Shown piece after piece: positions 1 through 64,000 of a stretch of DNA of 64,000 bases; the first letter of the stretch is position 1, and every line of letters begins with the position of its first letter. The translations under genes and the position numbers were made by a program. Below the pieces are notes generated by a model. The model was given only the letters and a program-made list of their open reading frames with translations, did no database searches and had not been told where the DNA came from. The DNA lies in IMG/VR virus record IMGVR_UViG_3300028676_000003, positions 304,550 through 368,549 of that record; one strand, given 5' to 3'.

Positions 1-2
1 GT

Positions 3-215
3 TTTACACTAGAAAAAGGTCAGCGGTTATTGAATGAACATAAAGCTAATATTTTGAAGCTTCATAGTAACCAAAGCTACGACAATTATGTTACTGGCGG
101 TGGAACAAATGTTACTGATAAACACTACGCTAACGAAGTTGAAAAACTAAGGAACTTAGGTCTTTATTGGGAATATGTCTATGAAGAAATCGAAATTCCA
201 ATTTATTACAAATAA
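3..215 (+). CDS. hypothetical protein, 5'-truncated by window edge
   Basis: frame open from position 3 to TAA 213-215. Confidence 0.6.
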   Translation, partial: FTLEKGQRLLNEHKANILKLHSNQSYDNYVTGGGTNVTDKHYANEVEKLRNLGLYWEYVYEEIEIPIYYK

Positions 216-216
216 G

Positions 217-585
217 ATGAAAGAAGAACATAAAGTTAAATTGGTAGATATGCTTGGTGAGGAAAAAGCCAATCTAATCTTCAAGCAAGTAGAAGACCAA
301 GCAAAGTTAAATGAAATTCACGAAAAGGCTAAAAAAGATGAAGAAGCAAGAATGGTTAATGCCATGATTGATAAGGGTTATCTTATAAGTGGTGAATACT
401 ATTCGGGCCACAGGTTCCGTGGGAAGCACGTAGCAATGTGGGATGGTCAAGATAATTGTTTTAGAACAATCAATTTCAAAATGGGAAGTTTTTTTGTTGA
501 AAAGTTACCTTATTTTGGAGACGTTGCAGATACAAATCAAGATGGTTTTATACCATTTGATAGGATTGAAAAAAGAAAAATCTAG
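217..585 (+). CDS. phage hypothetical protein
   Basis: ATG 217 just after upstream stop; HVAMWDG...F motif. Confidence 0.7.
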   Translation: MKEEHKVKLVDMLGEEKANLIFKQVEDQAKLNEIHEKAKKDEEARMVNAMIDKGYLISGEYYSGHRFRGKHVAMWDGQDNCFRTINFKMGSFFVEKLPYFGDVADTNQDGFIPFDRIEKRKI

Positions 586-590
586 AAATT

Positions 591-965
591 ATGAAATATA
601 CGTGGTTAGTTAAAAGAGTTAAAGCTGTTCAAGCCGTTAGAGATTATCTAGGTGTTGGTTATATTGAAGCAGTTTCAAAATACAATGAAATAATTGAGTT
701 TTTAGATGGAACCAAAAATTTGGAGAACGAGCATAATCTACATAATTCATCATTGGGTAGTATTGCTTTTGGTTTACGATATCGAGGAATCATTTCGTTT
801 GAAACACAAGATGATGTCGAGGATAAAAAAGAACAAGAAAGACAGACGATTATTTCTCATGAAAACAAAAAAGCTAAAGAATGGTTTGATAAACAAACTG
901 AGTTTGACCAAGAAATGATTAATCGTTTAATTAGAATGAATCAAGTAGGCCCAGCAATGGGGTAA
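591..965 (+). CDS. divergent bL12(L7/L12)-CTD-like protein, paralog 1
   Basis: VKAVQAVRDYLGVGYIEA; C-terminal helix shared with next two ORFs. Confidence 0.45.
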   Translation: MKYTWLVKRVKAVQAVRDYLGVGYIEAVSKYNEIIEFLDGTKNLENEHNLHNSSLGSIAFGLRYRGIISFETQDDVEDKKEQERQTIISHENKKAKEWFDKQTEFDQEMINRLIRMNQVGPAMG

Positions 966-982
966 AAAGAAAAATAATTAGT

Positions 983-1366
983 ATGGGACCAAAAGTAGAT
1001 TTAAGAGATTTTAAATGGGTTTTAGAAAGAACAAAAGCAATTGTTGCTATTGGTAAAGAAGAAGGCATGGGTCTTACGGTTGCCAAAAACACCTATGAGA
1101 AGATAAATGCGATTGTTGCTGATGGAATTTATTCAGTAGATTCTAACACACCTTTTGAGGACAGAAATTATATTTGTTTTTTGGAAAGACTAAAATATAG
1201 GGGTGTTTTGTCATATACTGAATGGGACTATCATAGGGAAGAACAAGCAGAACGTTATCGACTTGAAGAAGAAACACATGCCAAGGCTGTTAAGTGGATG
1301 AAATCACTAAGCAAAGAGGAACAAGAAATGGTACAAACACTAATGAATGGAATGATTCTTAGATAA
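983..1366 (+). CDS. divergent bL12-CTD-like protein, paralog 2
   Basis: TKAIVAIGKEEGMGLTVAK; shared C-terminal W..L....QEM..TL motif. Confidence 0.4.
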   Translation: MGPKVDLRDFKWVLERTKAIVAIGKEEGMGLTVAKNTYEKINAIVADGIYSVDSNTPFEDRNYICFLERLKYRGVLSYTEWDYHREEQAERYRLEEETHAKAVKWMKSLSKEEQEMVQTLMNGMILR

Positions 1367-1377
1367 AAACAAAAATT

Positions 1378-1761
1378 ATGGTAGCAATATTAATAACATA
1401 CAATAAATGGCTTACAGAGTCTAAGTTATTTGTAGTAAAAGAAGTGAAGATGTTCGCAGGAATTGGACTTAAAGAGGCCAAGGATTTTGTGGACGAAATT
1501 GATAATAACATCCGTTTGGGTAAAACTATTTCTATTGGAAAAGGGAGTGAAACACACGAAATACTAAAATTCTTAAAAGAGAAAGACTTACTTTCATTTG
1601 TGGAAGCTCATAAGACTGGGCTAAAGAAAGAAAATCATCGTGTGGTTGCTAAGCGTAGCAAGGAATATGATATAGCTAGGTCTTGGTTCGATTCTTTGCA
1701 CCCAAAGAAACAAGCTATGATTCAAACGCTAATAAACGAAGAAAATGGCATTTCAGGATAA
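1378..1761 (+). CDS. ribosomal protein L7/L12 C-terminal domain-like protein, paralog 3
   Basis: KLFVVKEVKMFAGIGLKEAKDFVD matches bL12 signature KxxVIKxVRxxTGLGLKEAKDLVE. Confidence 0.7.
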   Translation: MVAILITYNKWLTESKLFVVKEVKMFAGIGLKEAKDFVDEIDNNIRLGKTISIGKGSETHEILKFLKEKDLLSFVEAHKTGLKKENHRVVAKRSKEYDIARSWFDSLHPKKQAMIQTLINEENGISG

Positions 1762-2443
1762 ATACGGAAGAACCCTACATTTTGATTTTAGTCCTGGAAC
1801 TACATCGGATGATAGAATAAATACAGAATGGAGAGAGCAGGTACAGAAGTTTCCTAAGCTGATTCATACTGAGAAACTAGACGGAGAAAACTCTTGTCTA
1901 TCTCAATATGGTGTCTTTGCTAGGTCACATGCGGCACCTACACTACATCCATGGGCTAACCACTTGAAAGAGAAGCAATCAGTAATTCAACATGACCTAA
2001 AAAGCATGGATTTTGAAATATTTGGTGAAAACCTATATGCTTTACACTCAATCATTTACCCTGAACTTACAGCACATTTCTATGTGTTTGGAATTAGGGT
2101 CCTTGATAAGTGGCTTTCATGGGAAGAAACCAAGCAATGGGCTGGATTCTTTGATTTTCAAGTGGTTCCCGAATTGGGAATTCAAGATACAACTGAACCT
2201 GAACTAATAAAATCAAGGGTACTAGAATTAGGTAGTCAGCCAAGCGTATTTGGTTCACAACAAAATAATACTGACCCGCTTATTGATTGTACACGTGAAG
2301 GTATTGTAAGTAGGAATATAGACGAATACACAGTTGAAGGTTTCAAAGAGAATATCTTCAAATATGTGAGAAAAGACCACGTTCAAACGGACGTTCATTG
2401 GAGTAAAACAATAACAAGAGCAAGACTAATACACGAATACTAA
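1745..2443 (+). CDS. ATP-dependent RNA ligase (Rnl2-like)
   Basis: motif I TEKLDGEN, IFGENLY, FYVFGI, REGIV, FKYVR. Confidence 0.85.
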   Translation: MAFQDKYGRTLHFDFSPGTTSDDRINTEWREQVQKFPKLIHTEKLDGENSCLSQYGVFARSHAAPTLHPWANHLKEKQSVIQHDLKSMDFEIFGENLYALHSIIYPELTAHFYVFGIRVLDKWLSWEETKQWAGFFDFQVVPELGIQDTTEPELIKSRVLELGSQPSVFGSQQNNTDPLIDCTREGIVSRNIDEYTVEGFKENIFKYVRKDHVQTDVHWSKTITRARLIHEY

Positions 2444-2628
2444 TGTTAGAAATATTTTTAACCATTTATATGGTATTGATTTGTGGAATACTTTTAAATA
2501 TCTTAGCTGGAACAGCATTTGATAGTTATTATGATAGAAGCAAAAAAGGTTTTTTATTAGGATGTTCATTGCTAATAATAAGTTGGTTTATACATGGATT
2601 ATTAATTCTATGGGGACATGGGAATTAG
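2443..2628 (+). CDS. small membrane protein
   Basis: two hydrophobic segments; TAATG coupling. Confidence 0.65.
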   Translation: MLEIFLTIYMVLICGILLNILAGTAFDSYYDRSKKGFLLGCSLLIISWFIHGLLILWGHGN

Positions 2629-2851
2629 AAATCTAATTGGAGCGATTGCCTCAGCCCATCAACGAAATAAGACCAAACCAAGAGGTAAAGAGGAAAAAGA
2701 GGTTTTAGAGCCTGACCATACTGGTTTTGTCCCTTATACAAAAGGATGGAAAGAGAAGCACTTAGAATGGGCCAATGCTGGCTTATGTGGTGAGTGTGGT
2801 GAACCATCGGGTGATGAATTAGGTATTTGTAATGAATGCCGTTGGAGTTAA
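2618..2851 (+). CDS. small Zn-ribbon protein
   Basis: CGEC...CNEC. Confidence 0.6.
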   Translation: MGIRNLIGAIASAHQRNKTKPRGKEEKEVLEPDHTGFVPYTKGWKEKHLEWANAGLCGECGEPSGDELGICNECRWS

Positions 2852-2854
2852 ATC

Positions 2855-3181
2855 ATGGGAAAGAAAGAAATTCGTAGAGACTTCAGAAATGACGTTTTTA
2901 CAAGAGATAAAAATACCTGTAAAGTATGTGGTGAAGTCCGAGAGTTAAGTCTTTTGGATGCTCACCACATTACTGATAGAGGGGAGATGCCTAATGGTGG
3001 TTACGTCAAAGAAAATGGTATTACCGTTTGTAAGGAAGACTGCCATTTGAAGGTTGAATGGTTCCATATCACTGAAGGTAAAGAATGGGAAGAAGGACTT
3101 CACCCTGACGACTTGTATAAGATGATTGGTTCATCTAAGGAGTTGGCTATTCAAAAAAGTGAGAGATTGCTTGCGAGATAA
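2855..3181 (+). CDS. HNH endonuclease
   Basis: RDKNTCKVC...DAHHI...NGITVC..CH. Confidence 0.8.
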   Translation: MGKKEIRRDFRNDVFTRDKNTCKVCGEVRELSLLDAHHITDRGEMPNGGYVKENGITVCKEDCHLKVEWFHITEGKEWEEGLHPDDLYKMIGSSKELAIQKSERLLAR

Positions 3182-3193
3182 CTTAATAATTTG

Positions 3194-3201
3194 TACCTTT
3201 G
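3194..3201 (+). promoter_or_regulatory. Bacteroidota -7 promoter box TACCTTTG
   Basis: TTGC ~21 nt upstream; ATG 4 nt downstream. Confidence 0.7.
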
Positions 3202-3205
3202 TAAT

Positions 3206-3922
3206 ATGGAATTTAAAAAGAAAGAAATAATCGGAATGATTCACTTGGCTGGCCCTGATGTGGTTGAAAAAGCTATGGAAGAAATCAAAATATATGAGGA
3301 AGAAGGTCTTTCAGGTATCATCATTGAAAATTATCACGGTAATACCAGTGAAGTTTTGAAGGTATTATCTCGATTAGAGCATCAACCAACTAGTCTTAGT
3401 GTAGGTATTAATATTCTACCTAATGAGTTCGAATTTGCTTTTAAGCTTTGTGATGATTATGAGTTTATTGATTTCATTCAATTAGACTATATCGCTGGTG
3501 CTTATGCTATTGGAGACAAGGTAATTAAGCTTGATGCAGATAAATTTATTGAGTTATCGATGAACCACAGCAAGGTTGAGGTTTACGGTGGCGTTTGGCC
3601 TAAATATTATAAACCATTGAAAGATAGTGTTCTTAGCGTTGATTTATTTGATGCTGTTTTCCTTGGAAGTGCCGTTGTTGTAACTGGTGAAGGTACTGGT
3701 TATGAAACACCTCTTGATAAGGTGAAAGAATTTGCTACCCTAATTGATGGTAAGGCTCCGCTAATTGTTGGAGCAGGACTTACAGCTGAAAATGTTAAAG
3801 AGCAACTTGAATTTGCTCAAGGTGGTATTGTTGGTAGTGCTTTTAAACCTAACGGTCGAACTCAGCAAATGGTTGATAGAGACTTGGTTAAAGCTTTTAT
3901 GGACGAAGTAAAAAAACTATGA
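3206..3922 (+). CDS. btpA: BtpA/SgcQ-family TIM-barrel protein
   Basis: IIGMIHL, GIIIENY, VGINILPN, AVVVTGEGTG, GGIVGSAFK; true start ATG 3206 (track's TTG lies inside the promoter). Confidence 0.8.
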   Translation: MEFKKKEIIGMIHLAGPDVVEKAMEEIKIYEEEGLSGIIIENYHGNTSEVLKVLSRLEHQPTSLSVGINILPNEFEFAFKLCDDYEFIDFIQLDYIAGAYAIGDKVIKLDADKFIELSMNHSKVEVYGGVWPKYYKPLKDSVLSVDLFDAVFLGSAVVVTGEGTGYETPLDKVKEFATLIDGKAPLIVGAGLTAENVKEQLEFAQGGIVGSAFKPNGRTQQMVDRDLVKAFMDEVKKL

Positions 3923-3923
3923 T

Positions 3924-4424
3924 ATGGAATGTAAAACTATTAAGTTCGTTAAAAAAAATGGTGAAGCAGTAATAGTAAATAAAGTAAAATATCCTAATTT
4001 TTTTGAAGCTGAAGCTCAAGCAAATGGAATAAATACACAATCTAAGGTATTCACTAAAAGAATGGCTTATCATTGTAGTATTTGTGGTCATTATCACGTT
4101 GGAACTTCGATTGAAGCACTAAAGAAACCGAAACCCAAAGATAAAAAAATAAAGCTTATTGGTGGTATCAAGATGCCGAAGGTAGTTGGTAGTATTGATT
4201 TACGATTGTTTAATAATCCACAACCAAGAGTCAAAAAAGTGATGAATAGCGTTTATGTTAATCGAAAAATTTATCATTATATGATAAAGATTAAGATTGT
4301 TGAAGTAATCTGCCCTGATGGAAAGAAAAAAAGACCTAAAATTGATAAAATTCTTGGACAACAAAAAAAGCTTAACCAAAAAAAGATAATTGAATACATC
4401 TCTAAAGAGATAGCAAAAAAATAG
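3924..4424 (+). CDS. Zn-finger protein (AYxCxxCxxYHVG), paralog of 5550
   Basis: MAYHCSICGHYHVG; KVVGSIDL. Confidence 0.6.
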   Translation: MECKTIKFVKKNGEAVIVNKVKYPNFFEAEAQANGINTQSKVFTKRMAYHCSICGHYHVGTSIEALKKPKPKDKKIKLIGGIKMPKVVGSIDLRLFNNPQPRVKKVMNSVYVNRKIYHYMIKIKIVEVICPDGKKKRPKIDKILGQQKKLNQKKIIEYISKEIAKK

Positions 4425-4429
4425 AAATC

Positions 4430-5542
4430 ATGTGGAAGTTTAAGTATTACGATATAGAGAAGGGTCCTGATTGGACAGCAATTGAAAGGAATTGCGAGTG
4501 GTTTCGTGATATGAAAGACGTTCCACAAGACAAGATATGGCATGCCGAAGGTGATGTTCAAATCCATACAAAAATGGTTTGTGAAGCACTTATCCAATTG
4601 TCTGAATTTCAAGAACTTAGTGAAGAAAAGAAACACATTATGTTTACAGGTGCGCTTATGCACGACATAGAGAAACGTTCTACAACTACAACTGAGTTCA
4701 AGAATGACAGAGAGTGTATTATTGCTCCTAAGCATGCTGAAAGAGGTGAGAAAACAGCAAGAGAAATTCTTTATATGGATTTTGATTGTCCTTATCATTC
4801 TAGAGAACAAATCTGTAAGATTGTTAAGTGGCACGGGAAGCCTCTACACGATGCATCTAATAAGACACTTGCTAGACTAGCAACACAAGTTCAATTACCA
4901 TTTCTAGCAATGATTGCAAAGGCCGATATTCTTGGCCGTATTTGTACTGATGCTGAAGAACACTTGGAAAGAATTGAATTTTTCCAAATGCAAGCAGAAG
5001 ACATTGGTTGTTGGGGTCGTACAATGTACTTTCAAAATCAATTGATTGAATATGAAGCTTTAAAAACGGGTAATTTATATTCACATCGTTTTGATGATAC
5101 GAAGTTTGAGGTAATGATGATGTCCGCAATCCCAGGTTCAGGCAAAGACCACTACGTTAAGAATAACCTTCAAGGGTGGCCTGTAATCAGTCTTGACGAT
5201 ATTAGAGCTGAGCTTAAGGTTAAGCCTTTAGATAAAAAGGGTAACGGACAAGTGATTCAACTAGCTAAAAAGAGAGCTAAGGAACTAATGGCTAAGCATA
5301 CAAATTTTGTATGGAATGCCACAAATATAACTCAACAAATGAGAGGTCAGTTGATTGAGTTATTTGAAGAATATGGTGGAAAGGTAACAATTGTTTATAT
5401 TGAGGTCCCTTATAAGACTCTTATCAAGCAAAATAACGATAGAGAAGCGATAGTTCCTCAAAGTGTTATTGAAAAGATGATTAGAAAATGGGAACCACCT
5501 ATTCGTGAAGAAGCATATAGAATATTAACTTTTACAAATTAA
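4430..5542 (+). CDS. HD-domain + P-loop polynucleotide kinase (AAA_33-like) fusion
   Basis: HAEGDVQIHT, LMHDIEK, Walker A AIPGSGKD, WNATN. Confidence 0.8.
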   Translation: MWKFKYYDIEKGPDWTAIERNCEWFRDMKDVPQDKIWHAEGDVQIHTKMVCEALIQLSEFQELSEEKKHIMFTGALMHDIEKRSTTTTEFKNDRECIIAPKHAERGEKTAREILYMDFDCPYHSREQICKIVKWHGKPLHDASNKTLARLATQVQLPFLAMIAKADILGRICTDAEEHLERIEFFQMQAEDIGCWGRTMYFQNQLIEYEALKTGNLYSHRFDDTKFEVMMMSAIPGSGKDHYVKNNLQGWPVISLDDIRAELKVKPLDKKGNGQVIQLAKKRAKELMAKHTNFVWNATNITQQMRGQLIELFEEYGGKVTIVYIEVPYKTLIKQNNDREAIVPQSVIEKMIRKWEPPIREEAYRILTFTN

Positions 5543-5549
5543 ATATGAT

Positions 5550-5825
5550 ATGGAATGCACAACCAAACACATCAACCCTGTTAGTGGGTTAGAAGAAGAT
5601 AAACCTAAGAAACCGTTCAACACAAATGAACAAGCAATTTCACATGCTAAGTATGTAAATGGACTACCTGACAGAACCTACAAGGTTGTTGCCTATAAGT
5701 GCCCTGTTTGCTTCAAGTTTCATGTTGGACGTAATGGTAAACCACTCACCAAGAAGTATGTGGATAAAATAACAAAACCAAAGACATTCCAAGGGTTTAA
5801 AATTATTGGAAAAATTGAATTATGA
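5550..5825 (+). CDS. Zn-finger protein, paralog of 3924
   Basis: VAYKCPVCFKFHVG; KIIGKIEL. Confidence 0.6.
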   Translation: MECTTKHINPVSGLEEDKPKKPFNTNEQAISHAKYVNGLPDRTYKVVAYKCPVCFKFHVGRNGKPLTKKYVDKITKPKTFQGFKIIGKIEL

Positions 5826-6247
5826 TTGAAAAATTTAGAATTATATTTGTAACAGTTCTGTTAGTAGGACTATTTGCATATTCTATAAATGCTATACATT
5901 TCTTTATAAAGAATGACACATTTATTCATTATCAAGATTGTGGTAAGGTAGTAGGAAGTTCAAGTGAAGACAGACCAGTAAAACATGGAAGTGAAACTGA
6001 GTTTTATTTATTGATGCAATACGAAAAACAAGGCTTCAAAACTCAAGATGTTGGCGTTACAACCTATTACCAATACAAGGATGCTATCGGTAAGAAGCTA
6101 TGTTTTGAACAATCAGAACCAAATCCAGCGATATCAACGATATCCGACCACATTAAACATTTCCTAGGAGTTTTCTTTATAGTTGTTTACGTTATAGTTT
6201 TTTTGGTTATATTTATAGGATGGTGCGCAGGCGACCTGAAAATATAA
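5822..6247 (+). CDS. membrane protein with N- and C-terminal TM segments
   Basis: hydrophobic termini. Confidence 0.65.
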   Translation: MIEKFRIIFVTVLLVGLFAYSINAIHFFIKNDTFIHYQDCGKVVGSSSEDRPVKHGSETEFYLLMQYEKQGFKTQDVGVTTYYQYKDAIGKKLCFEQSEPNPAISTISDHIKHFLGVFFIVVYVIVFLVIFIGWCAGDLKI

Positions 6248-6272
6248 TAACGAAAAGATTTATAACATATGA

Positions 6273-6845
6273 ATGAATATTAAACAAAGACTTAGAGAGG
6301 TTTTATTAGAAGCCGAAAAAAAGGACCACAAACGAGAGTATGGTTGCCTTATGGTTTTCTTAGATGTTGACAAGAAAGCTTGGAAAGAATTACAAGATAT
6401 GATTGACAAGGACGACTTGTATACAGAAAAAGACGATGATGGTTATGGTCTAGAAGATAAACCACACGTTACAGTACTTTACGGACTTCATGGAGAGATT
6501 GAAGATAAGGAATTAGAGGTTGAAATCAATAAGATTACAGAACCTAAGATTTCTTTTAAGAATATTTCAACATTTGAGGCCGATAAGTATGATGTATTGA
6601 AATTTGATGTATCGAGTAGCGACTTGGTTAAACTTAACAAGAAATTCAAGGAATTTCCACATACTAGTACGTTCCCTAATTATCATCCTCATTGTACAAT
6701 TGCTTATCTGAAAAAGGGTGTTGCTGAAAAGTACATCAAAAAGGCTAAGGATTTGGTTAAGATGGATATGGAACCTGAAAAGGTTGTTTATTCTAAGGTT
6801 GATGGAACTGAGAAGAATTATAAAATAAATAAAAAAGAGGCTTAA
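6273..6845 (+). CDS. 2H phosphoesterase (T4 gp57B/Acb1-like)
   Basis: two HxT motifs (PHVTVLYG, PHCTIAY) and YGCLM N-terminal motif. Confidence 0.8.
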   Translation: MNIKQRLREVLLEAEKKDHKREYGCLMVFLDVDKKAWKELQDMIDKDDLYTEKDDDGYGLEDKPHVTVLYGLHGEIEDKELEVEINKITEPKISFKNISTFEADKYDVLKFDVSSSDLVKLNKKFKEFPHTSTFPNYHPHCTIAYLKKGVAEKYIKKAKDLVKMDMEPEKVVYSKVDGTEKNYKINKKEA

Positions 6846-6859
6846 CACCTCTTTTTTTT
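6831..6859. terminator. bidirectional intrinsic terminator
   Basis: AAAAAAGAGG-CTTAACA-CCTCTTTTTT between convergent genes. Confidence 0.8.
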
Positions 6860-7004
6860 ATTTACCTTGACCTTTGTTTTTCTTAAGATAGTTCTTAGAA
6901 CCTTTAAGTTTTGAGGCTTTTGATTTTGAGTGAACGCCTGGACGTTTCTTTCTTGTTTTGTGTACTTTTACACTTGTTGTAGTCCCTTTTGCTTTTGTTG
7001 CCAT
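6858..7004 (-). CDS. 48-aa Lys-rich basic protein ending GQGK
   Basis: ATG at 7004; KKRPGVHSK...SKNY...GQGK; shares terminator with 6273. Confidence 0.7.
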   Translation of the reverse strand: MATKAKGTTTSVKVHKTRKKRPGVHSKSKASKLKGSKNYLKKNKGQGK

Positions 7005-7019
7005 AGTATGTGTTTTTCT

Positions 7020-7027
7020 TATAAATA
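7020..7027 (-). promoter_or_regulatory. putative second-class (late?) promoter TATTTATA
   Basis: 15 nt upstream of ATG 7004; same motif before 19974, 54490, 62732. Confidence 0.4.
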
Positions 7028-7051
7028 CTTGCATACTTGGAAAAAAAATAG

Positions 7052-7059
7052 TACTTTTG
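7052..7059 (+). promoter_or_regulatory. Bacteroidota -7 box TACTTTTG
   Basis: TTGC at 7029 upstream. Confidence 0.7.
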
Positions 7060-7076
7060 TAAAAATAATTTAAAAT

Positions 7077-7397
7077 ATGAAAAATACAATTTACATTGAC
7101 ATTGACACAGACAGAGAACAAGTAATCCTTTTAGGAAAAGGAGCTGATTCTCCACCACCAACATCACCTGAAGAAGCCAAAGAAATGGTATTAAATGATG
7201 TTGAATGTATGACAGAAGCGTTGATATCACTGATGCATTTAGCACATGAAAATAAGTTTGGAGACAAAGAAGTTTTATTTGATGGTGTGATGAAAAAATT
7301 CTTCGATTATCGTAAAACATTCAATGTTGAAGTAGACATTGACCAACCAACAGAGCCTTCTGAAACAGAAGATAATACGAACGAAACTAATGAATAA
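7077..7397 (+). CDS. hypothetical acidic protein
   Basis: ORF behind promoter. Confidence 0.7.
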   Translation: MKNTIYIDIDTDREQVILLGKGADSPPPTSPEEAKEMVLNDVECMTEALISLMHLAHENKFGDKEVLFDGVMKKFFDYRKTFNVEVDIDQPTEPSETEDNTNETNE

Positions 7398-7588
7398 TGG
7401 ACGAATCAAGAAAGAAAGTGATTGCAACCATAAATTCATGCACGCAATTACAACACTTAGGAGCAACTAGAAAATTGGTATTCTTATACCTGAACAAATT
7501 TAATGGTCCTGCTTACGACAACAACTACAATGCGCTTATGCACATTTACGAAATTAAAAAACGAGAAATAATCAAAACAAATGGATAG
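7397..7588 (+). CDS. hypothetical protein
   Basis: TAATG-coupled ORF. Confidence 0.65.
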   Translation: MDESRKKVIATINSCTQLQHLGATRKLVFLYLNKFNGPAYDNNYNALMHIYEIKKREIIKTNG

Positions 7589-8399
7589 AACTATAAAAAA
7601 GATACAGAAGAATATATTTTACATGCTATTAGCAAACCCTGCTATATATTTGAAAGTATTGATTTATAGAACCGTTGGGATTGGTATTTTTACACTTTTC
7701 ATGGGGCTGACTATAAATTGGCTTGATTGGAACATATATACAATCCCAGCGTCTATGCATAGTCTTATCGGACTAGTAATTGGTTTACTCTTGGTTTTTA
7801 GAACCAACACAGCCTATGACCGTTGGTGGGAAGGTAGAAAGATGATTAGTGGGTTATGTCACGAAATTGACATGGTTTCAGCAAGACTATATGCTATGTC
7901 AGGCACTGAAAACGCTTATTCAATAGAAGGTTTCAGGTCTTCAACAGAGATGTTCTTAAAGAAGCTTCGAGATTTCCTTACAATCAACGAAGATGGTGAA
8001 AGTTCAAGTCAGTTTCATGCTTCGCAGAAGACAACGATAAAGAACGCTATGCTTGCCCTTAATGGAATGAATCAAGATAACATTCATGTTGCTGGCCTTA
8101 TGGCTTCGCTTAACAAGATGGTTGAATATTCAAATGCCTTGGAGAGAATCAAAAATACTCCAATTCCTTTATCTTATGTGTTTCACATCAAGATTAGTAT
8201 TTTCATATACTTGTTGTCATTACCGTTCGGTATTTTCCACGATTTAGAGCTATTTGCGGTACCATTGGTTATGTTGATATATTATATCATTGCGGGTGTA
8301 GAAATCATCAGTAACGAGATTGAAAATCCGTTTGCTGACGACCCGAATGACTTACCAACAAAAAAATTATTTGGCGTAATGCTTAAAACACTAGGATAA
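7581..8399 (+). CDS. bestrophin-family (YneE-like) anion channel
   Basis: LLVFRTNTAYDRWWEGR, ERIKNTPIP, EIENPF..DPNDLP; 4 TM segments. Confidence 0.9.
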   Translation: MDRTIKKIQKNIFYMLLANPAIYLKVLIYRTVGIGIFTLFMGLTINWLDWNIYTIPASMHSLIGLVIGLLLVFRTNTAYDRWWEGRKMISGLCHEIDMVSARLYAMSGTENAYSIEGFRSSTEMFLKKLRDFLTINEDGESSSQFHASQKTTIKNAMLALNGMNQDNIHVAGLMASLNKMVEYSNALERIKNTPIPLSYVFHIKISIFIYLLSLPFGIFHDLELFAVPLVMLIYYIIAGVEIISNEIENPFADDPNDLPTKKLFGVMLKTLG

Positions 8400-8584
8400 T
8401 GGGAACACTAAGAAAAGAAATACACGGAAATGAATTATATCTTTATAACGCCAAGGGCGAGTTAATCTTTAAGAGATGGCTTGACTTGGGATATTCAAAG
8501 GTATTTGATGTACAAGCGTATGGTAAAGATACACTAGTGAGTATCACTGATGAAGGAACAATTAAAAATAAACAAAATGGCTAA
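8399..8584 (+). CDS. hypothetical protein
   Basis: coupled ORF. Confidence 0.6.
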   Translation: MGTLRKEIHGNELYLYNAKGELIFKRWLDLGYSKVFDVQAYGKDTLVSITDEGTIKNKQNG

Positions 8585-8756
8585 AGAAAAAGTAACAATC
8601 AATCTTCGAGAAAAGTACAAAAAAGGCAGTGTTATCAATAAAAAGGAAATACTTCGTATGGTTACTGAGAACATTGATAAAATAACTATCGAATTGCGTG
8701 AAAGAACCGCATATTCAGATAACACAGAAGAAGTAGTAATTTCAATTAGATACTAA
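8577..8756 (+). CDS. hypothetical protein
   Basis: ATG 8577; coupled to folA. Confidence 0.6.
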   Translation: MAKEKVTINLREKYKKGSVINKKEILRMVTENIDKITIELRERTAYSDNTEEVVISIRY

Positions 8757-9271
8757 TGATAAAAATTATCGTGGCGGCATCGTCAAACCTAGTAATCGGT
8801 AAAGAGAATGATTTACCGTGGAATCTTCCAACAGATATGAAACACTTTAAAACGGTTACATCGGGCCATACGGTCCTAATGGGTCGTAAGTGTTGGGAAA
8901 GCATTCCAGCAAAATATCGTCCATTACCTAACAGAAAAAACATCGTTCTTACACGAAATACAGAGTATGTTGCTGAGGGAGCGCAAGTTGCGCATAACTT
9001 ACAAGATGTTCTTAAAAAGTATAAGAATTCAGATGAAACCCTTTTTGTTATTGGTGGAGCAGAAATCTATGATGAGTCATTTGAAATGGCTGATTATATG
9101 TTCTTCACACACATCTTCAATGAAGTGGATGGAGATATCAAATTAAATAAGTTAGATTTCCAAGATTGGGAAATGACAGATATAGACGATTTAGTAGAGG
9201 AAAACGGACTAAAATTTAGAATTGAATTTTATCAGAAAAAAAATCTGAAATCCGCTTGCAACCAAAGATAA
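8756..9271 (+). CDS. folA: dihydrofolate reductase
   Basis: VIGKENDLPWNLPTDMKHFK, VLMGRKCWESI, RPLPNRKNIVLT, FVIGGAEIY. Confidence 0.95.
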   Translation: MIKIIVAASSNLVIGKENDLPWNLPTDMKHFKTVTSGHTVLMGRKCWESIPAKYRPLPNRKNIVLTRNTEYVAEGAQVAHNLQDVLKKYKNSDETLFVIGGAEIYDESFEMADYMFFTHIFNEVDGDIKLNKLDFQDWEMTDIDDLVEENGLKFRIEFYQKKNLKSACNQR

Positions 9272-9278
9272 TAAATCG

Positions 9279-9286
9279 TACTTTTG
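9279..9286 (+). promoter_or_regulatory. Bacteroidota -7 box TACTTTTG
   Basis: TTGC at 9256. Confidence 0.7.
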
Positions 9287-9302
9287 TGTAATAGAAATTT
9301 AA

Positions 9303-9875
9303 ATGGCTAAAGAACGTAAAAGAGTCGAACCAAAGGTTGTTGAACAGCCTAAATCTAGAGCTAAGGAAAGAATCGTCCCAATTGAGACACCAAAAGCTGA
9401 ACCTAGAAAAAGGACCAAGATAGAACCGATTGAAGAAGTGATTCCAATCATTGAGGAAGAACCTATCAAACCTGAACCAAAGAAGAGGGTTAGAAAAGCA
9501 CCTGAACCAAAGCCTGAGCCTGTTAAAGAGGTTAAGCCTATTGTAAAGAAAGCTCCTAAGCCAGTGGTTAAGAAGGTTGAAGTTGTTGCTCCTGTGAAGA
9601 AGTTGACAAAGAAACAAATTGAAAAACAAATCGAGCAAGAAAAGGTTGACGTAAGCGTTCCTCAAGTAGCTCCTAAACGAAGTGATAATTTCATTATGGA
9701 TTCAACACCAAGTACCAAACGTTCGGAAGACAAATATCTAAGGATAGCAACAAATGCTCCTATGGATGAAAGAAAATTAATGTCAGATAAGGTAGCCAAA
9801 AATGAGGTAAGCCTTTCACATTATGCAATAGATGGTGAACTAGGATTTCACTATTATTTAGTAATTAAAAAATAA
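9303..9875 (+). CDS. protein with Pro/Lys/Glu-rich disordered N-terminus
   Basis: EPK/KPV low-complexity repeats, small C-terminal domain. Confidence 0.65.
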   Translation: MAKERKRVEPKVVEQPKSRAKERIVPIETPKAEPRKRTKIEPIEEVIPIIEEEPIKPEPKKRVRKAPEPKPEPVKEVKPIVKKAPKPVVKKVEVVAPVKKLTKKQIEKQIEQEKVDVSVPQVAPKRSDNFIMDSTPSTKRSEDKYLRIATNAPMDERKLMSDKVAKNEVSLSHYAIDGELGFHYYLVIKK

Positions 9876-9882
9876 AAACAAA

Positions 9883-10290
9883 ATGGGCTTAAAAGAGCAA
9901 CTTAATGCTGATTTTATTACAGCATTTAAACAAGGAGAAGCGGGAAGAGCAAAAAAGAACTTTTTAGGACTTCTTAAAGGAGAAATTCAAAACGAAGAAA
10001 CAAGAAACGGTGCAATAGTCGATTCTGATGAATTGGTTATGAGCGTTCTTAAAAGAATGGAAAAGTCTCTTAAGTTAGCTGATACTGCTCAAAATACAGA
10101 AGAATTAGGTTTCTTAGGCGCATACTTGCCAACAATGAAAACTGAAGCTGAATTGACTGAGATTATCTTGGAATACAAAGCTAGTGGTATAACAAACGTT
10201 GGTCAACTTATGGGTAAAATCAACAAAGATTACGAATGGGTGATTGATAACACAATTGTTATTAGAATTGCCCCACAACTTTTAAAATAA
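9883..10290 (+). CDS. GatB/YqeY-domain protein
   Basis: LKEQLNAD...A.K, LKGEIQNEE, E...L..YLP. Confidence 0.75.
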   Translation: MGLKEQLNADFITAFKQGEAGRAKKNFLGLLKGEIQNEETRNGAIVDSDELVMSVLKRMEKSLKLADTAQNTEELGFLGAYLPTMKTEAELTEIILEYKASGITNVGQLMGKINKDYEWVIDNTIVIRIAPQLLK

Positions 10291-10291
10291 A

Positions 10292-10882
10292 ATGAGAATA
10301 AAATTAGACCATCAAAACATTTGGTTCGCTTCAGACTTTCACTTTTGTCACGCTAATGTGATTAAATACGATGGGAGACCTTTCGAGAATGTTGAAGAAA
10401 TGAACCAAACCTTGATTGACAATTGGAACTCTAAGGTTAAAGATAATGATATAGTCTTCTATTTGGGAGACTTATCATTTGACCGAGATGGAGTTCGCAC
10501 ACAAGAGATTATCAAACAATTAAAAGGTAAGATTCACTTTATACTTGGGAACCATGATGATGAAAGAGTTATCCGTAAGATGGGTAGATTCGAGTCAGTT
10601 AGTGACTACATCAACTTAAGTGTTAAAGACGATGAAAACCCTAGAAAAAGACAAGACATAATGATGATGCACTACGCAATCCTTTCTTGGGATAAAGCAC
10701 ATCACGGAGCATGGCACTTACACGGCCACTCACACCAAAGTCTTGTAAAACAAACGCCTGAATACTACAAACGTAAGGTTTTGGATATGGGTTGTAACGG
10801 ATGGGATTATTCACCAGTTAGTTACGCTGAAATCAAAAAAATAATGGCTACGAAAGAAATTGAAAGCGTAGACCATCACTAA
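10292..10882 (+). CDS. calcineurin-like metallophosphoesterase
   Basis: SDFHFCH, LGDLS, LGNHD, HLHGHSH. Confidence 0.9.
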   Translation: MRIKLDHQNIWFASDFHFCHANVIKYDGRPFENVEEMNQTLIDNWNSKVKDNDIVFYLGDLSFDRDGVRTQEIIKQLKGKIHFILGNHDDERVIRKMGRFESVSDYINLSVKDDENPRKRQDIMMMHYAILSWDKAHHGAWHLHGHSHQSLVKQTPEYYKRKVLDMGCNGWDYSPVSYAEIKKIMATKEIESVDHH

Positions 10883-10902
10883 AAAACACAATAATTAAAT
10901 AT

Positions 10903-12318
10903 ATGAGTAAAGGCGAAAAAAAGAGTATTTCTATTGGAACGGAAACTGAAGGAGAAAAACTTAGACGATTACTAGGAATTACAGCTCCTAGCGAAAAGGT
11001 ATCAGCAACAAAAGGTATGAAAAATAAAATTCTACAAGAATTAATTCATGTTGATAAATTTTCAGTTGATGGTTTACCTGCACATATCCAATTGGATATT
11101 GATGAGGCGATAGTTTATGATGCAGAAGATGATGAAGAACCATATTTGGTTAACTCTTATTCAGAAGAAATCAGTTTTATCGAGTTTGCAATCATCAACG
11201 GATTCTTCCACGATGCTTACAAAAGAAAAACAAAAGAAATCAGAGTAACTGGTTACGGAACTACTGATAACATTGGTAGAATCGATTTCGGTGGTGGGTT
11301 TGATGTAACAAATTCATATTGGTTTAATGCGGTAATCGAAGGAGACGATAATGAATACTTCTTTCAAACAAAGATGTATATCGACGGCCGTGGAGACTTA
11401 AATAACCAATTCCACATCACTGCGAAAAAAGGTGTAAATCATCCTGATATGGTTGATTTGATGAAAAAAATGAAGATTGTTGCATTCAACAATTCTGAGT
11501 ACAAAGGACAATGTATCAAAGTTAAATTGAGAGAGGGTCGTTTTAAAGCAATCGAAATCATTGATATCGGAGAAGCTGGAAATGAGTTAATCTTGAATGC
11601 TACTCAAAGAAAATACGTTGATAGTTTTATCAATCGTGTTGGTAGAGGTAACTCAGCGAGATACTTGTTTAATGGTGAGCCTGGGACGGGGAAGACAGAA
11701 AGCATCCGTGAGATTGCAAGAAGTCTTATTCCTAATGTAACATTCATTATTCCTGACTTTGCTACATCACAAGACTTAACAAGCATCATGGAAGCTTGCG
11801 AAATTTTCGAAAATTCTGTAATCATCATGGATGATATTGACTTGTACTTAGGTTCAAGAGATAACGGAAGCTACACACGCTTACTTGGTGAGTTCTTATC
11901 ATTCTTCGATGGTGTTAAGAAACGTAAAATCAGCCTTTTAGCATCTACAAATGATAAAGGACTTGTTGATAAAGCGGCCGAGAGACCAGGACGTTTCAAC
12001 TTCACCCTTGATTTCACATTCCTTGATGAAGCGCAAATCGAGAAGGTTTGTAACATTCACTTGGATGAAAAATGGAGAGTTCAAGAAGTATACGATGCCC
12101 TTAGCGGAACCATCAACGGTAAAAAAGCTAAGATTACTGGTGCATTCATTGCTAACCTTGCTGATAACATCCGTGAAATGTCAGAAGATGATGAGAATTG
12201 GGATATCGAAGATACTGTGTCATTGATTACAGAATCTTATAAAGGTTTCTATTCAAGTCAGCTTGAAAAAGAGAAGAGTAACTTAGGGTTTTCACCCCAA
12301 AACTCAGGCTTAAGATAA
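10903..12318 (+). CDS. AAA+ ATPase
   Basis: GEPGTGKT, IIMDDID, STN, ERPGRF. Confidence 0.9.
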   Translation: MSKGEKKSISIGTETEGEKLRRLLGITAPSEKVSATKGMKNKILQELIHVDKFSVDGLPAHIQLDIDEAIVYDAEDDEEPYLVNSYSEEISFIEFAIINGFFHDAYKRKTKEIRVTGYGTTDNIGRIDFGGGFDVTNSYWFNAVIEGDDNEYFFQTKMYIDGRGDLNNQFHITAKKGVNHPDMVDLMKKMKIVAFNNSEYKGQCIKVKLREGRFKAIEIIDIGEAGNELILNATQRKYVDSFINRVGRGNSARYLFNGEPGTGKTESIREIARSLIPNVTFIIPDFATSQDLTSIMEACEIFENSVIIMDDIDLYLGSRDNGSYTRLLGEFLSFFDGVKKRKISLLASTNDKGLVDKAAERPGRFNFTLDFTFLDEAQIEKVCNIHLDEKWRVQEVYDALSGTINGKKAKITGAFIANLADNIREMSEDDENWDIEDTVSLITESYKGFYSSQLEKEKSNLGFSPQNSGLR

Positions 12319-12332
12319 AATGTTAAAAAAAG

Positions 12333-12366
12333 AATCCCGATAATTTGTTTTATCGGGATTTTTTTT
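12333..12366 (+). terminator. intrinsic terminator overlapping next promoter
   Basis: 11-bp stem AATCCCGATAA/TTATCGGGATT plus T-run. Confidence 0.8.
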
Positions 12367-12367
12367 A

Positions 12368-12375
12368 TACCTTTG
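12368..12375 (+). promoter_or_regulatory. Bacteroidota -7 box TACCTTTG
   Basis: TTG in terminator loop upstream. Confidence 0.7.
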
Positions 12376-12405
12376 CTCTATAATATTAACAAAACATATA
12401 AAAAA

Positions 12406-13422
12406 ATGGAAATTAAAACAGAACATAATCCTAAAGATTTTCAAGTTGGAGCGTTGGTTGGACGCTTTCACGTAGATGAATTACACATTGGTCACAGAGA
12501 ACTTATTGACCATGTTATCCAAAACCATAAAAAAGTAATTCTATTCTTAGGAGTTGCTAAAACAGTAGGTAGAAAAAATCCATTGGATTATGCCACTCGT
12601 AAAGCTATGATTCAGTTGGAATATCCTGATATCGTTATTCTTCCACTTGAAGATAAACGTTACAATACTGCTTGGGCCAGCAACTTAGACCATGCATTAA
12701 GCATTCCTTTCGGTGAGAAAAAAGCTCTTATTTATGGTAGCCGTGACTCATTCATTCCATCTTACAAAGAAGGAAAAGGTAGAAATAAAACCGTTGAATT
12801 AGAGCCAAGTGTTGACTATTCAGGAACTGCTGTAAGAGAAAAAATTGCTAGTGAAATAATTAATCATCCATTTTTTAGAGCTGGAATTATTTATTCAGTT
12901 TATGGTGAAAGAGCCAAAACGTTTCCAACAGTAGATATTTGTGCTTACAATGAGCAAGGACAAATCCTTTTGGCTAAGAAGCCTGATGAGAAGCTTTGGA
13001 GATTTGTTGGTGGATTCGTTGATAGAAATGATGGTTCTTATGAAATTGCCGCTAAACGTGAATTCTACGAGGAAACTGGTGGTGATGCCCGTTTAGGGGA
13101 AAAATTAAAATATATTTGCAGTCAAAGCGTTGATGATTGGAGATACCGTGATACAGAAAATGGAATCATGACAACTCTTTTCTTAGGTAGATATGCATTT
13201 GGACAAGCAGTTGCTTCAGATGATTTAGCAAATGGTGGTGACCTTCAATGGGTTGATATCAAAGATTTTAGTAATTTCGATGGAATTAGAACTAAAGTGA
13301 TGCCTGAACACAGAGACCTTATGACCAAATTGATTGATGCTGTTTACGAAGAAGGACTTATTCCAAACATTGGAACTAGACTTCCTGAAAGAGAAGGAAA
13401 TATCACGTATACTCAAGAGTAA
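12406..13422 (+). CDS. nadM: bifunctional NMN adenylyltransferase / ADP-ribose Nudix hydrolase (NadM-Nudix, NatV-like)
   Basis: GRFHVDELHIGH (HxGH), KNPL, YGSRDSF, SGT; Nudix box GGFVD.....AAKREFYEETG. Confidence 0.9.
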   Translation: MEIKTEHNPKDFQVGALVGRFHVDELHIGHRELIDHVIQNHKKVILFLGVAKTVGRKNPLDYATRKAMIQLEYPDIVILPLEDKRYNTAWASNLDHALSIPFGEKKALIYGSRDSFIPSYKEGKGRNKTVELEPSVDYSGTAVREKIASEIINHPFFRAGIIYSVYGERAKTFPTVDICAYNEQGQILLAKKPDEKLWRFVGGFVDRNDGSYEIAAKREFYEETGGDARLGEKLKYICSQSVDDWRYRDTENGIMTTLFLGRYAFGQAVASDDLANGGDLQWVDIKDFSNFDGIRTKVMPEHRDLMTKLIDAVYEEGLIPNIGTRLPEREGNITYTQE

Positions 13423-13446
13423 ATATAAACCAACTAAAAGAATCAT

Positions 13447-14064
13447 ATGAAAGTATTAGAATTACTTGGGATTAACCCAACAAAAGGAGAATTGGTTACA
13501 CTTACTGGTAAAACAGGACATGGAAGAACAAGTATGTTAGTTAAGATTGCTTGCGACTTGGCTAACGAAGGTAAGAGTGTATTGTTTATCAGCGATGAAT
13601 TAGCAATTCATCAAATAGCTGAAAAATGTACTCCATTATTAAAAATCGAGAACCCTAGATTTAAAGCTGTTAGAAGTGATTATCCAGTTGAAATTATTAC
13701 TGATTACTTCGCAGAAGAACAAGACATTGATGTTGTAGTTCTTGATGGTTACTTCGGTAACAAGACCAATTTCAGAGTTCTAGCGCAAAAACACGATACA
13801 TTAATCATAAATACAATTCAAATGAATAAAAGCGGATTTGTTACTGGAGATACAAGACCAATGATGACTTCTGATTGTGTAATTTCGGTTACAAGAATCA
13901 ATGGTAGCTTGACTTTATTGGATAAATTGAAAAATTTCTTCTTGTTTTGGAAACCTAAAAAAGTGGCTCCAAATACACAGTTGGCTTTGATTAAAAACCG
14001 TCATGGTAAACAAACGAAAACCGATATCAACTTCGATTTTCAAAGTTTACAAATAAAAAAGTAA
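13447..14064 (+). CDS. RecA/DnaB-like P-loop domain with degenerate Walker A
   Basis: GKTGHGRTS, LFISDE, VVVLDG, SD.VI, LIKNRHG. Confidence 0.6.
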   Translation: MKVLELLGINPTKGELVTLTGKTGHGRTSMLVKIACDLANEGKSVLFISDELAIHQIAEKCTPLLKIENPRFKAVRSDYPVEIITDYFAEEQDIDVVVLDGYFGNKTNFRVLAQKHDTLIINTIQMNKSGFVTGDTRPMMTSDCVISVTRINGSLTLLDKLKNFFLFWKPKKVAPNTQLALIKNRHGKQTKTDINFDFQSLQIKK

Positions 14065-14094
14065 AAAAAGCTTGTACGGTAAGATATTTTGTTG

Positions 14095-14102
14095 TACCTT
14101 TG
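14095..14102 (+). promoter_or_regulatory. Bacteroidota -7 box TACCTTTG
   Basis: CTTGT upstream. Confidence 0.7.
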
Positions 14103-14120
14103 TCATCTAAATAAAAAGAA

Positions 14121-14753
14121 ATGGACGAACATATTACTAGATTAGTTGACGTGATGGACACCATCAAACATGATGAAGTCACAATCCTAACTGGCCGAAA
14201 TGCTGGTGGGAAATCACTTATCAGAAAACAACTTGTTTTCCGTATTGCCAAAGCCCTAGATAAAGAACCTAAAAATGTCTTTATCCCAAGTGCTTCACAA
14301 GAGCTAAGAACCAAGTCACAGCCAAGTATGGGAGCATTGTCTTCTATTGGTCATGACTTAGAGTGGTTAGCTACTTCTGATAGTACTGTTCACAGCTTGG
14401 AGCAAGTATTCAAGTACCATACTGAAAAGGCAGACTATGTTATCATAGATGAACCTGAAATTGGTATTGGTGAAGAATTGCAATTAGGTATTGCTGATTA
14501 CCTTAATGAGGAAATCGCTAAGTTAAAAGCAATGGGTAAGGGTTGTTTGATTATCTGCCATAGCAGACTTATTGCTAAGAATGTAGTCCATGATACTTTC
14601 ATTAACTTGGAAGGTATGACTGAAGAGGAATGGTTAAATCGTGTTCCTCAAAAGATTTCAGTTGAAGATTTTAAAGCGTTTGCTACGGGATTATTCTCAG
14701 CAATCGGAGACAGAGAAAGAGAAAATAAAGAAAAACAAAAAGAACAAAACTAA
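14121..14753 (+). CDS. ABC-type ATPase domain protein
   Basis: GRNAGGKS, IIDEPEIG, IICHS. Confidence 0.75.
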   Translation: MDEHITRLVDVMDTIKHDEVTILTGRNAGGKSLIRKQLVFRIAKALDKEPKNVFIPSASQELRTKSQPSMGALSSIGHDLEWLATSDSTVHSLEQVFKYHTEKADYVIIDEPEIGIGEELQLGIADYLNEEIAKLKAMGKGCLIICHSRLIAKNVVHDTFINLEGMTEEEWLNRVPQKISVEDFKAFATGLFSAIGDRERENKEKQKEQN

Positions 14754-14754
14754 T

Positions 14755-16338
14755 ATGAGCGGACAAAGAAACCTTGCTAGAAGATTAGAAAGAGCTATCA
14801 ACACTGGGAATATGGATGCTATTAAAGCAATGCAAACTCACTTGTTGAAGGTCCTTGTAAAACCACAAAACCTTATCCTAGCCTCAGATGGTTATAAATA
14901 CTCACACCACAGATTCTATGGTGCTGAAATGACCAAAATGATTTCGTATTGCGAATCAAGAGGTGGGAAATTCTCAGAGACCGTATTCTACGGCCTACAA
15001 ATATTCCTTAAACAATACTTAGAAGGAATCGCTATCACAACAGAAGAAATTGACCAAGCACAAGAAATCCTTGGTAGTCAATTAGGTATCTTCGGCCGTG
15101 ATGATGTATTCGACAGAAGCAAATTTGACTATATCGTTGAAAAACACGGTGGTAAGCTTCCAATCGCTATAAAAGCTGTTCCTGAAGGAACGGTTGTAAA
15201 TACCAAAAATGTATTATTCGTTATTGAGAGTCTTGACGATAATTGTGCATGGTTAACCAATTTCTTAGAAAGCCTTTTGCTTCAAGTTTGGTACCCAATT
15301 ACGGTTGCTACACTTTCAAGAGAAGTGAAAAAAATCGTATTGAAAGCGTTCAATAAATGCACATCTTATGATGAAGCAACTATTGATTTCCTTGTTCAAT
15401 TCGTATTAAACGACTTCGGATTCCGTGGAACGTCAAGCGTTCAGTCTGCCAGTGTTGGTGGTTCTGCTCACTTGGTTAACTTTAGAGGTTCTGATACCGT
15501 TGTTGCTAGTGACTTGATTAGAGAAATGTACAATACCAATACCGTTTACGGCTTAAGTATTCCTGCTACAGAACACTCTATTATGACACTTAAAGGTGAA
15601 GAAGGAGAGCTTGATATGATGAGAAGAGTACTTACAACATTCCCTACAGGACTTGTTGCTTGCGTATCTGATTCATACAATATCTTTAGAGCATGTTCTC
15701 AGTATTGGGGTCAAGACTTGATTGATTTAATCTTGAGCAGACCTGCGACACCTGGAAACCAACTAGTTATCCGTCCTGATTCAGGTCACGTAATCAGAAC
15801 ACTTAAGGAAATCTTTAGTATCTTGTTTGACAAGTTCGGTTATACAGTAAATGAAAAAGGTTACAAGGTATTGCCACCACAAGTACGTGTAATTCAAGGT
15901 GATGGTGTTAACTTAAACTCAATCATTGAAATTTACCAAATGCTTGAAGACGAAAAGATTTCTCCTGAGAACTTAGCGTTAGGTATGGGTGGTAAATTGC
16001 TTCAAGCTGATATCGATAGAGATACACAAAACTTTGCTACAAAGGCTTGTTCTGCTATCGTTGACGGTAAAAAGGTTGATATTATCAAGTCACCAACAGA
16101 AATGGATGCTGATGGTAACATCAGTCAATCATTCAAAAAATCTAAAAAAGGTGAACTTAAATTGGTCTTAAATGACGATGGAAGAACATACAGAACAGTA
16201 ACGTCATTAGACGCTGAGTATGACCACGTTAAAGATGAATTGGTTCCAGTTTTCAGAATGGGTGAAATCCTTGTTGACTATGGATTTGAAGAAATCCGTG
16301 AGAGAGCAAGGGTAAAAGACTACGAATTGGTAGCATAA
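14755..16338 (+). CDS. nadV: nicotinamide phosphoribosyltransferase (NAMPT/NadV)
   Basis: SDGYKYSH, LNDFGFRG, SIPATEHS, VSDSY, VIRPDSG, IQGDG, GMGGKLLQ, KKSKKG; start ATG 14755. Confidence 0.92.
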   Translation: MSGQRNLARRLERAINTGNMDAIKAMQTHLLKVLVKPQNLILASDGYKYSHHRFYGAEMTKMISYCESRGGKFSETVFYGLQIFLKQYLEGIAITTEEIDQAQEILGSQLGIFGRDDVFDRSKFDYIVEKHGGKLPIAIKAVPEGTVVNTKNVLFVIESLDDNCAWLTNFLESLLLQVWYPITVATLSREVKKIVLKAFNKCTSYDEATIDFLVQFVLNDFGFRGTSSVQSASVGGSAHLVNFRGSDTVVASDLIREMYNTNTVYGLSIPATEHSIMTLKGEEGELDMMRRVLTTFPTGLVACVSDSYNIFRACSQYWGQDLIDLILSRPATPGNQLVIRPDSGHVIRTLKEIFSILFDKFGYTVNEKGYKVLPPQVRVIQGDGVNLNSIIEIYQMLEDEKISPENLALGMGGKLLQADIDRDTQNFATKACSAIVDGKKVDIIKSPTEMDADGNISQSFKKSKKGELKLVLNDDGRTYRTVTSLDAEYDHVKDELVPVFRMGEILVDYGFEEIRERARVKDYELVA

Positions 16339-16541
16339 TGAAAGTCGGTGAATCAACCAAGGTTTTGATTAGACTAGCATTGTTCAATACTAGGGTATTA
16401 AGGAATTATAACGACCTTAAGGTTTATTTCATACAATGCCCTAGACTAGAACAACTCTATCTAAATGAATTAACTGAGGTCATGAATGTTGTAACAGGAG
16501 TTGATTTTTCAATTGATGAAATTTTATATGAAACTAGGTAA
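16338..16541 (+). CDS. MxLG-family micro-protein (MKVGE)
   Basis: coupled to nadV. Confidence 0.55.
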   Translation: MKVGESTKVLIRLALFNTRVLRNYNDLKVYFIQCPRLEQLYLNELTEVMNVVTGVDFSIDEILYETR

Positions 16542-16737
16542 ACAAATTAGTTGGAACAACCTTCTTAGTCATGGTAGTGTTTTCAGTTTTAAATACTCAA
16601 CGAGAGATGCTGAAGGTTATATCGCTGACTATTGGCGGTCCTGTGCTAAAAACAAGATTTATCTTGTTGAATTACCTGAAACTGATGTAGTTACAATATC
16701 TATTGAAACTTTTTTTGAAAAAAATTTGGTAGATTAA
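16528..16737 (+). CDS. MxLG-family micro-protein (MKLGK)
   Basis: ATGAAACTAGGTAAA start, overlaps upstream stop. Confidence 0.6.
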   Translation: MKLGKQISWNNLLSHGSVFSFKYSTRDAEGYIADYWRSCAKNKIYLVELPETDVVTISIETFFEKNLVD

Positions 16738-16748
16738 AAAATTATTTG

Positions 16749-16756
16749 TACCTTTG
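16749..16756 (+). promoter_or_regulatory. Bacteroidota -7 box TACCTTTG
   Basis: upstream AAAATTTGGTAGATTA (16721-16736) identical to 62962-62977. Confidence 0.75.
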
Positions 16757-16814
16757 TACCTGTAATTAAAAATATAAACTCTTGGGCGAGACATAAAACC
16801 CAAATCTTAAAATT

Positions 16815-17717
16815 ATGAAGAAAATACTCTTTTTACTAGCAGTATTCACTGCGTTATTCACGTCATGTTCGACGGATGATGAAAACACATCAAGTGTTAA
16901 AACGGCAAGTGTAGCTTTGACAACTGAAACAGCTTCAGTAACAGGAAAACAAGTTAAAAAACCTGCAAGCATTCCTGCTTGGGTTGATGGGTTTTCTGTA
17001 AAAGCTAAATCAAATGTATACGCAAACTATGAAGTTTCGGATAACTATACATTTGACCAACAAAATGGTGCGACAAATATCATCTTGGACAACGTAGCAT
17101 TAGGAAGCAATACATTCACAGCTTCAACTACAACAAATTCAGCGCAATTTTATCAATTGACAAATTACACTGCAAGTGGAAATTCATTAGATGCTAAATT
17201 CTTAGCAGGATTAAACAACATTAAAGCAGACAATCCTTATGTAATCTACACAGGTCTTGTTCCAAATGCAAATGTTACTGATTCTAATGTTAATTTGGTT
17301 ACAATTCCAATGACTACAGTTTACGGTCGTATCTTATCAGTGTTTCAATTGAATCAAGCTCTTAAAAATGCAGGTTACCAAGCTAAGGTTACTGTAACTA
17401 TCACAAGTCCAGTTGCTGGTTCTAACTCAGCGTTAGATGCTACAACTAAAAATGACGAATTAGTTACATTCAAATGGAGCAATTTAAAATCTGTTGCAGG
17501 TGCCAAGGTAACTTACAAGGTTGAAGTATCTAAGATTAATTCTCAAAGTACAATTGTAAAAACTTACACATTGACTCAAGATATCTTAGCTTCTAAATCA
17601 ATCTCTTGTTACTACACTATTACAGACGATGGTATTGTGTTGAAAAATCCAAACCAAGGTTTAAGCTTAAGCTTCCAAGATTGGGAAGAAGTTAATTGTA
17701 ATGATTGCAATAACTAA
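16815..17717 (+). CDS. lipoprotein, probably surface-exposed, beta-rich
   Basis: signal peptide II LFTSC followed by acidic STDDE. Confidence 0.8.
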   Translation: MKKILFLLAVFTALFTSCSTDDENTSSVKTASVALTTETASVTGKQVKKPASIPAWVDGFSVKAKSNVYANYEVSDNYTFDQQNGATNIILDNVALGSNTFTASTTTNSAQFYQLTNYTASGNSLDAKFLAGLNNIKADNPYVIYTGLVPNANVTDSNVNLVTIPMTTVYGRILSVFQLNQALKNAGYQAKVTVTITSPVAGSNSALDATTKNDELVTFKWSNLKSVAGAKVTYKVEVSKINSQSTIVKTYTLTQDILASKSISCYYTITDDGIVLKNPNQGLSLSFQDWEEVNCNDCNN

Positions 17718-17738
17718 GTAAAAAAGAAGAAATAATCA

Positions 17739-17772
17739 AAAACCCTTATCTTTAATAGGTAAGGGTTTTTTT
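17739..17772 (+). terminator. intrinsic terminator
   Basis: AAAACCCTTA/TAAGGGTTTT stem plus T-run. Confidence 0.75.
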
Positions 17773-17783
17773 AAAACTACCAA

Positions 17784-18383
17784 ATGAAAAAATTACTATT
17801 ATTTTTCGCAGTGTTGTTTTCAGTTGCGTCATTCGCACAGGGTCCTGAGTTCGAAATTTATACAGGAATCGTAAACCCTAGAGCTGATAATACAACCCTT
17901 GGATATATGATTGGTCTTAATACAACACCACACTTATATCAAGTAGACAAAAACAATCCAAAAAAACAACGTGAGTACTTGAACAAGTACCTTATTGGAT
18001 TTGAATTCTCAGGTTACCAAACTAAGCCTGTAACAACTACCGTAGTAGGTCAAACACCTACGGCTCCTGTAACTGATTGTCAGTGTACCACAACACCAAT
18101 CGGTGGATTAGAGACTGACGGTACATACGTTTCAAAACAAGATATAACAGCCTTATCGCTGAATTTTGGAGTTGAAATATATAAAGGATGGTTTCTATTA
18201 GGTGGTGTTTCAAGCTATAAGCACAGAGACATTCTAAACAATGAAACACTAGACACTTACCGTAACACTTACATTGATGCAGGAGTAAAGAAATTCTTCC
18301 ATGTAGGACGAGTATTCTTATCACCAACATTTAAATTCAATCCTGAAGTAACAAGTTTCGGAATTGGATTCTCATACTTTTAA
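17784..18383 (+). CDS. outer-membrane beta-barrel-like protein
   Basis: signal peptide ...SFA/Q, alternating amphipathic strands, C-terminal GIGFSYF. Confidence 0.7.
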   Translation: MKKLLLFFAVLFSVASFAQGPEFEIYTGIVNPRADNTTLGYMIGLNTTPHLYQVDKNNPKKQREYLNKYLIGFEFSGYQTKPVTTTVVGQTPTAPVTDCQCTTTPIGGLETDGTYVSKQDITALSLNFGVEIYKGWFLLGGVSSYKHRDILNNETLDTYRNTYIDAGVKKFFHVGRVFLSPTFKFNPEVTSFGIGFSYF

Positions 18384-18385
18384 AT

Positions 18386-18583
18386 ATGAAGCTAGGAAAA
18401 CATATTGATTGGTTTTATTTCGAAGATTCTCTATTTAAAAGTCACTTCACACCTAGGCGTGAGGTATTAGATAGAGTAATGGAATATGTTAATAATAAAG
18501 ACCGTATGTCTACTCAAAGAAGACTAATGCTTGATATGGATTCTTGGCTTGATAATGAGTTTGAGTTAACCTTTAAAATATAA
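18386..18583 (+). CDS. MxLG-family micro-protein (MKLGK)
   Basis: ATGAAGCTAGGAAAA. Confidence 0.6.
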   Translation: MKLGKHIDWFYFEDSLFKSHFTPRREVLDRVMEYVNNKDRMSTQRRLMLDMDSWLDNEFELTFKI

Positions 18584-18593
18584 ATAAAAAACT

Positions 18594-19220
18594 ATGATAA
18601 CATTTTTAACATCAGCAACATTCATTTTGTTGTTCAGTATCATTTCAGCGATAATCATAATCGTCGCTTTAGAAATGGAAAGAGAGGGAGTAGCGAGTAC
18701 TTTCTTCTCATTAGCAATTGCCTTGGTATTATACGCACACAGTGCAGAAATACTAGCATTCCTCAGCGCAAACGTCTTAAATACCGTTTACTTTGCCGTA
18801 GGATATGTTATATTAGGCTTAGGTTGGTCGTTCTTAAGATGGAACGAAAAGGTAAAATCAGTCTTTAGAAAACTGAGAGAAAAGAGAGACAAATTCACGA
18901 GCGAATTTGGAAGACTTGACTTCGAAGAAAACCAAAAGAAGTTCAATGAAAAGATTAATTACGATTTCAAAGATGGTAATAACAAGGTCATTACAATTGA
19001 AAACAAAGATTCATTTGAGAAGGTTGTAACAAAGATTACTCCAAAGGGTATTGAGCATAAAGCTCTTATTGTATCTTGGATTTCTTATTGGCCTTTATCA
19101 ATCATCGGAACACTATTGAATAACCCATTCAGAAGATTCTTCAACATGGTTTATGAGTCAGTTTCAGGTTTCTATGATGAAATTGCTAAAAGACAAAAAA
19201 ATAACATCTTAAAGGACTAA
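18594..19220 (+). CDS. multi-pass membrane protein
   Basis: three N-terminal TM segments; WISYWP. Confidence 0.7.
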   Translation: MITFLTSATFILLFSIISAIIIIVALEMEREGVASTFFSLAIALVLYAHSAEILAFLSANVLNTVYFAVGYVILGLGWSFLRWNEKVKSVFRKLREKRDKFTSEFGRLDFEENQKKFNEKINYDFKDGNNKVITIENKDSFEKVVTKITPKGIEHKALIVSWISYWPLSIIGTLLNNPFRRFFNMVYESVSGFYDEIAKRQKNNILKD

Positions 19221-19222
19221 CA

Positions 19223-19426
19223 ATGAGAACAGTAAAGAACGAATATGGCGAAGAAATCCACATCAAATATGAAAATGATGAGCTTTATATTCACCATACT
19301 GACTGTACTGAAGACTTTGTGACTTTAGGACACTTTCTTTTCAATTGCTTTATCAACAACGAAGAATTAGTTTTACTATTCAAAACGATGGCTGAAATGC
19401 AAGCGGAAAGACTTAAAAACAAATAA
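19223..19426 (+). CDS. hypothetical protein
   Basis: tightly packed ORF. Confidence 0.6.
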   Translation: MRTVKNEYGEEIHIKYENDELYIHHTDCTEDFVTLGHFLFNCFINNEELVLLFKTMAEMQAERLKNK

Positions 19427-19427
19427 T

Positions 19428-19928
19428 ATGAAAGTATATCGTTACGAAGAATCAGTTGATGAAGTTTCAAACATACAAGGACCTTCTATATTTCTAGCGG
19501 GACCAACTGTTAGAGGAAATCAACCGCACTTAACGTCATGGCGTTTTGAAGCTATTGAAGAATTTAAACGACAAGGTTTCGAAGGAAGTCTTATCATCCC
19601 TGAATTTACTTCTAAGACTGAATCTGACAAAGGTAAAGAATGGATTCCGTTATGGGAGTCCAATGGTCTTAAAAAAGCTGATGTTATCTTGTTTTGGATT
19701 CCTAGAACAAGAGAATTAATTGCTTTAACAACCAATATGGAATTTGGTTTTTGGCAAGGCAAAGAGCCTCAAAAAATGGTTTATGGTAGACCTGACGATG
19801 CATATCGTATTGGTTATTTGGATGTGATGTGGAAAGCAGTCGCAAAAGAAGAAGGTACTTATGAACCGTTGATTTATAACACAATGGCCGATACTATTTC
19901 TGCCAGTATTAAAAAAGCCATGGTGTAA
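19428..19928 (+). CDS. nucleoside 2-deoxyribosyltransferase-like protein
   Basis: IFLAGPT, SWR, ILFWIPR, TTNMEFG. Confidence 0.75.
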   Translation: MKVYRYEESVDEVSNIQGPSIFLAGPTVRGNQPHLTSWRFEAIEEFKRQGFEGSLIIPEFTSKTESDKGKEWIPLWESNGLKKADVILFWIPRTRELIALTTNMEFGFWQGKEPQKMVYGRPDDAYRIGYLDVMWKAVAKEEGTYEPLIYNTMADTISASIKKAMV

Positions 19929-19954
19929 ATTATTGATTTTATTAGAATCCATGA

Positions 19955-19962
19955 TATTTATA
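19955..19962 (+). promoter_or_regulatory. putative second-class promoter TATTTATA
   Basis: 11 nt upstream of HNH ATG. Confidence 0.35.
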
Positions 19963-19973
19963 TTAAAAGATAT

Positions 19974-20510
19974 ATGGAAACTAAAAAATGTACTAAATGT
20001 GGTTTTGATAAACCAAAAGATGAATTTTTTAAACGTAAAAATTCTAAAGATGGTTGTAGGTCGCATTGTAAATTATGCGAAAAGAAATCTAATTCAGTTA
20101 GAGAGTCAAAATACTCAGAAATTCGTAAAGAATATCGTCAAGGTGAGACTTATAAGAATATAAAACGTGTTTATTATCTAAATAATAAAGATAAAATACT
20201 GAATGAAAACGCTCTATGGAGACAAACCTTCAAAGGGCGTTTATTATCATATAAACGAGCCGCAAAAAAAAGAAATATTATTTGGGGATTAACTGACGAA
20301 GAGTTTTTATCTTTTTGGCAATTATCATGTGATTATTGTGGTGATGAAATTGAAACTATTGGTATTGATAGGGTTGATAATTCTATTGGGTATAATATAG
20401 ATAATTGTAAACCTTGTTGTTCTGTTTGTAATAAAATGAAAATGGATTTAACAGAAACGGAGTTTATAAATAAAATAACAAAAATATTAAATAAATTAAA
20501 AAATGGTTAA
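19974..20510 (+). CDS. free-standing HNH-type (homing) endonuclease with N-terminal Zn ribbon
   Basis: KKCTKC...EF.K...KDG....CKLC; CDYCG, GIDRVDN..GY..DNC.PCC..CN. Confidence 0.85.
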   Translation: METKKCTKCGFDKPKDEFFKRKNSKDGCRSHCKLCEKKSNSVRESKYSEIRKEYRQGETYKNIKRVYYLNNKDKILNENALWRQTFKGRLLSYKRAAKKRNIIWGLTDEEFLSFWQLSCDYCGDEIETIGIDRVDNSIGYNIDNCKPCCSVCNKMKMDLTETEFINKITKILNKLKNG

Positions 20511-20961
20511 ATTTATTGATGGTGACTTGGTAAAACAATCATCAGAATTTGATGTAATAGCACATGGCGCAAATTGTTTTTGTACAATGGGTAGTGGTAT
20601 TGCACCACAAATTAAGCATAAGTTCCCTGAAGCCTACGCAGTTGACTGTGCTACAGTTAAAGGTGATGAAGCTAAGCTTGGAACAATTACTCATACAGTT
20701 GAGCAAAACGAACCGATTGTTGTTAACATCTACAGCCAATATGGGTTTAGTCGTCAACACGGTAAGATGGACTTAGACTACGATGCTTTGCGTTCAGGTT
20801 TAAGGCTTATGAAACAGAAGTTTTCAGGTAAAACCTTTGGACTACCTAAGATTGGGGCTGGACTTGCTGGTGGAGATTGGGACGTGATTATTAAAATCAT
20901 CGAAGAGGAAATGCGTGGCGAGTATGTAACGATTGTAAATTGGGTACCTGATGTTAACTAG
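20503..20961 (+). CDS. macro domain protein (ADP-ribose hydrolase-like)
   Basis: GDL, IAHGANCFCTMGSGIA, LPKIGAGLAGGDW. Confidence 0.9.
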   Translation: MVKFIDGDLVKQSSEFDVIAHGANCFCTMGSGIAPQIKHKFPEAYAVDCATVKGDEAKLGTITHTVEQNEPIVVNIYSQYGFSRQHGKMDLDYDALRSGLRLMKQKFSGKTFGLPKIGAGLAGGDWDVIIKIIEEEMRGEYVTIVNWVPDVN

Positions 20962-21709
20962 TAAAGAATTTATCTCACTAAGTCGTAAAGACTTGGTTGA
21001 TAGACTTAATAGTATTGTTAGTAATATCAAACCTAACGATAGTCCTGAAGGGATTAGACATAAGATGTTTGAATTGCTACAGAAAAATGTTGACTTCAAG
21101 ATTCGACAAGATACTTACAGCGGAAGCGAAATTAGCGGTGTTCTTGATGAACGCTTAAGATTTAGCTTGAAGGTCTCAACTAAGAAAGTTGGTGATAAGT
21201 TTGTTGTAGGTGGTTTTAAGATTTCAGAAATTACATACAGAATACCTCATTATAAGTTTAGTTTTGTTGATATCAATCAATGGACAATTAGGTTAGGCGA
21301 TAGCTTCTATACAACTGGAAAGCCAAATACAATCTATTTGACTCATTTAAGAAAACCTCTTAAAGAGTTATTAAATGTTGAGAAACTTATTGAACTTTCT
21401 GATGAACAAGAGCGAGTATTTGATAAGGATTATAAGGGTTTTTATTACTCATTATCTAAACAAATGGCCGATGGTGTAATTGAAAGACAATTCAGCAAGA
21501 TAACGGAATATGCATTTAAACGAATTAATGCTAAGAAAGAAGACTTAACGTTCTTCCCACAACCTTATCGTGATGAATTACCTGATGAAATGAATGCACT
21601 TGAAATATTTGACCAAATCTGTAAGGTTGTTGCATCAATAAATGCTAGTCTTATGGTTAAAGTCATAAAGGAAGAAATATTTAAGACACTCGATGGTGCA
21701 AGTAATTAA
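20951..21709 (+). CDS. hypothetical protein
   Basis: 252-aa ORF between the two macrodomain genes. Confidence 0.7.
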   Translation: MLTSKEFISLSRKDLVDRLNSIVSNIKPNDSPEGIRHKMFELLQKNVDFKIRQDTYSGSEISGVLDERLRFSLKVSTKKVGDKFVVGGFKISEITYRIPHYKFSFVDINQWTIRLGDSFYTTGKPNTIYLTHLRKPLKELLNVEKLIELSDEQERVFDKDYKGFYYSLSKQMADGVIERQFSKITEYAFKRINAKKEDLTFFPQPYRDELPDEMNALEIFDQICKVVASINASLMVKVIKEEIFKTLDGASN

Positions 21710-22133
21710 AGGCGATATCTTTGACTCTGATACTCAGACACTGGTTAACACTGTTAACTGCGTAGGAGTGATGGGAAAGGGTATCGCTTTGATATTTAAA
21801 CAAAAATATCCTAAGATGTTTGCCCGTTACAAAGAGCTTTGTGATAAGAAGCTGATAAAGGTTGGTAGCCTTTGGTTGTATAAAGCTGAAGCTCAGTGGG
21901 TTTTAAACTTCCCAACCAAGGACCATTGGAGAAATCCAAGTGAAATTGAATACTTGAAATTGGGCCTAAAGAGGTTTGTTGAGACTTATGAGGAAAAGGG
22001 AATAACAAGCATCTCATTTCCGTTGTTGGGAGCCAGCAATGGTGGACTTGACCCTGATGTTTCATTGAGACTTATGAAAGAATATTTAAAAGATGTAAAA
22101 ATTCCTGTTTTTATCTATGATAATCGAAAATAA
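21693..22133 (+). CDS. DarG-like macro domain protein
   Basis: LVNTVNCVGVMGKGIAL.FK, NFPTKDHWR, SISFPLLGASNGGL. Confidence 0.85.
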   Translation: MVQVIKGDIFDSDTQTLVNTVNCVGVMGKGIALIFKQKYPKMFARYKELCDKKLIKVGSLWLYKAEAQWVLNFPTKDHWRNPSEIEYLKLGLKRFVETYEEKGITSISFPLLGASNGGLDPDVSLRLMKEYLKDVKIPVFIYDNRK

Positions 22134-22138
22134 TTTAG

Positions 22139-22146
22139 TACCTTTG
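22139..22146 (+). promoter_or_regulatory. Bacteroidota -7 box TACCTTTG
   Basis: consensus match in intergenic gap. Confidence 0.6.
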
Positions 22147-22170
22147 CATAATAACTCTAAAAAGAAAGAT

Positions 22171-22449
22171 ATGCAAATAGATTGTAGACAAGACTTCATT
22201 GATTTAGGTTTCAAAGAACGTGGCAAATCTGCTAACGTTTGGAGTATTGAAATAAATGACTATACAACTATGGTTTGTCATTTTAGAAATGATAGTTGGT
22301 CGGTTGAGAATTGGTTGACTATTGAATTTGAACAAGGAAGCAAAAAACTTAAAAATAAATTCATCAAGTTTAACAACTTCGTAACAACAAAAGAAGAATT
22401 ATTGTTAATTGTTAATTTAATAATGAAAACCAATAAAAAACAAATATGA
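22171..22449 (+). CDS. hypothetical protein
   Basis: ATG 22171 behind promoter. Confidence 0.6.
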   Translation: MQIDCRQDFIDLGFKERGKSANVWSIEINDYTTMVCHFRNDSWSVENWLTIEFEQGSKKLKNKFIKFNNFVTTKEELLLIVNLIMKTNKKQI

Positions 22450-22889
22450 GTATAATAAAATCGATTTTAACAAATCATTTCGACTATAAGATAAAAAGAA
22501 ATTGGGACCGAACATATTGGGCCTTTGATATTCATGGTACAATCCTAAGACCTAACTATACATACGGCAACACGCCTGATGATTTTTACCCTTGGGCCAA
22601 AGAAACACTTCAACTTATTACGAAGTTACCTGATGTTGTTACATTTCTTTATACTTGTTCTCATCCGCACGAAATAGAAGAGTATATTAAGCTCTTCGCT
22701 TCATTTGATATTAAGTTCAATTATATCAATGAAAACCCTGAAGTTGAAACTGACCTTAAAGGTTACGGAAACTACGATAAGAAACCATATATGAACGTTT
22801 TGTTTGAAGACAAAGCTGGATTTGACCCTGAGAGTGATTGGGAGTTGGTTTATGATTTATTAACTGAAAAATATGGCTCAGCTACCTAG
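22446..22889 (+). CDS. HAD-like hydrolase
   Basis: AFDIHGTI, LYTCS, KPY..VLFEDKAGF. Confidence 0.75.
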   Translation: MSIIKSILTNHFDYKIKRNWDRTYWAFDIHGTILRPNYTYGNTPDDFYPWAKETLQLITKLPDVVTFLYTCSHPHEIEEYIKLFASFDIKFNYINENPEVETDLKGYGNYDKKPYMNVLFEDKAGFDPESDWELVYDLLTEKYGSAT

Positions 22890-23253
22890 AATAGGCGAAT
22901 ATAATAGATTCAGACAACACCGACACGAGTTGGCAGATATGGTCAAGATTGATATGGAATCAGATGAAGTTGTTTATGTTCACAAAACTGAAATAAAAAC
23001 ATTACTTTTAGAATATATCGAAAATGACTTGGATTATTTTTCTAAGAATGCATCTGACAATATCAAAAATGAATTCAGAGAAAGACTTGATACAAAACTC
23101 AAAGACATAGAATCAAGCCTAAATAGTGAAATCAACAAACAATTTGATAGACTTGCTGAACGAATAGTAACAGCAACTACAAATAGAATAATAGAAGCAG
23201 AAGTCAATCGAAGGGTTGATGAGAAGCTTCAAAAATTAAAAGAATTATTATAA
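22873..23253 (+). CDS. coiled-coil hypothetical protein
   Basis: helical heptad-like C-terminus. Confidence 0.6.
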   Translation: MAQLPRIGEYNRFRQHRHELADMVKIDMESDEVVYVHKTEIKTLLLEYIENDLDYFSKNASDNIKNEFRERLDTKLKDIESSLNSEINKQFDRLAERIVTATTNRIIEAEVNRRVDEKLQKLKELL

Positions 23254-23546
23254 TGAAAAGAATTTTAACACTAGTTGCATTTGGTATAATGTTTGCCTTG
23301 ATGCTAACAGGTTGCGCCGATGCGGCTCAAGTAACATGTACAAGCTCCACAGAACACATCTATGGATTTTGGGGTGGAACATGGCACGGAATGATAACTC
23401 TACCATCATTTATTGGTAGTCTTATTTGGGATGATGTTGCAATTTATGCAGTAAACAATAACGGTGCTTGGTACGATTTTGGATTCGTTGGTGGATTCTT
23501 CATCATGTTCAGGTTTGCAGTAGCAATATTAAAACTATTAAGATAA
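23253..23546 (+). CDS. lipoprotein / membrane protein
   Basis: LTGC lipobox; GFWGGTWHG, WYDFGF. Confidence 0.7.
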   Translation: MKRILTLVAFGIMFALMLTGCADAAQVTCTSSTEHIYGFWGGTWHGMITLPSFIGSLIWDDVAIYAVNNNGAWYDFGFVGGFFIMFRFAVAILKLLR

Positions 23547-24292
23547 TGACAAAGAAAAAAATAGCAGTATTTACTGGTGCTGGTGTTAGCAAGGAATCAG
23601 GGGTTGATACATTTAGAGATGCAAAAGACGGATTATGGGAAAACCATAAGATAGCTGATGTAGCAAGTATCACTGGTTGGTTTGCGGACCCAAGCAAGGT
23701 CTTAGGTTTCTACAATGAGAGAAGAAGACAATTACCTACAGTTCATCCAAACAAGGCCCACAGGCTTATTGCTGAACTAGAGAACTACTTTGATGTAACT
23801 GTTATCACACAAAATGTTGATGATTTACACGAAAGAGGTGGTTCAAACAATATTCTTCACTTGCATGGTGAATTAACCAAGGCGAAGAGTTCACACAGAA
23901 CTGGTAAGGCAGGTTACGATATAACTGATTCAGTTGACATTGGATATGAAGATATCAAATTAGGTGACCTTTGTGAAGAGAACAAAGCACAAATGAGACC
24001 TGACATTGTTTGGTTTGGTGAATATCCTTATATGGTAGATAGAGCTTATCAAGCAGTTAGAAATGCTGATATCTTGCTTATCATTGGAACAAGCCTTGAG
24101 ATAACATATACAATCGATATGCTACAGAATGCAAAAACTGATTGTGAAATTATCTATATCGACCCAAGTCCATCAACGATACTTGATAGATATAGCATGA
24201 ACGTTACGTATTTAAAAAAACCTGCGGTAGAAGGAGTTGGAGAAGTAGCAAATCGTTTGATGAACGAGGCTATGCTGAAAGAAGAGGAATAA
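23546..24292 (+). CDS. cobB: Sir2/CobB-family NAD-dependent deacylase
   Basis: TGAGVSKESG..TFRD, TQNVDDLHERGG, HLHGEL, RPDIVWFGE, IGTSL; start ATG 23546. Confidence 0.92.
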   Translation: MTKKKIAVFTGAGVSKESGVDTFRDAKDGLWENHKIADVASITGWFADPSKVLGFYNERRRQLPTVHPNKAHRLIAELENYFDVTVITQNVDDLHERGGSNNILHLHGELTKAKSSHRTGKAGYDITDSVDIGYEDIKLGDLCEENKAQMRPDIVWFGEYPYMVDRAYQAVRNADILLIIGTSLEITYTIDMLQNAKTDCEIIYIDPSPSTILDRYSMNVTYLKKPAVEGVGEVANRLMNEAMLKEEE

Positions 24293-24309
24293 TAACCAAA
24301 TAAATTAAT

Positions 24310-24663
24310 ATGGTTTATTTTAGAGACGGAGTATTACTATCAATTGGTAAGATACAAGACTTCGGAACATTCAAAAAAAGAGAATTTGTTCTGAAGACCC
24401 TTGATTACTACCCTGAAGAAATAAAGATGGAATTCATCAACGAAAATGTTGGAGTTCTTGATAAGTATTCAGTTGGTGAAAAGGTTACCTTAGCGTTCAC
24501 ATTAAAGGGAAACAAACATAACGGCAAACACTTCGTAAACATCAGAGCAGTCGCTATTGGCGAGTACGAAGGTGGACGAACAGAAGCCGAACTTAAGACG
24601 CTAGTCACTATGCACATTGATGTACAAGAGTTGATTAACGCAGGTAAAATAAGCGACAGATAA
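24310..24663 (+). CDS. DUF3127-like OB-fold protein
   Basis: KREFVL.T..YPE.I..EF, V.GEKVT..F.L.G, F.NI.A. Confidence 0.65.
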   Translation: MVYFRDGVLLSIGKIQDFGTFKKREFVLKTLDYYPEEIKMEFINENVGVLDKYSVGEKVTLAFTLKGNKHNGKHFVNIRAVAIGEYEGGRTEAELKTLVTMHIDVQELINAGKISDR

Positions 24664-24950
24664 TGGAAGTAACAGAAGAAGAAAGATTACAAGCTAAAGA
24701 ATTTTGGAACTCTTCGGATATAATGGCTAGAGAATACATTATTAATGAATATGCTACCTATTTGAATATCATTGGTGTTTATGAGGAAGATATAGAGATT
24801 TCTGAACATGATGCATTAGAGATAATGCAAATGGATTGGGAAACACTCATAAAATATGAAGGAGATTATCTACCTGATAGAATGCAAGCAAGTGATTTAG
24901 AAGAAAGTCTATATTATCATTTAGGACTAGCTGATTATAAAAAAGAATAA
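24663..24950 (+). CDS. acidic hypothetical protein
   Basis: coupled ORF. Confidence 0.6.
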   Translation: MEVTEEERLQAKEFWNSSDIMAREYIINEYATYLNIIGVYEEDIEISEHDALEIMQMDWETLIKYEGDYLPDRMQASDLEESLYYHLGLADYKKE

Positions 24951-24952
24951 AG

Positions 24953-25081
24953 ATGAAAATAACAAAATTATTACACGACAAAAAAAATAGAATAGCGAGA
25001 TTCGGTTTTGGTTTACATGACGGAGAATGGTTTATTCGAGTTGATTTATGGTGGTGTGGTTACAGATTAAAAAGCAAATAA
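24953..25081 (+). CDS. 42-aa hypothetical protein (not in ORF track)
   Basis: MKITKLLHDKKNRIARFGFGLHDGEWFIRVDLWWCGYRLKSK fills gap exactly. Confidence 0.5.
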   Translation: MKITKLLHDKKNRIARFGFGLHDGEWFIRVDLWWCGYRLKSK

Positions 25082-25082
25082 A

Positions 25083-25436
25083 ATGTCATTAGTAAGACTA
25101 GAATTAAAAGAAGAACACATCAAGTTACTTAAGCATCTAAGATGGAGCGTAAAAGATAACTTGATTCAAGGTATTTCAAACGATGAAGATGCTGTACCGT
25201 TCGGAGAAAATAACATATACGAGGCAATTGACTTGATTCTTAATGGAATGCCACCAGCATTTGACCCATTTGAAACTGAAGAACTGCCTGAGTATTCTGA
25301 GGAACAGAAAGCAGAATGGGATAAGTTATATGCTGAATTACCTACGGCCTTGGATATTATCTTATTCAACGGAAGCTTCGAATTGGGGAAATACAAGACC
25401 AAGTATCACGACAGACATTGGAAAAAAGAAAAATAA
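25083..25436 (+). CDS. phage hypothetical protein
   Basis: EHIKLL, PFGENN, ELPTALDIIL. Confidence 0.7.
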   Translation: MSLVRLELKEEHIKLLKHLRWSVKDNLIQGISNDEDAVPFGENNIYEAIDLILNGMPPAFDPFETEELPEYSEEQKAEWDKLYAELPTALDIILFNGSFELGKYKTKYHDRHWKKEK

Positions 25437-25440
25437 TTAA

Positions 25441-25477
25441 AATAACCTATCATTTATTTGGTAGGTTATTTTTTTTT
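25441..25477 (+). terminator. intrinsic terminator overlapping promoter
   Basis: AATAACCTA/TAGGTTATT stem plus T-run. Confidence 0.7.
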
Positions 25478-25480
25478 ATG

Positions 25481-25488
25481 TACCTTTG
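25481..25488 (+). promoter_or_regulatory. Bacteroidota -7 box TACCTTTG
   Basis: TTTGGTAG upstream. Confidence 0.75.
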
Positions 25489-25513
25489 TAGGGTAATAAT
25501 AAAATAAGACATT

Positions 25514-25849
25514 ATGGCTTACTTAGGTGAAACACCAATAGAAATTTCAGAAACTGAATTCAAAGACTTCACACCACAAGATTGGGCGTTGTATTACATT
25601 CAAATGTATGGTGGGTTTGATGGAGCACATCACAAAGATTGGGTACTTGACCAAGTAGCTAGAATTCTTCATGGCACACCACTAACTATGGTTGAAGCCA
25701 AATGGGACGACCATGAACCTGAATTACGATTCACTACTGTTGAACCACCATCTCAAGCTTATCTTGATTGGGTTTTAGCTATGAAAGGTGAGTACGATGA
25801 GGAAAATGACGAGTATGAGTATGGATATGATGAAGGAATTGCACCATGA
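25514..25849 (+). CDS. phage hypothetical protein
   Basis: YGGFDGAHHKDWVLDQVARIL. Confidence 0.7.
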   Translation: MAYLGETPIEISETEFKDFTPQDWALYYIQMYGGFDGAHHKDWVLDQVARILHGTPLTMVEAKWDDHEPELRFTTVEPPSQAYLDWVLAMKGEYDEENDEYEYGYDEGIAP

Positions 25850-26094
25850 CATACCTAACAGCCCTAGAAATAGCGAGTAACCATCCAAATGGTGATATCA
25901 AGATAATGGAAGGTCAAGATAAAGAAACTCTTAAATGGGCGGGTTTTATCTTCCTGATGAGAAATGGTGAGATTCATAAGCTTATGATATCTATGGAGCC
26001 AAGTGATATATGGGCGGGATTCGATACTCAAGAAGAAGCTACAACAAAAATGCAAGAGCTTATAGACTTTGCAATTAATTACGTTAACCCTTAA
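25846..26094 (+). CDS. hypothetical protein
   Basis: ATGA-coupled. Confidence 0.6.
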   Translation: MTYLTALEIASNHPNGDIKIMEGQDKETLKWAGFIFLMRNGEIHKLMISMEPSDIWAGFDTQEEATTKMQELIDFAINYVNP

Positions 26095-26103
26095 AACTAA
26101 ACA

Positions 26104-27078
26104 ATGTCACAATCAGTATTAGTATCACTTGACGGCCGTACAGAATTGGCCTTAAATATTATCAAAAGCGTTGCAAAACACTTTGGAGACCCAAACAATT
26201 ATGTCTTTTTAGACTTCGTTAATTCACAAAAATTCTCTGATGGAGAACTATGTGTGGATTATAAAAATTCTATTCGTGGAAAGCGAGTTTATATCCTTAC
26301 AAGTCCGAATACTTCAGACGAGATTATGAAAATGACTCTAGCGATAGATGCCGCTAAGAGAGCGGCCGCAAAGGAAATCATCGTAATTCTACCTTATTTC
26401 CCATATGCCCGTCAAGATAAAAAAGACCAAGCTCGTGGACCAATTGGAGCAACAATTATTTCAAAAATGATTCAAGTTCTTGGTGCTACAGGTATCATTA
26501 CATATGACTTACATGCTGACCAAATTCAAGGTTACTTTGATATTCCAGTAACTCACTTAGAAGGAAAGAATGTCTTTGATTCTTACATTGCTAAGATTGC
26601 TGATGAAGATACTGTTCTTTGTGGACCTGATGCAGGTTCTGCCAAGAGAGTTAAGAGAATGAAAGACCAATTACAAACATATCATAATACTTCACTTAAC
26701 ATTGTCATGTTAGACAAGAGCCGTAAAGAGGCAAATGTTATTGACGAAATGATTATCATTGGTGATGTAACTGGTAAGAACGTTATTATTGTTGATGATA
26801 TGGTTGATACCGCAGGGACACTATGTAAGGCGGCTGAGGTCCTAATGAATGCAGGTGCTAAGAGTGTAAGAGCCGTGATTAGTCATGGTGTTTTATCAGG
26901 TCCAGCTTATGATAGAATCGAAGCTAGTGTTTTAACTGAATTGGTTGTTAGTGATTCATTAGATGTTAAACCAAGTCCTAAGATTAAGGTAATTAGCGTT
27001 GAACAACAAATAGCATTTGCTATCTGTGCAATCAATAGTGATTCAAGTTATGAAGGACTAAGAAAAGAAAGATTCTAA
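26104..27078 (+). CDS. prs: ribose-phosphate pyrophosphokinase (PRPP synthetase) family
   Basis: FSDGE, PYFPYARQDK, DLHADQIQGYF, PDAGS, IIVDDMVDTAGT, HGVLSG. Confidence 0.92.
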   Translation: MSQSVLVSLDGRTELALNIIKSVAKHFGDPNNYVFLDFVNSQKFSDGELCVDYKNSIRGKRVYILTSPNTSDEIMKMTLAIDAAKRAAAKEIIVILPYFPYARQDKKDQARGPIGATIISKMIQVLGATGIITYDLHADQIQGYFDIPVTHLEGKNVFDSYIAKIADEDTVLCGPDAGSAKRVKRMKDQLQTYHNTSLNIVMLDKSRKEANVIDEMIIIGDVTGKNVIIVDDMVDTAGTLCKAAEVLMNAGAKSVRAVISHGVLSGPAYDRIEASVLTELVVSDSLDVKPSPKIKVISVEQQIAFAICAINSDSSYEGLRKERF

Positions 27079-27416
27079 TGGACTATATTAATATAATCGC
27101 AAGACTTATCTTATACATTGAAAATAATGATTTTAAGGTAATATTCCCATCAACTACACTTTCGGATGATATTAGCGGTCAAATCAATTATATGAGGAAG
27201 GACATTCATGTAAATGAAGATTCACCCGAAGAGGTTATGTATACACTTATACATGAAGCGGGTCATATGCTTTCTTATATTAGATTATTTGAACAACAAA
27301 AACAAAGACAACCTAGTAAGGAAAGGAGAGAATTATTCGCTTTACATTATGGTTGGAAGGTTATAAAGGACCTAGAATTACCCATTACGAAAGAAATGTG
27401 GAGACAAAACTGTTAA
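27078..27416 (+). CDS. HExxH metallopeptidase-like protein
   Basis: TLIHEAGH ... E..A. Confidence 0.55.
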   Translation: MDYINIIARLILYIENNDFKVIFPSTTLSDDISGQINYMRKDIHVNEDSPEEVMYTLIHEAGHMLSYIRLFEQQKQRQPSKERRELFALHYGWKVIKDLELPITKEMWRQNC

Positions 27417-27425
27417 TAAACAACA

Positions 27426-27818
27426 ATGGAAGATAAAGAAAAAGAAAAAGTAGAAAAGATTATTTGTGTTTTAAACACACATATAGATGAGTTAACCATA
27501 TCGGGTGATATGATTACTTATAAGAATTACGAGAAAGATGTGATTGATGATATCATCATGTTTTATCCAACAACAAAAATGTTTGGTAGAATCTACAAAC
27601 CTCGTACTGTATTTGGTATTCAAGTAGGTTCGAAAATTGAAACTGAGGCTAGGGTTGAAAAATATGCTCATTTATATGCTAGAATTGATGGTTATTCATT
27701 CGATGCTGATGTTGAATGGTCAATGCTTTCTGAACTTCACGAGAAGATGAGCAAGATTAAGGAAGATAAGTTTATTGAAGATTTAAACAAATTATGTGAT
27801 GGAGAACAAAAAGTTTAA
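27426..27818 (+). CDS. hypothetical protein
   Basis: ORF. Confidence 0.65.
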   Translation: MEDKEKEKVEKIICVLNTHIDELTISGDMITYKNYEKDVIDDIIMFYPTTKMFGRIYKPRTVFGIQVGSKIETEARVEKYAHLYARIDGYSFDADVEWSMLSELHEKMSKIKEDKFIEDLNKLCDGEQKV

Positions 27819-27939
27819 CTTAGAACCATCAGAGAACCAAGTTGACTTGTTCATTGTGTTATGTATCTTTTTACTAGCACTTAATGGATGTGACGGTTGG
27901 GGTTGGTTAATATTCATTTTATTCGTAAGAAACTCATGA
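27799..27939 (+). CDS. 46-aa membrane peptide (not in ORF track)
   Basis: MENKKFNL...FIVLCIFLLALNGCDGWGWLIFILFVRNS; ATGA-coupled to next gene. Confidence 0.5.
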   Translation: MENKKFNLEPSENQVDLFIVLCIFLLALNGCDGWGWLIFILFVRNS

Positions 27940-28235
27940 AAAAAGTAGCTATTGTAGTATTCATTCTAGGACTAATCATTCTATTATGGAGTTGTGATAA
28001 CAGAAAGCGACCAATAAAAGGTCCAACTGAAATCAATTGGCAAATAGAAGTAGACTATCTTGACAACGTGAAAGATACAATCTATCTTACAACACCTTAT
28101 AGTGAGTGTGATTGTTCGGGTGATGAACCTGAAATTGCAACCTATAATGGAATATCAACACTAAGGCTGAATTATAAAGATATAGCGAGCTATGTCAAAA
28201 CATTCAGAGTATTGTCTAAAAATAAAGTAAAATAA
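27936..28235 (+). CDS. lipoprotein
   Basis: MKKVAIVVFILGLIILLWSC; start ATG 27936. Confidence 0.7.
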   Translation: MKKVAIVVFILGLIILLWSCDNRKRPIKGPTEINWQIEVDYLDNVKDTIYLTTPYSECDCSGDEPEIATYNGISTLRLNYKDIASYVKTFRVLSKNKVK

Positions 28236-28236
28236 A

Positions 28237-28701
28237 ATGACAGAAAACGAGGAAATTCAAATATTAGAGCAAAGAATATCATTCAAAACGGCAGTCTTAT
28301 CAAAAGAACTAGGCTTCAATCAACTATGCGATACCCATTATTCTTATGGTGCTGGTGATAAAGAAGAACCTAAGACTGGAAACGTTTATCATGGTGGTTT
28401 CTACAACGCAATTACTGGATTTCCACGTCACTACAGAAATTCTGAGTTGGCTAATTGGGGGTTGCCTTATGGTGAATTTTCAAGTCCAACACAAGCATTT
28501 CTTAAAAGATGGCTTCGTGAAGTTCATAAGATAGAAATTAGTATCATTTGCTTTGATGGACAGTATCTTAAGTGTATCAAAGAAAATAGACAAAAAGCCA
28601 ATACCTATCGCCTAGACTATAAGGGAACATATGAAGAAGTTCTTGAAATGGCCTTATTTGAAGGTTTAGAATTATTGAAAAAACTATGCGAAGCAATTTA
28701 A
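28237..28701 (+). CDS. phage hypothetical protein
   Basis: PTQ..L..WLRE.H.I.I and YEE.LE.AL motifs. Confidence 0.65.
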   Translation: MTENEEIQILEQRISFKTAVLSKELGFNQLCDTHYSYGAGDKEEPKTGNVYHGGFYNAITGFPRHYRNSELANWGLPYGEFSSPTQAFLKRWLREVHKIEISIICFDGQYLKCIKENRQKANTYRLDYKGTYEEVLEMALFEGLELLKKLCEAI

Positions 28702-28883
28702 ACGTTGGAGATGAGGTAGTTAAGAATGAGGAGACCTGGATTCCGAATGATTTTGACTCTTGGGGTCGAGGTATCGGAATAGGAATCGTAGTTGAACCAC
28801 CGTTTCCTTTAGATGATGCTGTAGATGTTCGTTGGCCTGATGGTAGATGTTTTGAAGAAATAAACCAATTAATAAAAATATAA
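28686..28883 (+). CDS. small SH3-like hypothetical protein
   Basis: VGDEV...G.GIVV...V.VRW. Confidence 0.5.
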   Translation: MRSNLNVGDEVVKNEETWIPNDFDSWGRGIGIGIVVEPPFPLDDAVDVRWPDGRCFEEINQLIKI

Positions 28884-29674
28884 TGGGAAAAGTGAAATCA
28901 TTCAGCGACAGAATGAAAGAATATGAAAGCTGTTACAGTATCAAGGTACCGAACAGGTCATATATGATTGTCCGCTTGGATGGTGTAGGATTTAGCAAAT
29001 ACACCAAACAATTCGAGAAACCATTTGATGATATCTTGTCAAATGTAATGGATGCAACAGCAATTGAGCTGAGCAAAGCATTCAACCCTAAATTTGCTTA
29101 CACTCAATCTGATGAAATCAGTCTTGTTTTTACAACACTTGATAATATCGATGCCGAAATGATTTATGACGGTAAGATTCAGAAGATTGCTAGTATCTTC
29201 GCAGGTAAAGCCACTGCGGTATTCAATAAAAAGATGCTACAAATGCTTACTACTCTTAAGTATCGTGAAGACGAAATAATCGAAAAGATTAAAACAGTAG
29301 ACTTCAACGAGTTAGACGCATTTTTCGATGCAAGAGTATTCGTAATCCCTGACTTAACAGAGGTTTACAATTATTTTACTTGGAGACAGCAAGACTGTAC
29401 TCGTAATAGTATCAGTATGGCCGCTCATGCCCTTTTAAAAGGCAATATGACTGGTGTAAACGGTAAAGAGAAACAAGAAAGGCTATTTCAAGAAGCTGGT
29501 GTTAATTGGAACGATTACAAGACCAAGTATAAAAGAGGTACCGTTATTAAAAAATACGATTATACAATTGACGTTGAGGGTAGTGAATTACCTGCCAACA
29601 GAAGTAAATGGATTCCCGACTATGAGACTCCTATTTTTACTCAAGATAAGGAATATTTGCAAGCATTAATATAA
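28883..29674 (+). CDS. thg1: tRNA(His) guanylyltransferase Thg1-like (3'-5' polymerase)
   Basis: RMKEYE, RLDG..FSKYT, YTQSDEISL, FDAR, WRQQDC.RNSI. Confidence 0.9.
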   Translation: MGKVKSFSDRMKEYESCYSIKVPNRSYMIVRLDGVGFSKYTKQFEKPFDDILSNVMDATAIELSKAFNPKFAYTQSDEISLVFTTLDNIDAEMIYDGKIQKIASIFAGKATAVFNKKMLQMLTTLKYREDEIIEKIKTVDFNELDAFFDARVFVIPDLTEVYNYFTWRQQDCTRNSISMAAHALLKGNMTGVNGKEKQERLFQEAGVNWNDYKTKYKRGTVIKKYDYTIDVEGSELPANRSKWIPDYETPIFTQDKEYLQALI

Positions 29675-29694
29675 GTCTTGCAAATATATTCCAT

Positions 29695-29730
29695 TATTTT
29701 TGCATTGAAACGATTAATTTCGTTCCTTTG
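29695..29730 (+). promoter_or_regulatory. tandem -7-like boxes TATTTTTG (29695) and TTCCTTTG (29723)
   Basis: CTTGCA at 29677 and TTG at 29705 at matching spacing. Confidence 0.5.
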
Positions 29731-29761
29731 TACGAATAACAAAATACACACATAATACAAT

Positions 29762-31342
29762 ATGAAGTTTAAAGAAGTTACACAAGCAGACATTGATTAT
29801 GCTAGAGAGGTATACTTGAATAAAGATATGTCTTGGGATGATAGAATGAACCTGTTAATAACACACTTTGGAAAATCAGAAAGAACAGTCCGTAAATGGT
29901 GTTCTGAGAAGTTTAATTTCAAAGAAAAGTCAGAAGTTGAGCCTGAACAATACGTAAAAGCTAAAACTAAGACGCATGATGAAACAAAAAAACGTTTCAT
30001 TATAACATGGGCACAGAATAACACACCTGTCCATAAGAAGTTCCTTAAAAATATTAAGGAATACGCTAATTTTATTGATGCCGACATTCACGTTATTGCT
30101 GGTAGATATAAGAACCCAACAAGTGTTTGGACCAATAACCAAGAATCAGAAGAATTTTGGGCTGACGAAATACAAGACTATTTAGATGCCAACAGGCACG
30201 ATATTCACCAATTCGTTTCAATCCTATCTGATATCAAGGTTCAACCAACTGCTGTTAATCCAATGACTGGAATGCAAGCTCTTAGCGGTGTTAATTCATG
30301 TATCTTTGGTTCTCCGAAGGTACAGATGGAAATGATACCTGTATTGGATGGAAACAAGCCTAAGATGATGCTTACGACTGGTTCGATTACAAAAAAGAAT
30401 TATACTGATTCAAAATCAGGTAAGGTTGGAGATTTTCACCACACATTCGGATTTGCTATTGTTGAAATCAAAGATGATGAAACATTCTTTGTAAGACAAG
30501 TAACAGCCGATGATAGAAGTGGTTCATTTAGTGATTTATATAACAGAGTTGAAGACGGGAAGGTTACTAAGCTAGAGTCTATTTCTGCTATTGTTTTGGG
30601 TGATGTTCACTACGGCCACCACGACCAAAAGGTACTAGACGCTACAATGACATTTATGGATAAGCTTGTACCTGAGCATGTTATCTTGCACGATGTATTT
30701 GATGGAGATTCAATTAGTCACCACCAAATGAAAAATCCTTTTATCCAATATGGTAAAGAGATGGCAGGAACCAACGACTTGGCGAAAGAGGTTAACATAA
30801 TGATGGAAGGACTTGAAGCTTTTGAAAAGTTCAAGAACATTGTAATCGTTAGAAGTAATCACGATGATTTCTTAGACCGTTGGCTTATCAATGAAGATTG
30901 GAAAAAGCAACCAACCTATAAGAACTCTAGGTTATACATGAAGTATTCAGATATATTGTTAGAGCAATATGGTACGGATATGAATAATGTATTAGGTGTT
31001 ATTCCTAAGCTTATTAACGAGAAGTTCCCTGAGTATAAGACACTTGGAAGAAGTGCTTCTTATAAGGTTAAGGGTTGGGAATTAGGCCAACATGGAGACT
31101 TTGGAACAAACGGTAGCCGTGGTTCATTACTACAGTTCCGTAAATTGAATACAAAGATTATTGTTGGACATTATCATAGTCCTGGGAGAAAGGATGGTGC
31201 TATTGCTGTTGGAACGTCAACTCACTTACGAGTAGGTTACAACAACGGTCCAAGTTCATGGTTACAGTCACACGTAATCATACATAATGACGGTAGAGCG
31301 CAACATATCAATTTTATTGATGGAGAGTTCACCACTTTTTAA
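29762..31342 (+). CDS. HTH + calcineurin-like phosphoesterase/nuclease, T5 A1-like
   Basis: ITWAQNNT, TTGSITKKNY, FHH, LGDVH, HDVFDG, SNHDD, HGD.G.NGSRGS, GHYHS. Confidence 0.6.
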   Translation: MKFKEVTQADIDYAREVYLNKDMSWDDRMNLLITHFGKSERTVRKWCSEKFNFKEKSEVEPEQYVKAKTKTHDETKKRFIITWAQNNTPVHKKFLKNIKEYANFIDADIHVIAGRYKNPTSVWTNNQESEEFWADEIQDYLDANRHDIHQFVSILSDIKVQPTAVNPMTGMQALSGVNSCIFGSPKVQMEMIPVLDGNKPKMMLTTGSITKKNYTDSKSGKVGDFHHTFGFAIVEIKDDETFFVRQVTADDRSGSFSDLYNRVEDGKVTKLESISAIVLGDVHYGHHDQKVLDATMTFMDKLVPEHVILHDVFDGDSISHHQMKNPFIQYGKEMAGTNDLAKEVNIMMEGLEAFEKFKNIVIVRSNHDDFLDRWLINEDWKKQPTYKNSRLYMKYSDILLEQYGTDMNNVLGVIPKLINEKFPEYKTLGRSASYKVKGWELGQHGDFGTNGSRGSLLQFRKLNTKIIVGHYHSPGRKDGAIAVGTSTHLRVGYNNGPSSWLQSHVIIHNDGRAQHINFIDGEFTTF

Positions 31343-31350
31343 TTTTAACA

Positions 31351-31383
31351 AGGATAAGCAAGTTTAATCGCTTTGCTTATCCT
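31351..31383. other. 11-bp RNA hairpin without U-tract
   Basis: AGGATAAGCAA / TTGCTTATCCT. Confidence 0.5.
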
Positions 31384-31396
31384 CTAATAACTCATT

Positions 31397-31753
31397 ATGA
31401 AAAATTTTTTTAAAAATATTATGAAAAGTACTATCAAGATTAACGGAGTGACATTTCATGGTGATAATGTTAGCATAGTCAATAGCAAAATTATTATTGA
31501 CGGAAAAGACGTAACACCCGATTCAAAAACCATATCAATTCAAGTAGAAGGGAATATCGGTAATTTAAAAGTGGATGTTTGCGACAAGGTGTCAGTAACT
31601 GGAAATGTTACAAACCTAACTACAGTAAGTGGTGACGTAAGTGTTACTGGTGATGTAGGTCAAAACGTTCAATCTGTCTCAGGTGACGTAAAATGTAGTA
31701 ATATAGCGGGTAAAGTATCAACAATATCGGGAGATATTAAAAATAAAAAATAA
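31397..31753 (+). CDS. beta-solenoid-like protein with (T/S)VSGDV repeats
   Basis: TVSGDV, SVSGDV, TISGDI. Confidence 0.6.
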   Translation: MKNFFKNIMKSTIKINGVTFHGDNVSIVNSKIIIDGKDVTPDSKTISIQVEGNIGNLKVDVCDKVSVTGNVTNLTTVSGDVSVTGDVGQNVQSVSGDVKCSNIAGKVSTISGDIKNKK

Positions 31754-32211
31754 TGGCACAAGAAATCGAACGTAAATTTTTACTTGCAGAAGGAGCTACA
31801 AGTCCAGTATTTGGTGACTATATCAAACAAAAGCTTAGACAAGGCTACATTTCAGGGGACAAGGATAAAAACGTAAGAATCAGACTTACAGCTGATAAGG
31901 CTATCTTAGGTATCAAGTTTACCAATGAAGCAATTACAGATGAATATGAGTACGAAATCCCATACGCTGACGGTGAAGCTATCTATGCTAAAACTGAATG
32001 GAAGCTTGAAAAGAAACGTCTATCATTTGACATCAACAAGGTTCACTATGACCTAGACATTTATCCAAATGGATTACACATTGTTGAAGCTGAGTTTAAA
32101 ACTGTTGACCAAATGAACAAATGGGTTAAGCCTGATTGGATTGGTGAAGAAGTTTCAGGTCAATCAGAGTATTCAAATGTTGTATTAGCAAAAGAAAATC
32201 TTGAATTTTAA
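31753..32211 (+). CDS. CYTH-domain protein (triphosphatase/adenylate cyclase-like)
   Basis: EIERKFL, RQGY, VRIR, EYEYEIP, VEAEF, PDWIGEEVS..YSN. Confidence 0.88.
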   Translation: MAQEIERKFLLAEGATSPVFGDYIKQKLRQGYISGDKDKNVRIRLTADKAILGIKFTNEAITDEYEYEIPYADGEAIYAKTEWKLEKKRLSFDINKVHYDLDIYPNGLHIVEAEFKTVDQMNKWVKPDWIGEEVSGQSEYSNVVLAKENLEF

Positions 32212-33002
32212 TGGAAATAGTATCGCCTAATTACGGTGTCGTAAAGGTAGAAACCAATCCAACACCTGAAAAGACAAAAGAGTTTGCTACTCTAATTAGA
32301 AAACAAGTAAGCAAACAAACATTCAAAGAAAACAAAGGTAAGTTTGCCAATGAAATGTTTCATTTTGGTCTACGCTGGGGAAGAAGAACAGGTCTTATTC
32401 ATCCAATGCCGATTCAATCATTTAGTGGAAGGGGAGATTACTACGGTTATGATACTGTAGACCAAAATGGCAATGATTTACCATCACTTGAAGTCCTTGA
32501 ACCAATCATTAAAGAAATTGAAGCTCATTTAGGTATTGATATGACTGATTATGATAGTGTTATCGGTAACATTTACTTAGATAACCAATACATTTATCCT
32601 CATAGAGATACAACAGAGAGTGCGAGTGCTAGAAACTATCCAGTTATCGTTTATACTCTTGGAAATGACTCTAGCTTAGGTATTTGGGATTACAATGAAG
32701 GTAAGATTACCTTTGCTAACACCTACGATACAACGTACTTAGGTGGTGATTTAAAAGGACTAAACCCAACCAATGAAATTCTAACTAAAAACGGTACGAT
32801 TTATACGTTCGGAATGGAAGGAAAGGGTAGATTTGAGCTGACTCATTCAACTCCTTCATTAAGCAAGAAACCAATTGATTACCCAAAGCTTGTTTTACCT
32901 AACTTAGATGTTATAAGCAAGTATACAATAACTCTTACATTTAGAAGAGCAAAGGACTTGGATGAAAATACTCCAATCCGACCAAAGAAATTAGAAATAT
33001 GA
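32211..33002 (+). CDS. 2OG-Fe(II) dioxygenase, AlkB-like
   Basis: HRD (HxD), distal THS, terminal TLTFRR. Confidence 0.6.
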   Translation: MEIVSPNYGVVKVETNPTPEKTKEFATLIRKQVSKQTFKENKGKFANEMFHFGLRWGRRTGLIHPMPIQSFSGRGDYYGYDTVDQNGNDLPSLEVLEPIIKEIEAHLGIDMTDYDSVIGNIYLDNQYIYPHRDTTESASARNYPVIVYTLGNDSSLGIWDYNEGKITFANTYDTTYLGGDLKGLNPTNEILTKNGTIYTFGMEGKGRFELTHSTPSLSKKPIDYPKLVLPNLDVISKYTITLTFRRAKDLDENTPIRPKKLEI

Positions 33003-33433
33003 AAAAGAAATTACACGTTGATATGGATGGTGTTTTATGTAACTTTCATGGTGCATTCAGAAACAATCAATCATCAACAAATAAATTTCCTCAATCAAAA
33101 TGGGGGTTCTTCTCTACACTAGAACCAATAAAGGACGGTGTGGAAACAGTAAAGGAATTAATGGAACACTTTGATGTGTATATTCTTACAAGACCATCAG
33201 TTAAAAATCCATTATGTTATACTGAGAAAAGAATTTGGGTTGAGAATTATTTCGGATTAGAATTCTGTGAAAACCTTATCATGGCATGTGATAAAAGCAT
33301 GATTAAAGGAGACTATTTGATTGATGATACCACTGGTAACGGTCAATTGGAGTTCGAAGGTGAATTGATACAATTTGGAACACGTCAGTTCCCTGATTGG
33401 AAAACTGTTAAAGAATACTTACTAAGTAAATAA
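32999..33433 (+). CDS. 5'(3')-deoxyribonucleotidase (HAD)
   Basis: VDMDGVLCNF, LEPI, EKRIWV, GDYLIDD. Confidence 0.88.
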   Translation: MKKKLHVDMDGVLCNFHGAFRNNQSSTNKFPQSKWGFFSTLEPIKDGVETVKELMEHFDVYILTRPSVKNPLCYTEKRIWVENYFGLEFCENLIMACDKSMIKGDYLIDDTTGNGQLEFEGELIQFGTRQFPDWKTVKEYLLSK

Positions 33434-33439
33434 ATTACT

Positions 33440-34252
33440 ATGACTGAAAAACATCCAATTATCTTAGCTAGTGAAGCTACAGATATTGAAACATTTTTAA
33501 AATTACTCTTTCCTACTCAGTGGTACCCTATCATTGCTAGGATTATTGAAAGCGGAGCCAAGTTCCACCACGGAGACTGCAAATGGCTTATAGGTTGGTC
33601 CGACATTCCAAACACCAAAAAAATTGGTAAAACGGACCTAGAAACAGCACTTAAGACTTGTATGTTTAAGGTTCACGATTGTTTCCACCAACTTTGGGGA
33701 ATACCAATCACCAAGGACTTTAGTGAAGATGAGTTTTATATCTCTAAGAGAGCGCAAATGTGCGGTGAAATCAGTGTTCTTACAATGACTGAGTTTGTAT
33801 TCGCTAAGCACTTATGGGACACGTACCCTGAACTAAGAGACTACTTAGAAAAACGTAACGCTCTTAAGATGATGTTCGGAGTTTTCAAAGGCAAGACACC
33901 AGTTGAAATTGGAATGCGTCTTGATGATGTTCTTCATAAGCAACGTAGACCAAAATGGATGCGTGATGATGAAGCTTCAATGGCCTTTGCCGACGACTAT
34001 GTTCCTATGCTTGAAAAGGATAGACAGAACATTGACCACAATTGGGAAGTAATGAAGAAAGCCAATTGGGTTCCTGAGAATGCACCAAATATTAGGTATT
34101 CACCTAATATGGACGGTCTTGAGTTAACTATATGGATGCTAACAGATTTCTTCCATATGCTTAAGACTGACGACAAGATTGACTACGCACTTGCAGAGTT
34201 TAATCATCAAAGAAGACAAGCAATTAAAATACCTGAAGGATGGGTTTACTAA
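33440..34252 (+). CDS. hypothetical protein
   Basis: 270 aa; VHDCFHQ, possible metal ligands. Confidence 0.7.
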   Translation: MTEKHPIILASEATDIETFLKLLFPTQWYPIIARIIESGAKFHHGDCKWLIGWSDIPNTKKIGKTDLETALKTCMFKVHDCFHQLWGIPITKDFSEDEFYISKRAQMCGEISVLTMTEFVFAKHLWDTYPELRDYLEKRNALKMMFGVFKGKTPVEIGMRLDDVLHKQRRPKWMRDDEASMAFADDYVPMLEKDRQNIDHNWEVMKKANWVPENAPNIRYSPNMDGLELTIWMLTDFFHMLKTDDKIDYALAEFNHQRRQAIKIPEGWVY

Positions 34253-34256
34253 GATT

Positions 34257-35687
34257 ATGAGTGAATTAAAAAAATTATTACAGCAATACGTCGATAACCC
34301 TAAAAAGAAAAGCATTGCTAAAGACCATATGGGTAATCGTGGCTATATCAAAAAGGACTATTCTAGTTGGGATAAGTTACAACCAATGACCTTTGAAGAA
34401 ATGAAAGCTTATCGTACAGTAAACGGTATGGAATCAACGTTTAAACACGTTCCACCAGCTCTTTATAATAAGAGAATCAAGTTAGATGAGTTTGAATTGA
34501 TTTTTCAGAATAAATCAGAGTTCGTTGCTGATGAAAACAACAAAAATAACAAGGTTAACAATATCGGTTATAAACGTGAACACTACAATTGGAATATTCA
34601 ATGTAATGTAATACTTGTTTATCATGGGATTTATTCACGAATTGGAAGCTATTCAGATTCTATGAGTTATAGTGTTAAATATGTTGTTCCTGAACAAACA
34701 AATTGGGGTGATTGGTTAACCTTTACACCTGAAACACCGTATATTTTAGATGAAGATACATCATATCTTAGATTCAGTGAAGCTGTAGGTATTAGAGAAA
34801 TCATCAATGCAATCAATTTAGATGAAGTAGTTCTTGAAAATCAAAACATTGACTTTCAGCCTTGGTATTCATATGAATTTGATAGAGATTATAAACACTT
34901 AACCAAGTATACAGCTAAAGCTATTGATACTGAGTTCTTTATCAAATCTGAGATTAAAGATGGTATTTATAAGCCTGAACCTAAAACAATACAAGAAGTA
35001 ATTTATCCATACGGAAAATGTTTCAAGAAGGATTTATTAAATAAGTTAGGTGTTCATACAATTCAGTTGAGAACCAATGCTCATTATACTATCCAAGATT
35101 ATTTTGATATTCCAAAGGGATGTGTTATAAAGGCCGCAAAATCAGTAATTAAGGCTTATGGTTATGAGAAATATGCTGATGATACTGCTTTGGTTGAAGC
35201 TATAAACGCTGAGAAAAAAGCTGAAAAAGCTAAGCAGAAGACCCTTGAGTATAATAATCAATTTACTCTTATACAACATGGTAAGGTTATCATGGAGAAC
35301 AAGGATAAATACAAGATTATGGAATACTTGGAAAGGTTTTCAAGCAAAGATATTGATTCAACTGTTCTTGACACTATCAAACCACTATTTGATAATTTTG
35401 ATATTGAAACTTTCTATATTGGTTATTGGGGAACCTATGACAAATATGAAATGAGAGGTCATAAATGTGGATTCAATACTGAGGTTTATACCATAAACCT
35501 CAAGGAAATGGATAAAGAAGTTTTAGATGAAATTTGGGAACTTCACGATGCATCTATTCCTCATTTAGAAGACAAGGAAGTCGAATTAGCCTATGGTTGG
35601 TCCGACGATTATGTAGAATTACTAGGGGTTCGTAAGAATAAGAAGGGTAAATTAGAAACTTTTACAATTCCTTACGATTTAATGTAA
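34257..35687 (+). CDS. large hypothetical protein
   Basis: start ATG 34257 after upstream stop. Confidence 0.7.
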   Translation: MSELKKLLQQYVDNPKKKSIAKDHMGNRGYIKKDYSSWDKLQPMTFEEMKAYRTVNGMESTFKHVPPALYNKRIKLDEFELIFQNKSEFVADENNKNNKVNNIGYKREHYNWNIQCNVILVYHGIYSRIGSYSDSMSYSVKYVVPEQTNWGDWLTFTPETPYILDEDTSYLRFSEAVGIREIINAINLDEVVLENQNIDFQPWYSYEFDRDYKHLTKYTAKAIDTEFFIKSEIKDGIYKPEPKTIQEVIYPYGKCFKKDLLNKLGVHTIQLRTNAHYTIQDYFDIPKGCVIKAAKSVIKAYGYEKYADDTALVEAINAEKKAEKAKQKTLEYNNQFTLIQHGKVIMENKDKYKIMEYLERFSSKDIDSTVLDTIKPLFDNFDIETFYIGYWGTYDKYEMRGHKCGFNTEVYTINLKEMDKEVLDEIWELHDASIPHLEDKEVELAYGWSDDYVELLGVRKNKKGKLETFTIPYDLM

Positions 35688-35717
35688 AAAAGACTTGCAA
35701 GCAAAGAAATAAGTTAG

Positions 35718-35725
35718 TACCTTTG
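35718..35725 (+). promoter_or_regulatory. Bacteroidota -7 box TACCTTTG
   Basis: CTTGCA upstream; ATG 3 nt downstream. Confidence 0.75.
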
Positions 35726-35728
35726 TCT

Positions 35729-36121
35729 ATGAGTAATAAAATAGAGATTAACATCGATTTTGATGGGACATGTGTCACACATGATTATCCGAGAGTTGGA
35801 GCCGATATCGGTTCAGTTAAGGTCTTAAAGAGACTGGTAGACAAAGGACATAAGCTTATCTTATTTACAATGAGAAGCGAAAAAAATAATAGCCTTATTG
35901 ATGCTATCGAATGGTTTGGAATACATGAAATTCCCTTATATGGAATACAGTCAAATCCGACCCAAAAGCATTGGACTTCAAGTCCTAAAAGCTACGCACC
36001 ACTTATGATTGATGATTCAGCAATAGGTTGTCCGTTGAAGTATGACCCTGAGATATCACCAAGAAAATTTGTTGATTGGGAGAAGGTTGAAGCCATGCTA
36101 GAAGAACAAGGATTAATATGA
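35729..36121 (+). CDS. HAD-like hydrolase
   Basis: IDFDGT, LILFTMR, MIDD. Confidence 0.8.
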   Translation: MSNKIEINIDFDGTCVTHDYPRVGADIGSVKVLKRLVDKGHKLILFTMRSEKNNSLIDAIEWFGIHEIPLYGIQSNPTQKHWTSSPKSYAPLMIDDSAIGCPLKYDPEISPRKFVDWEKVEAMLEEQGLI

Positions 36122-36333
36122 AACTAGGACTACATCAAACGTTAGATAACTATACGATTAAAGAAAGACATAACACTAATTTTAGTATTATGATTAGTAA
36201 ATTGAATCAAGCTGTAGATGATTATTATGATGTTTGCTGTGAATATGGATTATTCCAAAGGTTTTATTTAGATATAATTCCGTTAACTATAAGCTTCAAT
36301 ATTGAAGATTCGATGAGAAATGAAATTAGGTAA
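36118..36333 (+). CDS. MxLG-family micro-protein (MKLGL)
   Basis: ATGAAACTAGGA. Confidence 0.6.
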   Translation: MKLGLHQTLDNYTIKERHNTNFSIMISKLNQAVDDYYDVCCEYGLFQRFYLDIIPLTISFNIEDSMRNEIR

Positions 36334-36532
36334 AAGACTATTCTGTGAAGATTACATAACAACCAATACACTATTCAAGGAATTTAGAAAAGATTTAAAT
36401 AGTGATTATGAATGGTTTGATTGGCGAATTCACTATCAAGTAAGAAGAGATATCGGTCGGAGATTATACAATATGCCACTAGCTCGTTCATTTGAAAGTA
36501 TAAAAACAAATTTCAAAGGGCTTTGGTGGTAA
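36320..36532 (+). CDS. MxLG-family micro-protein (MKLGK)
   Basis: ATGAAATTAGGTAAA supplies upstream stop. Confidence 0.6.
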   Translation: MKLGKRLFCEDYITTNTLFKEFRKDLNSDYEWFDWRIHYQVRRDIGRRLYNMPLARSFESIKTNFKGLWW

Positions 36533-36544
36533 AAAACAAAAACA

Positions 36545-36877
36545 ATGACAACAAAAGACAAAATAGGGTTTCCTGAATTTTTGGAAATCGAAAAGAAATT
36601 AGATATTCGTTACGGCCAAATTGTGGCAGTAGAACGAATCAATAAGAAAATGTTAAAATTAAGTGTTATCTTTGGTGAAGATGAAGCCGATGAAAAGACA
36701 GTTGTTACCAATATTGGTGGACAATACGATGAAGATGAATTACTTGCAGTAATGTTTCCATTCATTGTAAATCTTGAACCAGCTACAATTTCAGGTTTTG
36801 TAAGTGAAGCTATGATTATGCTTCCTAAGACCACTGAATTACACTTAGAACCTAGAATGGGCGCAACACTATTGTAA
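36545..36877 (+). CDS. tRNA-binding OB-fold (Trbp111/CsaA-like)
   Basis: LDIRYGQIV.VE, L.L.V, VNLEP..I.G..SEAMI. Confidence 0.8.
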   Translation: MTTKDKIGFPEFLEIEKKLDIRYGQIVAVERINKKMLKLSVIFGEDEADEKTVVTNIGGQYDEDELLAVMFPFIVNLEPATISGFVSEAMIMLPKTTELHLEPRMGATLL

Positions 36878-36878
36878 A

Positions 36879-37334
36879 ATGGCAAAGGTAGTTGCATCGG
36901 GTGTTTTTATCGTAAGAAAAGATAAGAAATTACTAATATGTCACCCAACACATCATGACAAGGACTTTTTCAGCATCCCGAAAGGAAAGGTAGAAAAAGG
37001 AGAGACATTTTTAGAAGGTGCGATACGTGAAACGTTTGAAGAAACAAACATTCAATTGAGTGGAAGTAATGATTTTCACGTATTTCCTTTAAAATCAGTG
37101 AACTATAAACATAATAAGAAGGTAATACATCCTTACTTATTTATTGAGAAGTCTTCATCTAAGATTAATTGGGATGAAGTGGAAATAAAATGTAATTCAA
37201 ATGTTCCTGAAGACCGTGGCGGTTTTCCTGAAATGGATGGTTTTAGATGGGTTGATTTAGAAGAGTCTCGTAAATTCTTGCATGATACACAAGTAGCTTG
37301 TATTGATTCAATTAACGAAATATTAAATAAATGA
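36879..37334 (+). CDS. Nudix hydrolase
   Basis: IPKGKVEKGETFLEGAIRETFEET; FPEMD...W. Confidence 0.9.
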   Translation: MAKVVASGVFIVRKDKKLLICHPTHHDKDFFSIPKGKVEKGETFLEGAIRETFEETNIQLSGSNDFHVFPLKSVNYKHNKKVIHPYLFIEKSSSKINWDEVEIKCNSNVPEDRGGFPEMDGFRWVDLEESRKFLHDTQVACIDSINEILNK

Positions 37335-37549
37335 CACTAGATTTACACGGGACCAAACACCAAGACGTTAGAGGCGTATTTGATACCTTTATGTTCACAG
37401 CAATGCAGTCTGATACTGTAGAAGTTACAATCATAACAGGCAATTCAACTTCAATGAAGAAGATTACCAATGAGTGTATCGAGGAATATGGATTTACCAT
37501 TCTTCCATTTGAACCTAATATGGGTAGCATTAAAATTGCAATTAAATGA
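37331..37549 (+). CDS. stand-alone Smr domain
   Basis: TLDLHG, IITGNS, N.G.I. Confidence 0.75.
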   Translation: MTLDLHGTKHQDVRGVFDTFMFTAMQSDTVEVTIITGNSTSMKKITNECIEEYGFTILPFEPNMGSIKIAIK

Positions 37550-37824
37550 CGGACATAACTAAAGTAATTCCACCTTGGTTTGTTTATATGTTACAGTGTT
37601 CTGACGGAACGTATTATACTGGAATAACAAACAACATTCAAAGAAGATTTATTGAACATAATGAATCTAAAAACAAAGGTGCGAAATACACAAGAACTCG
37701 AAGACCACTTAAGATTGTTTATACAACAGTATTTTTAACAAGAAGTGAAGCGAGCAAAGAAGAATATAGAATAAAAAGGCTCACAAGAGCGCAAAAAATA
37801 GAATTAATAAATAAAAACAAATAA
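37546..37824 (+). CDS. GIY-YIG nuclease (UPF0213-like)
   Basis: FVYML.CSDGTYYTGIT, R...HN..KGAKYT. Confidence 0.88.
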   Translation: MTDITKVIPPWFVYMLQCSDGTYYTGITNNIQRRFIEHNESKNKGAKYTRTRRPLKIVYTTVFLTRSEASKEEYRIKRLTRAQKIELINKNK

Positions 37825-39108
37825 ATGGCAGACGTAAAAAAAGTATGGAATGACGAAGGCGGTAGATTATACCTATCACATCCATCAAGAGAATTTCCTT
37901 TGTTGGAAAATGCAATCTACACAATTGGTGTAGACCAACACGGAAGATTTTTCCTTTCAAAATCTAGTGATGGATTCACTTTCGACTACAAAATCTATGG
38001 TCTTGAAACGAAATTGGTAGAAAGAGCGATTAAAACTTACAGAACGACAAAAGGAAACTTAGGTATCTTATTGAACGGTTTGAAAGGTACTGGTAAAACA
38101 GTAAGTTCTAAGATTATCGCTAATAAATTGGAGCAACCAATTATCCTTGTAGACACTAAGTACGATGGTGTTCAGTTCTTCTTGAACTCAATCACACAAG
38201 ACATTACTATCTTCATTGATGAGTACGAGAAGGTATTTGGTGAAGCGGCTGGAATGCTTACTATCATGGATGGTGCGTCTAACTCTCAACACCGTAGAGT
38301 ATTCTTATTAACTACAAACGAGTTGTATGTTGATAGAAACCTTATCCAAAGACCAGGACGTGTTCGTTACTTGAAAAAGTTCGACGACTTGAAACCTGAA
38401 ATCGTAGAAGAAATCATCGACGATTGCTTGATTCACAAACAATTCAAAGGTGAGTTGTTAACATTTATCTCAGCATTGGAAACAATCACTGTAGATATCG
38501 TTAAAGCGGTTATTAGTGAGGTTAACATCCACGAAGAAGGACCATCTGCATTCGAAGATATCTTTAACGTTAAGAAACTTAGCGGTAGATACAACGTTAT
38601 GATTAGAGATGAGAATAACGACATGGTTGAATTGGCTACAAGTGCCGCAATCTACCCAAGACCAACATTTGGCGACAGACACGTTGGACACCGTTTCGAG
38701 ATTGACAACCAAAACATTGGTACTATCTCAAGAGTAATCAATTGGACAACTGTTGAAGTTTCTCCTTTTGAAACATCTAAAGGTAAAAAATTAGGGTTTG
38801 ATAAACCAATCATCCTTAAAATGGTAGATGCCGATATTACAAACTCAACGTTTGCGTATGACGGTTACGGAGTTTCACTTTTGGGTGATACACCAAAACC
38901 TAAACAATCTAGCTTAGGTAAGTCTCTTTTAGAGAAGCTTGAGTCTGATAACGATGCATACTACAACGAAGATGGTGACGAAGTAGATTCTTCTCCACAA
39001 CCAGTGTCTGAAGCTTCTTATCAATTACAAGCTGAAAGTGCGGTTAAAGTAGCAAGCAACGGAGTAATCTCATTTGATTCAAGTGCAGGTACCCTTACAA
39101 AAGGATAA
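37825..39108 (+). CDS. AAA+ ATPase
   Basis: GLKGTGKT, IFIDEYEK, LTTN, RPGR. Confidence 0.88.
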   Translation: MADVKKVWNDEGGRLYLSHPSREFPLLENAIYTIGVDQHGRFFLSKSSDGFTFDYKIYGLETKLVERAIKTYRTTKGNLGILLNGLKGTGKTVSSKIIANKLEQPIILVDTKYDGVQFFLNSITQDITIFIDEYEKVFGEAAGMLTIMDGASNSQHRRVFLLTTNELYVDRNLIQRPGRVRYLKKFDDLKPEIVEEIIDDCLIHKQFKGELLTFISALETITVDIVKAVISEVNIHEEGPSAFEDIFNVKKLSGRYNVMIRDENNDMVELATSAAIYPRPTFGDRHVGHRFEIDNQNIGTISRVINWTTVEVSPFETSKGKKLGFDKPIILKMVDADITNSTFAYDGYGVSLLGDTPKPKQSSLGKSLLEKLESDNDAYYNEDGDEVDSSPQPVSEASYQLQAESAVKVASNGVISFDSSAGTLTKG

Positions 39109-39113
39109 AACTA

Positions 39114-39148
39114 AATGGTGTGTGGGTAAAACTACACACCGTTTCTAA
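39114..39148 (+). terminator. hairpin, probable terminator
   Basis: AATGGTGTGT/ACACACCGTT stem, weak T-tail. Confidence 0.55.
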
Positions 39149-39157
39149 TTTAAAGAA

Positions 39158-39634
39158 ATGAATAAAGCAATAGAAATACAAGCTCCAAATCAAGTTCCAT
39201 TGACACATGGCCTATATGTGTTCTTAGGTGGTTCTATTGAAATGGGTAAAGCTATAGAATGGCAAAAAGAGGTTATTGAAACTCTTAAGGATGAAAACAT
39301 TGTGTTTTTAAATCCTCGTAGAGATGATTGGAACTCTGAATGGACCCAAACCATAACTGACCCTAACTTTAATGAACAAGTTACTTGGGAATTAAAAAGA
39401 TTAGAAGAATCTGACTTTATTGTTATGGTTATTGACCCAAACACTATCTCACCAATTACTCTTTTAGAGATTGGACTTCACGCTAGAAGCGGAAAGATGA
39501 TTGTTTGTTGTCCTGATGGGTTTTTTAGAAAAGGAAATGTTGATGTTACTGGACATTTTTATGGATATCCAGTTGTTGAAACACTAGAAGAAGTAATAGA
39601 AGCAATTCGTGAAAAATTAAATGGCAAAAAGTAA
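39158..39634 (+). CDS. nucleoside 2-deoxyribosyltransferase-like protein, second copy
   Basis: VFLGGSIEMG, EWQ, NPRRDDW, QV.WEL, SPITLLEIG. Confidence 0.8.
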   Translation: MNKAIEIQAPNQVPLTHGLYVFLGGSIEMGKAIEWQKEVIETLKDENIVFLNPRRDDWNSEWTQTITDPNFNEQVTWELKRLEESDFIVMVIDPNTISPITLLEIGLHARSGKMIVCCPDGFFRKGNVDVTGHFYGYPVVETLEEVIEAIREKLNGKK

Positions 39635-40115
39635 AAGACAACACAAATTAAACACTGAGATTACAGCTAAAGAAGTTCGTGTAACTGACTTGGGTGTAGT
39701 AGCACTGGCAGTAGCTTTAAAAGAAGCTTCATCAAAGGAAATGGACCTTGTTCTTATCAATGAGAACGCAGTTCCACCAGTTTGTAAGATTATGAACTAT
39801 GAGAAGTTCATCTATGAGCAAAGCAAGAAACCTAAGAATAAGGGTCTTGATGTGAAAGAAATCAAATTGGGTCCTAATACGTCTGAAAATGACTTGGAGT
39901 ACCGTATCAAACACATGATTGATTTCTTGAAAAAGGGTCATAAGGTAAAGATAAGTCTTCAATTCAGAGGTCGTCAAATGCAACACATCAACATAGGACA
40001 AGAACAAATCCTAAAGCTAATGGTTGCAGTTGAAGAATTTGGAACAGCCGAGGCAATGCCTAAGTTAGAAGGAAAGAAAATGTTTGCTATGATTAAGCCA
40101 AAACCTAGCAAATAA
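39621..40115 (+). CDS. infC: translation initiation factor IF-3
   Basis: MDLVLI...PPVCKIMNYEKF.YE, KEIKL.P, FL.KG.KVK..L.FRGR. Confidence 0.92.
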   Translation: MAKSKRQHKLNTEITAKEVRVTDLGVVALAVALKEASSKEMDLVLINENAVPPVCKIMNYEKFIYEQSKKPKNKGLDVKEIKLGPNTSENDLEYRIKHMIDFLKKGHKVKISLQFRGRQMQHINIGQEQILKLMVAVEEFGTAEAMPKLEGKKMFAMIKPKPSK

Positions 40116-40117
40116 GG

Positions 40118-40146
40118 TTGACATAAATAAAAATTATGTTTATACT
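40118..40146 (+). promoter_or_regulatory. canonical TTGACA-17-TATACT promoter (overlaps -7-like TACTTGTG)
   Basis: exact hexamers with 17-nt spacer. Confidence 0.55.
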
Positions 40147-40151
40147 TGTGT

Positions 40152-40592
40152 ATGGAAGATTACATATACAACTATTTAACAGAGAATTTTAACGTTGAAA
40201 CCAGTCAGGTTGGAAACGATGGAATATATCGTTTAGACGACAAAAATACACACAAAACACCAATAGATGGGGATAAACTCGTAGCAGAGATTATCGCCAT
40301 TTTTGGCTTACAAGTAGAAGAGGTCTTACTTTTCATACATTTATGGAGCTGTAAGATAAAAAATGATATTGACTTAGATTTCTATTGGAAAAATAATTGG
40401 GAAGTTTTTCATAATGTAGAATTCCCAGTGGTTCATAGAGTTCATGCTACAACCATAGCTTCAGACCTTGTTCCTGTACAACCAATGTCTGCACCTAGTG
40501 ATATTCTTTACCATATTGAGACCATTGAACCTAAAGATACTCTTTATATCAAATATAAAAAGATACTTGAGGGATTACAACATATTTATTAA
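40152..40592 (+). CDS. hypothetical protein with T4 gp23 Gol-like segment
   Basis: FPVVHRVHATTIASDLVPVQPMSAP; N-terminal YL..NF motif shared with 45546 and 54091. Confidence 0.65.
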   Translation: MEDYIYNYLTENFNVETSQVGNDGIYRLDDKNTHKTPIDGDKLVAEIIAIFGLQVEEVLLFIHLWSCKIKNDIDLDFYWKNNWEVFHNVEFPVVHRVHATTIASDLVPVQPMSAPSDILYHIETIEPKDTLYIKYKKILEGLQHIY

Positions 40593-40622
40593 AAGATATT
40601 TGGCAAATCCAAATATTATTAA

Positions 40623-40630
40623 TACCTTTG
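40623..40630 (+). promoter_or_regulatory. Bacteroidota -7 box TACCTTTG
   Basis: TTTGGC upstream; ATG 3 nt downstream. Confidence 0.75.
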
Positions 40631-40633
40631 CAA

Positions 40634-41023
40634 ATGAAATTTAGAACGTATAAAACAAGAGAAGAGAAACTAAAGCAAACGCTTAAGGGACTTCTCTTAA
40701 ATAAAACAGTAAATCAAGATAATTTAGATGGAGTAATCAAGACTATCAATGACTACGAAAAGAATAACTTAGATACAATCGAAAAATTAAAGAAAGATAA
40801 GTTACTCGAAACAAAAAGAATAAGCGGTGCTTTAAAACAAACAATCAACGCTCATGGACCTATCACTAACAATCTTATTGGAAGTGCAACAAAACGAATC
40901 TATGGAGCCTTATTACATAAGCCTGAAAAGAGAACACATATAAACCTTGATATTGGTACATTTATCCTAATACTTATTGCAACAGTATTATTAACAGTCG
41001 CCAGTATCGTAATACTAATATAA
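40634..41023 (+). CDS. protein with C-terminal membrane anchor
   Basis: helical body plus terminal TM segment. Confidence 0.65.
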   Translation: MKFRTYKTREEKLKQTLKGLLLNKTVNQDNLDGVIKTINDYEKNNLDTIEKLKKDKLLETKRISGALKQTINAHGPITNNLIGSATKRIYGALLHKPEKRTHINLDIGTFILILIATVLLTVASIVILI

Positions 41024-41547
41024 TGAAAAAAATAAAAAAACTTGCTATTTTCGATTTTGACGGAACACTTGTTGACACTCCACTACCTGATATTGGGAGA
41101 CTTACGTATCAAGATAAGACGGGAAAAGCCTGGCCTCATGAGGGATGGTGGGGTAGAGAATTAAGCCTTGATATGGATATCTTTGATATGCCAATTGTTC
41201 CACAAGTAATTGAAGATTACCAAAAGGAGAAGTTAGAAGACTCTACTGCTCTAATTATGCTTACTGGTCGTATGACCAAGCTAAGGGATTCAGTTGTCAA
41301 GATTCTTGATTCACATAGTCTAGAATTTCATGAATATCACTACAACCGTGGTGGAGCTACTGAAGTTGCTAAGATTAAAACAATGGAACAACTTCTTGAA
41401 AAGTACCTTCATGTTGAAGAAATCGCAATGTGGGATGATAGAGAAGCGCATATCGCCATTTTTCAAAAATGGGGTGATGAACAAATCAGACAAGGAAATA
41501 TTAAGAGTTTCCAAATAACTCATATTCCAGCAGATAGACATAAATAA
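41023..41547 (+). CDS. Swiss-Army-knife RNA-repair-like HAD phosphatase
   Basis: IFDFDGTL..TP, WW, LTGR, MWDDR..H. Confidence 0.8.
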   Translation: MKKIKKLAIFDFDGTLVDTPLPDIGRLTYQDKTGKAWPHEGWWGRELSLDMDIFDMPIVPQVIEDYQKEKLEDSTALIMLTGRMTKLRDSVVKILDSHSLEFHEYHYNRGGATEVAKIKTMEQLLEKYLHVEEIAMWDDREAHIAIFQKWGDEQIRQGNIKSFQITHIPADRHK

Positions 41548-41551
41548 TACG

Positions 41552-41577
41552 AAAGCCACTGTTTTAGTGGCTTTTTT
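41552..41577 (+). terminator. intrinsic terminator
   Basis: AAAGCCACT/AGTGGCTTT plus T-run. Confidence 0.8.
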
Positions 41578-41602
41578 ATTTGCACAGAACCTAAATAAGT
41601 TG

Positions 41603-41610
41603 TACCTTTG
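41603..41610 (+). promoter_or_regulatory. Bacteroidota -7 box TACCTTTG
   Basis: TTTGCA upstream; ATG 3 nt downstream. Confidence 0.75.
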
Positions 41611-41613
41611 TAT

Positions 41614-41919
41614 ATGGATAAATATGAAAGACTAAAAGGAGAGTTAAGTGAAGTGAAACATGGGAAGATGAAAGCCTTTGGAAATTCCATGACACCCATA
41701 ATAAAAAGTGGGTCCCTGCTTACATTTAATTCTAAAGACAAATACGAAGTCAATGACATTGTATTTTGTAAGGTTAAAGGCCGATATATCGATGCTCATA
41801 AAATTATCAAGGTTGATGAACAAAAGGGTTATCTGATTGCTAATAACAAAGGACATGAAAATGGATGGACTAGAACCATCTTCGGTTATGTTGTTGAAGT
41901 AGAAGCTCCTAAGAAATGA
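41614..41919 (+). CDS. S24/S26 peptidase-like protein
   Basis: GNSM.P.I..G, DIV, HKI. Confidence 0.65.
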   Translation: MDKYERLKGELSEVKHGKMKAFGNSMTPIIKSGSLLTFNSKDKYEVNDIVFCKVKGRYIDAHKIIKVDEQKGYLIANNKGHENGWTRTIFGYVVEVEAPKK

Positions 41920-42074
41920 GACTAGGTAGAATAATAATCTCCTTTATTGAGACAAGAGAGATTGGTGATGATTTGAATCATCAAATCCTTGATAGAGTAA
42001 GTGTTTCTATTTGGGTTAGAAAACGAAAAAGCCTAATAGATGTAATAAAAATTAACCCAATTACTATATTATGA
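41916..42074 (+). CDS. MxLG-family micro-protein, 52 aa (MRLGR; not in track)
   Basis: ATGA overlap at both ends. Confidence 0.6.
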   Translation: MRLGRIIISFIETREIGDDLNHQILDRVSVSIWVRKRKSLIDVIKINPITIL

Positions 42075-42220
42075 AAATAGGTAAAATGATTGATTCAAAC
42101 GTTTCAAAAAGATGTATGGGTTATGAGATAGAGTCTCAAATGTTTAAGGAAGCTTCATCAGAAGTTTGGGGTCCTAGGATAACACGAGTATTTGAAATAA
42201 ATCGAATTAGATTTATATGA
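42071..42220 (+). CDS. MxLG-family micro-protein, 49 aa (MKIGK; not in track)
   Basis: ATGA overlap at both ends. Confidence 0.6.
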   Translation: MKIGKMIDSNVSKRCMGYEIESQMFKEASSEVWGPRITRVFEINRIRFI

Positions 42221-42378
42221 AACTAGGACTTAATGTATATGAAAAGGCTTACAAGGCTAAAACAAGCATCCATGATTTACTTTTAAGTGAAAGAATTGAA
42301 ATGCCTTGCTTTGGTATCTTAGAGTGGATAGAACAAACTAGTATGTTCGTCGCTATTCCTTTGGTTAGAATATTATAA
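42217..42378 (+). CDS. MxLG-family micro-protein, 53 aa (MKLGL; not in track)
   Basis: ATGAAACTAGGA. Confidence 0.6.
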   Translation: MKLGLNVYEKAYKAKTSIHDLLLSERIEMPCFGILEWIEQTSMFVAIPLVRIL

Positions 42379-42393
42379 TTTAAAATAAAGAAA

Positions 42394-42906
42394 ATGATTG
42401 ATAATTCAATAAGAGAAACACTATCTAAATTAGATGGTAATTATAAATTTAACGATTTGTTAACATTTATGGAAGACTCAGGTATAACCTTTTATGACAG
42501 AGGGTTAAACAATGCTTTGGGTCTTACAACACTTGATGGAATTTATTTAGATTTGAGTATGATGCGTTATTTTGGTGATAGGCTTACATTTTTTATTATC
42601 CTTCACGAAATAGCTCATTATAAGAGAATTGCGAGATACGGTGGTAATTGGTTGATTGAAAAATTAAGCGTTGCTGACTACGAAACGTTCCTAAATGGAA
42701 TTTATGAAGAAGAAATCATTGCAGATAGATATGCTTGTCAAATGTTCTATAGATTGAATAGAGATATTTATTTATGGAAACATACTCAACAATTAAACTT
42801 GGTTGAAAATCAAGAGAAGTATCAAGTTGCGGCAAATACGTATTACGGCAAGATTCAAAACGACGAAACAAAATACAGATTATTAATTGAACAGTTTATT
42901 AAATGA
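42394..42906 (+). CDS. HExxH metallopeptidase-like (ImmA/IrrE-like)
   Basis: ILHEIAH ... EE..AD.YA. Confidence 0.65.
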   Translation: MIDNSIRETLSKLDGNYKFNDLLTFMEDSGITFYDRGLNNALGLTTLDGIYLDLSMMRYFGDRLTFFIILHEIAHYKRIARYGGNWLIEKLSVADYETFLNGIYEEEIIADRYACQMFYRLNRDIYLWKHTQQLNLVENQEKYQVAANTYYGKIQNDETKYRLLIEQFIK

Positions 42907-43175
42907 AAAACCAACTAACGTTCTTTAAGATTATAAAAGGCATAGTTAAATTGCCAGTTTTACCAATTGTAATTATGATACCATTGTATTGTATTTACAA
43001 AATTCTGAAGAATACATCAAGAACAGAATTAGAAATAATGGCCGACAAGGGTGAGAGTTATTACACACCTGAAATGAGTAAGTATTGTAAAGATATTGTA
43101 GAGAAGTATCGAGTTGTACTAAACTGTACCGCTATAATACTTTGGTGTGTAATTTTAAATGCTGTTTTAAGATAA
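42903..43175 (+). CDS. membrane protein
   Basis: two hydrophobic segments. Confidence 0.6.
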   Translation: MKNQLTFFKIIKGIVKLPVLPIVIMIPLYCIYKILKNTSRTELEIMADKGESYYTPEMSKYCKDIVEKYRVVLNCTAIILWCVILNAVLR

Positions 43176-43508
43176 TGAGAAATAAAGGAATTAGCTGTGG
43201 TTCAACACCGCACGTAAGCAAAACTGGAAAGTGGCAAGGAGTATTCTACGATTCATCATTAAAGAAATCTATGCATTTAGGTTTTTTTTGATAATAAGTT
43301 AGAAGCTCAAAAGGTTGTTGATGATGCTGTATTTGAGTATTATTCAACAAGAAACTATCTTTTACCAAAAGGAATCACTCTGACTAAAAGCGAGAAAGTA
43401 TTTAGGTATACCGTAACAGTTCAGAACAAGACAGTCCATGTTGGTCAAGCCAAAAGGCTTAAAGATATACTAAAAATAAGATTAGATTTTATAACAGGTT
43501 TGTTATAA
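43175..43508 (+). pseudogene. AP2-domain DNA-binding protein interrupted by +1 frameshift in a T8 run
   Basis: KWQG.F.....HLGFF/DNKLEAQKVVD..; with T7 the gene is a 110-aa ORF. Confidence 0.6.
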
Positions 43509-43523
43509 AGAAAAAAGAAATAT

Positions 43524-45515
43524 ATGATTGAAATTAATGATATCCTACAAGGAAGAATTAGCGTTAATGCTAGTGGTTCTGCGTACTTGGTAAGCCCCGA
43601 TTTACCAAAAGACATTTATCTACACAAGTCTAACACTAACAAAGCGTTACACTTAGATACTGTAAAAATAAGAATAATTGAAGGTAAAGACAATAGTCGT
43701 AAACTTGAAGGTGAAGTAATAGAAATAGTTGAACGTTTTAGAACTGAGTTCGTTGGAGTAATCCAAATAAACGCTAAACATGCTTTCTTCATTCCTGATA
43801 GTAGAAAACTCATCAATGACTTCTTTATTCCAAAAGATAAATTGCTTGGAGCAACTGATGGACAAAAAGTAATTGTTAGACTTACTGAATGGAAAGACGA
43901 TGCCAAGAACCCTAACGGTGAAATTATCCGTATTCTTGGGAACGCTGGTGAACACGAAACTGAAATTCACGCTATCCTTGAAGAATATGGTTTACCATAT
44001 GACTTCGAAGAAGATGTACTTGCCGAAGCTAGAGCAATCCCTATTGAAATCCCACAAGCAGAAATTGACAAGCGTAGAGATATGCGTGATGTTATTACAT
44101 TCACTATCGACCCTGCTGATGCTAAGGATTTCGATGATGCTTTAAGTGTTGAATGGGTTAACGGTGAATTGTTCCTTGGTGTTCACATTGCCGATGTATC
44201 TCACTACTTAAGACCTGATACTGAATTAGATAAAGAAGCCTATGCAAGAGGAACAAGTGTTTATCTTGTTGATAGATGTGTGCCAATGCTTCCTGAGAAC
44301 TTATCAAACGGATTATGTTCGTTAAGACCACATGAAGATAAGTTATGTTTCTCAGCTGTATTCAAGTTGGACCATAACGGAAGTGTTCTTGAAGAGTGGT
44401 TTGGTAAAACAGTAATCAACTCTAATCATAGATTCTCTTATGAGCAAGCTCAAGAAATCATTGAAGCTGAAAAAGGTTCAACAACTCTTATTTACAAACC
44501 AAGAGGTAATGGTCCTTCAATAGGACCACACCACGAAGAAATTGCTAATGTTAACAAATGTTTCCAAGCAATTCGTGACTTGAACAAGATTGCTCAGAAG
44601 ATGCGTAAAGCTCGTCTTAAACATGGTGCCTTATCATTTGATAAACAAGAGGTTAAGTTTGACCTAGATGAAAACAATAAACCTATAGGTATCAAGTTTA
44701 AGACTGCTAAGGATTCTAACAAGCTTATTGAAGAATTTATGCTTCTAGCTAACAAGCATGTTGCACAATTCATCAATAAAAAGGAATTACCTAACGTAAA
44801 CAGGTCTCACGATAAACCTAACGAAGCTAAAGTAGAAGCTCTTAAGGAGTTTGTTAAGCAATTTGGGTATGAAGTGAAGAATTCTAGCCCTGAAGAGACT
44901 ACTAAGTCCCTTAATCAGTTGCTAAAAGACGTTAGAGGTACTGCCGAAGCTGATATGATTGATAATCTAGTAGTAAGAACAATGCAAAAAGCTACATATA
45001 GCACAAAAAACATTGGTCACTACGGTCTTGGGTTCAAAGATTACTCACATTTCACTTCTCCTATTAGAAGATATCCTGATGTAATCATTCATAGACTACT
45101 TGGAATGTATTTAGACACTGAAAGAGTATCTAAAACTGTTCCTAAGATAGAAAAGCTAGAAGGAAGATGCTTACATTTATCTGAAAGAGAGAAAAAAGCA
45201 CAAAAAGCGGAGCGTGATTCAATAAAATACATGCAATGTATCTATATGAGTGAGAATATTGGTAAGGTTTTCCAAGGAATTATCAGTTCTGTAACAGAAT
45301 ATGGTATTTTTGTAGAGATTTTAGAGAATAAATGCGAAGGACTTATCAAATTATCTAATATTGAAGGTGATGCTTATACAGTAGACATGAATAATTATAC
45401 TGTTAAAGGATATAACACTGGTAAAAAGCTTAGACTAGGTGATGTAGTACATGTAATTGTATCTAGTGTTGATATAGAGAAAAAAAATATCAATCTATCA
45501 TTGATTAATTTGTAG
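43524..45515 (+). CDS. rnr: ribonuclease R
   Basis: TIDP.DAKDFDDA, VHIADVSHY, RGTSVY, IEEFMLLAN, HFTSPIRRYPD, C-terminal S1. Confidence 0.95.
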   Translation: MIEINDILQGRISVNASGSAYLVSPDLPKDIYLHKSNTNKALHLDTVKIRIIEGKDNSRKLEGEVIEIVERFRTEFVGVIQINAKHAFFIPDSRKLINDFFIPKDKLLGATDGQKVIVRLTEWKDDAKNPNGEIIRILGNAGEHETEIHAILEEYGLPYDFEEDVLAEARAIPIEIPQAEIDKRRDMRDVITFTIDPADAKDFDDALSVEWVNGELFLGVHIADVSHYLRPDTELDKEAYARGTSVYLVDRCVPMLPENLSNGLCSLRPHEDKLCFSAVFKLDHNGSVLEEWFGKTVINSNHRFSYEQAQEIIEAEKGSTTLIYKPRGNGPSIGPHHEEIANVNKCFQAIRDLNKIAQKMRKARLKHGALSFDKQEVKFDLDENNKPIGIKFKTAKDSNKLIEEFMLLANKHVAQFINKKELPNVNRSHDKPNEAKVEALKEFVKQFGYEVKNSSPEETTKSLNQLLKDVRGTAEADMIDNLVVRTMQKATYSTKNIGHYGLGFKDYSHFTSPIRRYPDVIIHRLLGMYLDTERVSKTVPKIEKLEGRCLHLSEREKKAQKAERDSIKYMQCIYMSENIGKVFQGIISSVTEYGIFVEILENKCEGLIKLSNIEGDAYTVDMNNYTVKGYNTGKKLRLGDVVHVIVSSVDIEKKNINLSLINL

Positions 45516-45545
45516 AAATAGAGTATATTAGGTAAAAATTTACTT

Positions 45546-46331
45546 ATGATTACTGAAGATACATTTATACTAGATTACTTAGAAAGAAACTTTATTGTTA
45601 GTACAAGCGAATACCACTATTATGTGACTGAAGCGATACCTCAACTAGAACTAAATAAAACATATACCTTTGCTACGTTCCAACAATACTATGAAAAGTT
45701 GTTTACCAAGTCTACTATGTATGTTTTCAATACATGGTTTGAACAGAAAACTAGTGCTTTAGTAAAGGAATTAGAAGACTACGTTGATACGCTTGAAAAT
45801 ACTGATGGTGGACTAGCTATGCTTGATAAGATTATCACTAGGTTTAAAAACCCAAATGGTGTTATTAAATATCATGATAGTTTTATTATGAATTTTTTCG
45901 ATAAGTACTACAGAAAAAAATGGCTTATACCAATGCTTAATGAGCTTAAGGAAACATTTCTTTCCTCACATGGAAAGAGTGCCAGCATGCTTGCAATCGT
46001 AGATAATAAGTTAGAATTCGATACAGAGAGACATAGAGACTATGCTTTCTCATACATAAATGAATGGTATTCAGATGAGATTCTCGGACAACAAATAACT
46101 GCGTTGTTCCGAGAATTTGTCGTTACACTAGGTGAGCGAAATTGGAAGATAACTTGGGTTGGTCATGGACCTGTAACCAAGGAAATAATCGAAGCTCATT
46201 TTAAAGATGAAACTGATTTTCAAAAGAAACTTGTAATGATGAAATTCAACCAATGGTACGAACTAGCAATCATTGAAGCCTCTGAAAGACAGATAAAACA
46301 CAATTTTAATACTGGTTTGTTTGGATATTAA
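45546..46331 (+). CDS. hypothetical protein (YL..NF family)
   Basis: FILDYLERNF. Confidence 0.65.
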   Translation: MITEDTFILDYLERNFIVSTSEYHYYVTEAIPQLELNKTYTFATFQQYYEKLFTKSTMYVFNTWFEQKTSALVKELEDYVDTLENTDGGLAMLDKIITRFKNPNGVIKYHDSFIMNFFDKYYRKKWLIPMLNELKETFLSSHGKSASMLAIVDNKLEFDTERHRDYAFSYINEWYSDEILGQQITALFREFVVTLGERNWKITWVGHGPVTKEIIEAHFKDETDFQKKLVMMKFNQWYELAIIEASERQIKHNFNTGLFGY

Positions 46332-46343
46332 AAAAACATTGTG

Positions 46344-46351
46344 TACCTTTG
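46344..46351 (+). promoter_or_regulatory. Bacteroidota -7 box TACCTTTG
   Basis: TTTGG upstream. Confidence 0.7.
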
Positions 46352-46371
46352 TAATCTAAATACTTAATAAT

Positions 46372-47364
46372 ATGTTTAAAGAAGTTAAAACAATTCAAAG
46401 TTCAGATGAGAATGTTATGAAGCTTGTTTTTGAAAAAGACAACGCTGTAGCTGAAGCAGTATTATACAAATATCCTACCTACGAAGAAAGAACAGTTATC
46501 TGTTGCTCAACTCAAAGCGGTTGTCCTGTAGGTTGTAGATTTTGTGGTGCAGGTGATTACTTCGTAAGGTCACTAAAAGCAGATGAGATAGTTTATCAAG
46601 TAGACTATTGTCTTGAAAGTCAAGGTATTGATGCTTCAAAAATTGAAAAGTTCCAAATCATGGTTATGTCAATGGGTGAACCCCTATTAAACTTCAAGGA
46701 GCTTGAAATCGCATTTGATATTCTTTATGCGAAATACCCTAATGCTAAGTTGCTTATTAGTTCAATCGGCCCACGTGTTGATTATGAACCAATCATGAAA
46801 ATGTGTGAAAGAATCCCTACTGTTGGATTACAATTCTCGGTTCATGAAAGCACTGATGAAAGCAGAGACAAGCTTATTCCTTTTAAAGCAAAATTAACTC
46901 TTAAAGAGATTTCTGAGGTTGGTGAGGTATTCCTAATCAGAACTGGAAGAAAGCCTTACTTCAACTATTGCGCTCACGAGCATAATTCTAGTGAAGAAGA
47001 TGCTAAAAGAATTGGTGAGTTGTTTAACCCTGATGTTTTCGAAGCAACCATTAGTGTTGTGTGTGAACGTGAGGAAAGCATTGCGGCCGCTAACGTAAGA
47101 CAAAGAGAGCTTGCAAGTACCTTTATGGATAATCTAAACAACTTAGGTTTCTCAACAAGAATGTTTGACCCAGCTGGTCAAGATGATATTGGTGGTGGAT
47201 GTGGTCAATTATGGTTTGTTCAATCTTGGATGGAACAGAATCAACACTTGGCTAAGAAGTCTGTAGGTTTTGGAATGGATGTTATTCATGCTCCTACTGC
47301 AACTAATTTGCTACAACAACAAATCCAAGAAGCTATTGCTGTTACTAACTCTTTAATTCAATAA
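46372..47364 (+). CDS. RlmN/Cfr-like radical SAM RNA methyltransferase
   Basis: CCSTQSGCPVGCRFC, MSMGEPLLN, DIGGGCGQL. Confidence 0.8.
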   Translation: MFKEVKTIQSSDENVMKLVFEKDNAVAEAVLYKYPTYEERTVICCSTQSGCPVGCRFCGAGDYFVRSLKADEIVYQVDYCLESQGIDASKIEKFQIMVMSMGEPLLNFKELEIAFDILYAKYPNAKLLISSIGPRVDYEPIMKMCERIPTVGLQFSVHESTDESRDKLIPFKAKLTLKEISEVGEVFLIRTGRKPYFNYCAHEHNSSEEDAKRIGELFNPDVFEATISVVCEREESIAAANVRQRELASTFMDNLNNLGFSTRMFDPAGQDDIGGGCGQLWFVQSWMEQNQHLAKKSVGFGMDVIHAPTATNLLQQQIQEAIAVTNSLIQ

Positions 47365-47366
47365 AA

Positions 47367-48833
47367 ATGAATTTACTAGATAAACTAAAGAATTATTTTC
47401 TTTACGCTGATAAATACAAGACTGACTCAGAAGCAGTTATTATCGCATGTTACTTCAACCCACAAAACAATCCTTACAGACTTGAAGCTTTCAATAAGTT
47501 TTATGAGTCTATCAAGCACTTGAACCATCGTATCGTTGAATGTGTGATTGGTGACGCTATGCCACAATTACCTGTTACTCCGTCGATTGCAAGGGTTAAT
47601 ACCAAGGATTTGTTATGGCACAAAGAAGCACTTTTAAATGGTATTATCAAAACTCTACCTAAGAAGTTCAAGTATGTGTTTTGGTTAGATACTGATGTAT
47701 TATTTACCAATAATGATTGGCTTATCCAAGGTGTTGAAGAATTGAAATACAACAATATCATTCAACCATTTGAGTATTGTATTCACTTGGAAGAAGGAGA
47801 AACTAAGCCTAGTTTTGATGTTGCCTTTGAACGCAAGTTTGTTTCAAACCCTGCAATCAGACACCAAAGCATTTGGAGAAGCTTCTGTGCTAATCATCGT
47901 ACAACTGATTTCTCAGATGATACAAACTACGACAAGCACGGTCACGTTGGCTTCGCTTGGGGTGCAAGACGTGAAATCCTTGACAGCATGCCACTTTATG
48001 ATAAAGCACTTATCGGTGGAGCGGACCATATCATTGCTCATGCTTCGGCAGGTCAAATTGGTCACTCTTGTCTTATGAAGTCTTTTACTGAAGATATTGA
48101 TGCTGTTAACGAATGGTGTGAAGATTTTGATTTGCTTATCAATGGTAAGATTAGCTATGTTAAAGGTGACTTGTATCACTTATGGCACGGTGACGTTGCA
48201 AAGCGTCAGTATTTAAAACGTGTTCAAGAGTTTACACCAAAGGCCAAGAAGATTACTAAGAAAGACGAAAACGGACTCTATGTTGCTGACCAATTGGAAG
48301 GTGACAAATACGTTAACGAATACTTTGACCAACGTGAACCTAAGTTTCCAAAGGTTGATACTTCATTCGGTAAGTTATATCCACATGCTCAAGGGTTGCC
48401 AAGTCCAACATTTGATGAATTGATGAGAGAAAGAACTGAGAGATTATATGGCCCAAAAGATTCAAAAATAGAAATAAATAAACCTAAGAAGGAGAAATCT
48501 ATTGGTAGTCCATTTACCCGACCAACAAAACCAACTCATCCAAGACCCATAGATGCTAATATCTCACGTCAAGAATATGTTGAGATACCACAGGATGAAT
48601 TTGGTATTGACCTTACTGACTTTGTTGAAGCAATTATCATTGAAGAGGTTATTGATGATATTTTCAGTGACCCATCAACTGAGTTTGAAAACGGACAAAA
48701 CCAAGAAACTGGATTCGAAGATGGATTTGGTGGCGGTGGTTTCAGCGGTGGTGGTTCAGGTGGAGATTGGAATGAGCCAACACAAGATAATAACGATACT
48801 CAAGACTACACAAGTAGCGACAATTTTTCATAA
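47367..48833 (+). CDS. glycosyltransferase-like domain with low-complexity Gly-rich tail
   Basis: WHKEALLN, WLDTDVLF (DxD), HLWHG; C-terminal GFGGGGFSGGGSGGDW. Confidence 0.55.
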   Translation: MNLLDKLKNYFLYADKYKTDSEAVIIACYFNPQNNPYRLEAFNKFYESIKHLNHRIVECVIGDAMPQLPVTPSIARVNTKDLLWHKEALLNGIIKTLPKKFKYVFWLDTDVLFTNNDWLIQGVEELKYNNIIQPFEYCIHLEEGETKPSFDVAFERKFVSNPAIRHQSIWRSFCANHRTTDFSDDTNYDKHGHVGFAWGARREILDSMPLYDKALIGGADHIIAHASAGQIGHSCLMKSFTEDIDAVNEWCEDFDLLINGKISYVKGDLYHLWHGDVAKRQYLKRVQEFTPKAKKITKKDENGLYVADQLEGDKYVNEYFDQREPKFPKVDTSFGKLYPHAQGLPSPTFDELMRERTERLYGPKDSKIEINKPKKEKSIGSPFTRPTKPTHPRPIDANISRQEYVEIPQDEFGIDLTDFVEAIIIEEVIDDIFSDPSTEFENGQNQETGFEDGFGGGGFSGGGSGGDWNEPTQDNNDTQDYTSSDNFS

Positions 48834-49513
48834 TGAGAATATTAACAATTAGTGACACTCATAATAAACATAAACAAATCCCATCGGCTTATATAGATAA
48901 TGTCGATGGGAATTTTGATATGATAATACATGCAGGTGACTTTACTGTTGGCGGGTTTCAATTAGAAGCAATAGAATTCCTAGAATGGTTTAGCAAGCTA
49001 CCATTTGAACATAAGATTCTTATCGCTGGAAATCACGACTTCTATTTTGATGAAGCACCTGAATATGCGATAGAAGCCCTGCTTGCACAATACCCTCAGA
49101 TTACCTATTTAAACGACTCAGGTTGTGAGATAAATGGGTTTAAGATTTGGGGTTCACCAATAACTCTTTATTTCCATAATTACGCATTTAACAAGCTTCC
49201 TTGGGACATAAATGAACATTGGGACATGATACCTGATAATACTGATATTCTTGTCACACACGGCCCTATTTGGAGTTATTTGGATTTGATTGATGAAGGT
49301 TATAATAAGGGTTGTGATAGACTACTTGAACACTTGCCAAGGCTCAAGGACCTTAAATTGGTTGTTCACGGACATATCCATGAGGGATATGGGACCGCTG
49401 TAACACCTGAAGGAGTAATGATTGTGAATGCAAGTGTTCTTAACAGACATAACATAATGTGGAACGCACCAATAGGTGTAGAAATAACCAAAAAAGATGG
49501 AAGCGAAGACTAA
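48833..49513 (+). CDS. metallophosphoesterase (MPPED/239FB-like)
   Basis: ISDTH, HAGDF, AGNHD, THGP, HGHIHE. Confidence 0.9.
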   Translation: MRILTISDTHNKHKQIPSAYIDNVDGNFDMIIHAGDFTVGGFQLEAIEFLEWFSKLPFEHKILIAGNHDFYFDEAPEYAIEALLAQYPQITYLNDSGCEINGFKIWGSPITLYFHNYAFNKLPWDINEHWDMIPDNTDILVTHGPIWSYLDLIDEGYNKGCDRLLEHLPRLKDLKLVVHGHIHEGYGTAVTPEGVMIVNASVLNRHNIMWNAPIGVEITKKDGSED

Positions 49514-49871
49514 AAAAGAAGTAATAATAAGACTAATGATGGGTAATTATTGGGCACCAACTGAGAATTTGTTGTTCTTGCTTGAACGTGATTTATACAC
49601 CAAGTTTTTCAAGTGTCCTACAAGCATCTTTATATTTGGTATATTAGAGACTTGTCCTCATTTGAGTATTGGTGGGAAACCAGTTGAATTGAGTCTTGAG
49701 GACCTGAAAGAACTGATACCTGAAATCTTATCAGATATGAATGGTTTTGAAACTACCTTTGCTGATGAAGATTGGCAGAACCTAGAAATCATATCAAGTG
49801 TTGATGGGAACTTTGTTAAAAAGAAACTAAACACTACCAAGGCTTATATGATGGAGTTTTTTGAAGATTAA
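49497..49871 (+). CDS. hypothetical protein
   Basis: ORF. Confidence 0.6.
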   Translation: MEAKTKKEVIIRLMMGNYWAPTENLLFLLERDLYTKFFKCPTSIFIFGILETCPHLSIGGKPVELSLEDLKELIPEILSDMNGFETTFADEDWQNLEIISSVDGNFVKKKLNTTKAYMMEFFED

Positions 49872-49883
49872 ATACTTAAAATT

Positions 49884-50222
49884 ATGAATAGAAAAGACGC
49901 AAAGATTATTGCACAAACGATTTCACTAGCACAACTAGCTGATATGTTTAAAAACGCCAAGGCTGGAATTACAGATTGGAAACAACCAAGTAAGGTTAAC
50001 AAATCAATCACAAAAGGAACCGCTTGGAACGTTTTAACCCAAGGTTTCATTGGTGAAAGCACGATGATTACTTCACCGTCATTAATGGCTAAGAAAAACA
50101 TGATTCATGAATTTGGAGACTTCTTGCCTGAAGAAATAAAATTGGTTAAGCTTAAACCTAAAAAGGGTGATATAGCAATTGTACATCAAGAACCAAAATT
50201 TACAAAGTTTTTCGGAGAATAA
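49884..50222 (+). CDS. hypothetical protein
   Basis: ORF; HEFG, HQEP. Confidence 0.65.
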   Translation: MNRKDAKIIAQTISLAQLADMFKNAKAGITDWKQPSKVNKSITKGTAWNVLTQGFIGESTMITSPSLMAKKNMIHEFGDFLPEEIKLVKLKPKKGDIAIVHQEPKFTKFFGE

Positions 50223-50246
50223 CTTGTATATGTGAAAAAGGTTTAG

Positions 50247-50254
50247 TACCTTTG
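50247..50254 (+). promoter_or_regulatory. Bacteroidota -7 box TACCTTTG driving a non-coding region
   Basis: CTTG at 50223; no ORF for ~350 nt downstream. Confidence 0.75.
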
Positions 50255-50257
50255 TAA

Positions 50258-50590
50258 TGCGATTTTAGTCAGTTTGGGAACTGGCAGGGGCGGTGGGAGT
50301 CACGCCATTAGAAATTTACTTTTCAGATAGAAAGTTAATGATGTGGTATGCGCACTTACGGCCAGTATACGTCTGGTCGAAAAGTCCTCTGTGATTCGAT
50401 AAGCAAGGACAGACAAAACTAGTAGGTATAAAATCCTATGTACCGCAGTCTATTAGAGGACTATTTAACAACTATCCATCCATTTTGGGGTGTTCATCCA
50501 TCTAAAGATGATATGAAATGTTAGCATACACGGAAAAGGTGACTAACACGTGGGGTTCGAATCCCCACTATGCTACTATAATGCGCATTA
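50258..50590 (+). ncRNA. unclassified structured RNA with 3' tRNA-like T-arm/acceptor element
   Basis: GC-enriched, several stems; GTGGGG-TTCGAAT-CCCCAC; TAGCATA/TATGCTA; ends can pair (TAATGCG/CGCATTA). Confidence 0.65.
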
Positions 50591-50603
50591 ATTAACTTAA
50601 AAA

Positions 50604-51299
50604 ATGAAAATTTTAGCCCTAGGCGATACACATGGACGTGTATTATGGAAAGATATTGTTCAAAAAGAACAAGACTACGACAAAATCATCTTTATTGGTG
50701 ACTATTTTGACTCTCGTGAAGGTGTTTCACCACAAACACAACTTGAAAACTTCAGAGATATCCTTGAATTCAAGAAAAATAACATGGATAAAGTAGTTTT
50801 ATTACTAGGAAACCACGATTTTCACTACTTAAAAGAAGCGCAAGAGAAATATTCTCAGTATCAAATGCCAATGTTCAACCTTTTTAACGATGAAATACAA
50901 CCTGCGGTTGAATATTCACTTGTTCAAGTGTGTTTTGTACATGGTAATTACGTTTTTACACATGCTGGTGTTACAAAAACTTGGGCTACCGACTATAATA
51001 TCGATATAAATGACCTAGAGAACTCAATAAATACTCTTTTATTGGAGAATCCTAGTGCTTTTAGGTTCCATATGGGTACAAATTTCAGTAATAGTGGAGA
51101 TGATAAGGACCAATCACCTATATGGGTGCGTATTCCGTCCTTATTAGCAGACCCCCTACCTGAAGTAACCTATATAGTAGGACATACTACACTACTAGAG
51201 CTTACTATGATACAAAACCTTATAGGTATAGATACCCTAGGTACTACAGGGGAATACCTCATTATTGAAGACAACGTGCCAAGAGCAGAAAAATTATAA
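50604..51299 (+). CDS. calcineurin-like metallophosphoesterase
   Basis: LGDTHG, IGDYFD, LGNHD, THAG, VGHT. Confidence 0.9.
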   Translation: MKILALGDTHGRVLWKDIVQKEQDYDKIIFIGDYFDSREGVSPQTQLENFRDILEFKKNNMDKVVLLLGNHDFHYLKEAQEKYSQYQMPMFNLFNDEIQPAVEYSLVQVCFVHGNYVFTHAGVTKTWATDYNIDINDLENSINTLLLENPSAFRFHMGTNFSNSGDDKDQSPIWVRIPSLLADPLPEVTYIVGHTTLLELTMIQNLIGIDTLGTTGEYLIIEDNVPRAEKL

Positions 51300-51301
51300 A
51301 T

Positions 51302-51490
51302 ATGGATATAGGTAAAAGGATTGACGGTGATATAGGCATAGGTAAAATTCGTAATCGTCTATCTGATGAATCAACAAGACAGGTTATTTACTCTCTTGAT
51401 ATCGATGTTTTCACTGATTTCTTTAACGAATTATACGATGTTGAAGAAATAACGTTAATTATTGAAGAATCATTTGGAATATCAATTTAA
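51302..51490 (+). CDS. MxLG-family micro-protein (MDIGK)
   Basis: ATGGATATAGGTAAA. Confidence 0.55.
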   Translation: MDIGKRIDGDIGIGKIRNRLSDESTRQVIYSLDIDVFTDFFNELYDVEEITLIIEESFGISI

Positions 51491-51495
51491 TTTAT

Positions 51496-51503
51496 TACCT
51501 TTG
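51496..51503 (+). promoter_or_regulatory. Bacteroidota -7 box TACCTTTG
   Basis: TTTGG upstream. Confidence 0.7.
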
Positions 51504-51514
51504 TAATCTAAATA

Positions 51515-51865
51515 ATGAACAACATGAAAAAAACACTTATAATTTTAAGCATAATAGCACTTGTTAGCTGTAAAAAGGTACCTAACAATGAACAGACCCT
51601 TGTAATTACTGTTGACGAATACAATCGTCTTAAAGATGGAACAGCTGTTTCATACCCGAAGCCATTCGAATATATCGATTATGATGATTTGATTGAAAAT
51701 GGTAAGAGTGGTATTGTCTTAGGTACTGATGGACATGAATTTATTGTGAATAAAAAAGGTTTTGATAGAGAAACTTTTGTTCATTCTCCTGAGTGTCCAA
51801 AGTGCGAAGCTAAGCTTAAAGAAATCATCTATCAAATTACCAAAGAAAAAGATTCAATAAAATGA
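51515..51865 (+). CDS. lipoprotein, paralog A
   Basis: LVSC lipobox; GTDGHEF, HSPECPKC. Confidence 0.7.
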   Translation: MNNMKKTLIILSIIALVSCKKVPNNEQTLVITVDEYNRLKDGTAVSYPKPFEYIDYDDLIENGKSGIVLGTDGHEFIVNKKGFDRETFVHSPECPKCEAKLKEIIYQITKEKDSIK

Positions 51866-52224
51866 GAAAACTATTAATCGCAGTGGCTTTATTAAGCCTT
51901 ATTGGTTGTAGAGAAGAAGATGATAGAACAACAAACAGCGTCACTATCAGCAAAGAAGAATACAATCAACTCAGAAATACAAATGCTGATTACCCTAAAC
52001 ACTTTGACCTTATTGGTTATTCAAGGTTTAATGGTTATGAAAATGCAATCATTATGGGTTCTGATGGTCATGAATACCTTATAACTAGAAGTGGTTATAA
52101 CAATGAATCTCAGAATCACTATATTGAATGTAAGAAATGCATGGCGAAAGAACAACGTATTGAAGAATTATTGATGGAGATTATCAAAAACACATCAAAA
52201 GACTCTACAAGTGTTGTTAGGTAA
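51862..52224 (+). CDS. lipoprotein, paralog B
   Basis: LIGC lipobox; GSDGHEY, HYIECKKC. Confidence 0.7.
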   Translation: MRKLLIAVALLSLIGCREEDDRTTNSVTISKEEYNQLRNTNADYPKHFDLIGYSRFNGYENAIIMGSDGHEYLITRSGYNNESQNHYIECKKCMAKEQRIEELLMEIIKNTSKDSTSVVR

Positions 52225-52381
52225 AGTAGTCACTACTGTAACAATCAGTCATATGCTTGATTTCATTGCAATCTTACCATCAACGGAAAGAAAGAGTCTT
52301 ACAGTTATTGCAGGTAGAGACACTTGGAAAATTGTAATCGATGCTGTTAATATAGGAATAATAACTAGAATAAAATACTAA
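52211..52381 (+). CDS. MxLG-family micro-protein, 56 aa, GTG start (MLLGK; not in track)
   Basis: GTGTTGTTAGGTAAA; stop overlaps smpB ATG. Confidence 0.5.
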   Translation: MLLGKVVTTVTISHMLDFIAILPSTERKSLTVIAGRDTWKIVIDAVNIGIITRIKY

Positions 52382-52821
52382 TGAAAAGCGTAGCTAAAAA
52401 CAAAAGAGCATATTTCGATTACGAAATTCTCGAAAAATATACAGCAGGGATTCAACTACAAGGTTCAGAAGTTAAATCAATCAAGGCTGGAAAAACATCA
52501 ATAGCTGAGGCTTATTGTTATGTCCACGAAGGTGAACTTTTCATCAAAGGAATGCATGTAACTGAACACAAAGAAGGCGGTAAGTACTATAATCACGAAC
52601 CTTTTAGAGATAAGAAGCTTCTTATGAAGAAGAAAGAAATCGCTAACTTGGACGAAAATGTTGGCCGTAAAGGCTTGACTATTGTACCACTTGACGTTAT
52701 ATTATCTAACACTGGTTTCGTAAAGATAGAAATTGGATTAGCTAAAGGAAAACATAATTATGACAAGCGTAACTCTTTGAAAGAGAAAGACTTGAAACGT
52801 GAAATTGAACGAAATTCGTAA
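52381..52821 (+). CDS. smpB: SsrA-binding protein
   Basis: NKRAYFDYEI, AGI.L.GSEVKS, HEP.R.KKLL, GLTIVP, AKGK..YDKR. Confidence 0.95.
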   Translation: MKSVAKNKRAYFDYEILEKYTAGIQLQGSEVKSIKAGKTSIAEAYCYVHEGELFIKGMHVTEHKEGGKYYNHEPFRDKKLLMKKKEIANLDENVGRKGLTIVPLDVILSNTGFVKIEIGLAKGKHNYDKRNSLKEKDLKREIERNS

Positions 52822-52825
52822 AGCT

Positions 52826-53161
52826 ATGAAAATAAGAAGCGTTGTTACTTCAACATTACATTTTGTTGAAGCTGATGGGTTAGAGTATGTAAGAAGTCAA
52901 TTCATCAGATATGGTGAGACTGTTGTTACATGGAAAAGAAATTTTGATTGGAAAGAGGCCATTAGTGGTAAGATTCTCAGTAATGTAGAATTGGAAACAT
53001 TATTTGCAAGTCAATTCATTCAACATTTCAAAGAAGAAAGTGAGAATATGAGTGATGTAGACGACTTTACAACAAAGCCTCTACCACCTAAATCACAACT
53101 TCTTAAAGAGGGAGTACCACCACCGCCAAGAGATGGTGGAGACACAGTAGTTAAAAATTAA
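52826..53161 (+). CDS. hypothetical protein
   Basis: likely start ATG 52826 after smpB stop. Confidence 0.6.
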   Translation: MKIRSVVTSTLHFVEADGLEYVRSQFIRYGETVVTWKRNFDWKEAISGKILSNVELETLFASQFIQHFKEESENMSDVDDFTTKPLPPKSQLLKEGVPPPPRDGGDTVVKN

Positions 53162-53179
53162 TTTAAAATATATTATTAC

Positions 53180-54091
53180 ATGAAACAAATCAAAATTTCG
53201 CATAAACTTACTGATAGAAGTAACGAAGCTTTTAAACAATACTTAAGAGAAATTGCGGATATAGAACCTTTTACCCCTGAAGAAGAATTGGTTTGCGCTC
53301 AAAAAGCCTTTGCTGGTGATAAAAAAGCACAAAAAGAATTAGCGAAAAGAAACCTACGTTTCGTTGTGAGTGTTGCTAAGCAATACGTTACAGATTCTTT
53401 ATATCTATCTGACCTAGTGGAAGAAGGAAACATTGGAATCCTTATTGCGGCTGAAAAGTTTGACCCAAGCAAAGGATATAAGTTTATTTCGTTTGCTGTA
53501 TGGTGGATTAGAAAGATAATCCTTGAACACATTGCCAAGCATGGTAAGATTGTTCGTTTACCTGCCAATAAGCTTAACGCAATGTCAAAGCTTGATAAAC
53601 AATTTGCAGAATTGGAACAAAAGACTGGTCGTAAGGTAGATGTAATGGAAGTTATTGCCGAGTTTGGTAGCAACTCCGATGCCTACAATACCCAACAAGA
53701 CGAGTTTAAGGAGTTTATGTTCTTGGATTCATTAGGTTCAATGAACACAGATTCGCTAGACCGTCAGATTGGTAATGAAGACAACGGTGGAACTAGTACC
53801 CTTGCTGAGATGATGAGTGATGATATGTTTAAATCTACAGACCACTTAATCACAGACAAGAACATCATCGATGAAATCAATATTGCTCTTGAAACACTTA
53901 AGCCTCGTGAGAAGAGAATCATTGAATCATTCTTTGGTTTAAATGACCAAAAGGTTATGACACTTAAGGAATTAGGTGAAGATGATGGAATCAGAGTAAC
54001 ACGTGAAATGGTTCGTCAAATTAAAAATAAGACGCTTAAAGCGTTACAAAATAATCCTAGGATTAGACAAGCATATGAGTCAATGAACTAA
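53180..54091 (+). CDS. rpoD: sigma-70 factor, Bacteroidota RpoD-like (no region 1.1)
   Basis: YLREI, NLRFVVSVAKQY, DL..EGNIG..AAEKFD..KG.KFISFAVWWIR, TL.E.G...TRE.VRQI. Confidence 0.9.
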   Translation: MKQIKISHKLTDRSNEAFKQYLREIADIEPFTPEEELVCAQKAFAGDKKAQKELAKRNLRFVVSVAKQYVTDSLYLSDLVEEGNIGILIAAEKFDPSKGYKFISFAVWWIRKIILEHIAKHGKIVRLPANKLNAMSKLDKQFAELEQKTGRKVDVMEVIAEFGSNSDAYNTQQDEFKEFMFLDSLGSMNTDSLDRQIGNEDNGGTSTLAEMMSDDMFKSTDHLITDKNIIDEINIALETLKPREKRIIESFFGLNDQKVMTLKELGEDDGIRVTREMVRQIKNKTLKALQNNPRIRQAYESMN

Positions 54092-54411
54092 TGAAAGAAA
54101 TCATACACAAATTTTTAACAGATAACTTCTATATGGATTTATCTACCTTTTCTTCTTATTGCCTGAAAGAGTCAGGTAATCATAATAGTATTTATTTAAA
54201 ACTAATATACAATAAGTTAGGTAAAATATTTGGGTATGAGCCTGACAGTGATGAATTGATTGATATTGTCTCAGAATGGAACACCCAACAAATCGCTATA
54301 CTAACCCGTAAGATTAACCATATAAAGTACAGGTTGTATAGCGATACTGGTTCTGATAAGGTGGAATTAGATGAGATGTGCAAGCTTATTAAAGAATTTG
54401 AATTTGAGTAA
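54091..54411 (+). CDS. hypothetical protein (YL..NF family)
   Basis: IIHKFLTDNF. Confidence 0.6.
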   Translation: MKEIIHKFLTDNFYMDLSTFSSYCLKESGNHNSIYLKLIYNKLGKIFGYEPDSDELIDIVSEWNTQQIAILTRKINHIKYRLYSDTGSDKVELDEMCKLIKEFEFE

Positions 54412-54463
54412 TAAGCGGTGTACACATTTGTGTACATAGAGTGTTTTTTTATGCTAAACTAGA

Positions 54464-54471
54464 TATTTATA
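54464..54471 (+). promoter_or_regulatory. putative second-class promoter TATTTATA
   Basis: 18 nt upstream of ATG 54490. Confidence 0.4.
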
Positions 54472-54489
54472 ATAAAGAAAACACATCAG

Positions 54490-54888
54490 ATGGAAAAAAA
54501 TATAATCAAAGAAAAGTTAAGAGAATCTTTATTCAGTCGTATTAAAGAGACTAACAAGACTAGCGGAGAACAACACCCGCAAGAGCATAAAGATGAAGAA
54601 GGAACAGGGAATGGAACCTTTAACGACTTAGATAAGGAAGAGAAAAAGAAAGTTCAAACCCTTACAAAGAAAATCAAGAACGCAACACAAGGACCAAGCA
54701 AGTTACTTAAGTTATCTCAAGTAATGGATGCGGCTGGTGTAGGTGATGCAGACAATGCTACTGACAGGTCAGCAATCGGTAAGGCCGTATCAGGTAAGCC
54801 TGATGCAGACGGTAAGATTAGACACTTGAATGTAAAGCAAGCTAACGCCATGGGGAAAGTCGTAGACAACCCTGTTGCATTTAAATAA
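54490..54888 (+). CDS. hypothetical protein with IKxxLRExL N-terminal tag
   Basis: IKEKLRESL resembles IKQRLREVL of the 2H protein. Confidence 0.7.
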   Translation: MEKNIIKEKLRESLFSRIKETNKTSGEQHPQEHKDEEGTGNGTFNDLDKEEKKKVQTLTKKIKNATQGPSKLLKLSQVMDAAGVGDADNATDRSAIGKAVSGKPDADGKIRHLNVKQANAMGKVVDNPVAFK

Positions 54889-54893
54889 TACAC

Positions 54894-54923
54894 AAAAGCC
54901 TCGAAGAAATTCGAGGTTTTTTT
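54894..54923. terminator. bidirectional intrinsic terminator
   Basis: AAAAGCCTCGAA-GAAA-TTCGAGGTTTTTTT between convergent genes. Confidence 0.8.
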
Positions 54924-55098
54924 ATACATCTATTTTATGTGTGTTGGGAATTTTTGAATATACTGTAGTCCACATATCTTTTATTTTATATCTAACTAAT
55001 ACATGAATGATTTTATTGACTTCAACCCTAACTTCTTTACAAACAACGTTATCAACAGCGTCTGAGAAATCATCATATAATTCTTTACCTAAATCCAT
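54922..55098 (-). CDS. MxLG-family micro-protein (MDLGK)
   Basis: ATG at 55098 with its own promoter. Confidence 0.6.
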   Translation of the reverse strand: MDLGKELYDDFSDAVDNVVCKEVRVEVNKIIHVLVRYKIKDMWTTVYSKIPNTHKIDV

Positions 55099-55116
55099 AT
55101 TAATAAGTTTAAGTTG

Positions 55117-55124
55117 CAAAGGTA
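55117..55124 (-). promoter_or_regulatory. Bacteroidota -7 box TACCTTTG (minus strand)
   Basis: divergent from the trpS promoter. Confidence 0.7.
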
Positions 55125-55180
55125 CTACTTTATTTTGGAAATAAAAACTAAAAAGGTTTTTTTATTCGAAAAAGTTTTCA

Positions 55181-55188
55181 TACCTTTG
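55181..55188 (+). promoter_or_regulatory. Bacteroidota -7 box TACCTTTG
   Basis: upstream of trpS. Confidence 0.65.
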
Positions 55189-55211
55189 TTGTCTAATTAA
55201 TATAAAACGAT

Positions 55212-56186
55212 ATGGCAAAGATACTTACTGGTATTCAAAGTACTGGAACACCACACTTAGGCAATCTATTAGGTGCTATTATTCCCGCTATTGAACTATC
55301 GAATAACCCTGATAATGAATCTTATTTATTCATTGCTGATTTACACTCAGTTACACAAATTAAAGATGGTGAAACCCTTAGAGAAAATACCTTTAGTACT
55401 GCCTGTGCTTGGTTAGCTTGTGGTTTGGACCCAAATAATGTTACCTTTTACAGACAATCAGATGTTCCTCAAACTACTGAACTAAATTGGTATTTGAATT
55501 GTTTCTTTCCATATCAACGATTAAGACTAGCTCATTCATTTAAAGACAAATCTGATAGGCTTGAAGATGTTAACGCTGGATTATTCACATATCCAATGCT
55601 TATGTCAGCTGATATCCTTTTATATGATGCTGAGATTGTTCCTGTTGGTAAGGACCAATTACAACATTTAGAGTTTACACGTGATGTAGCTACCAAGTTT
55701 AACCATCAAATGGGTGAAACTTTTGTTATACCTAGACCTAATGTTCAAGGAGAGACACAGACAATCATAGGTATAAATGGTTCTAAAATGAGTAAATCAG
55801 CCAACAATACTATCAACATATTCGCCAGTGATAAGGATTTATATAAACAAATCATGAGTATTGAAACTGATAGTACACCACTTGAAGAACCTAAGAACCC
55901 TGATACTTGTAATGTATTTAAATTATGCTCATACCTTGCAAGTGAGGAAGAACTTGAATCGCTTAGATTCAAATATTTAGCAGGTGATTATGGTTATGGG
56001 CATGCAAAAAAATATTTATACATTCTTATACTTATGAAATTTGAATCAGAAAGAGAAAAGTATAATTATTATATCAATAATCCTGATGTTGTTAATAATT
56101 TGTTATTAGAAGGAGCTGAAAAAGCTAAGCTAGTTGCCAATACTACACTAGGAAGAGTTAGAGAAAAATTAGGTTTTAACAAATAA
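55212..56186 (+). CDS. trpS: tryptophanyl-tRNA synthetase
   Basis: TGIQSTG.PHLGN (HIGH), YPMLM.ADIL, VPVGKDQ.QH.E, KMSKS. Confidence 0.96.
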   Translation: MAKILTGIQSTGTPHLGNLLGAIIPAIELSNNPDNESYLFIADLHSVTQIKDGETLRENTFSTACAWLACGLDPNNVTFYRQSDVPQTTELNWYLNCFFPYQRLRLAHSFKDKSDRLEDVNAGLFTYPMLMSADILLYDAEIVPVGKDQLQHLEFTRDVATKFNHQMGETFVIPRPNVQGETQTIIGINGSKMSKSANNTINIFASDKDLYKQIMSIETDSTPLEEPKNPDTCNVFKLCSYLASEEELESLRFKYLAGDYGYGHAKKYLYILILMKFESEREKYNYYINNPDVVNNLLLEGAEKAKLVANTTLGRVREKLGFNK

Positions 56187-56193
56187 TAAAAAC

Positions 56194-56403
56194 ATGAAAA
56201 AAGTAACAATAGCATTTTATTTATTAGCAGTATTATCATTCTTTGTATCAGTATTCTTTGCTGTTCTTGATAATGATAAGTACTCACTAATTGCATTAGG
56301 TGCATCTATCCTATTAGGTGGAATTAGCACCATTCTTACAAGTATATTCAAGTTGAATAAGATTGTAACCATAATCCGAAATCAAGATGAAAAATCAAAG
56401 TAA
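56194..56403 (+). CDS. small membrane protein
   Basis: 2 TM segments. Confidence 0.65.
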   Translation: MKKVTIAFYLLAVLSFFVSVFFAVLDNDKYSLIALGASILLGGISTILTSIFKLNKIVTIIRNQDEKSK

Positions 56404-56593
56404 TACACTAGAGAGACAAAGAAAACTCTATCGGGTCCTGACACTTATATTATGTATTCAGTTCTTTGTCTTTTTCACTTTAGGGTGCTTAACCAACAAT
56501 GATGTGTTTTTATACATTAGCTTTGCAGTAACCTTTGTTATTGCTGTCTTTATCGGAATCATTCACTTAACAACCAAATACGATGAAATCTAA
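56387..56593 (+). CDS. small membrane protein
   Basis: 2 TM segments. Confidence 0.65.
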   Translation: MKNQSNTLERQRKLYRVLTLILCIQFFVFFTLGCLTNNDVFLYISFAVTFVIAVFIGIIHLTTKYDEI

Positions 56594-56912
56594 CAAAATA
56601 ACTCCATCAATGATACTTCTTACTGACTCATATAAAGTGAGTCATTATATGTTCCATGAGCCTAAAATTGAAACAGAAATTACTGTTGAAGCTCGACAGA
56701 CCATAGAAGAACTTAGTGAACGTTTTCAACAAGAAGCTCAAAGACGAATGGGTTTCATTCATTTTACTGATGAACAGATTTTTGCTAATCTAACAGAAAG
56801 ACCCTTGATGATTATTCCTGATTTAGGACAAATTCATGATAAGATGGAAGAGTCCAAAGGACCAGGTTTAACTGGCCTTGACGAGCTTTTAGACTTTCTT
56901 GACGGTAGATAA
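56583..56912 (+). CDS. protein starting with NAMPT N-terminal motif
   Basis: ILLTDSYKVSHY, then unrelated sequence. Confidence 0.55.
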   Translation: MKSNKITPSMILLTDSYKVSHYMFHEPKIETEITVEARQTIEELSERFQQEAQRRMGFIHFTDEQIFANLTERPLMIIPDLGQIHDKMEESKGPGLTGLDELLDFLDGR

Positions 56913-56969
56913 GTGAAAAAAATTCCTGGATTTTAACAGAAAATGTTTGGTGGTTTCATTTATTCTTTT

Positions 56970-56977
56970 TACCTTTG
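56970..56977 (+). promoter_or_regulatory. Bacteroidota -7 box TACCTTTG
   Basis: TTTGG upstream. Confidence 0.75.
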
Positions 56978-57005
56978 TACTATAATAATTCTAAAACATT
57001 TAATT

Positions 57006-57392
57006 ATGGTAGTAAATATTAATGATGTAACTCTTACTAACGAGTTACTTGAAAAACATGAAGTAACTCTAAGTAGTGGTGCTTCATTAAAGAGTATTCG
57101 TAATAAGTTTTATGATAAGTATACACTAATTGATTTTAGTGGTGTTGACCCAAGCAAGATTGACCTTACTGGACTTGATAAAAGACTAGTTCAAAATATT
57201 ATTAACAATGGATTAGATAAGATTGACAATCGTGAATTCTTCGGAATGGTTTTTAAGTATATTGAATATCCTAACGAAGAACTTTTATGGAACTACCTAG
57301 TTGATTGTCATTTGATTTCAGATAGTGTTTACCAAAACAACACTTATGATGAAAACTTAGATATCTTATTTAAAAACCGTAAAAAAGACTAA
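57006..57392 (+). CDS. hypothetical protein
   Basis: ATG 57006 behind promoter. Confidence 0.65.
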   Translation: MVVNINDVTLTNELLEKHEVTLSSGASLKSIRNKFYDKYTLIDFSGVDPSKIDLTGLDKRLVQNIINNGLDKIDNREFFGMVFKYIEYPNEELLWNYLVDCHLISDSVYQNNTYDENLDILFKNRKKD

Positions 57393-57394
57393 TT

Positions 57395-57598
57395 ATGGCA
57401 AATCATACAATTGAATTGAACTTTCTGATTGATTATCAATCAACAGAAAAAGTCTTATATGCCAGTTCTTCAACTGAAAAGAAAAAGCTTTATATTACTC
57501 TTAGAGGTAGTTATGAGGTTTGGCATAAAGGAGAATTGATTTTAGAAACAATACAACCTTTTATGGCCGTTGAAAAATATAACGAAATAGAAAAGTAA
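57395..57598 (+). CDS. hypothetical protein
   Basis: ORF. Confidence 0.6.
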   Translation: MANHTIELNFLIDYQSTEKVLYASSSTEKKKLYITLRGSYEVWHKGELILETIQPFMAVEKYNEIEK

Positions 57599-57599
57599 C

Positions 57600-58346
57600 A
57601 TGGGAACAGTAGTAGAAAAGATTCACGATTTAGAATACGACGAATTAACAACTCTTGGAGTTGTTGAACAAGATGCTGATTTAACAGCAGTCTTTAGAAC
57701 TGAAATCGGAATGCCTTTTAGCGTTCTTTATACAATACAAAAGAAAGGTCAATTCAACGATGAAACCAAGGAAATCCTAAGACTTATCTTTGAAAAAATC
57801 ATTCTTACAAAACAAGACCTTATCAACAAATACATCAAACTTGGCGGTTTCGAACCAATTCCAAGCAAGGAAGTTGACGAGCAGTTGCTTGAAGGTTTCG
57901 ATGATGCTGTAGAAGAAGTAGAAGAAGTTCTTCAAGAAGAGAAAGTTGTGGAATATAAGAATCCATCAAGTGAAATGGTAAAGGATGCTGAGAAACCAGT
58001 AATGGTTAAATTCAAGGTAACCAAATCAACACCAAAACAGCCTTCTAAAGCAAAAACTACACCAAAGGTAGAGGAAGATATCAAAATAGAAATTCCTCGC
58101 AGATACGGTAAGAAAAACATCCTTGCTGATATCGAAGCACAAGGTGGAAAACCTACGCTATGTCAAACTGCGTTATTGCAGTTGAATGACCTTAAAAATA
58201 TCGTTGTTATCTTAAATAATAAAGGTATCAAAGACATTCACACTAAAGATAAGGACCTATTGACTAGTGAAGAGTATAGAGAAATAATCGGAACAATCAA
58301 ACTTCTGAAAAGAAGACTTGACCCAATAATCAAAAAACGAGTATGA
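57600..58346 (+). CDS. hypothetical protein
   Basis: 248-aa ORF. Confidence 0.7.
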   Translation: MGTVVEKIHDLEYDELTTLGVVEQDADLTAVFRTEIGMPFSVLYTIQKKGQFNDETKEILRLIFEKIILTKQDLINKYIKLGGFEPIPSKEVDEQLLEGFDDAVEEVEEVLQEEKVVEYKNPSSEMVKDAEKPVMVKFKVTKSTPKQPSKAKTTPKVEEDIKIEIPRRYGKKNILADIEAQGGKPTLCQTALLQLNDLKNIVVILNNKGIKDIHTKDKDLLTSEEYREIIGTIKLLKRRLDPIIKKRV

Positions 58347-58498
58347 TGGAAAACATGATGAAGTTTAGAATGTACCTTTTAGGTATCATTTGTGGTGTAT
58401 GTTTGCCAAGTGTAATACGTGGAAACTATGGTTATCCATTGGGTATCTTGATTCTGACACTTATTGTTGTAATCCTTAATTTTAAATCAGAAGACTAA
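58343..58498 (+). CDS. 51-aa membrane peptide (not in track)
   Basis: coupled; two hydrophobic segments. Confidence 0.5.
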   Translation: MMENMMKFRMYLLGIICGVCLPSVIRGNYGYPLGILILTLIVVILNFKSED

Positions 58499-58617
58499 TG
58501 GAGTATTTCGCAATACCACTAGCAATTCTTGCACTATTTGTAGGTCTTGCCTTATTGTTACATGGGTTTCCAAGTATCAAAATCACAAAAAAATATTATA
58601 ACAAAGATAAAAAGTAA
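58498..58617 (+). CDS. 39-aa membrane peptide (not in track)
   Basis: MEYFAIPLAILALFVGLALLLHGFP...; TAATG-coupled. Confidence 0.5.
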   Translation: MEYFAIPLAILALFVGLALLLHGFPSIKITKKYYNKDKK

Positions 58618-58620
58618 ATT

Positions 58621-58833
58621 ATGAAAACAGCTGACGGTTACGTTGTAGATGGATTTAGAAGATTACCTAATCCAAAATTTAATGTTAATGGTGAACAAAT
58701 TTTTGAAGGAACAATTATCGATGTTCCAATGAAGGACGGGTCCGTTGTGGACCAATACACGACTTGGGATAAATATGGTCGATGCGCTTCGCATGACCGA
58801 GTAGACTGCTACGTTGATGTATCAGGACTCTAA
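58621..58833 (+). CDS. hypothetical protein
   Basis: ORF. Confidence 0.6.
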   Translation: MKTADGYVVDGFRRLPNPKFNVNGEQIFEGTIIDVPMKDGSVVDQYTTWDKYGRCASHDRVDCYVDVSGL

Positions 58834-58838
58834 AACGT

Positions 58839-58875
58839 AAAATCCATATAATCATTAGGTTATATGGATTTTTTT
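58839..58875 (+). terminator. intrinsic terminator overlapping promoter
   Basis: AAAATCCATATA/TATATGGATTTT. Confidence 0.75.
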
Positions 58876-58878
58876 ATT

Positions 58879-58886
58879 TACCTTTG
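58879..58886 (+). promoter_or_regulatory. Bacteroidota -7 box TACCTTTG
   Basis: consensus match. Confidence 0.6.
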
Positions 58887-58908
58887 TTGCAATATAAAAA
58901 TATTGATT

Positions 58909-59109
58909 ATGAAACAAGATTTATTCCTTTGGTTAATAATGGTAGTTCTTATGCATGTCTATAGATTTGCTGAACTATGTCAGTATACTGATATTAAAAC
59001 ATTTAAGGATTATGTAAACTTAAATGGTAAAACAGTATTCTACCTAATCGTAGCAACTCAAATACTTGCGTTCGCTGGATTTGAACTATTAAAAACAACA
59101 TCTAAATAA
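58909..59109 (+). CDS. small membrane protein
   Basis: ATG 58909; 2 TM segments. Confidence 0.6.
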   Translation: MKQDLFLWLIMVVLMHVYRFAELCQYTDIKTFKDYVNLNGKTVFYLIVATQILAFAGFELLKTTSK

Positions 59110-59115
59110 AATAAT

Positions 59116-59439
59116 ATGGATAAATTAACAAACTTAGAAAAGGTAAACGCTTATACTGTAAACATATCAGTTGATGAATATGATTGTAAAGATACTGGCC
59201 TATATAACACCCACGCTATTGCTACTGAAAAAGCTAAACGTGCAGGTTGGTATGGAAGTGACGGAACTGTTAAGCAACTAGAGAATATCTACGTTGATGA
59301 TGAAGGGATTCTTTATAGTGTTAACAAGCTAGGAATGTTTACTGACGTAAAAGAAGCCAAAGATAAGGAGCTTCTTGAATCTATTCAATCCAAGCTAACC
59401 CCTGAAGAATTGGAGTTTGCGAAAAAAGTTTTAAAATAA
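59116..59439 (+). CDS. phage hypothetical protein
   Basis: GWYGSDG; KLTPEE. Confidence 0.65.
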   Translation: MDKLTNLEKVNAYTVNISVDEYDCKDTGLYNTHAIATEKAKRAGWYGSDGTVKQLENIYVDDEGILYSVNKLGMFTDVKEAKDKELLESIQSKLTPEELEFAKKVLK

Positions 59440-59474
59440 TTCCAGGAAAACTTGCAGGAACCAGGATTTATCCC

Positions 59475-59482
59475 TACCTTTG
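59475..59482 (+). promoter_or_regulatory. Bacteroidota -7 box TACCTTTG
   Basis: CTTGCA upstream. Confidence 0.78.
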
Positions 59483-59506
59483 TACTATCAAATTAAAACA
59501 AGTATT

Positions 59507-59794
59507 ATGAAAAACTTATATATTACAAAACAGAGATTCTTAGAGTGGTATTACGAAGATGGTGAAGGTACTACTGAATATGAGTCACTACGTCTTGAAT
59601 TAGCTGAAAAGGTAATTGAAAGACTTAAAGAAGGGAATTCGGCTACCATAACAACAGAAGAAATCTTCAACGATATGTGTAACCAAAAAGCAATAAGACT
59701 TTATTTTTGTGTTGGTTACGATGAAGATACTGACAGAAACGATTTTGAATTGCAAGATTGTGGGTTTGAATATACATTAACTTTAATTGACTAA
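59507..59794 (+). CDS. hypothetical protein
   Basis: ATG 59507. Confidence 0.65.
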   Translation: MKNLYITKQRFLEWYYEDGEGTTEYESLRLELAEKVIERLKEGNSATITTEEIFNDMCNQKAIRLYFCVGYDEDTDRNDFELQDCGFEYTLTLID

Positions 59795-59797
59795 ATC

Positions 59798-60328
59798 ATG
59801 GAAAATACTAGACAAATAGAAATCGCAGATTTAACTAACTTACTTTTACAACGTGACGTGGTATTTGCTGAGAATAAAAGCAGATTGGACTACGGAATGA
59901 TTGGGTTAGTAACCAACAAAAAAGGTACTGCCTTGGTAATCTATCAAAAAACATTTTATGTATACGATAGTAACTTTGCCTTGAATCCTGATGCTTTAAG
60001 AATGATTAGTCTTATTCAAAGCCTTTTCAAAGAAATCACTAGAGACGAAAAGAATCGTCCAACACCAGTAATAATTGGTAGTTATGATACATCAACACCA
60101 TACTTAGACATTTATGCCAGTGTTGATGCTGAGACTTACGGAAAGAGTATTGGTGATATTATGTCCTATTCAGTTGATGGTGTTAATCATTCAGATAATG
60201 AACACCGTATGACTGATGAAGATGATTACAATGTCAACATTAGAATCTTAAAAAGAGACTTTGAAGAATTTGTTAAATACACAAATTTTTGTGACACTAA
60301 ATCAGTAATTTTCGATAAAGAAAACTAA
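59798..60328 (+). CDS. hypothetical protein
   Basis: ORF. Confidence 0.65.
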   Translation: MENTRQIEIADLTNLLLQRDVVFAENKSRLDYGMIGLVTNKKGTALVIYQKTFYVYDSNFALNPDALRMISLIQSLFKEITRDEKNRPTPVIIGSYDTSTPYLDIYASVDAETYGKSIGDIMSYSVDGVNHSDNEHRMTDEDDYNVNIRILKRDFEEFVKYTNFCDTKSVIFDKEN

Positions 60329-60338
60329 ATAAAACAAT

Positions 60339-60755
60339 ATGAATGATGCCTTAATAAAATTAGCAGAATATCTAAAGACTGATGAAGGTAAAGCTTCAAC
60401 AAAAGCCTATGGAGAAAAGCTTAAGCGTGAATACGATAACAAACAGAAATGGATTAACAAGTTCAAAGCGTATTTTGAAACGCTTAGCGACGACGAATTC
60501 AATGCGTTTATCGACCGTTTTGCAGTTTGGGATAAGAAGATAACCGATTACTATTACGATGTTAAGCATTGTGAAACCAATACAAGACTATTCTATATTC
60601 TTTTCAAGCTTGCTGAGGAACATGGAACTGAGAATGACGAACAAGGAGACTTCTTGGCAGGTTCATTCAAATACCGAACAGTTGACTTCAAATTGTATTG
60701 TGGTCAAGGTTGTTACTACACGTTAACTCGTGATGGAAAAAGTGTCTATAAATAA
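60339..60755 (+). CDS. hypothetical protein
   Basis: ORF; CGQG. Confidence 0.65.
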   Translation: MNDALIKLAEYLKTDEGKASTKAYGEKLKREYDNKQKWINKFKAYFETLSDDEFNAFIDRFAVWDKKITDYYYDVKHCETNTRLFYILFKLAEEHGTENDEQGDFLAGSFKYRTVDFKLYCGQGCYYTLTRDGKSVYK

Positions 60756-60790
60756 ATGTTAAATAACTTGCAAGGTCCAGGTTTTCTACC

Positions 60791-60798
60791 TACCTTTG
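60791..60798 (+). promoter_or_regulatory. Bacteroidota -7 box TACCTTTG
   Basis: CTTGCA upstream. Confidence 0.78.
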
Positions 60799-60818
60799 TA
60801 CTCTAAATAAAATATATC

Positions 60819-61076
60819 ATGCAAAACTTTGAACACATATCAAAAGAAAGAAAAGGTGTTAGACTTACAGTAACACCAACAAGGATTACTCTTAAGACAC
60901 CAATTGAGTTTACCCAAGCTGAGGTTGAACAAGCTAAGAAAATAGCGTTGAATGTCGCTGAAAAGATGGGTAGCATTACTCAATCATGGAGAGGTGAACT
61001 TCAAGCTTCTAGTGTACGTTTACACACTGATGCTAAGGGTAAAAATAGAAGATATCAAACAATAAGATTCGAATAA
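60819..61076 (+). CDS. hypothetical protein
   Basis: ORF behind promoter. Confidence 0.65.
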   Translation: MQNFEHISKERKGVRLTVTPTRITLKTPIEFTQAEVEQAKKIALNVAEKMGSITQSWRGELQASSVRLHTDAKGKNRRYQTIRFE

Positions 61077-61423
61077 TGAATAAAGTACAGATGATTGAGC
61101 TTTTGAAATTCAGAGGAATTACGGAGCTAAATAAAGGAGAAAGCGTTGCTGACGCTATTGCTCGTTCAGGCGGTGAGCCAACTCTACAAGAAATGGTTAT
61201 TGCTAATGAGAACGCAATGAAGTTCTACATTGGAAAATATCAAGTTGAAGAGAACTTGGGGAGACACCTGGCCTCTTCGTTGGAGATTGCAAATGCTAGA
61301 ATTGAGAAATTGGAAGACGATAATCTATTCTTACAATGCTTAAGAGAAGCAGGTGTTGACAATTGGAGTGGATATTCTCACGCACAAGACCTTAAGGATG
61401 AATATGATAGCTCAGAAGAATAA
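61076..61423 (+). CDS. phage hypothetical protein
   Basis: L.EAGVDNW.GY motif. Confidence 0.7.
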   Translation: MNKVQMIELLKFRGITELNKGESVADAIARSGGEPTLQEMVIANENAMKFYIGKYQVEENLGRHLASSLEIANARIEKLEDDNLFLQCLREAGVDNWSGYSHAQDLKDEYDSSEE

Positions 61424-61464
61424 AAAACTTTATTTATTTACTTGCAAATGTCGAAAAAAATCCG

Positions 61465-61472
61465 TACCTTTG
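61465..61472 (+). promoter_or_regulatory. Bacteroidota -7 box TACCTTTG
   Basis: CTTGCA at 61441. Confidence 0.78.
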
Positions 61473-61541
61473 TATATAATATAAAATTAATAATATTAAA
61501 AAATAATTTATAATATATTTGTTTATTATAATAAAATATAT

Positions 61542-61549
61542 TATCTTTG
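61542..61549 (+). promoter_or_regulatory. second tandem -7 box TATCTTTG
   Basis: TTTG upstream. Confidence 0.65.
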
Positions 61550-61573
61550 TACTTTAATTTAACAACAAATATT

Positions 61574-61885
61574 ATGAAAACTACTTCAAGAAAATTATAT
61601 ACAGTGAGCGGGTTATACTCTATACTCAACCATGCGAAAACGCTAGAGTTACTTTGTGAGTTAACAGATATCAACTACGAACTTGAATTAGTTAAAAGAA
61701 AGTTGATGTATGAGTTCAAAGAAAATGATGTTCAAGCTCAACAACTAATTGATGATGTTGAATTAAAACAATACTACGTTGGTAAAAACATCGAAACTGC
61801 AAAAGATGTTCTATTAATCCACGAATCAAAGCTTATTCAACGCAGAGTATGTTTCGGTTTAAATGTTGAAATTCCATTGAACTAA
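61574..61885 (+). CDS. hypothetical protein
   Basis: ATG 61574. Confidence 0.65.
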   Translation: MKTTSRKLYTVSGLYSILNHAKTLELLCELTDINYELELVKRKLMYEFKENDVQAQQLIDDVELKQYYVGKNIETAKDVLLIHESKLIQRRVCFGLNVEIPLN

Positions 61886-62193
61886 TGGAAGACTCAACTA
61901 AAATAAAAGTTAAGGATTTTTGGTCCTGTGAATCATGTAATATCAACTCCAATACTAAAGGTAGAATGATACCTTGTCCTAGAGGCGGGTGTGATGCTGA
62001 GGTAGCAGGACAGATAACCATAACAACAGAACTTAAGTTGTTCGAGGTTCCTAAAAAGGAAGTTACACCTGAATCAATGCTTCAAGACATTATGAAAATA
62101 ACAGGTTTAACCCGTGAAGAAGCATTTGAAAAAACAATTGAAATGGGTAAGTTGCTAGATGCAATGAAGGATATGGACTCTAACTCTATTTAA
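61885..62193 (+). CDS. Zn-ribbon protein
   Basis: CESC...CPRGGC. Confidence 0.65.
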   Translation: MEDSTKIKVKDFWSCESCNINSNTKGRMIPCPRGGCDAEVAGQITITTELKLFEVPKKEVTPESMLQDIMKITGLTREEAFEKTIEMGKLLDAMKDMDSNSI

Positions 62194-62204
62194 AATAATA
62201 AATT

Positions 62205-62489
62205 ATGGAACAGCACGTAGAAAATAAAAACGAGGTAGAAATTGCAATTTCTTTGATAACTACAATAATTAATTCAGCAACTAAATTAGATAGTATGTTG
62301 TCAGATAGCTTAAAATTAGCTGTTGACCACCACAACAAAAACACTAGTGATACTGAATTTAAAACACCACATTTAGAATCAAACAAAGACTTGCAAAAAG
62401 CATTAGGTGAATTATTTAACAATGCAAGTTTAAAACATATTGTTGTTGCAGGTATTAAATATTCAGGTATCGATAAAATAGAAATTTAA
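62205..62489 (+). CDS. hypothetical protein
   Basis: ORF. Confidence 0.6.
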   Translation: MEQHVENKNEVEIAISLITTIINSATKLDSMLSDSLKLAVDHHNKNTSDTEFKTPHLESNKDLQKALGELFNNASLKHIVVAGIKYSGIDKIEI

Positions 62490-62492
62490 AAA

Positions 62493-62732
62493 CTATTTAA
62501 AGTAAGGTTTAAGGACCAATTCTAAAGCATTATGCAAGTTATCTTCAAGGAGCTTAGCTTCTTTTTCATCAAGGTTTAAATCAAAAGGAATCTCAACGGT
62601 AATTGAAACCTTATTATCACTTATTTTCGTATCATAGATAGCACCATCAGTTTGACACTCAGTCTTTACTGCTTCGTTGACTACTTTAAAGTTCTTAAAC
62701 ATATCTATGTGTTCTCTAATTGAATTTCTCAT
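62493..62732 (-). CDS. hypothetical protein
   Basis: fills gap; own TATTTATA motif. Confidence 0.65.
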   Translation of the reverse strand: MRNSIREHIDMFKNFKVVNEAVKTECQTDGAIYDTKISDNKVSITVEIPFDLNLDEKEAKLLEDNLHNALELVLKPYFK

Positions 62733-62743
62733 ATCTTTTTAAT

Positions 62744-62751
62744 TATAAATA
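62744..62751 (-). promoter_or_regulatory. putative second-class promoter TATTTATA
   Basis: 11 nt upstream of ATG 62732. Confidence 0.4.
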
Positions 62752-62760
62752 TCAAACATT

Positions 62761-62943
62761 ATGACAAAATTACAAGCGTATGCCTCATTAGTATTAGTTT
62801 TATTCGGTGGATTCAATATTGGCCTTAAGGTAGCTATGTTACATTATGGTGACCATGTAGAGCCGTTCAGTTGGGTATTAGCTATCACATTTACAGCGTT
62901 ATTTTGTGTTGTTGCGGTAGAGAATATTAAAAAATTAAAATAA
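62761..62943 (+). CDS. small membrane protein
   Basis: 2 TM segments. Confidence 0.6.
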   Translation: MTKLQAYASLVLVLFGGFNIGLKVAMLHYGDHVEPFSWVLAITFTALFCVVAVENIKKLK

Positions 62944-62989
62944 ATTGAAAAAACCTGGTCTAAAATTTGGTAGATTAGAATATATGTGT

Positions 62990-62997
62990 TACCTTTG
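62990..62997 (+). promoter_or_regulatory. Bacteroidota -7 box TACCTTTG
   Basis: AAAATTTGGTAGATTA upstream. Confidence 0.78.
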
Positions 62998-63028
62998 TAC
63001 TATCAAATAATCTAAAACACATTTCAAG

Positions 63029-63529
63029 ATGAAAAAGAATACAGCAATATTAGACACACATACTAAATTAATCAAATTTGATTTCAACGGTACCGAATAT
63101 ACTGTTGACTTAAAAGAAGGAGACTTAGAAGATAATTGGAATTCTATCGTAGACAAAAATCAAGTAATATGGGATTTCAATTTTACATGGGAACATGAAG
63201 TTGGTGAGAAACCTTATTTGACAATTCATAGTCTTGAGTTTGTTAATGGTAATTATCAAAAAGACTACAAGAATGATACCAGTATCAAAATCGTTGAAAC
63301 CGTTGGTAACAGAAGCTTTTATTTCGATGATAAAGACTTCGTATATAACTACAAGTTGAAAGCGTATTTTGAAGTATTCAACGGAAAGGATGAAGTAGTT
63401 CTTAAAACGAAGAGTCTTAACAGAGCTTCGGATGAAACAGTAAATCTTAAGACGTTCAAGCAAGACCCAAATGGTTATGTTATCGCAACGGACTTAGAAG
63501 GAGCAAAACTTAATTTATCATCTAAATAA
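63029..63529 (+). CDS. hypothetical protein
   Basis: ORF behind promoter. Confidence 0.65.
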   Translation: MKKNTAILDTHTKLIKFDFNGTEYTVDLKEGDLEDNWNSIVDKNQVIWDFNFTWEHEVGEKPYLTIHSLEFVNGNYQKDYKNDTSIKIVETVGNRSFYFDDKDFVYNYKLKAYFEVFNGKDEVVLKTKSLNRASDETVNLKTFKQDPNGYVIATDLEGAKLNLSSK

Positions 63530-63535
63530 TCAGTC

Positions 63536-64000
63536 ATGAAAATCGAATTAAAGAATATCAAGGTTAACTTAGCATTTAGTGAAGAAACAACTTGTTTTAC
63601 TGCCGACATTTATGTAAATGGAAAGAAAGCAGGATATGCCAAGAATAGTGGACATGGTGGTTGTACTGATTACAGACCATACGATGCTCAACACGGAATT
63701 TTAAACGATGCAAACGATTACTTGAAAACACTTCCAAGTACTCCTTATACATTCGGTGGAACAACTATCGAAATTGAAAGCAATCTTGAAAACTTCATTG
63801 ATAATGCTGTTGAAGCTTATCTTGAAAAGAAAGAAGATACCAAGGTTAAAAAGAAAATTGAAAAGCTTTGCCTAACACACCTTGTTTTTGGTGACCTTGA
63901 AAAAGGAACATACAGAAAGATAGGTTATGCAAACACCTCAATTGAGGACCTTAAGAAACGTCCTGACGCTGATAAGCACATTCAAAAGCTTATTGATACT
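63536..64000 (+). CDS. hypothetical protein, 3'-truncated by window edge
   Basis: MKIELKNIK...SEETTCFTADIY.NG...N.GHGG; no stop before window end. Confidence 0.7.
   Translation, partial: MKIELKNIKVNLAFSEETTCFTADIYVNGKKAGYAKNSGHGGCTDYRPYDAQHGILNDANDYLKTLPSTPYTFGGTTIEIESNLENFIDNAVEAYLEKKEDTKVKKKIEKLCLTHLVFGDLEKGTYRKIGYANTSIEDLKKRPDADKHIQKLIDT

Follow-up and report, generated by a model that had tools for sequence, protein, structure and literature searches.

A previously undescribed family of small phage proteins joins a head derived from the bL12 C-terminal domain to a conserved helical hairpin

We found that three adjacent genes of a peat phage (virus record G000, 368,549 bp, CheckV completeness 100), ORFs 591, 983 and 1378, encode members of a family of small non-ribosomal proteins that had not been described before. 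In this family, an N-terminal α/β domain derived from ribosomal protein bL12's C-terminal domain (CTD) is followed by a charged linker and then by a family-specific helical hairpin. Old tandem duplications have given rise to at least three sub-families, and the phage carries one copy of each. The genes lie near the start of the 64,000-nucleotide stretch analysed here (the window; Table 1). For the architecture, the homology and the duplication history, taken alone, our confidence is high. The whole chain, including the mechanism that we propose below, a bL12-CTD mimic head borne on a common hairpin anchor, is put forward tentatively, with confidence falling a little short of even.

Table 1. 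Positions of the three family genes, their main elements and neighbouring genes in the window.
Feature	Position	Strand	Length	Description or basis
ORF 591 (copy 1, 591 type)	591-965	+	124 aa	Eroded bL12-CTD-like domain without β1, then C-terminal hairpin
ORF 983 (copy 2, 983 type)	983-1366	+	127 aa	bL12-CTD fold kept, GTPase-contact residues largely replaced, then hairpin
ORF 1378 (copy 3, 1378 type)	1378-1761	+	127 aa	Canonical bL12-CTD-like domain and hairpin
Helix α4-turn-helix α5 motif, ORF 1378 residues 16-39	1423-1494	+		Register alignments; equivalent to E. coli bL12 K65-E88
C-terminal helical hairpin, ORF 1378 residues 87-122, with A100 and W103	1636-1743	+		AF2 model, invariant columns
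C-terminal helical hairpin, ORF 983 residues 83-124	1229-1354	+		AF2 model and alignment
C-terminal conserved helix region, ORF 591 residues ~88-116, with A95 and W98	852-938	+		Alignments; secondary structure by homology only
Upstream protein, from internal Met of ORF 175-585	217-585	+	122 aa	Orthologs upstream of the array
RNA ligase (PF09414)	1745-2443	+		Pfam, E 1e-25
HD phosphohydrolase fused to P-loop (polynucleotide-kinase-like) protein	4430-5542	+		Pfam HD and AAA_33; PHROG polynucleotide kinase
2H phosphoesterase (2'-5' RNA ligase superfamily, Acb1-like)	6273-6845	+		Pfam PF13563, E 2.5e-10; PF23474 (Acb1), E 7e-7

The first-pass annotation had described the locus as three diverging bL12-CTD-like proteins in tandem, and the three ORFs are indeed full-length paralogs, with pairwise identities of 25-27% over their full length and BLASTP E values of 3e-11, 5e-6 and 1e-4. 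It had also noted a C-terminal helix of the pattern A..W...L....Q.MI..L in all three. The helix is common to the three proteins, and in the alignment A, W, Q, M and L of this region are invariant, but the L of A..W...L is replaced by Q in ORF 591. The A and W of the hairpin are invariant across 30 family members, and the hairpin is the best-conserved part of the protein. In the AF2 model of ORF 1378 it is preceded by a linker predicted with low confidence (residues 81-93). The element had been called new, and it is without match to a known family: the hairpin of ORF 1378 had no match in Pfam, PHROG or the ESM Atlas. Look-alike searches of the Atlas with this hairpin and with ORF 591 gave nothing beyond unrelated or generic helical matches, the Atlas models being of low confidence, and the three full ORFs gave only weak matches in PHROG (E 0.003 or worse), to families of unknown function. 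The possibility that the hairpin is a relocated N-terminal domain (NTD) of bL12, i.e., the product of a domain swap, was rejected on sequence (hhalign, 1.8% against 69 genuine bL12 NTDs). Co-folding of full-length ORF 983 with full-length ORF 1378, using sub-family alignments, scored 0.22 against a mark of 0.32, a value that has no bearing on binding.

Homology to bL12 was most direct for ORF 1378, which matched the Pfam family Ribosomal_L12 (PF00542) at 32.8 bits (E 9e-8; gathering threshold 25.9), the match spanning only positions 10-42 of the 67 in the profile. The bL12 CTD motif first noticed by eye in this ORF is thus present, and its match to PF00542 is far beyond chance. ORFs 983 and 591 had no Ribosomal_L12 match in Pfam at E values up to 1. 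In profile comparisons with hhalign, the 1378 group aligned with genuine bL12 CTDs at 96.4% (E 1e-9), and the N-terminal domain of the whole family aligned with 69 real bL12 CTDs at 94.9%. The 983 group aligned with the 1378 group at 98.4% and directly with the bL12 CTD at 53%, in the correct register. Likewise, the sub-family of ORF 591 (A6) aligned with the 1378 group at 98.4% (E 6.8e-15, 109 columns) and directly with genuine bL12 CTDs at 72% over 23 columns, also in register. However, all 11 members of the 591 sub-family begin just upstream of helix α4 in the alignment, i.e., without strand β1. It is by homology to the 1378 group that ORF 591 is linked to the bL12 CTD, as a domain that lacks the first strand.

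Structure prediction, suggested at the outset as the check on the fold, supported the assignment for the other two copies. The AF2 models of ORF 1378 (pLDDT 83) and ORF 983 (pLDDT 90) had the same β-α-α-β-α-β order (β1-α4-α5-β2-α6-β3) followed by a helical hairpin; the elements of the ORF 983 model are E5-12, H16-27, H31-47, E49-52, H58-72, E76-82, H83-108 and H111-124. The best Foldseek match of the ORF 1378 model was a bL12 CTD (7pao_W, probability 0.99), and against bL12 CTDs the model gave VIA Z scores of 4.3-5.4 with 24-31% identity. For the ORF 983 model, the best matches in the PDB were ClpS and the bL12 CTD (Z 3.2-4.5). Matches of both models to PDB entries were modest overall (Z 3-5, rmsd about 4 Å). 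A fold search of the Atlas with the ORF 983 model returned an L7/L12-CTD cluster among generic α/β matches and nothing with the two-domain architecture. Since ClpS scores structurally as well as bL12, it is on sequence that the assignment to bL12 rests.

The architecture is common to at least 25 sequence clusters, every one of them from metagenomic contigs, and about 25 full-length relatives with end-to-end matches were found among the best 150 of 598 profile matches. The family proteins are about 115-131 residues long, and the longer contigs that encode them look like related large phages, in which arrays of one to three copies lie beside a block of RNA ligase, HD-kinase and 2H-phosphoesterase genes. 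In a phylogenetic tree, the three copies of the window fall in three separate clades (support 96/96, 96/96 and 85/85), which indicates that the duplications are old. The array had been called partly degenerate, but this should not be taken for decay: the genes are intact, and the sub-family of each copy has orthologs in other phages. Megablast of the region and tblastn with ORFs 983 and 1378 gave no match in a set of 50,697 deposited phage genomes. The nearest deposited relative, identified through its HD-kinase gene, is LR756500.1 (462 kb), which gave only a marginal match of 84 residues and has no full-length family member.

In E. coli bL12, the residues that contact translational GTPases are reportedly V66, I69, K70, R73, L80 and E82. 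By this list, the contact residues on α4/α5 are identical or conservatively replaced in nine of nine members of the 1378 type, and the equivalents of K70, R73 (as K), G79, L80, K81, E82 and K84 are kept in all nine. These proteins are only 38-48% identical overall, and dN/dS values of 0.09-0.15 point to purifying selection on the type. The contact face is altered in the other two sub-families: in the 983 type the equivalent of K70 is hydrophobic and that of E82 is V or A, and in the 591 type R73 is mostly N, L80 is I, F or Y, and K84 is lost. The suggestion that the copies are tuned to different factors thus found no support, as the α4/α5 residues for EF-Tu, EF-G, IF2 and RF3 are retained in the 1378 type alone. 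Judged from the residues, the replacements in the 983 and 591 types look like loss of a surface, not retuning, and GTPase mimicry is plausible for one copy, the 1378 type. Retention of the α4/α5 motif in this type does not by itself prove GTPase binding.

Most likely, the 1378-type copy would act as a bL12-CTD mimic off the stalk and bind a natural ligand of that domain, the first candidates being EF-Tu, EF-G, IF2 and RF3. Lacking the N-terminal domain of bL12, the protein cannot take the canonical place on uL10, and the conserved hairpin may be a shared element for anchoring to, or assembly with, a partner. The 983 and 591 types, in which the charged contacts appear to have been lost and the fold core and the hairpin kept, would probably share the anchor and offer a binding surface that is different and non-canonical. 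The contact between bL12 and the factors is weak and normally relies on multiple copies tethered to the ribosome; what a free mimic would do as a monomer is hard to predict. For the question of what virus-encoded bL12-type domains do, the family offers a clean, small and testable case; the 983 and 591 paralogs, with fold and hairpin kept and without the contact surface, are natural built-in controls for the 1378 copy. Should the 1378 type bind translational GTPases, or toxins that depend on the stalk, away from the ribosome, it would show how a large phage can control or protect factor recruitment. Should it not, the bL12 CTD motif would be a general interaction module, and this would call for caution in how "viral ribosomal proteins" from metagenomic surveys are read.

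A use outside translation is one alternative to the mimic just described. The L12/ClpS fold would then be a generic scaffold, a protein-protein or multimerising module, and the α4/α5 motif would merely stabilise it. Such a module was described in vWA-MoxR systems (Kaur, Burroughs, Iyer and Aravind, 2020, eLife 9:e52696, PMC7159879), where the L12/ClpS domain is inserted into Bacteroidetes biological-conflict proteins. There too the domain has been recruited, but into large vWA proteins of cellular defence, whereas the phage proteins are small and stand alone; this comparison is by description only. Non-ribosomal, multiplied bL12 CTDs also occur in metagenomic proteins that we encountered: some are multi-repeat bL12-CTD proteins (for example P0011, P0012 and P0017) and others repeat only the α4-α5 hairpin (P0020, P0023 and P0052). 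In these the copies lie within one polypeptide, whereas in the phage each copy is a gene to itself, with a C-terminal hairpin of its own. In P0011 and P0017, four to seven near-perfect bL12 CTD repeats follow what appear, by eye, to be lipoprotein or secretion signals; if this reading is right, the bL12 CTD is used also away from the translation machinery. It also fits a scaffold that two of the three copies in the window have lost the factor-contact residues and yet persist as conserved sub-families. However, the exposed, charged equivalents of K70, R73, K81, E82 and K84 are invariant in the 1378 type despite its low overall identity, which speaks for conservation of a binding surface rather than of fold stability alone. 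We consider a generic scaffold unlikely.

The conserved surface of the 1378 type would also suit an anti-defence decoy, i.e., a free mimic of the bL12 CTD that soaks up host immune effectors or toxins which can reach the ribosome only by docking on the bL12 CTD of its stalk (Cami1-type RNases, stalk-dependent N-glycosidases) and so spares phage translation. Effectors of this kind exist: Cami1 is named as a case of L12-mediated interaction (PMC12179292), and a RIP dependent on the bL12 stalk has been described (PMC12737465). The structure of cA4-bound Cami1 with the 70S ribosome (PDB 8phj) contains a bL12 chain that aligns with the ORF 1378 model, the bL12 surface is faithfully kept by this type, and the neighbouring genes (RNA ligase, kinase-like RNA repair genes, Acb1-like 2H phosphoesterase) have a counter-defence flavour. 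On the other hand, the bL12 surface is not reproduced in the 983 and 591 types, which would make poor decoys, and the presence of such effectors in the host is an assumption. The decoy also overlaps with the off-stalk mimic that we favour, as both need a bound ligand of the bL12 CTD. In the form stated here, it seems quite improbable to us.

The genes of the locus are co-directional and tightly packed, and the start of the RNA ligase gene overlaps the end of ORF 1378 by 17 nt. A family member lies immediately 5' of an RNA ligase gene, or one gene off, in the window phage and in five contigs (L002, L003, L004, L006 and L093), with an overlap of the same kind in the gene coordinates of L003; the 1378 type is the copy most often retained beside the ligase. 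Further downstream, the HD-kinase protein, which also has weak NCBIfam matches to Pnkp and PSTK, is part of a conserved RNA-repair-like block that ends with the 2H phosphoesterase gene, found also in L002 and L003. A scan for consensus promoters found fewer promoter-like sites than in shuffled sequences, and a scan for consensus terminators found none within the triplet; beyond fitting co-transcription, these scans are uninformative. This arrangement could mean that the family proteins are RNA-repair adaptors, the hairpin binding the neighbouring ligase or kinase and the bL12-like head guiding them to the ribosome or to tRNA bound by EF-Tu. The ligase, of 232 residues, has the PF09414 RNA_ligase domain as its sole Pfam match, in keeping with such an adaptor. 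However, conservation among related, syntenic contigs is weak evidence of a functional link, as the order may have been inherited and not kept for function. Moreover, unrelated genes are inserted between the family gene and the ligase in L004 and L006, and one 591-type gene, P0021 of L009, has other surroundings, in which the nearest 5 kb contain no ligase gene. An adaptor role is, in our judgement, decidedly unlikely.

The three genes belong to a jumbo phage with a heavy investment in translation: about 62 tRNA genes, the listed ones ending 3.8 kb upstream, and RNA-repair-like genes. As a more speculative extension of the off-stalk mimic, the hairpins might assemble a soluble "mini-stalk" with different bL12-like heads that captures the host's translation GTPases or EF-Tu-tRNA complexes, or intercepts stalk-dependent immune nucleases, and is coupled to the tRNAs and to the ligase, kinase and 2H phosphoesterase. 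This would be a long shot; if true, it would add a new means by which viruses can seize or shield the recruitment of translation factors while leaving the ribosome itself untouched.

Whether the proteins could instead take the place of bL12 in host ribosomes and reprogram factor recruitment bears on how closely they resemble it. Both have a homologous α/β domain of β-α-α-β-α-β order with a shared α4-turn-α5 motif, and in the 1378 type the equivalents of K65, V66, I69, K70, R73, L80, K81, E82 and K84 are either the same residues or conservative replacements. Unlike bL12, however, the family lacks the N-terminal domain for dimerisation and uL10 binding and the Ala/Pro-rich hinge. The CTD-like domain comes first, from residue 1, and an unrelated helical hairpin follows; the models have a longer helix α5 (residues 31-47), and the genes are encoded by phages, in tandem diverged copies. 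Against the NCBIfam equivalog model of rplL (TIGR00855), ORF 1378 scored 27.8 bits, far below the cut-off of 84.4, and ORFs 591 and 983 had no match. Nor did any of the three match Pfam Ribosomal_L12_N at E values up to 1. The three proteins are thus not ribosomal bL12. The uL10-binding NTD of bL12 is also shaped as a helical hairpin, and this likeness in shape would favour a replacement of the stalk protein, but the family hairpin does not resemble bL12 NTDs in sequence (see above) and the order of the domains is reversed.

Virus-encoded proteins with bL12 domains are known (Mizuno et al., 2019, Nat Commun 10:752, PMC6375957), and peptides of one of them were found in ribosome preparations, which counts in favour of a replacement; a tagged viral bL12 was, however, unusable for ribosome purification (PMC6375957). 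We regard stalk replacement as very improbable. In that study, the viral bL12 domain stood alone or was embedded in other proteins, in varied genomic contexts, and it was suggested to be an interface for translation factors; among cultured phages it was confined to genomes below 80 kb, as a single domain or as an insertion in proteins of up to 724 residues. ORF 1378, a viral gene with a significant Ribosomal_L12 match, resembles these proteins in being a phage product whose bL12 CTD-like domain retains the factor-contact residues. It differs in coming from a genome of 368 kb, in its fixed architecture of CTD-like domain and conserved hairpin, and in belonging to a family of three old sub-families, two of which have lost the contact face, in tandem arrays of one to three copies.

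Finally, it is barely tenable that the N-terminal domain is a homolog of ClpS and hands N-degron substrates to ClpAP: ClpS shares the fold class and its chains ranked first or equal first in the structural comparisons (Z 5.4 for ORF 1378 and 4.5 for ORF 983, equal to or slightly above those of bL12), but identity in these alignments was 7-10%, as against the values for bL12 CTDs given above for ORF 1378, there is no sequence similarity, ClpS lacks the α4/α5 motif of the GLGLKEAKD type, none of the three ORFs matched Pfam ClpS (PF02617) at E values up to 1 whereas ORF 1378 passes the Ribosomal_L12 cut-off, and, as ClpS and the bL12 CTD have been described as one domain type (PMC7159879), a match to ClpS is expected of any bL12 CTD.

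The gene just upstream of ORF 591 was considered as a fourth, eroded copy and rejected (hhalign to the family, about 1%). In six related contigs, orthologs of its product, with 61-80% identity, are encoded upstream of the array. Scans of viral and metagenome contigs returned the source contig and one near-identical contig of 274 kb, and nothing else; no RNA run contained this DNA. Exact matches to the stretch were present in contigs of other peat samples, where they span the junctions between ORFs 983 and 1378 and between ORF 1378 and the ligase gene.

The proposal of the first-pass annotation, that ORFs 591, 983 and 1378 form a tandem triplet of diverging proteins resembling ribosomal protein bL12's C-terminal domain (CTD), was borne out. 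ORF 1378 matched the Pfam Ribosomal_L12 profile over positions 10-42 of 67 (E 9e-8; 32.8 bits, cut-off 25.9), the sole match to this profile across the entire phage genome; the three ORFs are full-length paralogs (BLASTP E 3e-11, 5e-6 and 1e-4; 25-27% identity), and invariant residues in the region of the C-terminal helix are common to all three. Two sets of genuine bL12 CTDs were used for profile comparison with hhalign, one of multi-repeat proteins from the profile search and one of 69 real rplL genes taken from bacterial genomes. The 1378 group scored 96.4% against bL12 CTDs (E 1e-9), and the N-domain of the whole family 94.9% against the real bL12 CTDs (E 4.6e-8). The 983 and 591 groups scored just 53% and 72% in the direct comparison, with the correct register in both, and each scored 98.4% against the 1378 group over more than 100 columns. 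A ribosomal bL12 identity for the family was rejected, as the NCBIfam L12 equivalog score, 27.8 bits, falls below its cut-off of 84.4, Ribosomal_L12_N was not matched and the CTD-like domain begins at residue 1. The C-terminal hairpin resembled neither the N-terminal domains of real bL12 (hhalign 1.8%) nor any Pfam, PHROG or Atlas entry.

AlphaFold2 models were obtained for ORF 1378 (10-sequence alignment, mean pLDDT 83) and ORF 983 (12-sequence alignment, mean pLDDT 90), with the same order of elements. The former has E3-11, H16-27, H31-47, E50-54, H58-68 and E72-78, a low-confidence linker (81-93) and helices 87-106 and 109-122; the latter has E5-12, H16-27, H31-47, E49-52, H58-72, E76-82, H83-108 and H111-124. 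The β-α-α-β-α-β order predicted in both models is the bL12 CTD topology. The best Foldseek match of ORF 1378 in the PDB was the bL12 CTD 7pao_W (probability 0.99, target-normalised TM 0.59). With VIA-align, its residues 1-80 gave Z 4.3-5.4 to ClpS and to bL12 CTDs alike, identity in these structural alignments being 24-31% with bL12 and 7-10% with ClpS. ORF 983 again retrieved ClpS and bL12 CTDs from the PDB (Z 3.2-4.5), and from the Atlas a cluster of L7/L12-CTD proteins (TM 0.54). For a domain of 75 residues such Z-scores are modest; the modelled folds thus support bL12 homology but would not suffice alone, and the sequence evidence is needed. In the alignment, ORF 591 and its sub-family (all 11 members) start just before helix α4, and strand β1 is therefore absent.

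When 1.8 billion representative proteins were searched with a profile, 598 matches had E < 1e-3. The best 150 of these comprised about 25 proteins of 114-139 aa that aligned end to end, including the hairpin, the remainder carrying repeats of the bL12 CTD or of its α4-α5 hairpin alone. In three metagenomic multi-repeat proteins (P0011, P0012 and P0017), Ser-rich or Pro-rich linkers lie between 4-7 complete, near-canonical bL12 CTDs. Judged by eye, the N-termini of P0011 and P0017 resemble lipoprotein or secretion signals, which would point to an apparently extracytoplasmic use of the bL12 CTD; if they are read rightly, motif conservation alone is no proof of factor binding. No family member was found among 50,697 deposited phage genomes. 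In the nearest deposited relative, the 462-kb uncultured phage LR756500.1, an 84-aa ORF matches the family N-domain only, and marginally (115,456-115,620, minus strand; E 0.006); this ORF may be a stand-alone bL12-CTD-like gene lacking the hairpin.

In related metagenomic contigs the arrays range from one copy to three. Three are present in the window and in the near-identical 274-kb contig L005, with no further copies elsewhere in the phage genome; L002, L006, L007, L010 and L011 have two, and L003, L004, L009 and L093 have one. In a maximum-likelihood tree the window copies fall into three different clades (support 96/96 for the 1378 and 591 types, 85/85 for the 983 type), and the nearest relative of each is a protein of another contig, not the neighbouring copy. 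Hence the triplet is a set of old duplications kept over time and not a product of recent decay. Between close orthologs, dN/dS was 0.09-0.15 in the 1378 type, and the one 983-type pair available gave 0.27; the value for the 591 pair, 0.54, comes from sequences too diverged to inform. Beyond the initiator Met, the invariant positions of the 30-sequence alignment are A100 and W103, both in the hairpin. In most members the last helix is followed by a hydrophobic tail of short length; glycine is the final residue in 14 of the 30, ORFs 591 and 1378 among them (for example ...AG, ...CG, ...MG or ...SG), an enrichment uncorrected for relatedness. The tail or terminal glycine could serve as a signal for docking or processing.

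Residues were compared through the hhalign registers, using the E. coli bL12 numbering and factor-contact residues. The latter were reportedly implicated by Kothe in 2004, Diaconu in 2005 and Helgstrand in 2007. In the 1378 type, K70 (K), R73 (as K), G79, L80, K81 (K/R), E82 (E/D) and K84 are kept in 8-9 of 9 members, at an overall identity of just 38-48%. In the 983 type, K70 is replaced by hydrophobic residues, R73 by K/N/G and E82 mostly by V/A; the 591 type has mostly N at R73 and I/F/Y at L80, and has lost K84. The core positions V68, I69, V72, G79 and A83 are kept in all types. This pattern supports a conserved predicted binding surface in the 1378 type, with the canonical surface lost from the 983 and 591 types. 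The earlier idea that the copies are tuned to different factors was not supported, as the pattern looks like loss of that surface and does not speak for retuning to other GTPases.

Downstream of the triplet lies an RNA-repair-like and counter-defence-like block (window 1745-6845). This block and the upstream 122-aa protein recur around family genes in related contigs; the latter precedes the array in six of them (61-80% identity), gave no match in Pfam or NCBIfam and, considered as a possible relative, proved unrelated to the family. The conserved neighbourhood is suggestive only, because the contigs look related and syntenic. In L009, one 591-type gene stands in a different context. Two ORFs flanking the HD-kinase gene both start MEC and have a common CxxC...HVG motif; they look like paralogous zinc-ribbon-type proteins and had no Pfam match where scanned. 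Beyond the YqeY-like gene are a metallophosphatase, an AAA ATPase and a NUDIX protein.

Features of the array and its surroundings (window coordinates unless stated)
Feature	Coordinates	Strand	Remark
Conserved 122-aa protein	217-585		upstream of array
ORF 591	591-965	+	124 aa
C-terminal tail, ORF 591	951-962		
ORF 983	983-1366	+	127 aa
ORF 1378	1378-1761	+	127 aa
C-terminal tail, ORF 1378	1747-1758		
RNA ligase (PF09414)	1745-2443		directly downstream of triplet
HNH protein	2855-3181		
BtpA-family protein	3191-3922		no PHROG match
Zinc-ribbon-type candidate	3924-4424		166 aa
HD + P-loop kinase fusion	4430-5542		
Zinc-ribbon-type candidate	5550-5825		91 aa
2H/Acb1-like phosphoesterase	6273-6845		Acb1 (anti-CBASS) match
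Bestrophin-like channel	7581-8399		after block
Dihydrofolate reductase	8756-9271		after block
YqeY-like protein	9883-10290		after block
CUA-anticodon tRNA	228,804-228,879 (whole phage record)		labelled 'Pyl'

Beyond the architecture, homology, duplication age and differential conservation of the family, which these comparisons establish, we propose a chain of steps to which, taken whole, we give slightly less than an even chance. The 1378 type would be an off-stalk mimic of the bL12 CTD that binds a natural ligand of that domain, the first candidates being translational GTPases; the hairpin would act as an anchor or assembly element towards a partner; and the 983 and 591 types would display other surfaces on the same anchor. 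Rival explanations are that the proteins act as a decoy for immune effectors that depend on the stalk, such as Cami1, as an adaptor serving the neighbouring RNA-repair enzymes, or as a generic L12/ClpS interaction module. A true stalk replacement is disfavoured by the missing N-terminal domain, and a ClpS-like adaptor by the sequence.

Virus-encoded bL12 domains with conserved factor-contact residues have been described (Mizuno et al., 2019; PMC6375957). New in the present family are the fixed architecture, in which the CTD-like domain comes first and a novel, conserved hairpin follows; the expansion into three old sub-families maintained as tandem copies, of which two lack the canonical face; and the position beside an RNA-repair-like block of a tRNA-rich jumbo phage.

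The window is the final 64 kb (304,550-368,549) of a 368,549-bp virus record (source contig Ga0302167_10000008; CheckV completeness 100), and its DNA is present in peat metagenome runs. Contigs from other peat samples match exactly across the 983/1378 and 1378/ligase junctions, and none of the matching contigs has a deletion or copy-number joint. Genes in the first 14 kb are close-packed and nearly all on the + strand. The preceding gene ends 5 nt before the start of ORF 591, the gaps within the triplet are 17 nt (591/983) and 11 nt (983/1378), and the last 17 nt of ORF 1378 are shared with the next gene. The leaders of the three genes (566-590, 966-982 and 1367-1377) are A-rich and carry no Shine-Dalgarno motif. 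Bacteroidota are among the hosts not known to rely on Shine-Dalgarno pairing; the low GC content (about 34%) and these leaders fit such a host without establishing it.

ARAGORN detected about 62 tRNA genes in the phage genome and none inside the window; among the matches listed they span 224,978-301,345 of the whole record, the last lying 3.8 kb upstream of the triplet. Several of the tRNAs have odd anticodon loops, and the one with a CUA anticodon is amber-suppressor-like. A suppressor tRNA can accompany stop-codon recoding in large phages; in the window's first 14 kb, the ORFs are read well with code 11.

Follow-up and report, generated by a model that had tools for sequence, protein, structure and literature searches.

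The window analysed here, 64,000 nucleotides in length, is the last 64 kb (positions 304,550 to 368,549) of the IMG/VR virus record IMGVR_UViG_3300028676_000003, a 368,549-bp record of a T4-like jumbo phage that CheckV rates 100% complete. It contains a gene for a 190-aa 2H phosphoesterase starting MNIKQRLREVLLEA, with both HxT motifs, and an otherwise unrelated gene, ORF 54490, starting MEKNIIKEKLRESLF (Table 1). The initial annotation had noticed that both N-termini share an I-K-x-x-L-R-E-x-L motif, and our analysis confirmed it. It had also proposed a weaker third case in ORF 62732, which starts MRNSIREHI. This one is not established, since it was not among the 40 best scores when the proteome was scanned with a position-specific scoring matrix (PSSM) of the motif. 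The region around the 2H gene is rich in auxiliary and counter-defence genes, such as NUDIX, NAMPT and PRPP synthetase.

Table 1. Features of the 64-kb window, with positions counted from its first nucleotide.
Position	Strand	Feature	Remarks
1745-2443		RNA ligase	Within 5 kb of the 2H gene
4430-5542		HD plus AAA_33 kinase	Within 5 kb of the 2H gene
6258-6265	+	ATTTATAA promoter-like element	15 nt before the ATG of the 2H gene
6273-6845	+	2H phosphoesterase gene (Acb1-like), 190 aa	Stop codon included
6273-6311	+	Residues 1-13, predicted capsid-targeting propeptide	Two [L/I]-x-E sites (L7-R-E9 and L11-L-E13); predicted mature N-terminus V10 or, more likely, A14
6312-6335	+	Residues 14-21, hydrophilic, basic linker	Kept even in tag-less homologues; possible short active-site lid (inferred)
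6336-6830	+	Residues 22-186, 2H catalytic core
6465-6473	+	First HxT motif	H65-V-T67
6690-6698	+	Second HxT motif	H140-C-T142
6831-6857		Bidirectional terminator-like hairpin	Overlaps the stop codon; 2 found in the region against 0.4 expected
54463-54473	+	ATATTTATAAT promoter-like element	Before ORF 54490
54490-54888	+	Small basic protein of unknown function, 132 aa, pI 9.4	Carries the same tag; residues 1-12 end in L-R-E
62493-62732	-	ORF 62732, 79 aa	Weak, doubtful tag (MRNSIRE); same promoter-like element

At the enzyme level, Pfam matched 2_5_RNA_ligase2 at 41 bits and Acb1 (PF23474) at 29.5 bits, a marginal pass against a cut-off of 27, whereas PHROGs gave a generic 'RNA ligase' family. 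A word search retrieved 171 homologues, mostly 185-190 aa and nearly all full-length matches, and most family members carry the precomputed PF23474 hit. In an alignment of 47 of them, H65, T67, H140 and T142 were invariant, as were the aromatic residues F101, Y137, Y145 and Y173. The AF2 model had a pLDDT of 87. Most of the listed solved 2H structures aligned from model residue 22: Usb1 (Z 14.4), plant CPDase (13.0), PDE-9 (12.2), LigT (11.7) and Acb1 (11.5). Nearly all matches began at residues 17-22, the exceptions being the penguinpox rows at rmsd above 7 A and one Usb1 row. The fold alone does not single out Acb1, since Usb1 and plant CPDase scored higher. A BFVD search retrieved mostly generically named phage 2H proteins, with named Acb1 entries lower down. 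Tenacibaculum phage PTm1 was a distant structural match. However, a family profile run against all PDB sequences found only Acb1-type proteins: 9q2g, the Burkholderia phage BCSR5 enzyme (PDE-9), at E 6e-5, and 7t26, the FBB1 Acb1, at E 0.09. PDE-9 belongs to structural group 3 together with T4 Acb1 and degrades 3'3'-cGAMP. We classify the protein as an Acb1-like 2H phosphodiesterase of unknown substrate.

The RNA ligase and the HD-kinase encoded just upstream raise the possibility that the enzyme is instead an RNA 2',3'-cyclic phosphodiesterase of a tRNA repair pathway. The arrangement recurs in one close relative, and another has tRNA genes beside the 2H gene. Moreover, the best Pfam score is the generic 2'-5' RNA ligase family, plant CPDase and LigT are good fold matches, and jumbo-phage 2H enzymes have been read this way. 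Despite this, among 79 related loci the kinase was within 6 kb in 2 and the RNA ligase in none, and the family profile found no LigT, CPDase or Trl1 sequence at E up to 1. By analogy with HD-Pnk enzymes, the HD domain of the kinase may already supply the end-healing phosphoesterase. We consider RNA repair unlikely, but this alternative concerns the substrate only and is compatible with packaging.

The first 21 residues lie outside the 2H fold. In the model, residues 1-20 scored 59 and 47 in blocks of ten, with a low-confidence amphipathic helix at residues 3-14 and a linker with pLDDT below 50 at residues 12-18. Distant homologues lack the tag and start at the core: Maribacter phage Molly, LR756508, and several IMG/VR lineages. 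Of 117 homologues with a recognisable core start, 114 had an extension of 12 aa or more; 113 of these contained a hydrophobic-x-E, and the last such site ended at residue 13-14 in 74.

To assess whether the shared motif could arise by chance, we called 638 genes in the whole genome and searched for the regex [IVLM]K..[LIVM]RE.[LIVMF], taken from the two sequences of the initial annotation. It occurred 7 times in about 112,000 residues. Four hits were at called N-termini, one at a probable internal start, and one at the boundary of a fused gene whose second half is a separate, tagged gene in a relative; only one was truly internal. Column shuffles that keep the position-specific composition of the N-termini expected 0.048 strict matches, and none of 2000 reached the observed 4. 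Since two of those four sequences defined the motif, the clean test is an independent related genome, G003 (complete, 288 kb), where the same regex gave 4 matches against 0.043 expected (0 of 2000). In a second complete relative, G004 (353 kb), 6 relaxed matches were found against 1.7 expected (P = 0.0055). Both relatives show the same N-terminal motif on many proteins.

In the PSSM scan, the eight best scores of the proteome were six called N-termini, the probable internal start and the module boundary, with the 2H N-terminus ranking first. The two best sites not used to build the matrix were both at called N-termini. The protein bodies are unrelated by BLAST, and one of them is a GNAT acetyltransferase. 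The hydrophobic-x-E of the tag ended at residues 9-14 in every case, and a second such site often followed 4-5 residues later. ORF 54490 belongs to a widespread, well conserved family, in which 117 of 119 homologues keep a hydrophobic-x-E ending at residues 8-16, and L-R-E-S is present in most. It looks like an internal head protein.

The genome encodes a T4-type head module in T4 order: a gp20 portal (PF07230, 243 bits), an S77 gp21-type prohead protease (PF03420, 87 bits), an acidic 428-aa scaffold-like protein whose N-terminus resembles the tag, and a gp23 capsid protein (PF07068, 238 bits). A tagged 151-aa protein is encoded directly after the capsid protein, and another tagged gene lies 3 kb further on. 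The nearest relatives of the capsid protein are an uncultured 484-kb phage, Flavobacterium phage immuto and other distant T4-like phages. A megablast of 5 kb against the phage collection found nothing, so no cultured close relative with virion proteomics could be used. In T4, gp21 cuts after Glu of L/I-x-E, and the first 10 residues of IPIII, MKTYQEFIAE, are enough to load foreign proteins into heads. The most conserved part of the tag described here is [L/I]-x-E, which is the gp21 cleavage rule. Across the relatives, position P2 of the site varies (R, N, K, A, L), while [L/I] at P3 and Glu at P1 mostly persist, as expected of a gp21-type site. All eight large related records with a tagged 2H in which it could be assessed encode an S77 protease. 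However, tag-less Molly and LR756508 also encode S77 proteases, so having the protease does not predict the tag. A complex prediction of the protease with residues 1-40 of the 2H protein scored 0.00 and is neither for nor against cleavage.

The tag also behaves as a module. Orthologues of the 2H enzyme, of ORF 54490 and of two other proteins keep a tag, and the G003 orthologue of ORF 54490 is among them. A nucleotidyltransferase is tagged in G004 and untagged in this genome, and the alignment starts exactly after 14 residues. Moreover, the tag flavour follows the genome. In another relative, G011 (160 kb), the 2H homologue starts with a peptide ending F-L-I-E, and a regex derived only from T4's tag hit 16 of 226 N-termini, the 2H homologue included, against 0.31 expected (0 of 1000 shuffles). 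The bodies are unrelated, and 13 of the 16 tags end at residue 13. The window-type regex gave 0 hits in G011, whereas the T4-type regex was at background in this genome, G003 and G004. A receptor-specific signal that evolves together with its receptor predicts exactly this. In G012, however, no shared flavour was found around its 2H tag. Tagged proteins in relatives include an ART-PolyVal ADP-ribosyltransferase, a PolyA_pol nucleotidyltransferase and a RimK-type ATP-grasp enzyme. ART and GNAT domains are known in injected phage proteins.

These comparisons bear on a second alternative, in which the N-terminal 21 residues are a catalytic lid, as in PDE-9 and the penguinpox cGAMP phosphodiesterase, and the likeness to other N-termini is a generic amphipathic helix. 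PDE-9, the best sequence match among solved structures, uses its residues 1-15 as an N-terminal lid, model residue 22 aligns with PDE-9 residue 16, and lids are modelled with low confidence, as here. However, a lid cannot explain the same motif on a GNAT, an ART, a nucleotidyltransferase and many unknown proteins, nor the switch of flavour with the genome, nor the tag-less 2H lineages that keep only the short linker. The conserved residues are L, R and E, and no conserved aromatic residue like the W147 of Acb1's lid was seen in the tag. Thus, we regard this reading as improbable for the tag, although the two roles can coexist: residues 14-21 may be the lid after processing.

The ATTTATAA element lies 11-57 nt, mostly 14-25 nt, before 25 gene starts, and 15-25 nt before the ATG of the 2H gene, ORF 54490 and ORF 62732. 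Tagged genes are enriched for it (4 of 9 against 21 of 629, Fisher P = 2e-4). It precedes a sheath-like gene and two tail-fibre-like genes, but also a family B DNA polymerase gene and a glycosyltransferase gene. Therefore, the second-class promoter of the initial annotation is real as a motif, but it is not a clean late class, and late co-expression with head genes is not established. The tail genes, together with the amphipathic helix and the lack of localisation data, leave room for a peptide that directs proteins somewhere other than the head (membrane, tail or baseplate assembly, a replication compartment) or serves as a common oligomerisation helix. We find this very unlikely: the most conserved part of the tag is the T4 prohead-protease site and not the helix face, the G011 flavour is close to the experimentally defined T4 head tag, and reading the sequences shows no hydrophobic membrane segment in the tag.

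Altogether, the inference of the initial annotation, that an anti-CBASS-type nuclease may be packaged in the virion and injected with the DNA, is supported as far as computation can take it, although there is no direct evidence of virion location or cleavage, and the substrate is inferred. We suggest, as somewhat more likely than not, that the gene encodes a 2H phosphodiesterase of the Acb1 kind made as a precursor, whose first 13 or so residues are a lineage-specific version of the T4 capsid-targeting sequence. The amphipathic peptide would take the enzyme into the scaffolding core of the assembling prohead, and the gp21-type protease would then cut after Glu of an [L/I]-x-E site, at E9 or more likely E13. 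The mature enzyme would stay in the head with the DNA and enter the next host cell with it. There it would hydrolyse nucleotide immune signals (CBASS or type III CRISPR cyclic oligonucleotides) by the metal-independent HxT/HxT mechanism, before any phage gene is expressed.

The peptide could also be a prohead-protease propeptide without being a packaging signal. In this reading, the enzyme is made as an inhibited or unstable precursor and switched on in the cytoplasm late in infection, which is when such proteases trigger CBASS. The [L/I]-x-E sites fit the gp21 rule, T4-type prohead proteases cleave and activate CD-NTases late in infection, and a lid-position peptide could block the active site. 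However, in T4 the same kind of peptide has been shown by experiment to target proteins into the head, the tag sits on many enzymes with no link to CBASS, and two tagged genes lie in or next to the head module. This reading is not excluded, but it seems unlikely.

Known signal-degrading counter-defence enzymes (Acb1, Apyc1, ring nucleases) are described as proteins made after infection. A copy delivered with the DNA would act at time zero, which matters for defences that fire on the first transcripts, such as type III CRISPR, or in cells that are already alerted. More tentatively, a large clade of uncultured T4-like jumbo phages may use short N-terminal capsid-targeting tags specific to each lineage, and the set of proteins injected with the DNA could then be read directly from the genome. 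That set would be dominated by host-takeover and counter-defence enzymes: an Acb1-like phosphodiesterase, an ADP-ribosyltransferase, a GNAT, a nucleotidyltransferase and an ATP-grasp enzyme. The pre-loaded phosphodiesterase would be the first case of a signal-degrading anti-CBASS or anti-type III CRISPR enzyme delivered in the virion; we found no report of a packaged Acb1-type enzyme. The T4 capsid-targeting principle has been treated as a feature of T-even phages, and these data suggest that it is widespread in environmental jumbo phages. The tags can be found by simple N-terminal statistics, which gives a testable way to predict injected proteins in uncultured phages, as well as portable tags for loading foreign proteins into large capsids.

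Compared with known enzymes, T4 Acb1 (gp57B) and Erwinia phage FBB1 Acb1 (PDB 7T26/7T27) share the 2H fold, the HxT/HxT tetrad and the small single-domain architecture. The protein described here has about 16% identity, a larger core (165 against about 150 aa) and an N-terminal 13-aa tag that T4 Acb1 is not known to have; the Acb1 of phage G was not found in its proteomic data. Burkholderia phage BCSR5 PDE-9 (PDB 9Q2G/9Q2Y) also has an N-terminal extension before the core. In PDE-9 it is a lid shown to act in catalysis, whereas here it carries a motif shared with unrelated proteins of the same genome. LigT and Trl1-type 2',3'-cyclic phosphodiesterases of RNA repair have the same fold and catalytic motifs, but the linkage to RNA ligase and kinase genes is not conserved in the family.

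Regarding packaging, the T4 internal proteins IPI, IPII, IPIII and Alt likewise carry a short N-terminal peptide ending in [L/I]-x-E on otherwise unrelated proteins, with a gp21-type protease and a gp20/gp22/gp23-type head encoded in the same genome, and the ADP-ribosyltransferase of a relative parallels the packaged Alt. The tag sequence in this phage differs (I-K-x-x-L-R-E-x-L, 9-13 aa), and its cargo is mostly enzymes rather than small basic proteins. In phiKZ-like giant phages (phiKZ, 201phi2-1, SPN3US), many head-internal proteins are trimmed after Glu by a diverged gp21-type protease, and redundant cleavage sites occur in propeptides, in line with the tandem [L/I]-x-E sites seen here. 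However, those phages use a different cleavage logo and have no defined short N-terminal targeting peptide, while this phage has a canonical T4-type capsid protein and portal. Finally, vibriophage ICP3 Gp15 is a virion-delivered protein that counters CBASS, the one such protein we found, but it is a structural DNA-ejection protein that blocks the effector CapV stoichiometrically and does not degrade the signal.

Upstream of the 2H gene, we found an RNA ligase, a BtpA-family protein, and an HD plus AAA_33 kinase that resembles bifunctional HD-Pnk end-healing enzymes. This is a likely RNA or tRNA repair cassette, and it is conserved in one close relative (locus L006) but not across the 2H family. 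The NUDIX protein, the nicotinamide phosphoribosyltransferase (NAMPT_N plus NAPRTase), and the PRPP synthetase together form an NAD+ salvage set of the kind phages use against NAD-depleting defences, which is also present in relatives L006 and L007.

Locations of additional features in the window, in the complete phage genome (G000), and in the relative G011
Coordinates	Locus coordinates	Strand	Feature
Window 1745-5542			RNA ligase (PF09414), BtpA-family protein, and HD plus AAA_33 kinase
Window 6831-6857			Bidirectional hairpin
Window 6858-7004		-	ORF of about 48 aa, from the internal ATG of the 87-aa ORF 6858-7121
Window 7077-7397			106-aa acidic protein of unknown function
Window 7581-8399			Bestrophin-family channel protein (PF25539)
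Window 12373-16338 and 26104-27078			NUDIX protein, nicotinamide phosphoribosyltransferase, and PRPP synthetase
Window 43524-45515			RNase R/II-type exoribonuclease
Window 54463-54473			Promoter-like element (example)
G000:C1:71811-72539	L003 3812-4540	-	242-aa ORF fusing two modules
G000:C1:90626-92452	L004 6627-8453		Capsid protein, 608 aa
G011:C1:123815-131198	L149 3815-11198		Six tagged genes

Among the neighbors of the 2H gene, the acidic protein is the most conserved one (within 6 kb in 23 of 79 related loci), so it is a candidate functional partner. The phage also encodes a bestrophin-family channel protein (150 bits), which is found next to the 2H gene in L006 and in another locus, L016. 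Besides, a very basic minus-strand ORF lies in a region otherwise entirely plus-stranded, and it converges on the same bidirectional hairpin as the 2H gene. Further along the window, the phage genome harbors a full-length exoribonuclease (RNB at 368 bits) with cold-shock and S1 domains.

Genome-wide, a promoter-like element with consensus ATATTTATAA(T/A) lies 11-57 nt, mostly 14-25 nt, before 25 gene starts in G000. It is not the host sigma-70 pattern.

We also observed the tag in an internal position. The 242-aa ORF of G000 fuses two modules that are separate genes in the related genome G003, and the tag lies exactly at the module boundary. It may be a polyprotein cut by the prohead protease, or a second start. 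Moreover, G003 has a 962-aa ORF with one N-terminal and one internal tag.

At the capsid level, the Pfam Gp23 match of the capsid protein and its phage relatives cover mainly residues 281-608, so the N-terminal part seems to hold a large extra region. A likely propeptide site (L-T-E followed by S, near residue 60) precedes a segment that seems to resemble the N-terminus of the mature T4 gp23 protein. Finally, in G011, the six clustered genes lie within 7.4 kb, and all of them carry T4-like tags, with the 2H gene 8 kb downstream. This arrangement is reminiscent of what appear to be the hypervariable internal-protein cassettes of T-even phages.

What the first reader, a model, noticed from the sequence alone, without database searches (positions are those of the whole stretch)
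12406..27078. Closed-loop NAD+ reconstitution from ADP-ribose + nicotinamide
Seen: NMNAT-Nudix (12406), NAMPT (14755) and PRPP synthetase (26104). Known: NAMPT + NMNAT is the NARP2 / KVP40 NadV-NatV salvage route countering NAD-depleting defences (Thoeris, DSR, SIR2-type), and NadM-Nudix domains hydrolyse ADP-ribose to AMP + ribose-5-P. Inference: with its own Prs the phage can recycle both NADase products (ADPR to R5P to PRPP; Nam to NMN to NAD+), a four-step loop distinct from NARP1. Alternatively the Prs-like protein is an Adps.
Basis: partly seen in the sequence, partly recalled or inferred. Interest (0 to 1): 0.65.

Follow-up and report, generated by a model that had tools for sequence, protein, structure and literature searches.

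The report
Phage NAD salvage with own PRPP synthetase
A 368-kb peat jumbo phage carries the known two-enzyme NAD+ rebuilding pathway (NARP2) together with a genuine PRPP synthetase and several ADP-ribose-processing genes, so it can probably rebuild NAD+ without draining the host's PRPP; this is a sensible but untested extension of a known phage counter-defence.

Summary
All three genes are real and sit at the stated coordinates. They are a NadM/NatV-type NMN adenylyltransferase fused to a Nudix domain (12406-13422), a Nampt-type nicotinamide phosphoribosyltransferase (14755-16338) and a PRPP synthetase (26104-27078). The protein passes NCBI's curated Prs model where four real Adps fail by about 200 bits. 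It keeps the canonical PP loop, ribose-5-P loop and C-terminal module. It is 43-47% identical to Bacteroidota Prs but only 19-24% to Adps.

A canonical Prs recurs in 11 of 16 large NatV-carrying viral genomes and lies within about 0.2-11 kb of NAMPT in all 10 that have both. NAMPT is the only PRPP consumer recognised in this genome. That supports a PRPP-self-sufficient NARP2.

The carbon loop (ADPR to R5P to PRPP) is chemically sound but inferred. It was proposed for bacteria in 2008 and 2013. Prs probably lies in its own transcription unit.

Verdict: new variant of a known kind, moderate interest.

The parts
12406..13422 (+). NatV/NadM-type bifunctional NMN adenylyltransferase (about residues 10-150) fused to a Nudix hydrolase (about residues 170-310). 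Proposed steps: NMN + ATP -> NAD+, and ADPR -> AMP + ribose-5-P.
   Evidence: Pfam and NCBIfam. A family profile hits Francisella NadM-Nudix 2qjt (E 4e-22) and Synechocystis 2qjo (E 3e-15) over both domains. The AlphaFold model (pLDDT 81.6) has these same bifunctional NMNAT/ADP-ribose pyrophosphatases as its top six Foldseek hits. Invariant residues across 32 homologues: H27/G29/H30, T141/R144, R218/E219/E222/E223.
14755..16338 (+). Nampt-type nicotinamide phosphoribosyltransferase. Proposed step: nicotinamide + PRPP -> NMN.
   Evidence: NF006629 506 bits against cut-off 405. 376-390 bits to solved NAMPTs. 38% identity and 298 bits in one segment to KVP40 NadV, against 100-162 bits in split alignments to four Adps-linked Namats. 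It is the only NAPRTase-family gene in the genome.
26104..27078 (+). Canonical class I ribose-phosphate diphosphokinase (Prs). Proposed step: ribose-5-P + ATP -> PRPP + AMP.
   Evidence: NF002320 313.5 bits against cut-off 297, where four real Adps score 72-100. 194-216 bits to E. coli, B. subtilis and human PRPS structures. 43-47% identity to Bacteroidota Prs against 19-24% to Adps. Canonical PP loop, R5P loop, catalytic-loop Lys/Arg and C-terminal module are all present. Separated from the Adps clade with 100/99-100 support.
23468..24292 (+). Context gene: CobB-type Sir2 NAD-dependent protein deacylase. It is the only NAD consumer recognised in the genome (NAD+ -> nicotinamide + O-acyl-ADPR). 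The true start may lie a little downstream, because relatives' products are 245-256 aa.
   Evidence: PF02146 139 bits. phrog_2162 E 3e-47. NF001753 189 bits, below its cut-off of 243. Single copy. Lies between NAMPT and Prs in 5 of 16 related records and in L019-L021.
21693..22133 (+). Context gene: DarG-like macrodomain. It is a candidate orphan anti-DarT ADP-ribosyl glycohydrolase and/or O-acyl-ADPR deacylase, and would release free ADPR.
   Evidence: Pfam Macro 68 bits. NF048014 DarG 182 bits over the macro part only. 114-120 bits and about 50% identity to DarG macrodomain structures 5m3i and 5m31, with the NFPTK-HWR segment conserved.
20503..20961 (+). Context gene: a second, more divergent macrodomain protein.
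   Evidence: Pfam Macro 35.8 bits. Its best NCBIfam hit is the DarG macro at 43.5 bits.
19428..19928 (+). Context gene: nucleoside 2-deoxyribosyltransferase-like protein of unknown substrate. Relatives have it or a NADAR protein at the same position.
   Evidence: PF15891 34.9 bits. Syntenic PF15891 in L019 and NADAR in L021.
25439..25472 (+). Terminator-like hairpin (14-bp stem followed by a T-run) in the gap between gene 25083-25436 and gene 25514-25849. It probably separates the Sir2/Macro/NAMPT side from the transcription unit that holds Prs.
   Evidence: Consensus scan: 16 terminator-like sites in the region against 6.9 +/- 2.8 in shuffles. This is the longest + strand stem. It is a pattern match only.

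Best explanation
The block encodes a PRPP-self-sufficient version of NARP2.

Proposed steps:
1. Nampt (14755-16338) joins nicotinamide to PRPP to give NMN.
2. The N-terminal domain of the NatV-like protein (12406-13422) adenylates NMN to NAD+.
3. The phage's own canonical Prs (26104-27078) makes the PRPP from ribose-5-P and ATP. NAD+ rebuilding therefore does not depend on, or drain, the host PRPP pool.
4. The C-terminal Nudix domain of the NatV-like protein, by homology to NadM-Nudix ADP-ribose pyrophosphatases, can split ADPR into AMP and ribose-5-P. The ribose of ADPR can then re-enter through Prs.

Possible sources of ADPR are host NADase defences, the phage's DarG-like macrodomains and its Sir2.

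Shown here: the family identity of the three enzymes, intact catalytic motifs, non-membership in Adps, and conserved linkage of Prs with the NAD genes in related genomes.

Inferred: substrate specificities, that Prs output goes to Nampt, that ADPR-derived ribose-5-P matters quantitatively, and that the purpose is counter-defence.

From standard enzymology, the route costs 2 ATP per NAD+ (3 if Nampt's facultative ATP coupling is counted), against 1 for NARP1.
For: Enzyme identities.

Canonical Prs, not Adps.

Linkage:
- In three relatives on 340-376 kb contigs (Prs 65-74% identical), the order NatV, NAMPT, NDT-like or NADAR, Macro, Sir2, Prs is kept while the intervening genes vary.
- Of 16 NatV-carrying IMG/VR records of at least 200 kb, 15 have NAMPT and 11 have a Prs scoring 281-308 bits on NF002320. 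That includes 7 of the 9 records that are at least 90% complete.
- Prs lies 0.2-11 kb from NAMPT in all 10 records that have both, and directly beside it in G010 and G013.
- Prs identity within this set falls to about 35%, so the association has survived deep divergence.

Dedicated use: the only PF00156 phosphoribosyltransferase domain in the 368-kb genome is Prs itself, which leaves NAMPT as the only recognised PRPP consumer.

Motive: Osterman et al. (10.1101/2024.02.11.579819) state that NARP2 consumes PRPP and may carry a metabolic cost for that reason.

Chemistry: Rodionov 2008 (PMC2330246) and Cialabrini 2013 (PMC3680494) describe ADPR -> ribose-5-P (Nudix) -> PRPP -> NAD recycling. They cite the NadM-Nudix fusion and the ADPR-regulated prs-nadV operons as evidence.
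Against: - Prs is 9.8 kb and about 20 genes from NAMPT, and a terminator-like hairpin lies between them. It is not an operon like NARP1.
- Related genomes share ancestry, so conserved proximity may be inherited synteny. The AU test does not reject a single origin of the linked Prs genes (p 0.385).
- 5 of 16 NatV-carrying records lack Prs, two of them at least 93% complete. KVP40 has none. Prs is therefore dispensable for NARP2.
- Prs also occurs in a phage without NAMPT, Microcystis phage MaAM05.
- In relatives the same region also carries nucleotide-metabolism genes: dCMP deaminase, a 5'-nucleotidase and a MazG-like gene.
- The Nudix box has a one-residue insertion, and its substrate is not known. 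Iyer et al. 2022 read the NadM Nudix as an NAD+-cleaving regulator.
- No RNA data exist for this phage.
Confidence: 0.6

Rival explanations
1. Prs is a general auxiliary metabolic gene that raises PRPP for host purine, pyrimidine and other nucleotide synthesis during replication of a 368-kb genome. Its position near the NAD genes is inherited gene order with no dedicated coupling.
For: Phage Prs occurs without NAMPT in Microcystis phage MaAM05. Relatives carry dCMP deaminase, NT5C, HAD and MazG-like genes in the same stretch. Prs is probably a separate transcription unit. A single origin of the linked Prs genes is not rejected.
Against: No other type-I phosphoribosyltransferase is encoded in the genome. 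Prs stays within about 11 kb of NAMPT or NatV in all 11 records that have it, although identity falls to 35% and the intervening genes turn over. It is directly adjacent to NAMPT in two records.
Confidence: 0.3
2. The block is mainly a housekeeping cycle for the phage's own NAD-consuming enzymes and not a counter to host NADases. The CobB-type Sir2 deacylates proteins, a macrodomain turns O-acyl-ADPR into ADPR, Nudix and Prs recycle the ribose, and Nampt and NMNAT recycle the nicotinamide.
For: Sir2 and two macrodomains lie between NAMPT and Prs. Every Sir2-bearing related record also has Prs, and Sir2 always sits between NAMPT and Prs. Sir2 is the deacylase type, not a defence-type NADase. 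No LigA or Tpt1 is present, so Sir2 is the only recognised consumer.
Against: Six Prs-bearing records have no Sir2 and most lack a detectable Macro, so the Prs-NARP2 link does not depend on them. The better-scoring macrodomain is DarG-like, which points to counter-defence. This reading is also compatible with the main explanation.
Confidence: 0.25
3. The Nudix domain does not feed the loop. It trims NAD+/NADH to regulate pool size, or acts on another nucleotide-diphosphate substrate. In that case only the nicotinamide half is recycled, and ribose-5-P comes from host pentose-phosphate metabolism.
For: Iyer et al. 2022 describe the NadM Nudix as cleaving NAD+ to regulate its level. From memory, not checked here: KVP40 NatV Nudix was reported active on ADPR, NAD+ and NADH. 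The Nudix box here has a one-residue insertion. After the NadM-Nudix hits, the next fold matches are RppH and NudC.
Against: The closest solved relatives, by sequence profile and by fold over both domains, are enzymes deposited as NMN adenylyltransferase/ADP-ribose pyrophosphatases, one of them with ADPR bound. The catalytic REx2EE residues are invariant in the family.
Confidence: 0.15
4. The Prs-like protein is an Adps that pyrophosphorylates ADPR, making this a NARP1-like route.
For: It belongs to the same PRPS superfamily and hits phrog_619 at 159 bits. In unrooted trees the long Adps branch joins near the viral Prs lineage, which could be long-branch attraction.
Against: - NF002320: 313.5 bits against 72-100 for four real Adps.
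- Identity: 19-24% to Adps against 43-47% to Bacteroidota Prs.
- It has the canonical PP loop, not the remodelled one, and has the C-terminal alpha11-alpha12 module whose loss defines Adps (PMC13586617).
- It is not adjacent to the NAMPT-family gene, whereas 97% of Adps are.
- Its partner is Nampt-type, not Namat-type.
Confidence: 0.02

Closest known systems
NARP2 (KVP40 NadV + NatV; Osterman et al. 2024, after Lee et al. 2017)
   Same: It has a Nampt-type phosphoribosyltransferase and a NadM-type NMN adenylyltransferase fused to Nudix in one jumbo-phage genome. NAMPT is 38% identical to KVP40 NadV. The two-domain layout matches KVP40 NatV.
   Different: KVP40 has no Prs, and NARP2 as described draws on host PRPP. 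Here a canonical Prs travels with the pathway, along with Sir2, macrodomains and an NDT-like gene. The NatV-like protein is only about 27% identical to KVP40 NatV. The two NARP2 genes are separated by two other genes.
NARP1 (Adps + Namat)
   Same: It also rebuilds NAD+ from both cleavage products, ADPR and nicotinamide. It also pairs a PRPS-fold enzyme with a NAMPT-fold enzyme.
   Different: NARP1 keeps ADPR intact (ADPR -> ADPR-PP -> NAD+) in two steps at a cost of one ATP. The route here would break ADPR to ribose-5-P and rebuild NAD+ through PRPP and NMN in four steps, at 2-3 ATP. The Prs here is not an Adps and the NAMPT is not a Namat.
Bacterial NAD recycling: NrtR-controlled prs-nadV operons and NadM-Nudix (Rodionov 2008; Cialabrini 2013; Huang 2008 structures 2qjt and 2qjo)
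   Same: The same four reactions and the same logic: ADPR -> ribose-5-P -> PRPP -> NMN -> NAD+. A dedicated second prs is paired with nadV, and an ADPR pyrophosphatase is fused to NMNAT.
   Different: Here the genes are carried by a virus, no NrtR regulator was seen, and the genes are spread over 15 kb rather than forming an operon. The phage Prs is nearest to housekeeping Bacteroidota Prs. Some bacterial prs-nadV pairs may in fact be Adps-Namat, since Osterman et al. note Adps-clade genes in bacteria.
NARP3 (PnuC + NadR)
   Same: It is a phage-encoded NAD+ restoring pathway.
   Different: No PnuC is present in this genome, and the adenylyltransferase is NadM-type, not NadR-type.
Phage orphan DarG-like antitoxins (PMC11825919, PMC11481870, PMC13309987)
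   Same: The macrodomain at 21693-22133 is a stand-alone DarG-type macrodomain, about 50% identical to solved DarG macrodomains.
   Different: It has not been tested against DarT. It sits inside an NAD-salvage block, which was not a feature of the abstracts seen.

Membership tests
NARP2 | Nampt of the KVP40 NadV type, distinct from the Adps-linked Namat clade | tested here: met
   298 bits and 38% identity in one segment to KVP40 NadV, against 100-162 bits in split alignments to four Namats. NF006629 is above its cut-off.
NARP2 | An Nmnat homologue encoded in the same phage genome | tested here: met
   NadM-type NMNAT domain with invariant HxGH and T141/R144. Profile and fold hits to NadM-Nudix. 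It lies 1.3 kb upstream of NAMPT.
NARP2 | Nampt prefers PRPP over ADPR-PP, and the pathway rescues phage from NAD-depleting defences | not testable with these tools
   Needs enzyme assays and infection assays.
NARP1 / Adps | Membership of the Adps clade | tested here: not met
   Adps forms a separate clade with 100/99-100 support. Identity to Adps is 19-24%. NF002320 gives 313.5 bits against 72-100 for Adps.
NARP1 / Adps | Loss of the C-terminal alpha11-alpha12 module and a remodelled PP loop (PMC13586617) | tested here: not met
   The C-terminal about 30 residues align with E. coli Prs, and the PP loop is canonical. Adps sequences end earlier and have a different loop.
NARP1 / Adps | The gene lies immediately next to a Namat gene (97% of Adps) | tested here: not met
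   Prs is 9.8 kb from the only NAMPT-family gene. The four reference Adps genes are each directly followed by Namat.
Class I ribose-phosphate diphosphokinase (Prs) | Passes the curated family model and keeps the catalytic and substrate loops | tested here: met
   NF002320 313.5 bits against 297, and TIGR01251 289 against 113. FSDGE, RQD, PP loop, D-K-x-R flexible loop and DDM-DT-GT R5P loop are all present.
Class I ribose-phosphate diphosphokinase (Prs) | Makes PRPP from ribose-5-P and ATP | not testable with these tools
   Needs an enzyme assay.
NadM-Nudix bifunctional NMNAT/ADP-ribose pyrophosphatase | Two-domain architecture with NMNAT motifs and a Nudix catalytic core | tested here: met
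   Both domains align to 2qjt and 2qjo. REx2EE is invariant. The Nudix box carries a one-residue insertion before the RE.
NadM-Nudix bifunctional NMNAT/ADP-ribose pyrophosphatase | ADP-ribose is the preferred Nudix substrate | not testable with these tools
   Inferred from family membership only. The paper listing the ADPR-binding residues (PMC2258087) was not available.
NARP3 | A PnuC transporter plus a NadR kinase/adenylyltransferase | tested here: not met
   No PF04973 match in the 368-kb genome.
DarG-type macrodomain (context gene 21693-22133) | A macrodomain of the DarG/TARG1 type that keeps the conserved NFPTK-HWR segment | tested here: met
   NF048014 182 bits over the macro part. 5m3i 120 bits with the NFPTK-HWR segment conserved. 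It lacks DarG's C-terminal DarT-binding half, so it scores below the full-length cut-off of 250. That the lysine in this segment is catalytic is from memory of DarG/TARG1 work and was not checked here.

The most novel reading that the evidence does not exclude
A clade of peat, soil and freshwater jumbo phages that probably infect Bacteroidota carries an integrated NAD+/ADP-ribose counter-defence island. In it, a captured housekeeping Prs turns NARP2 into a self-contained four-step loop that recycles both halves of cleaved NAD+. The loop would be fed with ADPR by host NADases, by phage DarG-like or NADAR enzymes that strip ADP-ribose from DNA, and by a phage sirtuin. This would be a third way for phages to reuse ADPR, distinct from NARP1, and it would remove the PRPP cost thought to limit NARP2.
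Probability: 0.4. Interest if true: 0.6.

Novelty: new variant of a known kind. Interest (0 to 1): 0.45.

Why it matters
NAD+ depletion is one of the commonest bacterial anti-phage strategies, and NARP1, NARP2 and NARP3 are the known phage answers. Osterman et al. pointed to PRPP consumption as NARP2's weakness. A phage that brings its own PRPP synthetase would remove that weakness and, through the fused ADPR pyrophosphatase, reuse the ribose as well.

If confirmed, this would explain why Prs rides with NARP2 in many jumbo phages. It would also give a clean sequence rule for telling true phage Prs from Adps in annotation, since many Adps are still labelled ribose-phosphate pyrophosphokinase. 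Finally, it would offer a three-enzyme cassette for NAD+/NMN regeneration.

If not confirmed, the block is still a well-defined example of a jumbo-phage NAD/ADP-ribose gene island.

Tried and rejected
- **Adps reading.** Rejected.
- **Independent acquisitions of Prs next to NAMPT.** The ML tree separates G010/G013 and LR756504 from the window lineage. The AU test does not reject one clade (p 0.385), so I do not claim it.
- **Second viral Prs lineage (L013-L018).** Checked for NARP2 genes and none found. These records are only 13-52% complete, so the result is uninformative.
- **P-loop protein 13447-14064, conserved just after NatV.** Considered as a possible ribosylnicotinamide or ribose kinase. 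It is a RecA/KaiC/DnaB-C-like ATPase, so I dropped it as a pathway part.
- **Other NAD consumers.** No LigA, no Tpt1 and no PnuC in the genome.
- **Megablast of the region against GenBank phages.** No match.
- **Expression.** Only DNA runs from peat metagenomes hold the sequence and there is no RNA run.
- **Papers not held.** Lee 2017 on KVP40 and Huang 2008 on NadM-Nudix. Statements about KVP40 NatV substrate preference are from memory and marked as such.
- **Sigma-70 promoter scan.** No enrichment: 58 sites against 64 expected. It would not suit a Bacteroidota host anyway.
- **Not run.** The large representative-protein search and complex prediction were not needed.

Full report
**Setting**

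The window is the last 64 kb of a 368,549-bp viral record that CheckV rates 100% complete. GC content is 34%, and 121 of 130 called genes lie on the + strand. Near-identical DNA is found only in peat metagenomes, and no RNA run holds it. No GenBank phage is close at the DNA level. By protein similarity, the nearest GenBank phage records are uncultured huge phages of 460-735 kb.

- ORF 12406-13422 has a Nudix domain (E 1e-14) behind a weak cytidylyltransferase-like N-terminus. Its best curated-model hits are the bifunctional NMN adenylyltransferase/Nudix models.
- ORF 14755-16338 passes the curated NAMPT-type model (506 bits against 405). It scores 376-390 bits against solved NAMPTs.
- ORF 26104-27078 has all three Prs domains and passes NF002320 (313.5 against 297).
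- The genome holds one NAMPT-family gene and one Prs gene.

**The NMNAT-Nudix protein**

Single-sequence hits were weak, so I aligned 32 homologues of 50-85% identity. Many of them are named bifunctional NMN adenylyltransferase/nudix hydrolase by JGI.

- The profile finds Francisella NadM-Nudix (2qjt, E 4e-22) and Synechocystis slr0787 (2qjo, E 3e-15), with both domains aligned to the C-terminal helix.
- An AlphaFold model (pLDDT 81.6) has these same entries as its top six Foldseek hits. They are deposited as NMN adenylyltransferase/ADP-ribose pyrophosphatases. Generic Nudix proteins follow, covering the C-terminal half only.
- The HxGH motif (H27, G29, H30), the second NMNAT motif (T141, R144) and the Nudix core (R218, E219, E222, E223) are invariant. 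The Nudix box has a one-residue insertion.
- KVP40 NatV has the same layout but is only about 27% identical.

ADPR hydrolysis is therefore a family-level inference, not something shown here.

**Prs or Adps?**

- Phage-database hits to the Prs split into two groups. About 27 records are full-length matches at 36-47% identity. About 470 records match only residues about 96-265 at 23-31% identity. The second group comes from Vequintavirus-like, FelixO1-like, ICP1 and Bacillus phages.
- Four of the second group that I fetched are 280-297 aa and are each followed directly by a NAMPT-family gene, which is the NARP1 layout.
- Identity of the window protein: 19-24% to these four, 35% to E. coli Prs, 43-47% to Bacteroidota Prs.
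- It keeps the canonical PP loop, the ribose-5-P loop, the flexible-loop Lys/Arg in the same K-S-R pattern as Bacteroidota enzymes, and the whole C-terminal module. Liu et al. 2026 (PMC13586617) give the remodelled PP loop and loss of the alpha11-alpha12 module as the Adps signatures.
- Control on NF002320: the window protein and two clade relatives score 300-314, E. coli Prs scores 533, and the four Adps score 72-100.
- In trees, Adps is a separate clade (100/99-100) at the end of a very long branch. Caveat: that branch joins the unrooted tree near the viral Prs lineage. With branches this long, that may be attraction and cannot be interpreted.
- The nearest cellular Prs proteins are all Bacteroidota (43-52% identity). 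This suggests capture of a host housekeeping gene and a Bacteroidota host.

**Nampt or Namat?**

The window enzyme aligns in one piece with KVP40 NadV (298 bits, 38% identity). It aligns in split pieces with the four Adps-linked Namats (100-162 bits). It is on the Nampt side.

**Is Prs tied to the NAD genes?**

- The Prs has at least 120 relatives at 65-87% identity, on contigs of up to 376 kb.
- Three such contigs keep the order NatV, NAMPT, NDT-like or NADAR, Macro, Sir2, Prs, Thg1, with different genes in between.
- From 80 viral loci with a NatV-like gene, I searched the whole records of the 16 that are at least 200 kb and are held:

| Component | Records with it (of 16) | Note |
|---|---|---|
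| NAMPT | 15 | |
| Prs | 11 | 281-308 bits on NF002320; 7 of the 9 records at least 90% complete |
| Sir2 | 5 | always between NAMPT and Prs; always in a record with Prs |
| Macro | 4 | |

- Prs lies 0.2-11 kb from NAMPT in all 10 records with both. It lies 3 kb from NatV in the one record with no NAMPT hit. It is directly beside NAMPT in G010 and G013.
- Prs identity to the window's protein falls to about 35% in this set.
- The ML tree puts G010/G013 and the huge phage LR756504 apart from the window lineage. The AU test does not reject a single clade (p 0.385), so repeated acquisition is not shown.
- In the window's genome the only type-I phosphoribosyltransferase domain is Prs itself, so NAMPT is the only recognised PRPP consumer.

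Evidence against coupling:
- KVP40 has no Prs.
- A Microcystis phage has a Prs and no NAMPT.
- Five NatV records lack Prs.
- Relatives carry nucleotide-metabolism genes in the same stretch.
- A strong terminator-like hairpin at 25439-25472 probably puts Prs in its own transcription unit.

**What else is in the block**

- 23468-24292 is a CobB-type Sir2 deacylase (PF02146 139 bits; NF001753 189 bits, below its cut-off). It is the only recognised NAD consumer, because LigA and Tpt1 are absent.
- 21693-22133 is a stand-alone DarG-type macrodomain (182 bits on the macro part of the DarG model). It is about 50% identical to DarG structures, with the NFPTK-HWR segment conserved.
- 20503-20961 is a weaker macrodomain.
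- 19428-19928 is nucleoside 2-deoxyribosyltransferase-like.

Phage orphan DarG-like antitoxins that neutralise DarT are already published. One relative has a NADAR protein at the same position. Iyer et al. note that NADAR replaces Macro in some DarT-DarG-like systems.

These genes give the block a counter-defence flavour, and each would release free ADPR, which is the Nudix substrate. They also allow a housekeeping reading: Sir2 makes O-acyl-ADPR, Macro makes ADPR, and Nudix, Prs, Nampt and NMNAT regenerate NAD+.

**Mechanism and how sure**

Most likely (0.6), the block is NARP2 made independent of host PRPP by a dedicated canonical Prs. The fused ADPR pyrophosphatase would let the ribose of ADPR re-enter through ribose-5-P. 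By standard enzymology this costs 2 ATP per NAD+ (3 with Nampt's facultative ATP coupling), against 1 for NARP1.

- Enzyme identities: about 0.9.
- Prs serves Nampt: about 0.6.
- ADPR-derived ribose-5-P is a significant source: about 0.4.

**Novelty**

The chemistry is established for bacteria. Rodionov 2008 describes ADPR-regulated prs-nadV operons and states that ADPR can supply ribose-5-P for PRPP. Cialabrini 2013 states the same and cites the NadM-Nudix fusion.

NARP2 is known. The jumbo-phage NAD papers I could read do not mention PRPP or Prs. The only phage papers that link ribose-phosphate pyrophosphokinase with NAMPT concern NARP1-type phages.

The linkage of a canonical Prs with NARP2 therefore appears undescribed in the library searched. 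It is a modest extension: a new variant of a known kind.

Noticed in passing
window 23468-24292: A CobB-type Sir2 (NAD-dependent deacylase type, not a defence-type NADase) is encoded by the phage between NAMPT and Prs. It is single copy in the genome and syntenic in relatives. What a jumbo phage deacylates is unknown.
   Followed up: partly
window 21693-22133 and 20503-20961: Two stand-alone macrodomain proteins. The first is about 50% identical to solved DarG macrodomains, with the NFPTK-HWR segment conserved, which makes it a candidate orphan anti-DarT antitoxin. The second is a weak DarG-like match.
   Followed up: partly
L021:5142-5630 (relative; same position as window 19428-19928): A NADAR-domain protein replaces the nucleoside 2-deoxyribosyltransferase-like gene at the syntenic position next to Macro in one relative. 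NADAR replaces Macro in some DarT-DarG-like systems (Iyer et al. 2022), so the slot may hold interchangeable ADP-ribose-removing enzymes.
   Followed up: no
L019:1828-3471; also records G001, G007, G008, G013: In some relatives the NAMPT slot holds a very divergent NAMPT-like protein of 547-561 aa. It is about 22% identical to the window NAMPT, to KVP40 NadV and to Namats alike. It scores only 78-98 bits against NAMPT structures and 23-59 bits on PF04095. These genomes still carry a canonical-scoring Prs. Its substrate is open.
   Followed up: partly
window 13447-14064: A 205-aa RecA/KaiC/DnaB-C-like P-loop ATPase directly follows the NatV-like gene here. Proteins of similar size (206-222 aa) occupy the same position in relatives L019 and L021. 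Its function is unknown and it does not look like an NAD-pathway kinase.
   Followed up: yes
window 36879-37334: A second, stand-alone Nudix hydrolase (151 aa) of unclear specificity, with weak hits to NAD+ diphosphatase, RppH and MutT models. It is conserved in relatives next to tRNA_bind and IF3-like genes. A third Nudix lies outside the window at G000:247205-247501.
   Followed up: partly
window 28883-29674, 43524-45515, 4430-5542, 46372-47364, 7581-8399: Other notable genes: a Thg1-like tRNA-His guanylyltransferase, an RNase R/II-type exoribonuclease (RNB with cold-shock and S1 domains), an HD phosphohydrolase fused to an AAA_33 kinase-like domain, a radical SAM protein and a bestrophin-type channel protein. 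Together they hint at RNA repair or processing functions near the NAD block.
   Followed up: no
window 25439-25472: A 14-bp-stem hairpin followed by a T-run on the + strand lies in the 77-bp gap before gene 25514-25849. It is the clearest terminator-like site in the block. Terminator-like sites are enriched in 12000-27600 (16 against 6.9 expected).
   Followed up: no
trees: In unrooted Prs trees, the very long Adps branch attaches at the base of the viral, NARP2-linked Prs lineage and not among cellular Prs. This could be long-branch attraction. If real, it would suggest that Adps arose from a phage-borne Prs. It cannot be resolved with these data.
   Followed up: partly
L022-L101; All 80 nearest cellular Prs proteins, with one Chlorobiota and one unclassified exception, are from Bacteroidota, and the phage DNA is found in peat metagenomes. 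This points to a peat-dwelling Bacteroidota host. Host assignment was not pursued further.
   Followed up: no
phage records, e.g. H76 MZ501063, H63 NC_012749, H86 MW794184: Hundreds of GenBank phage genes that are Adps by sequence and context are still annotated as ribose-phosphate pyrophosphokinase. NF002320 score (about 300 or more against about 100 or less) separates the two cleanly in the sequences tested.
   Followed up: partly
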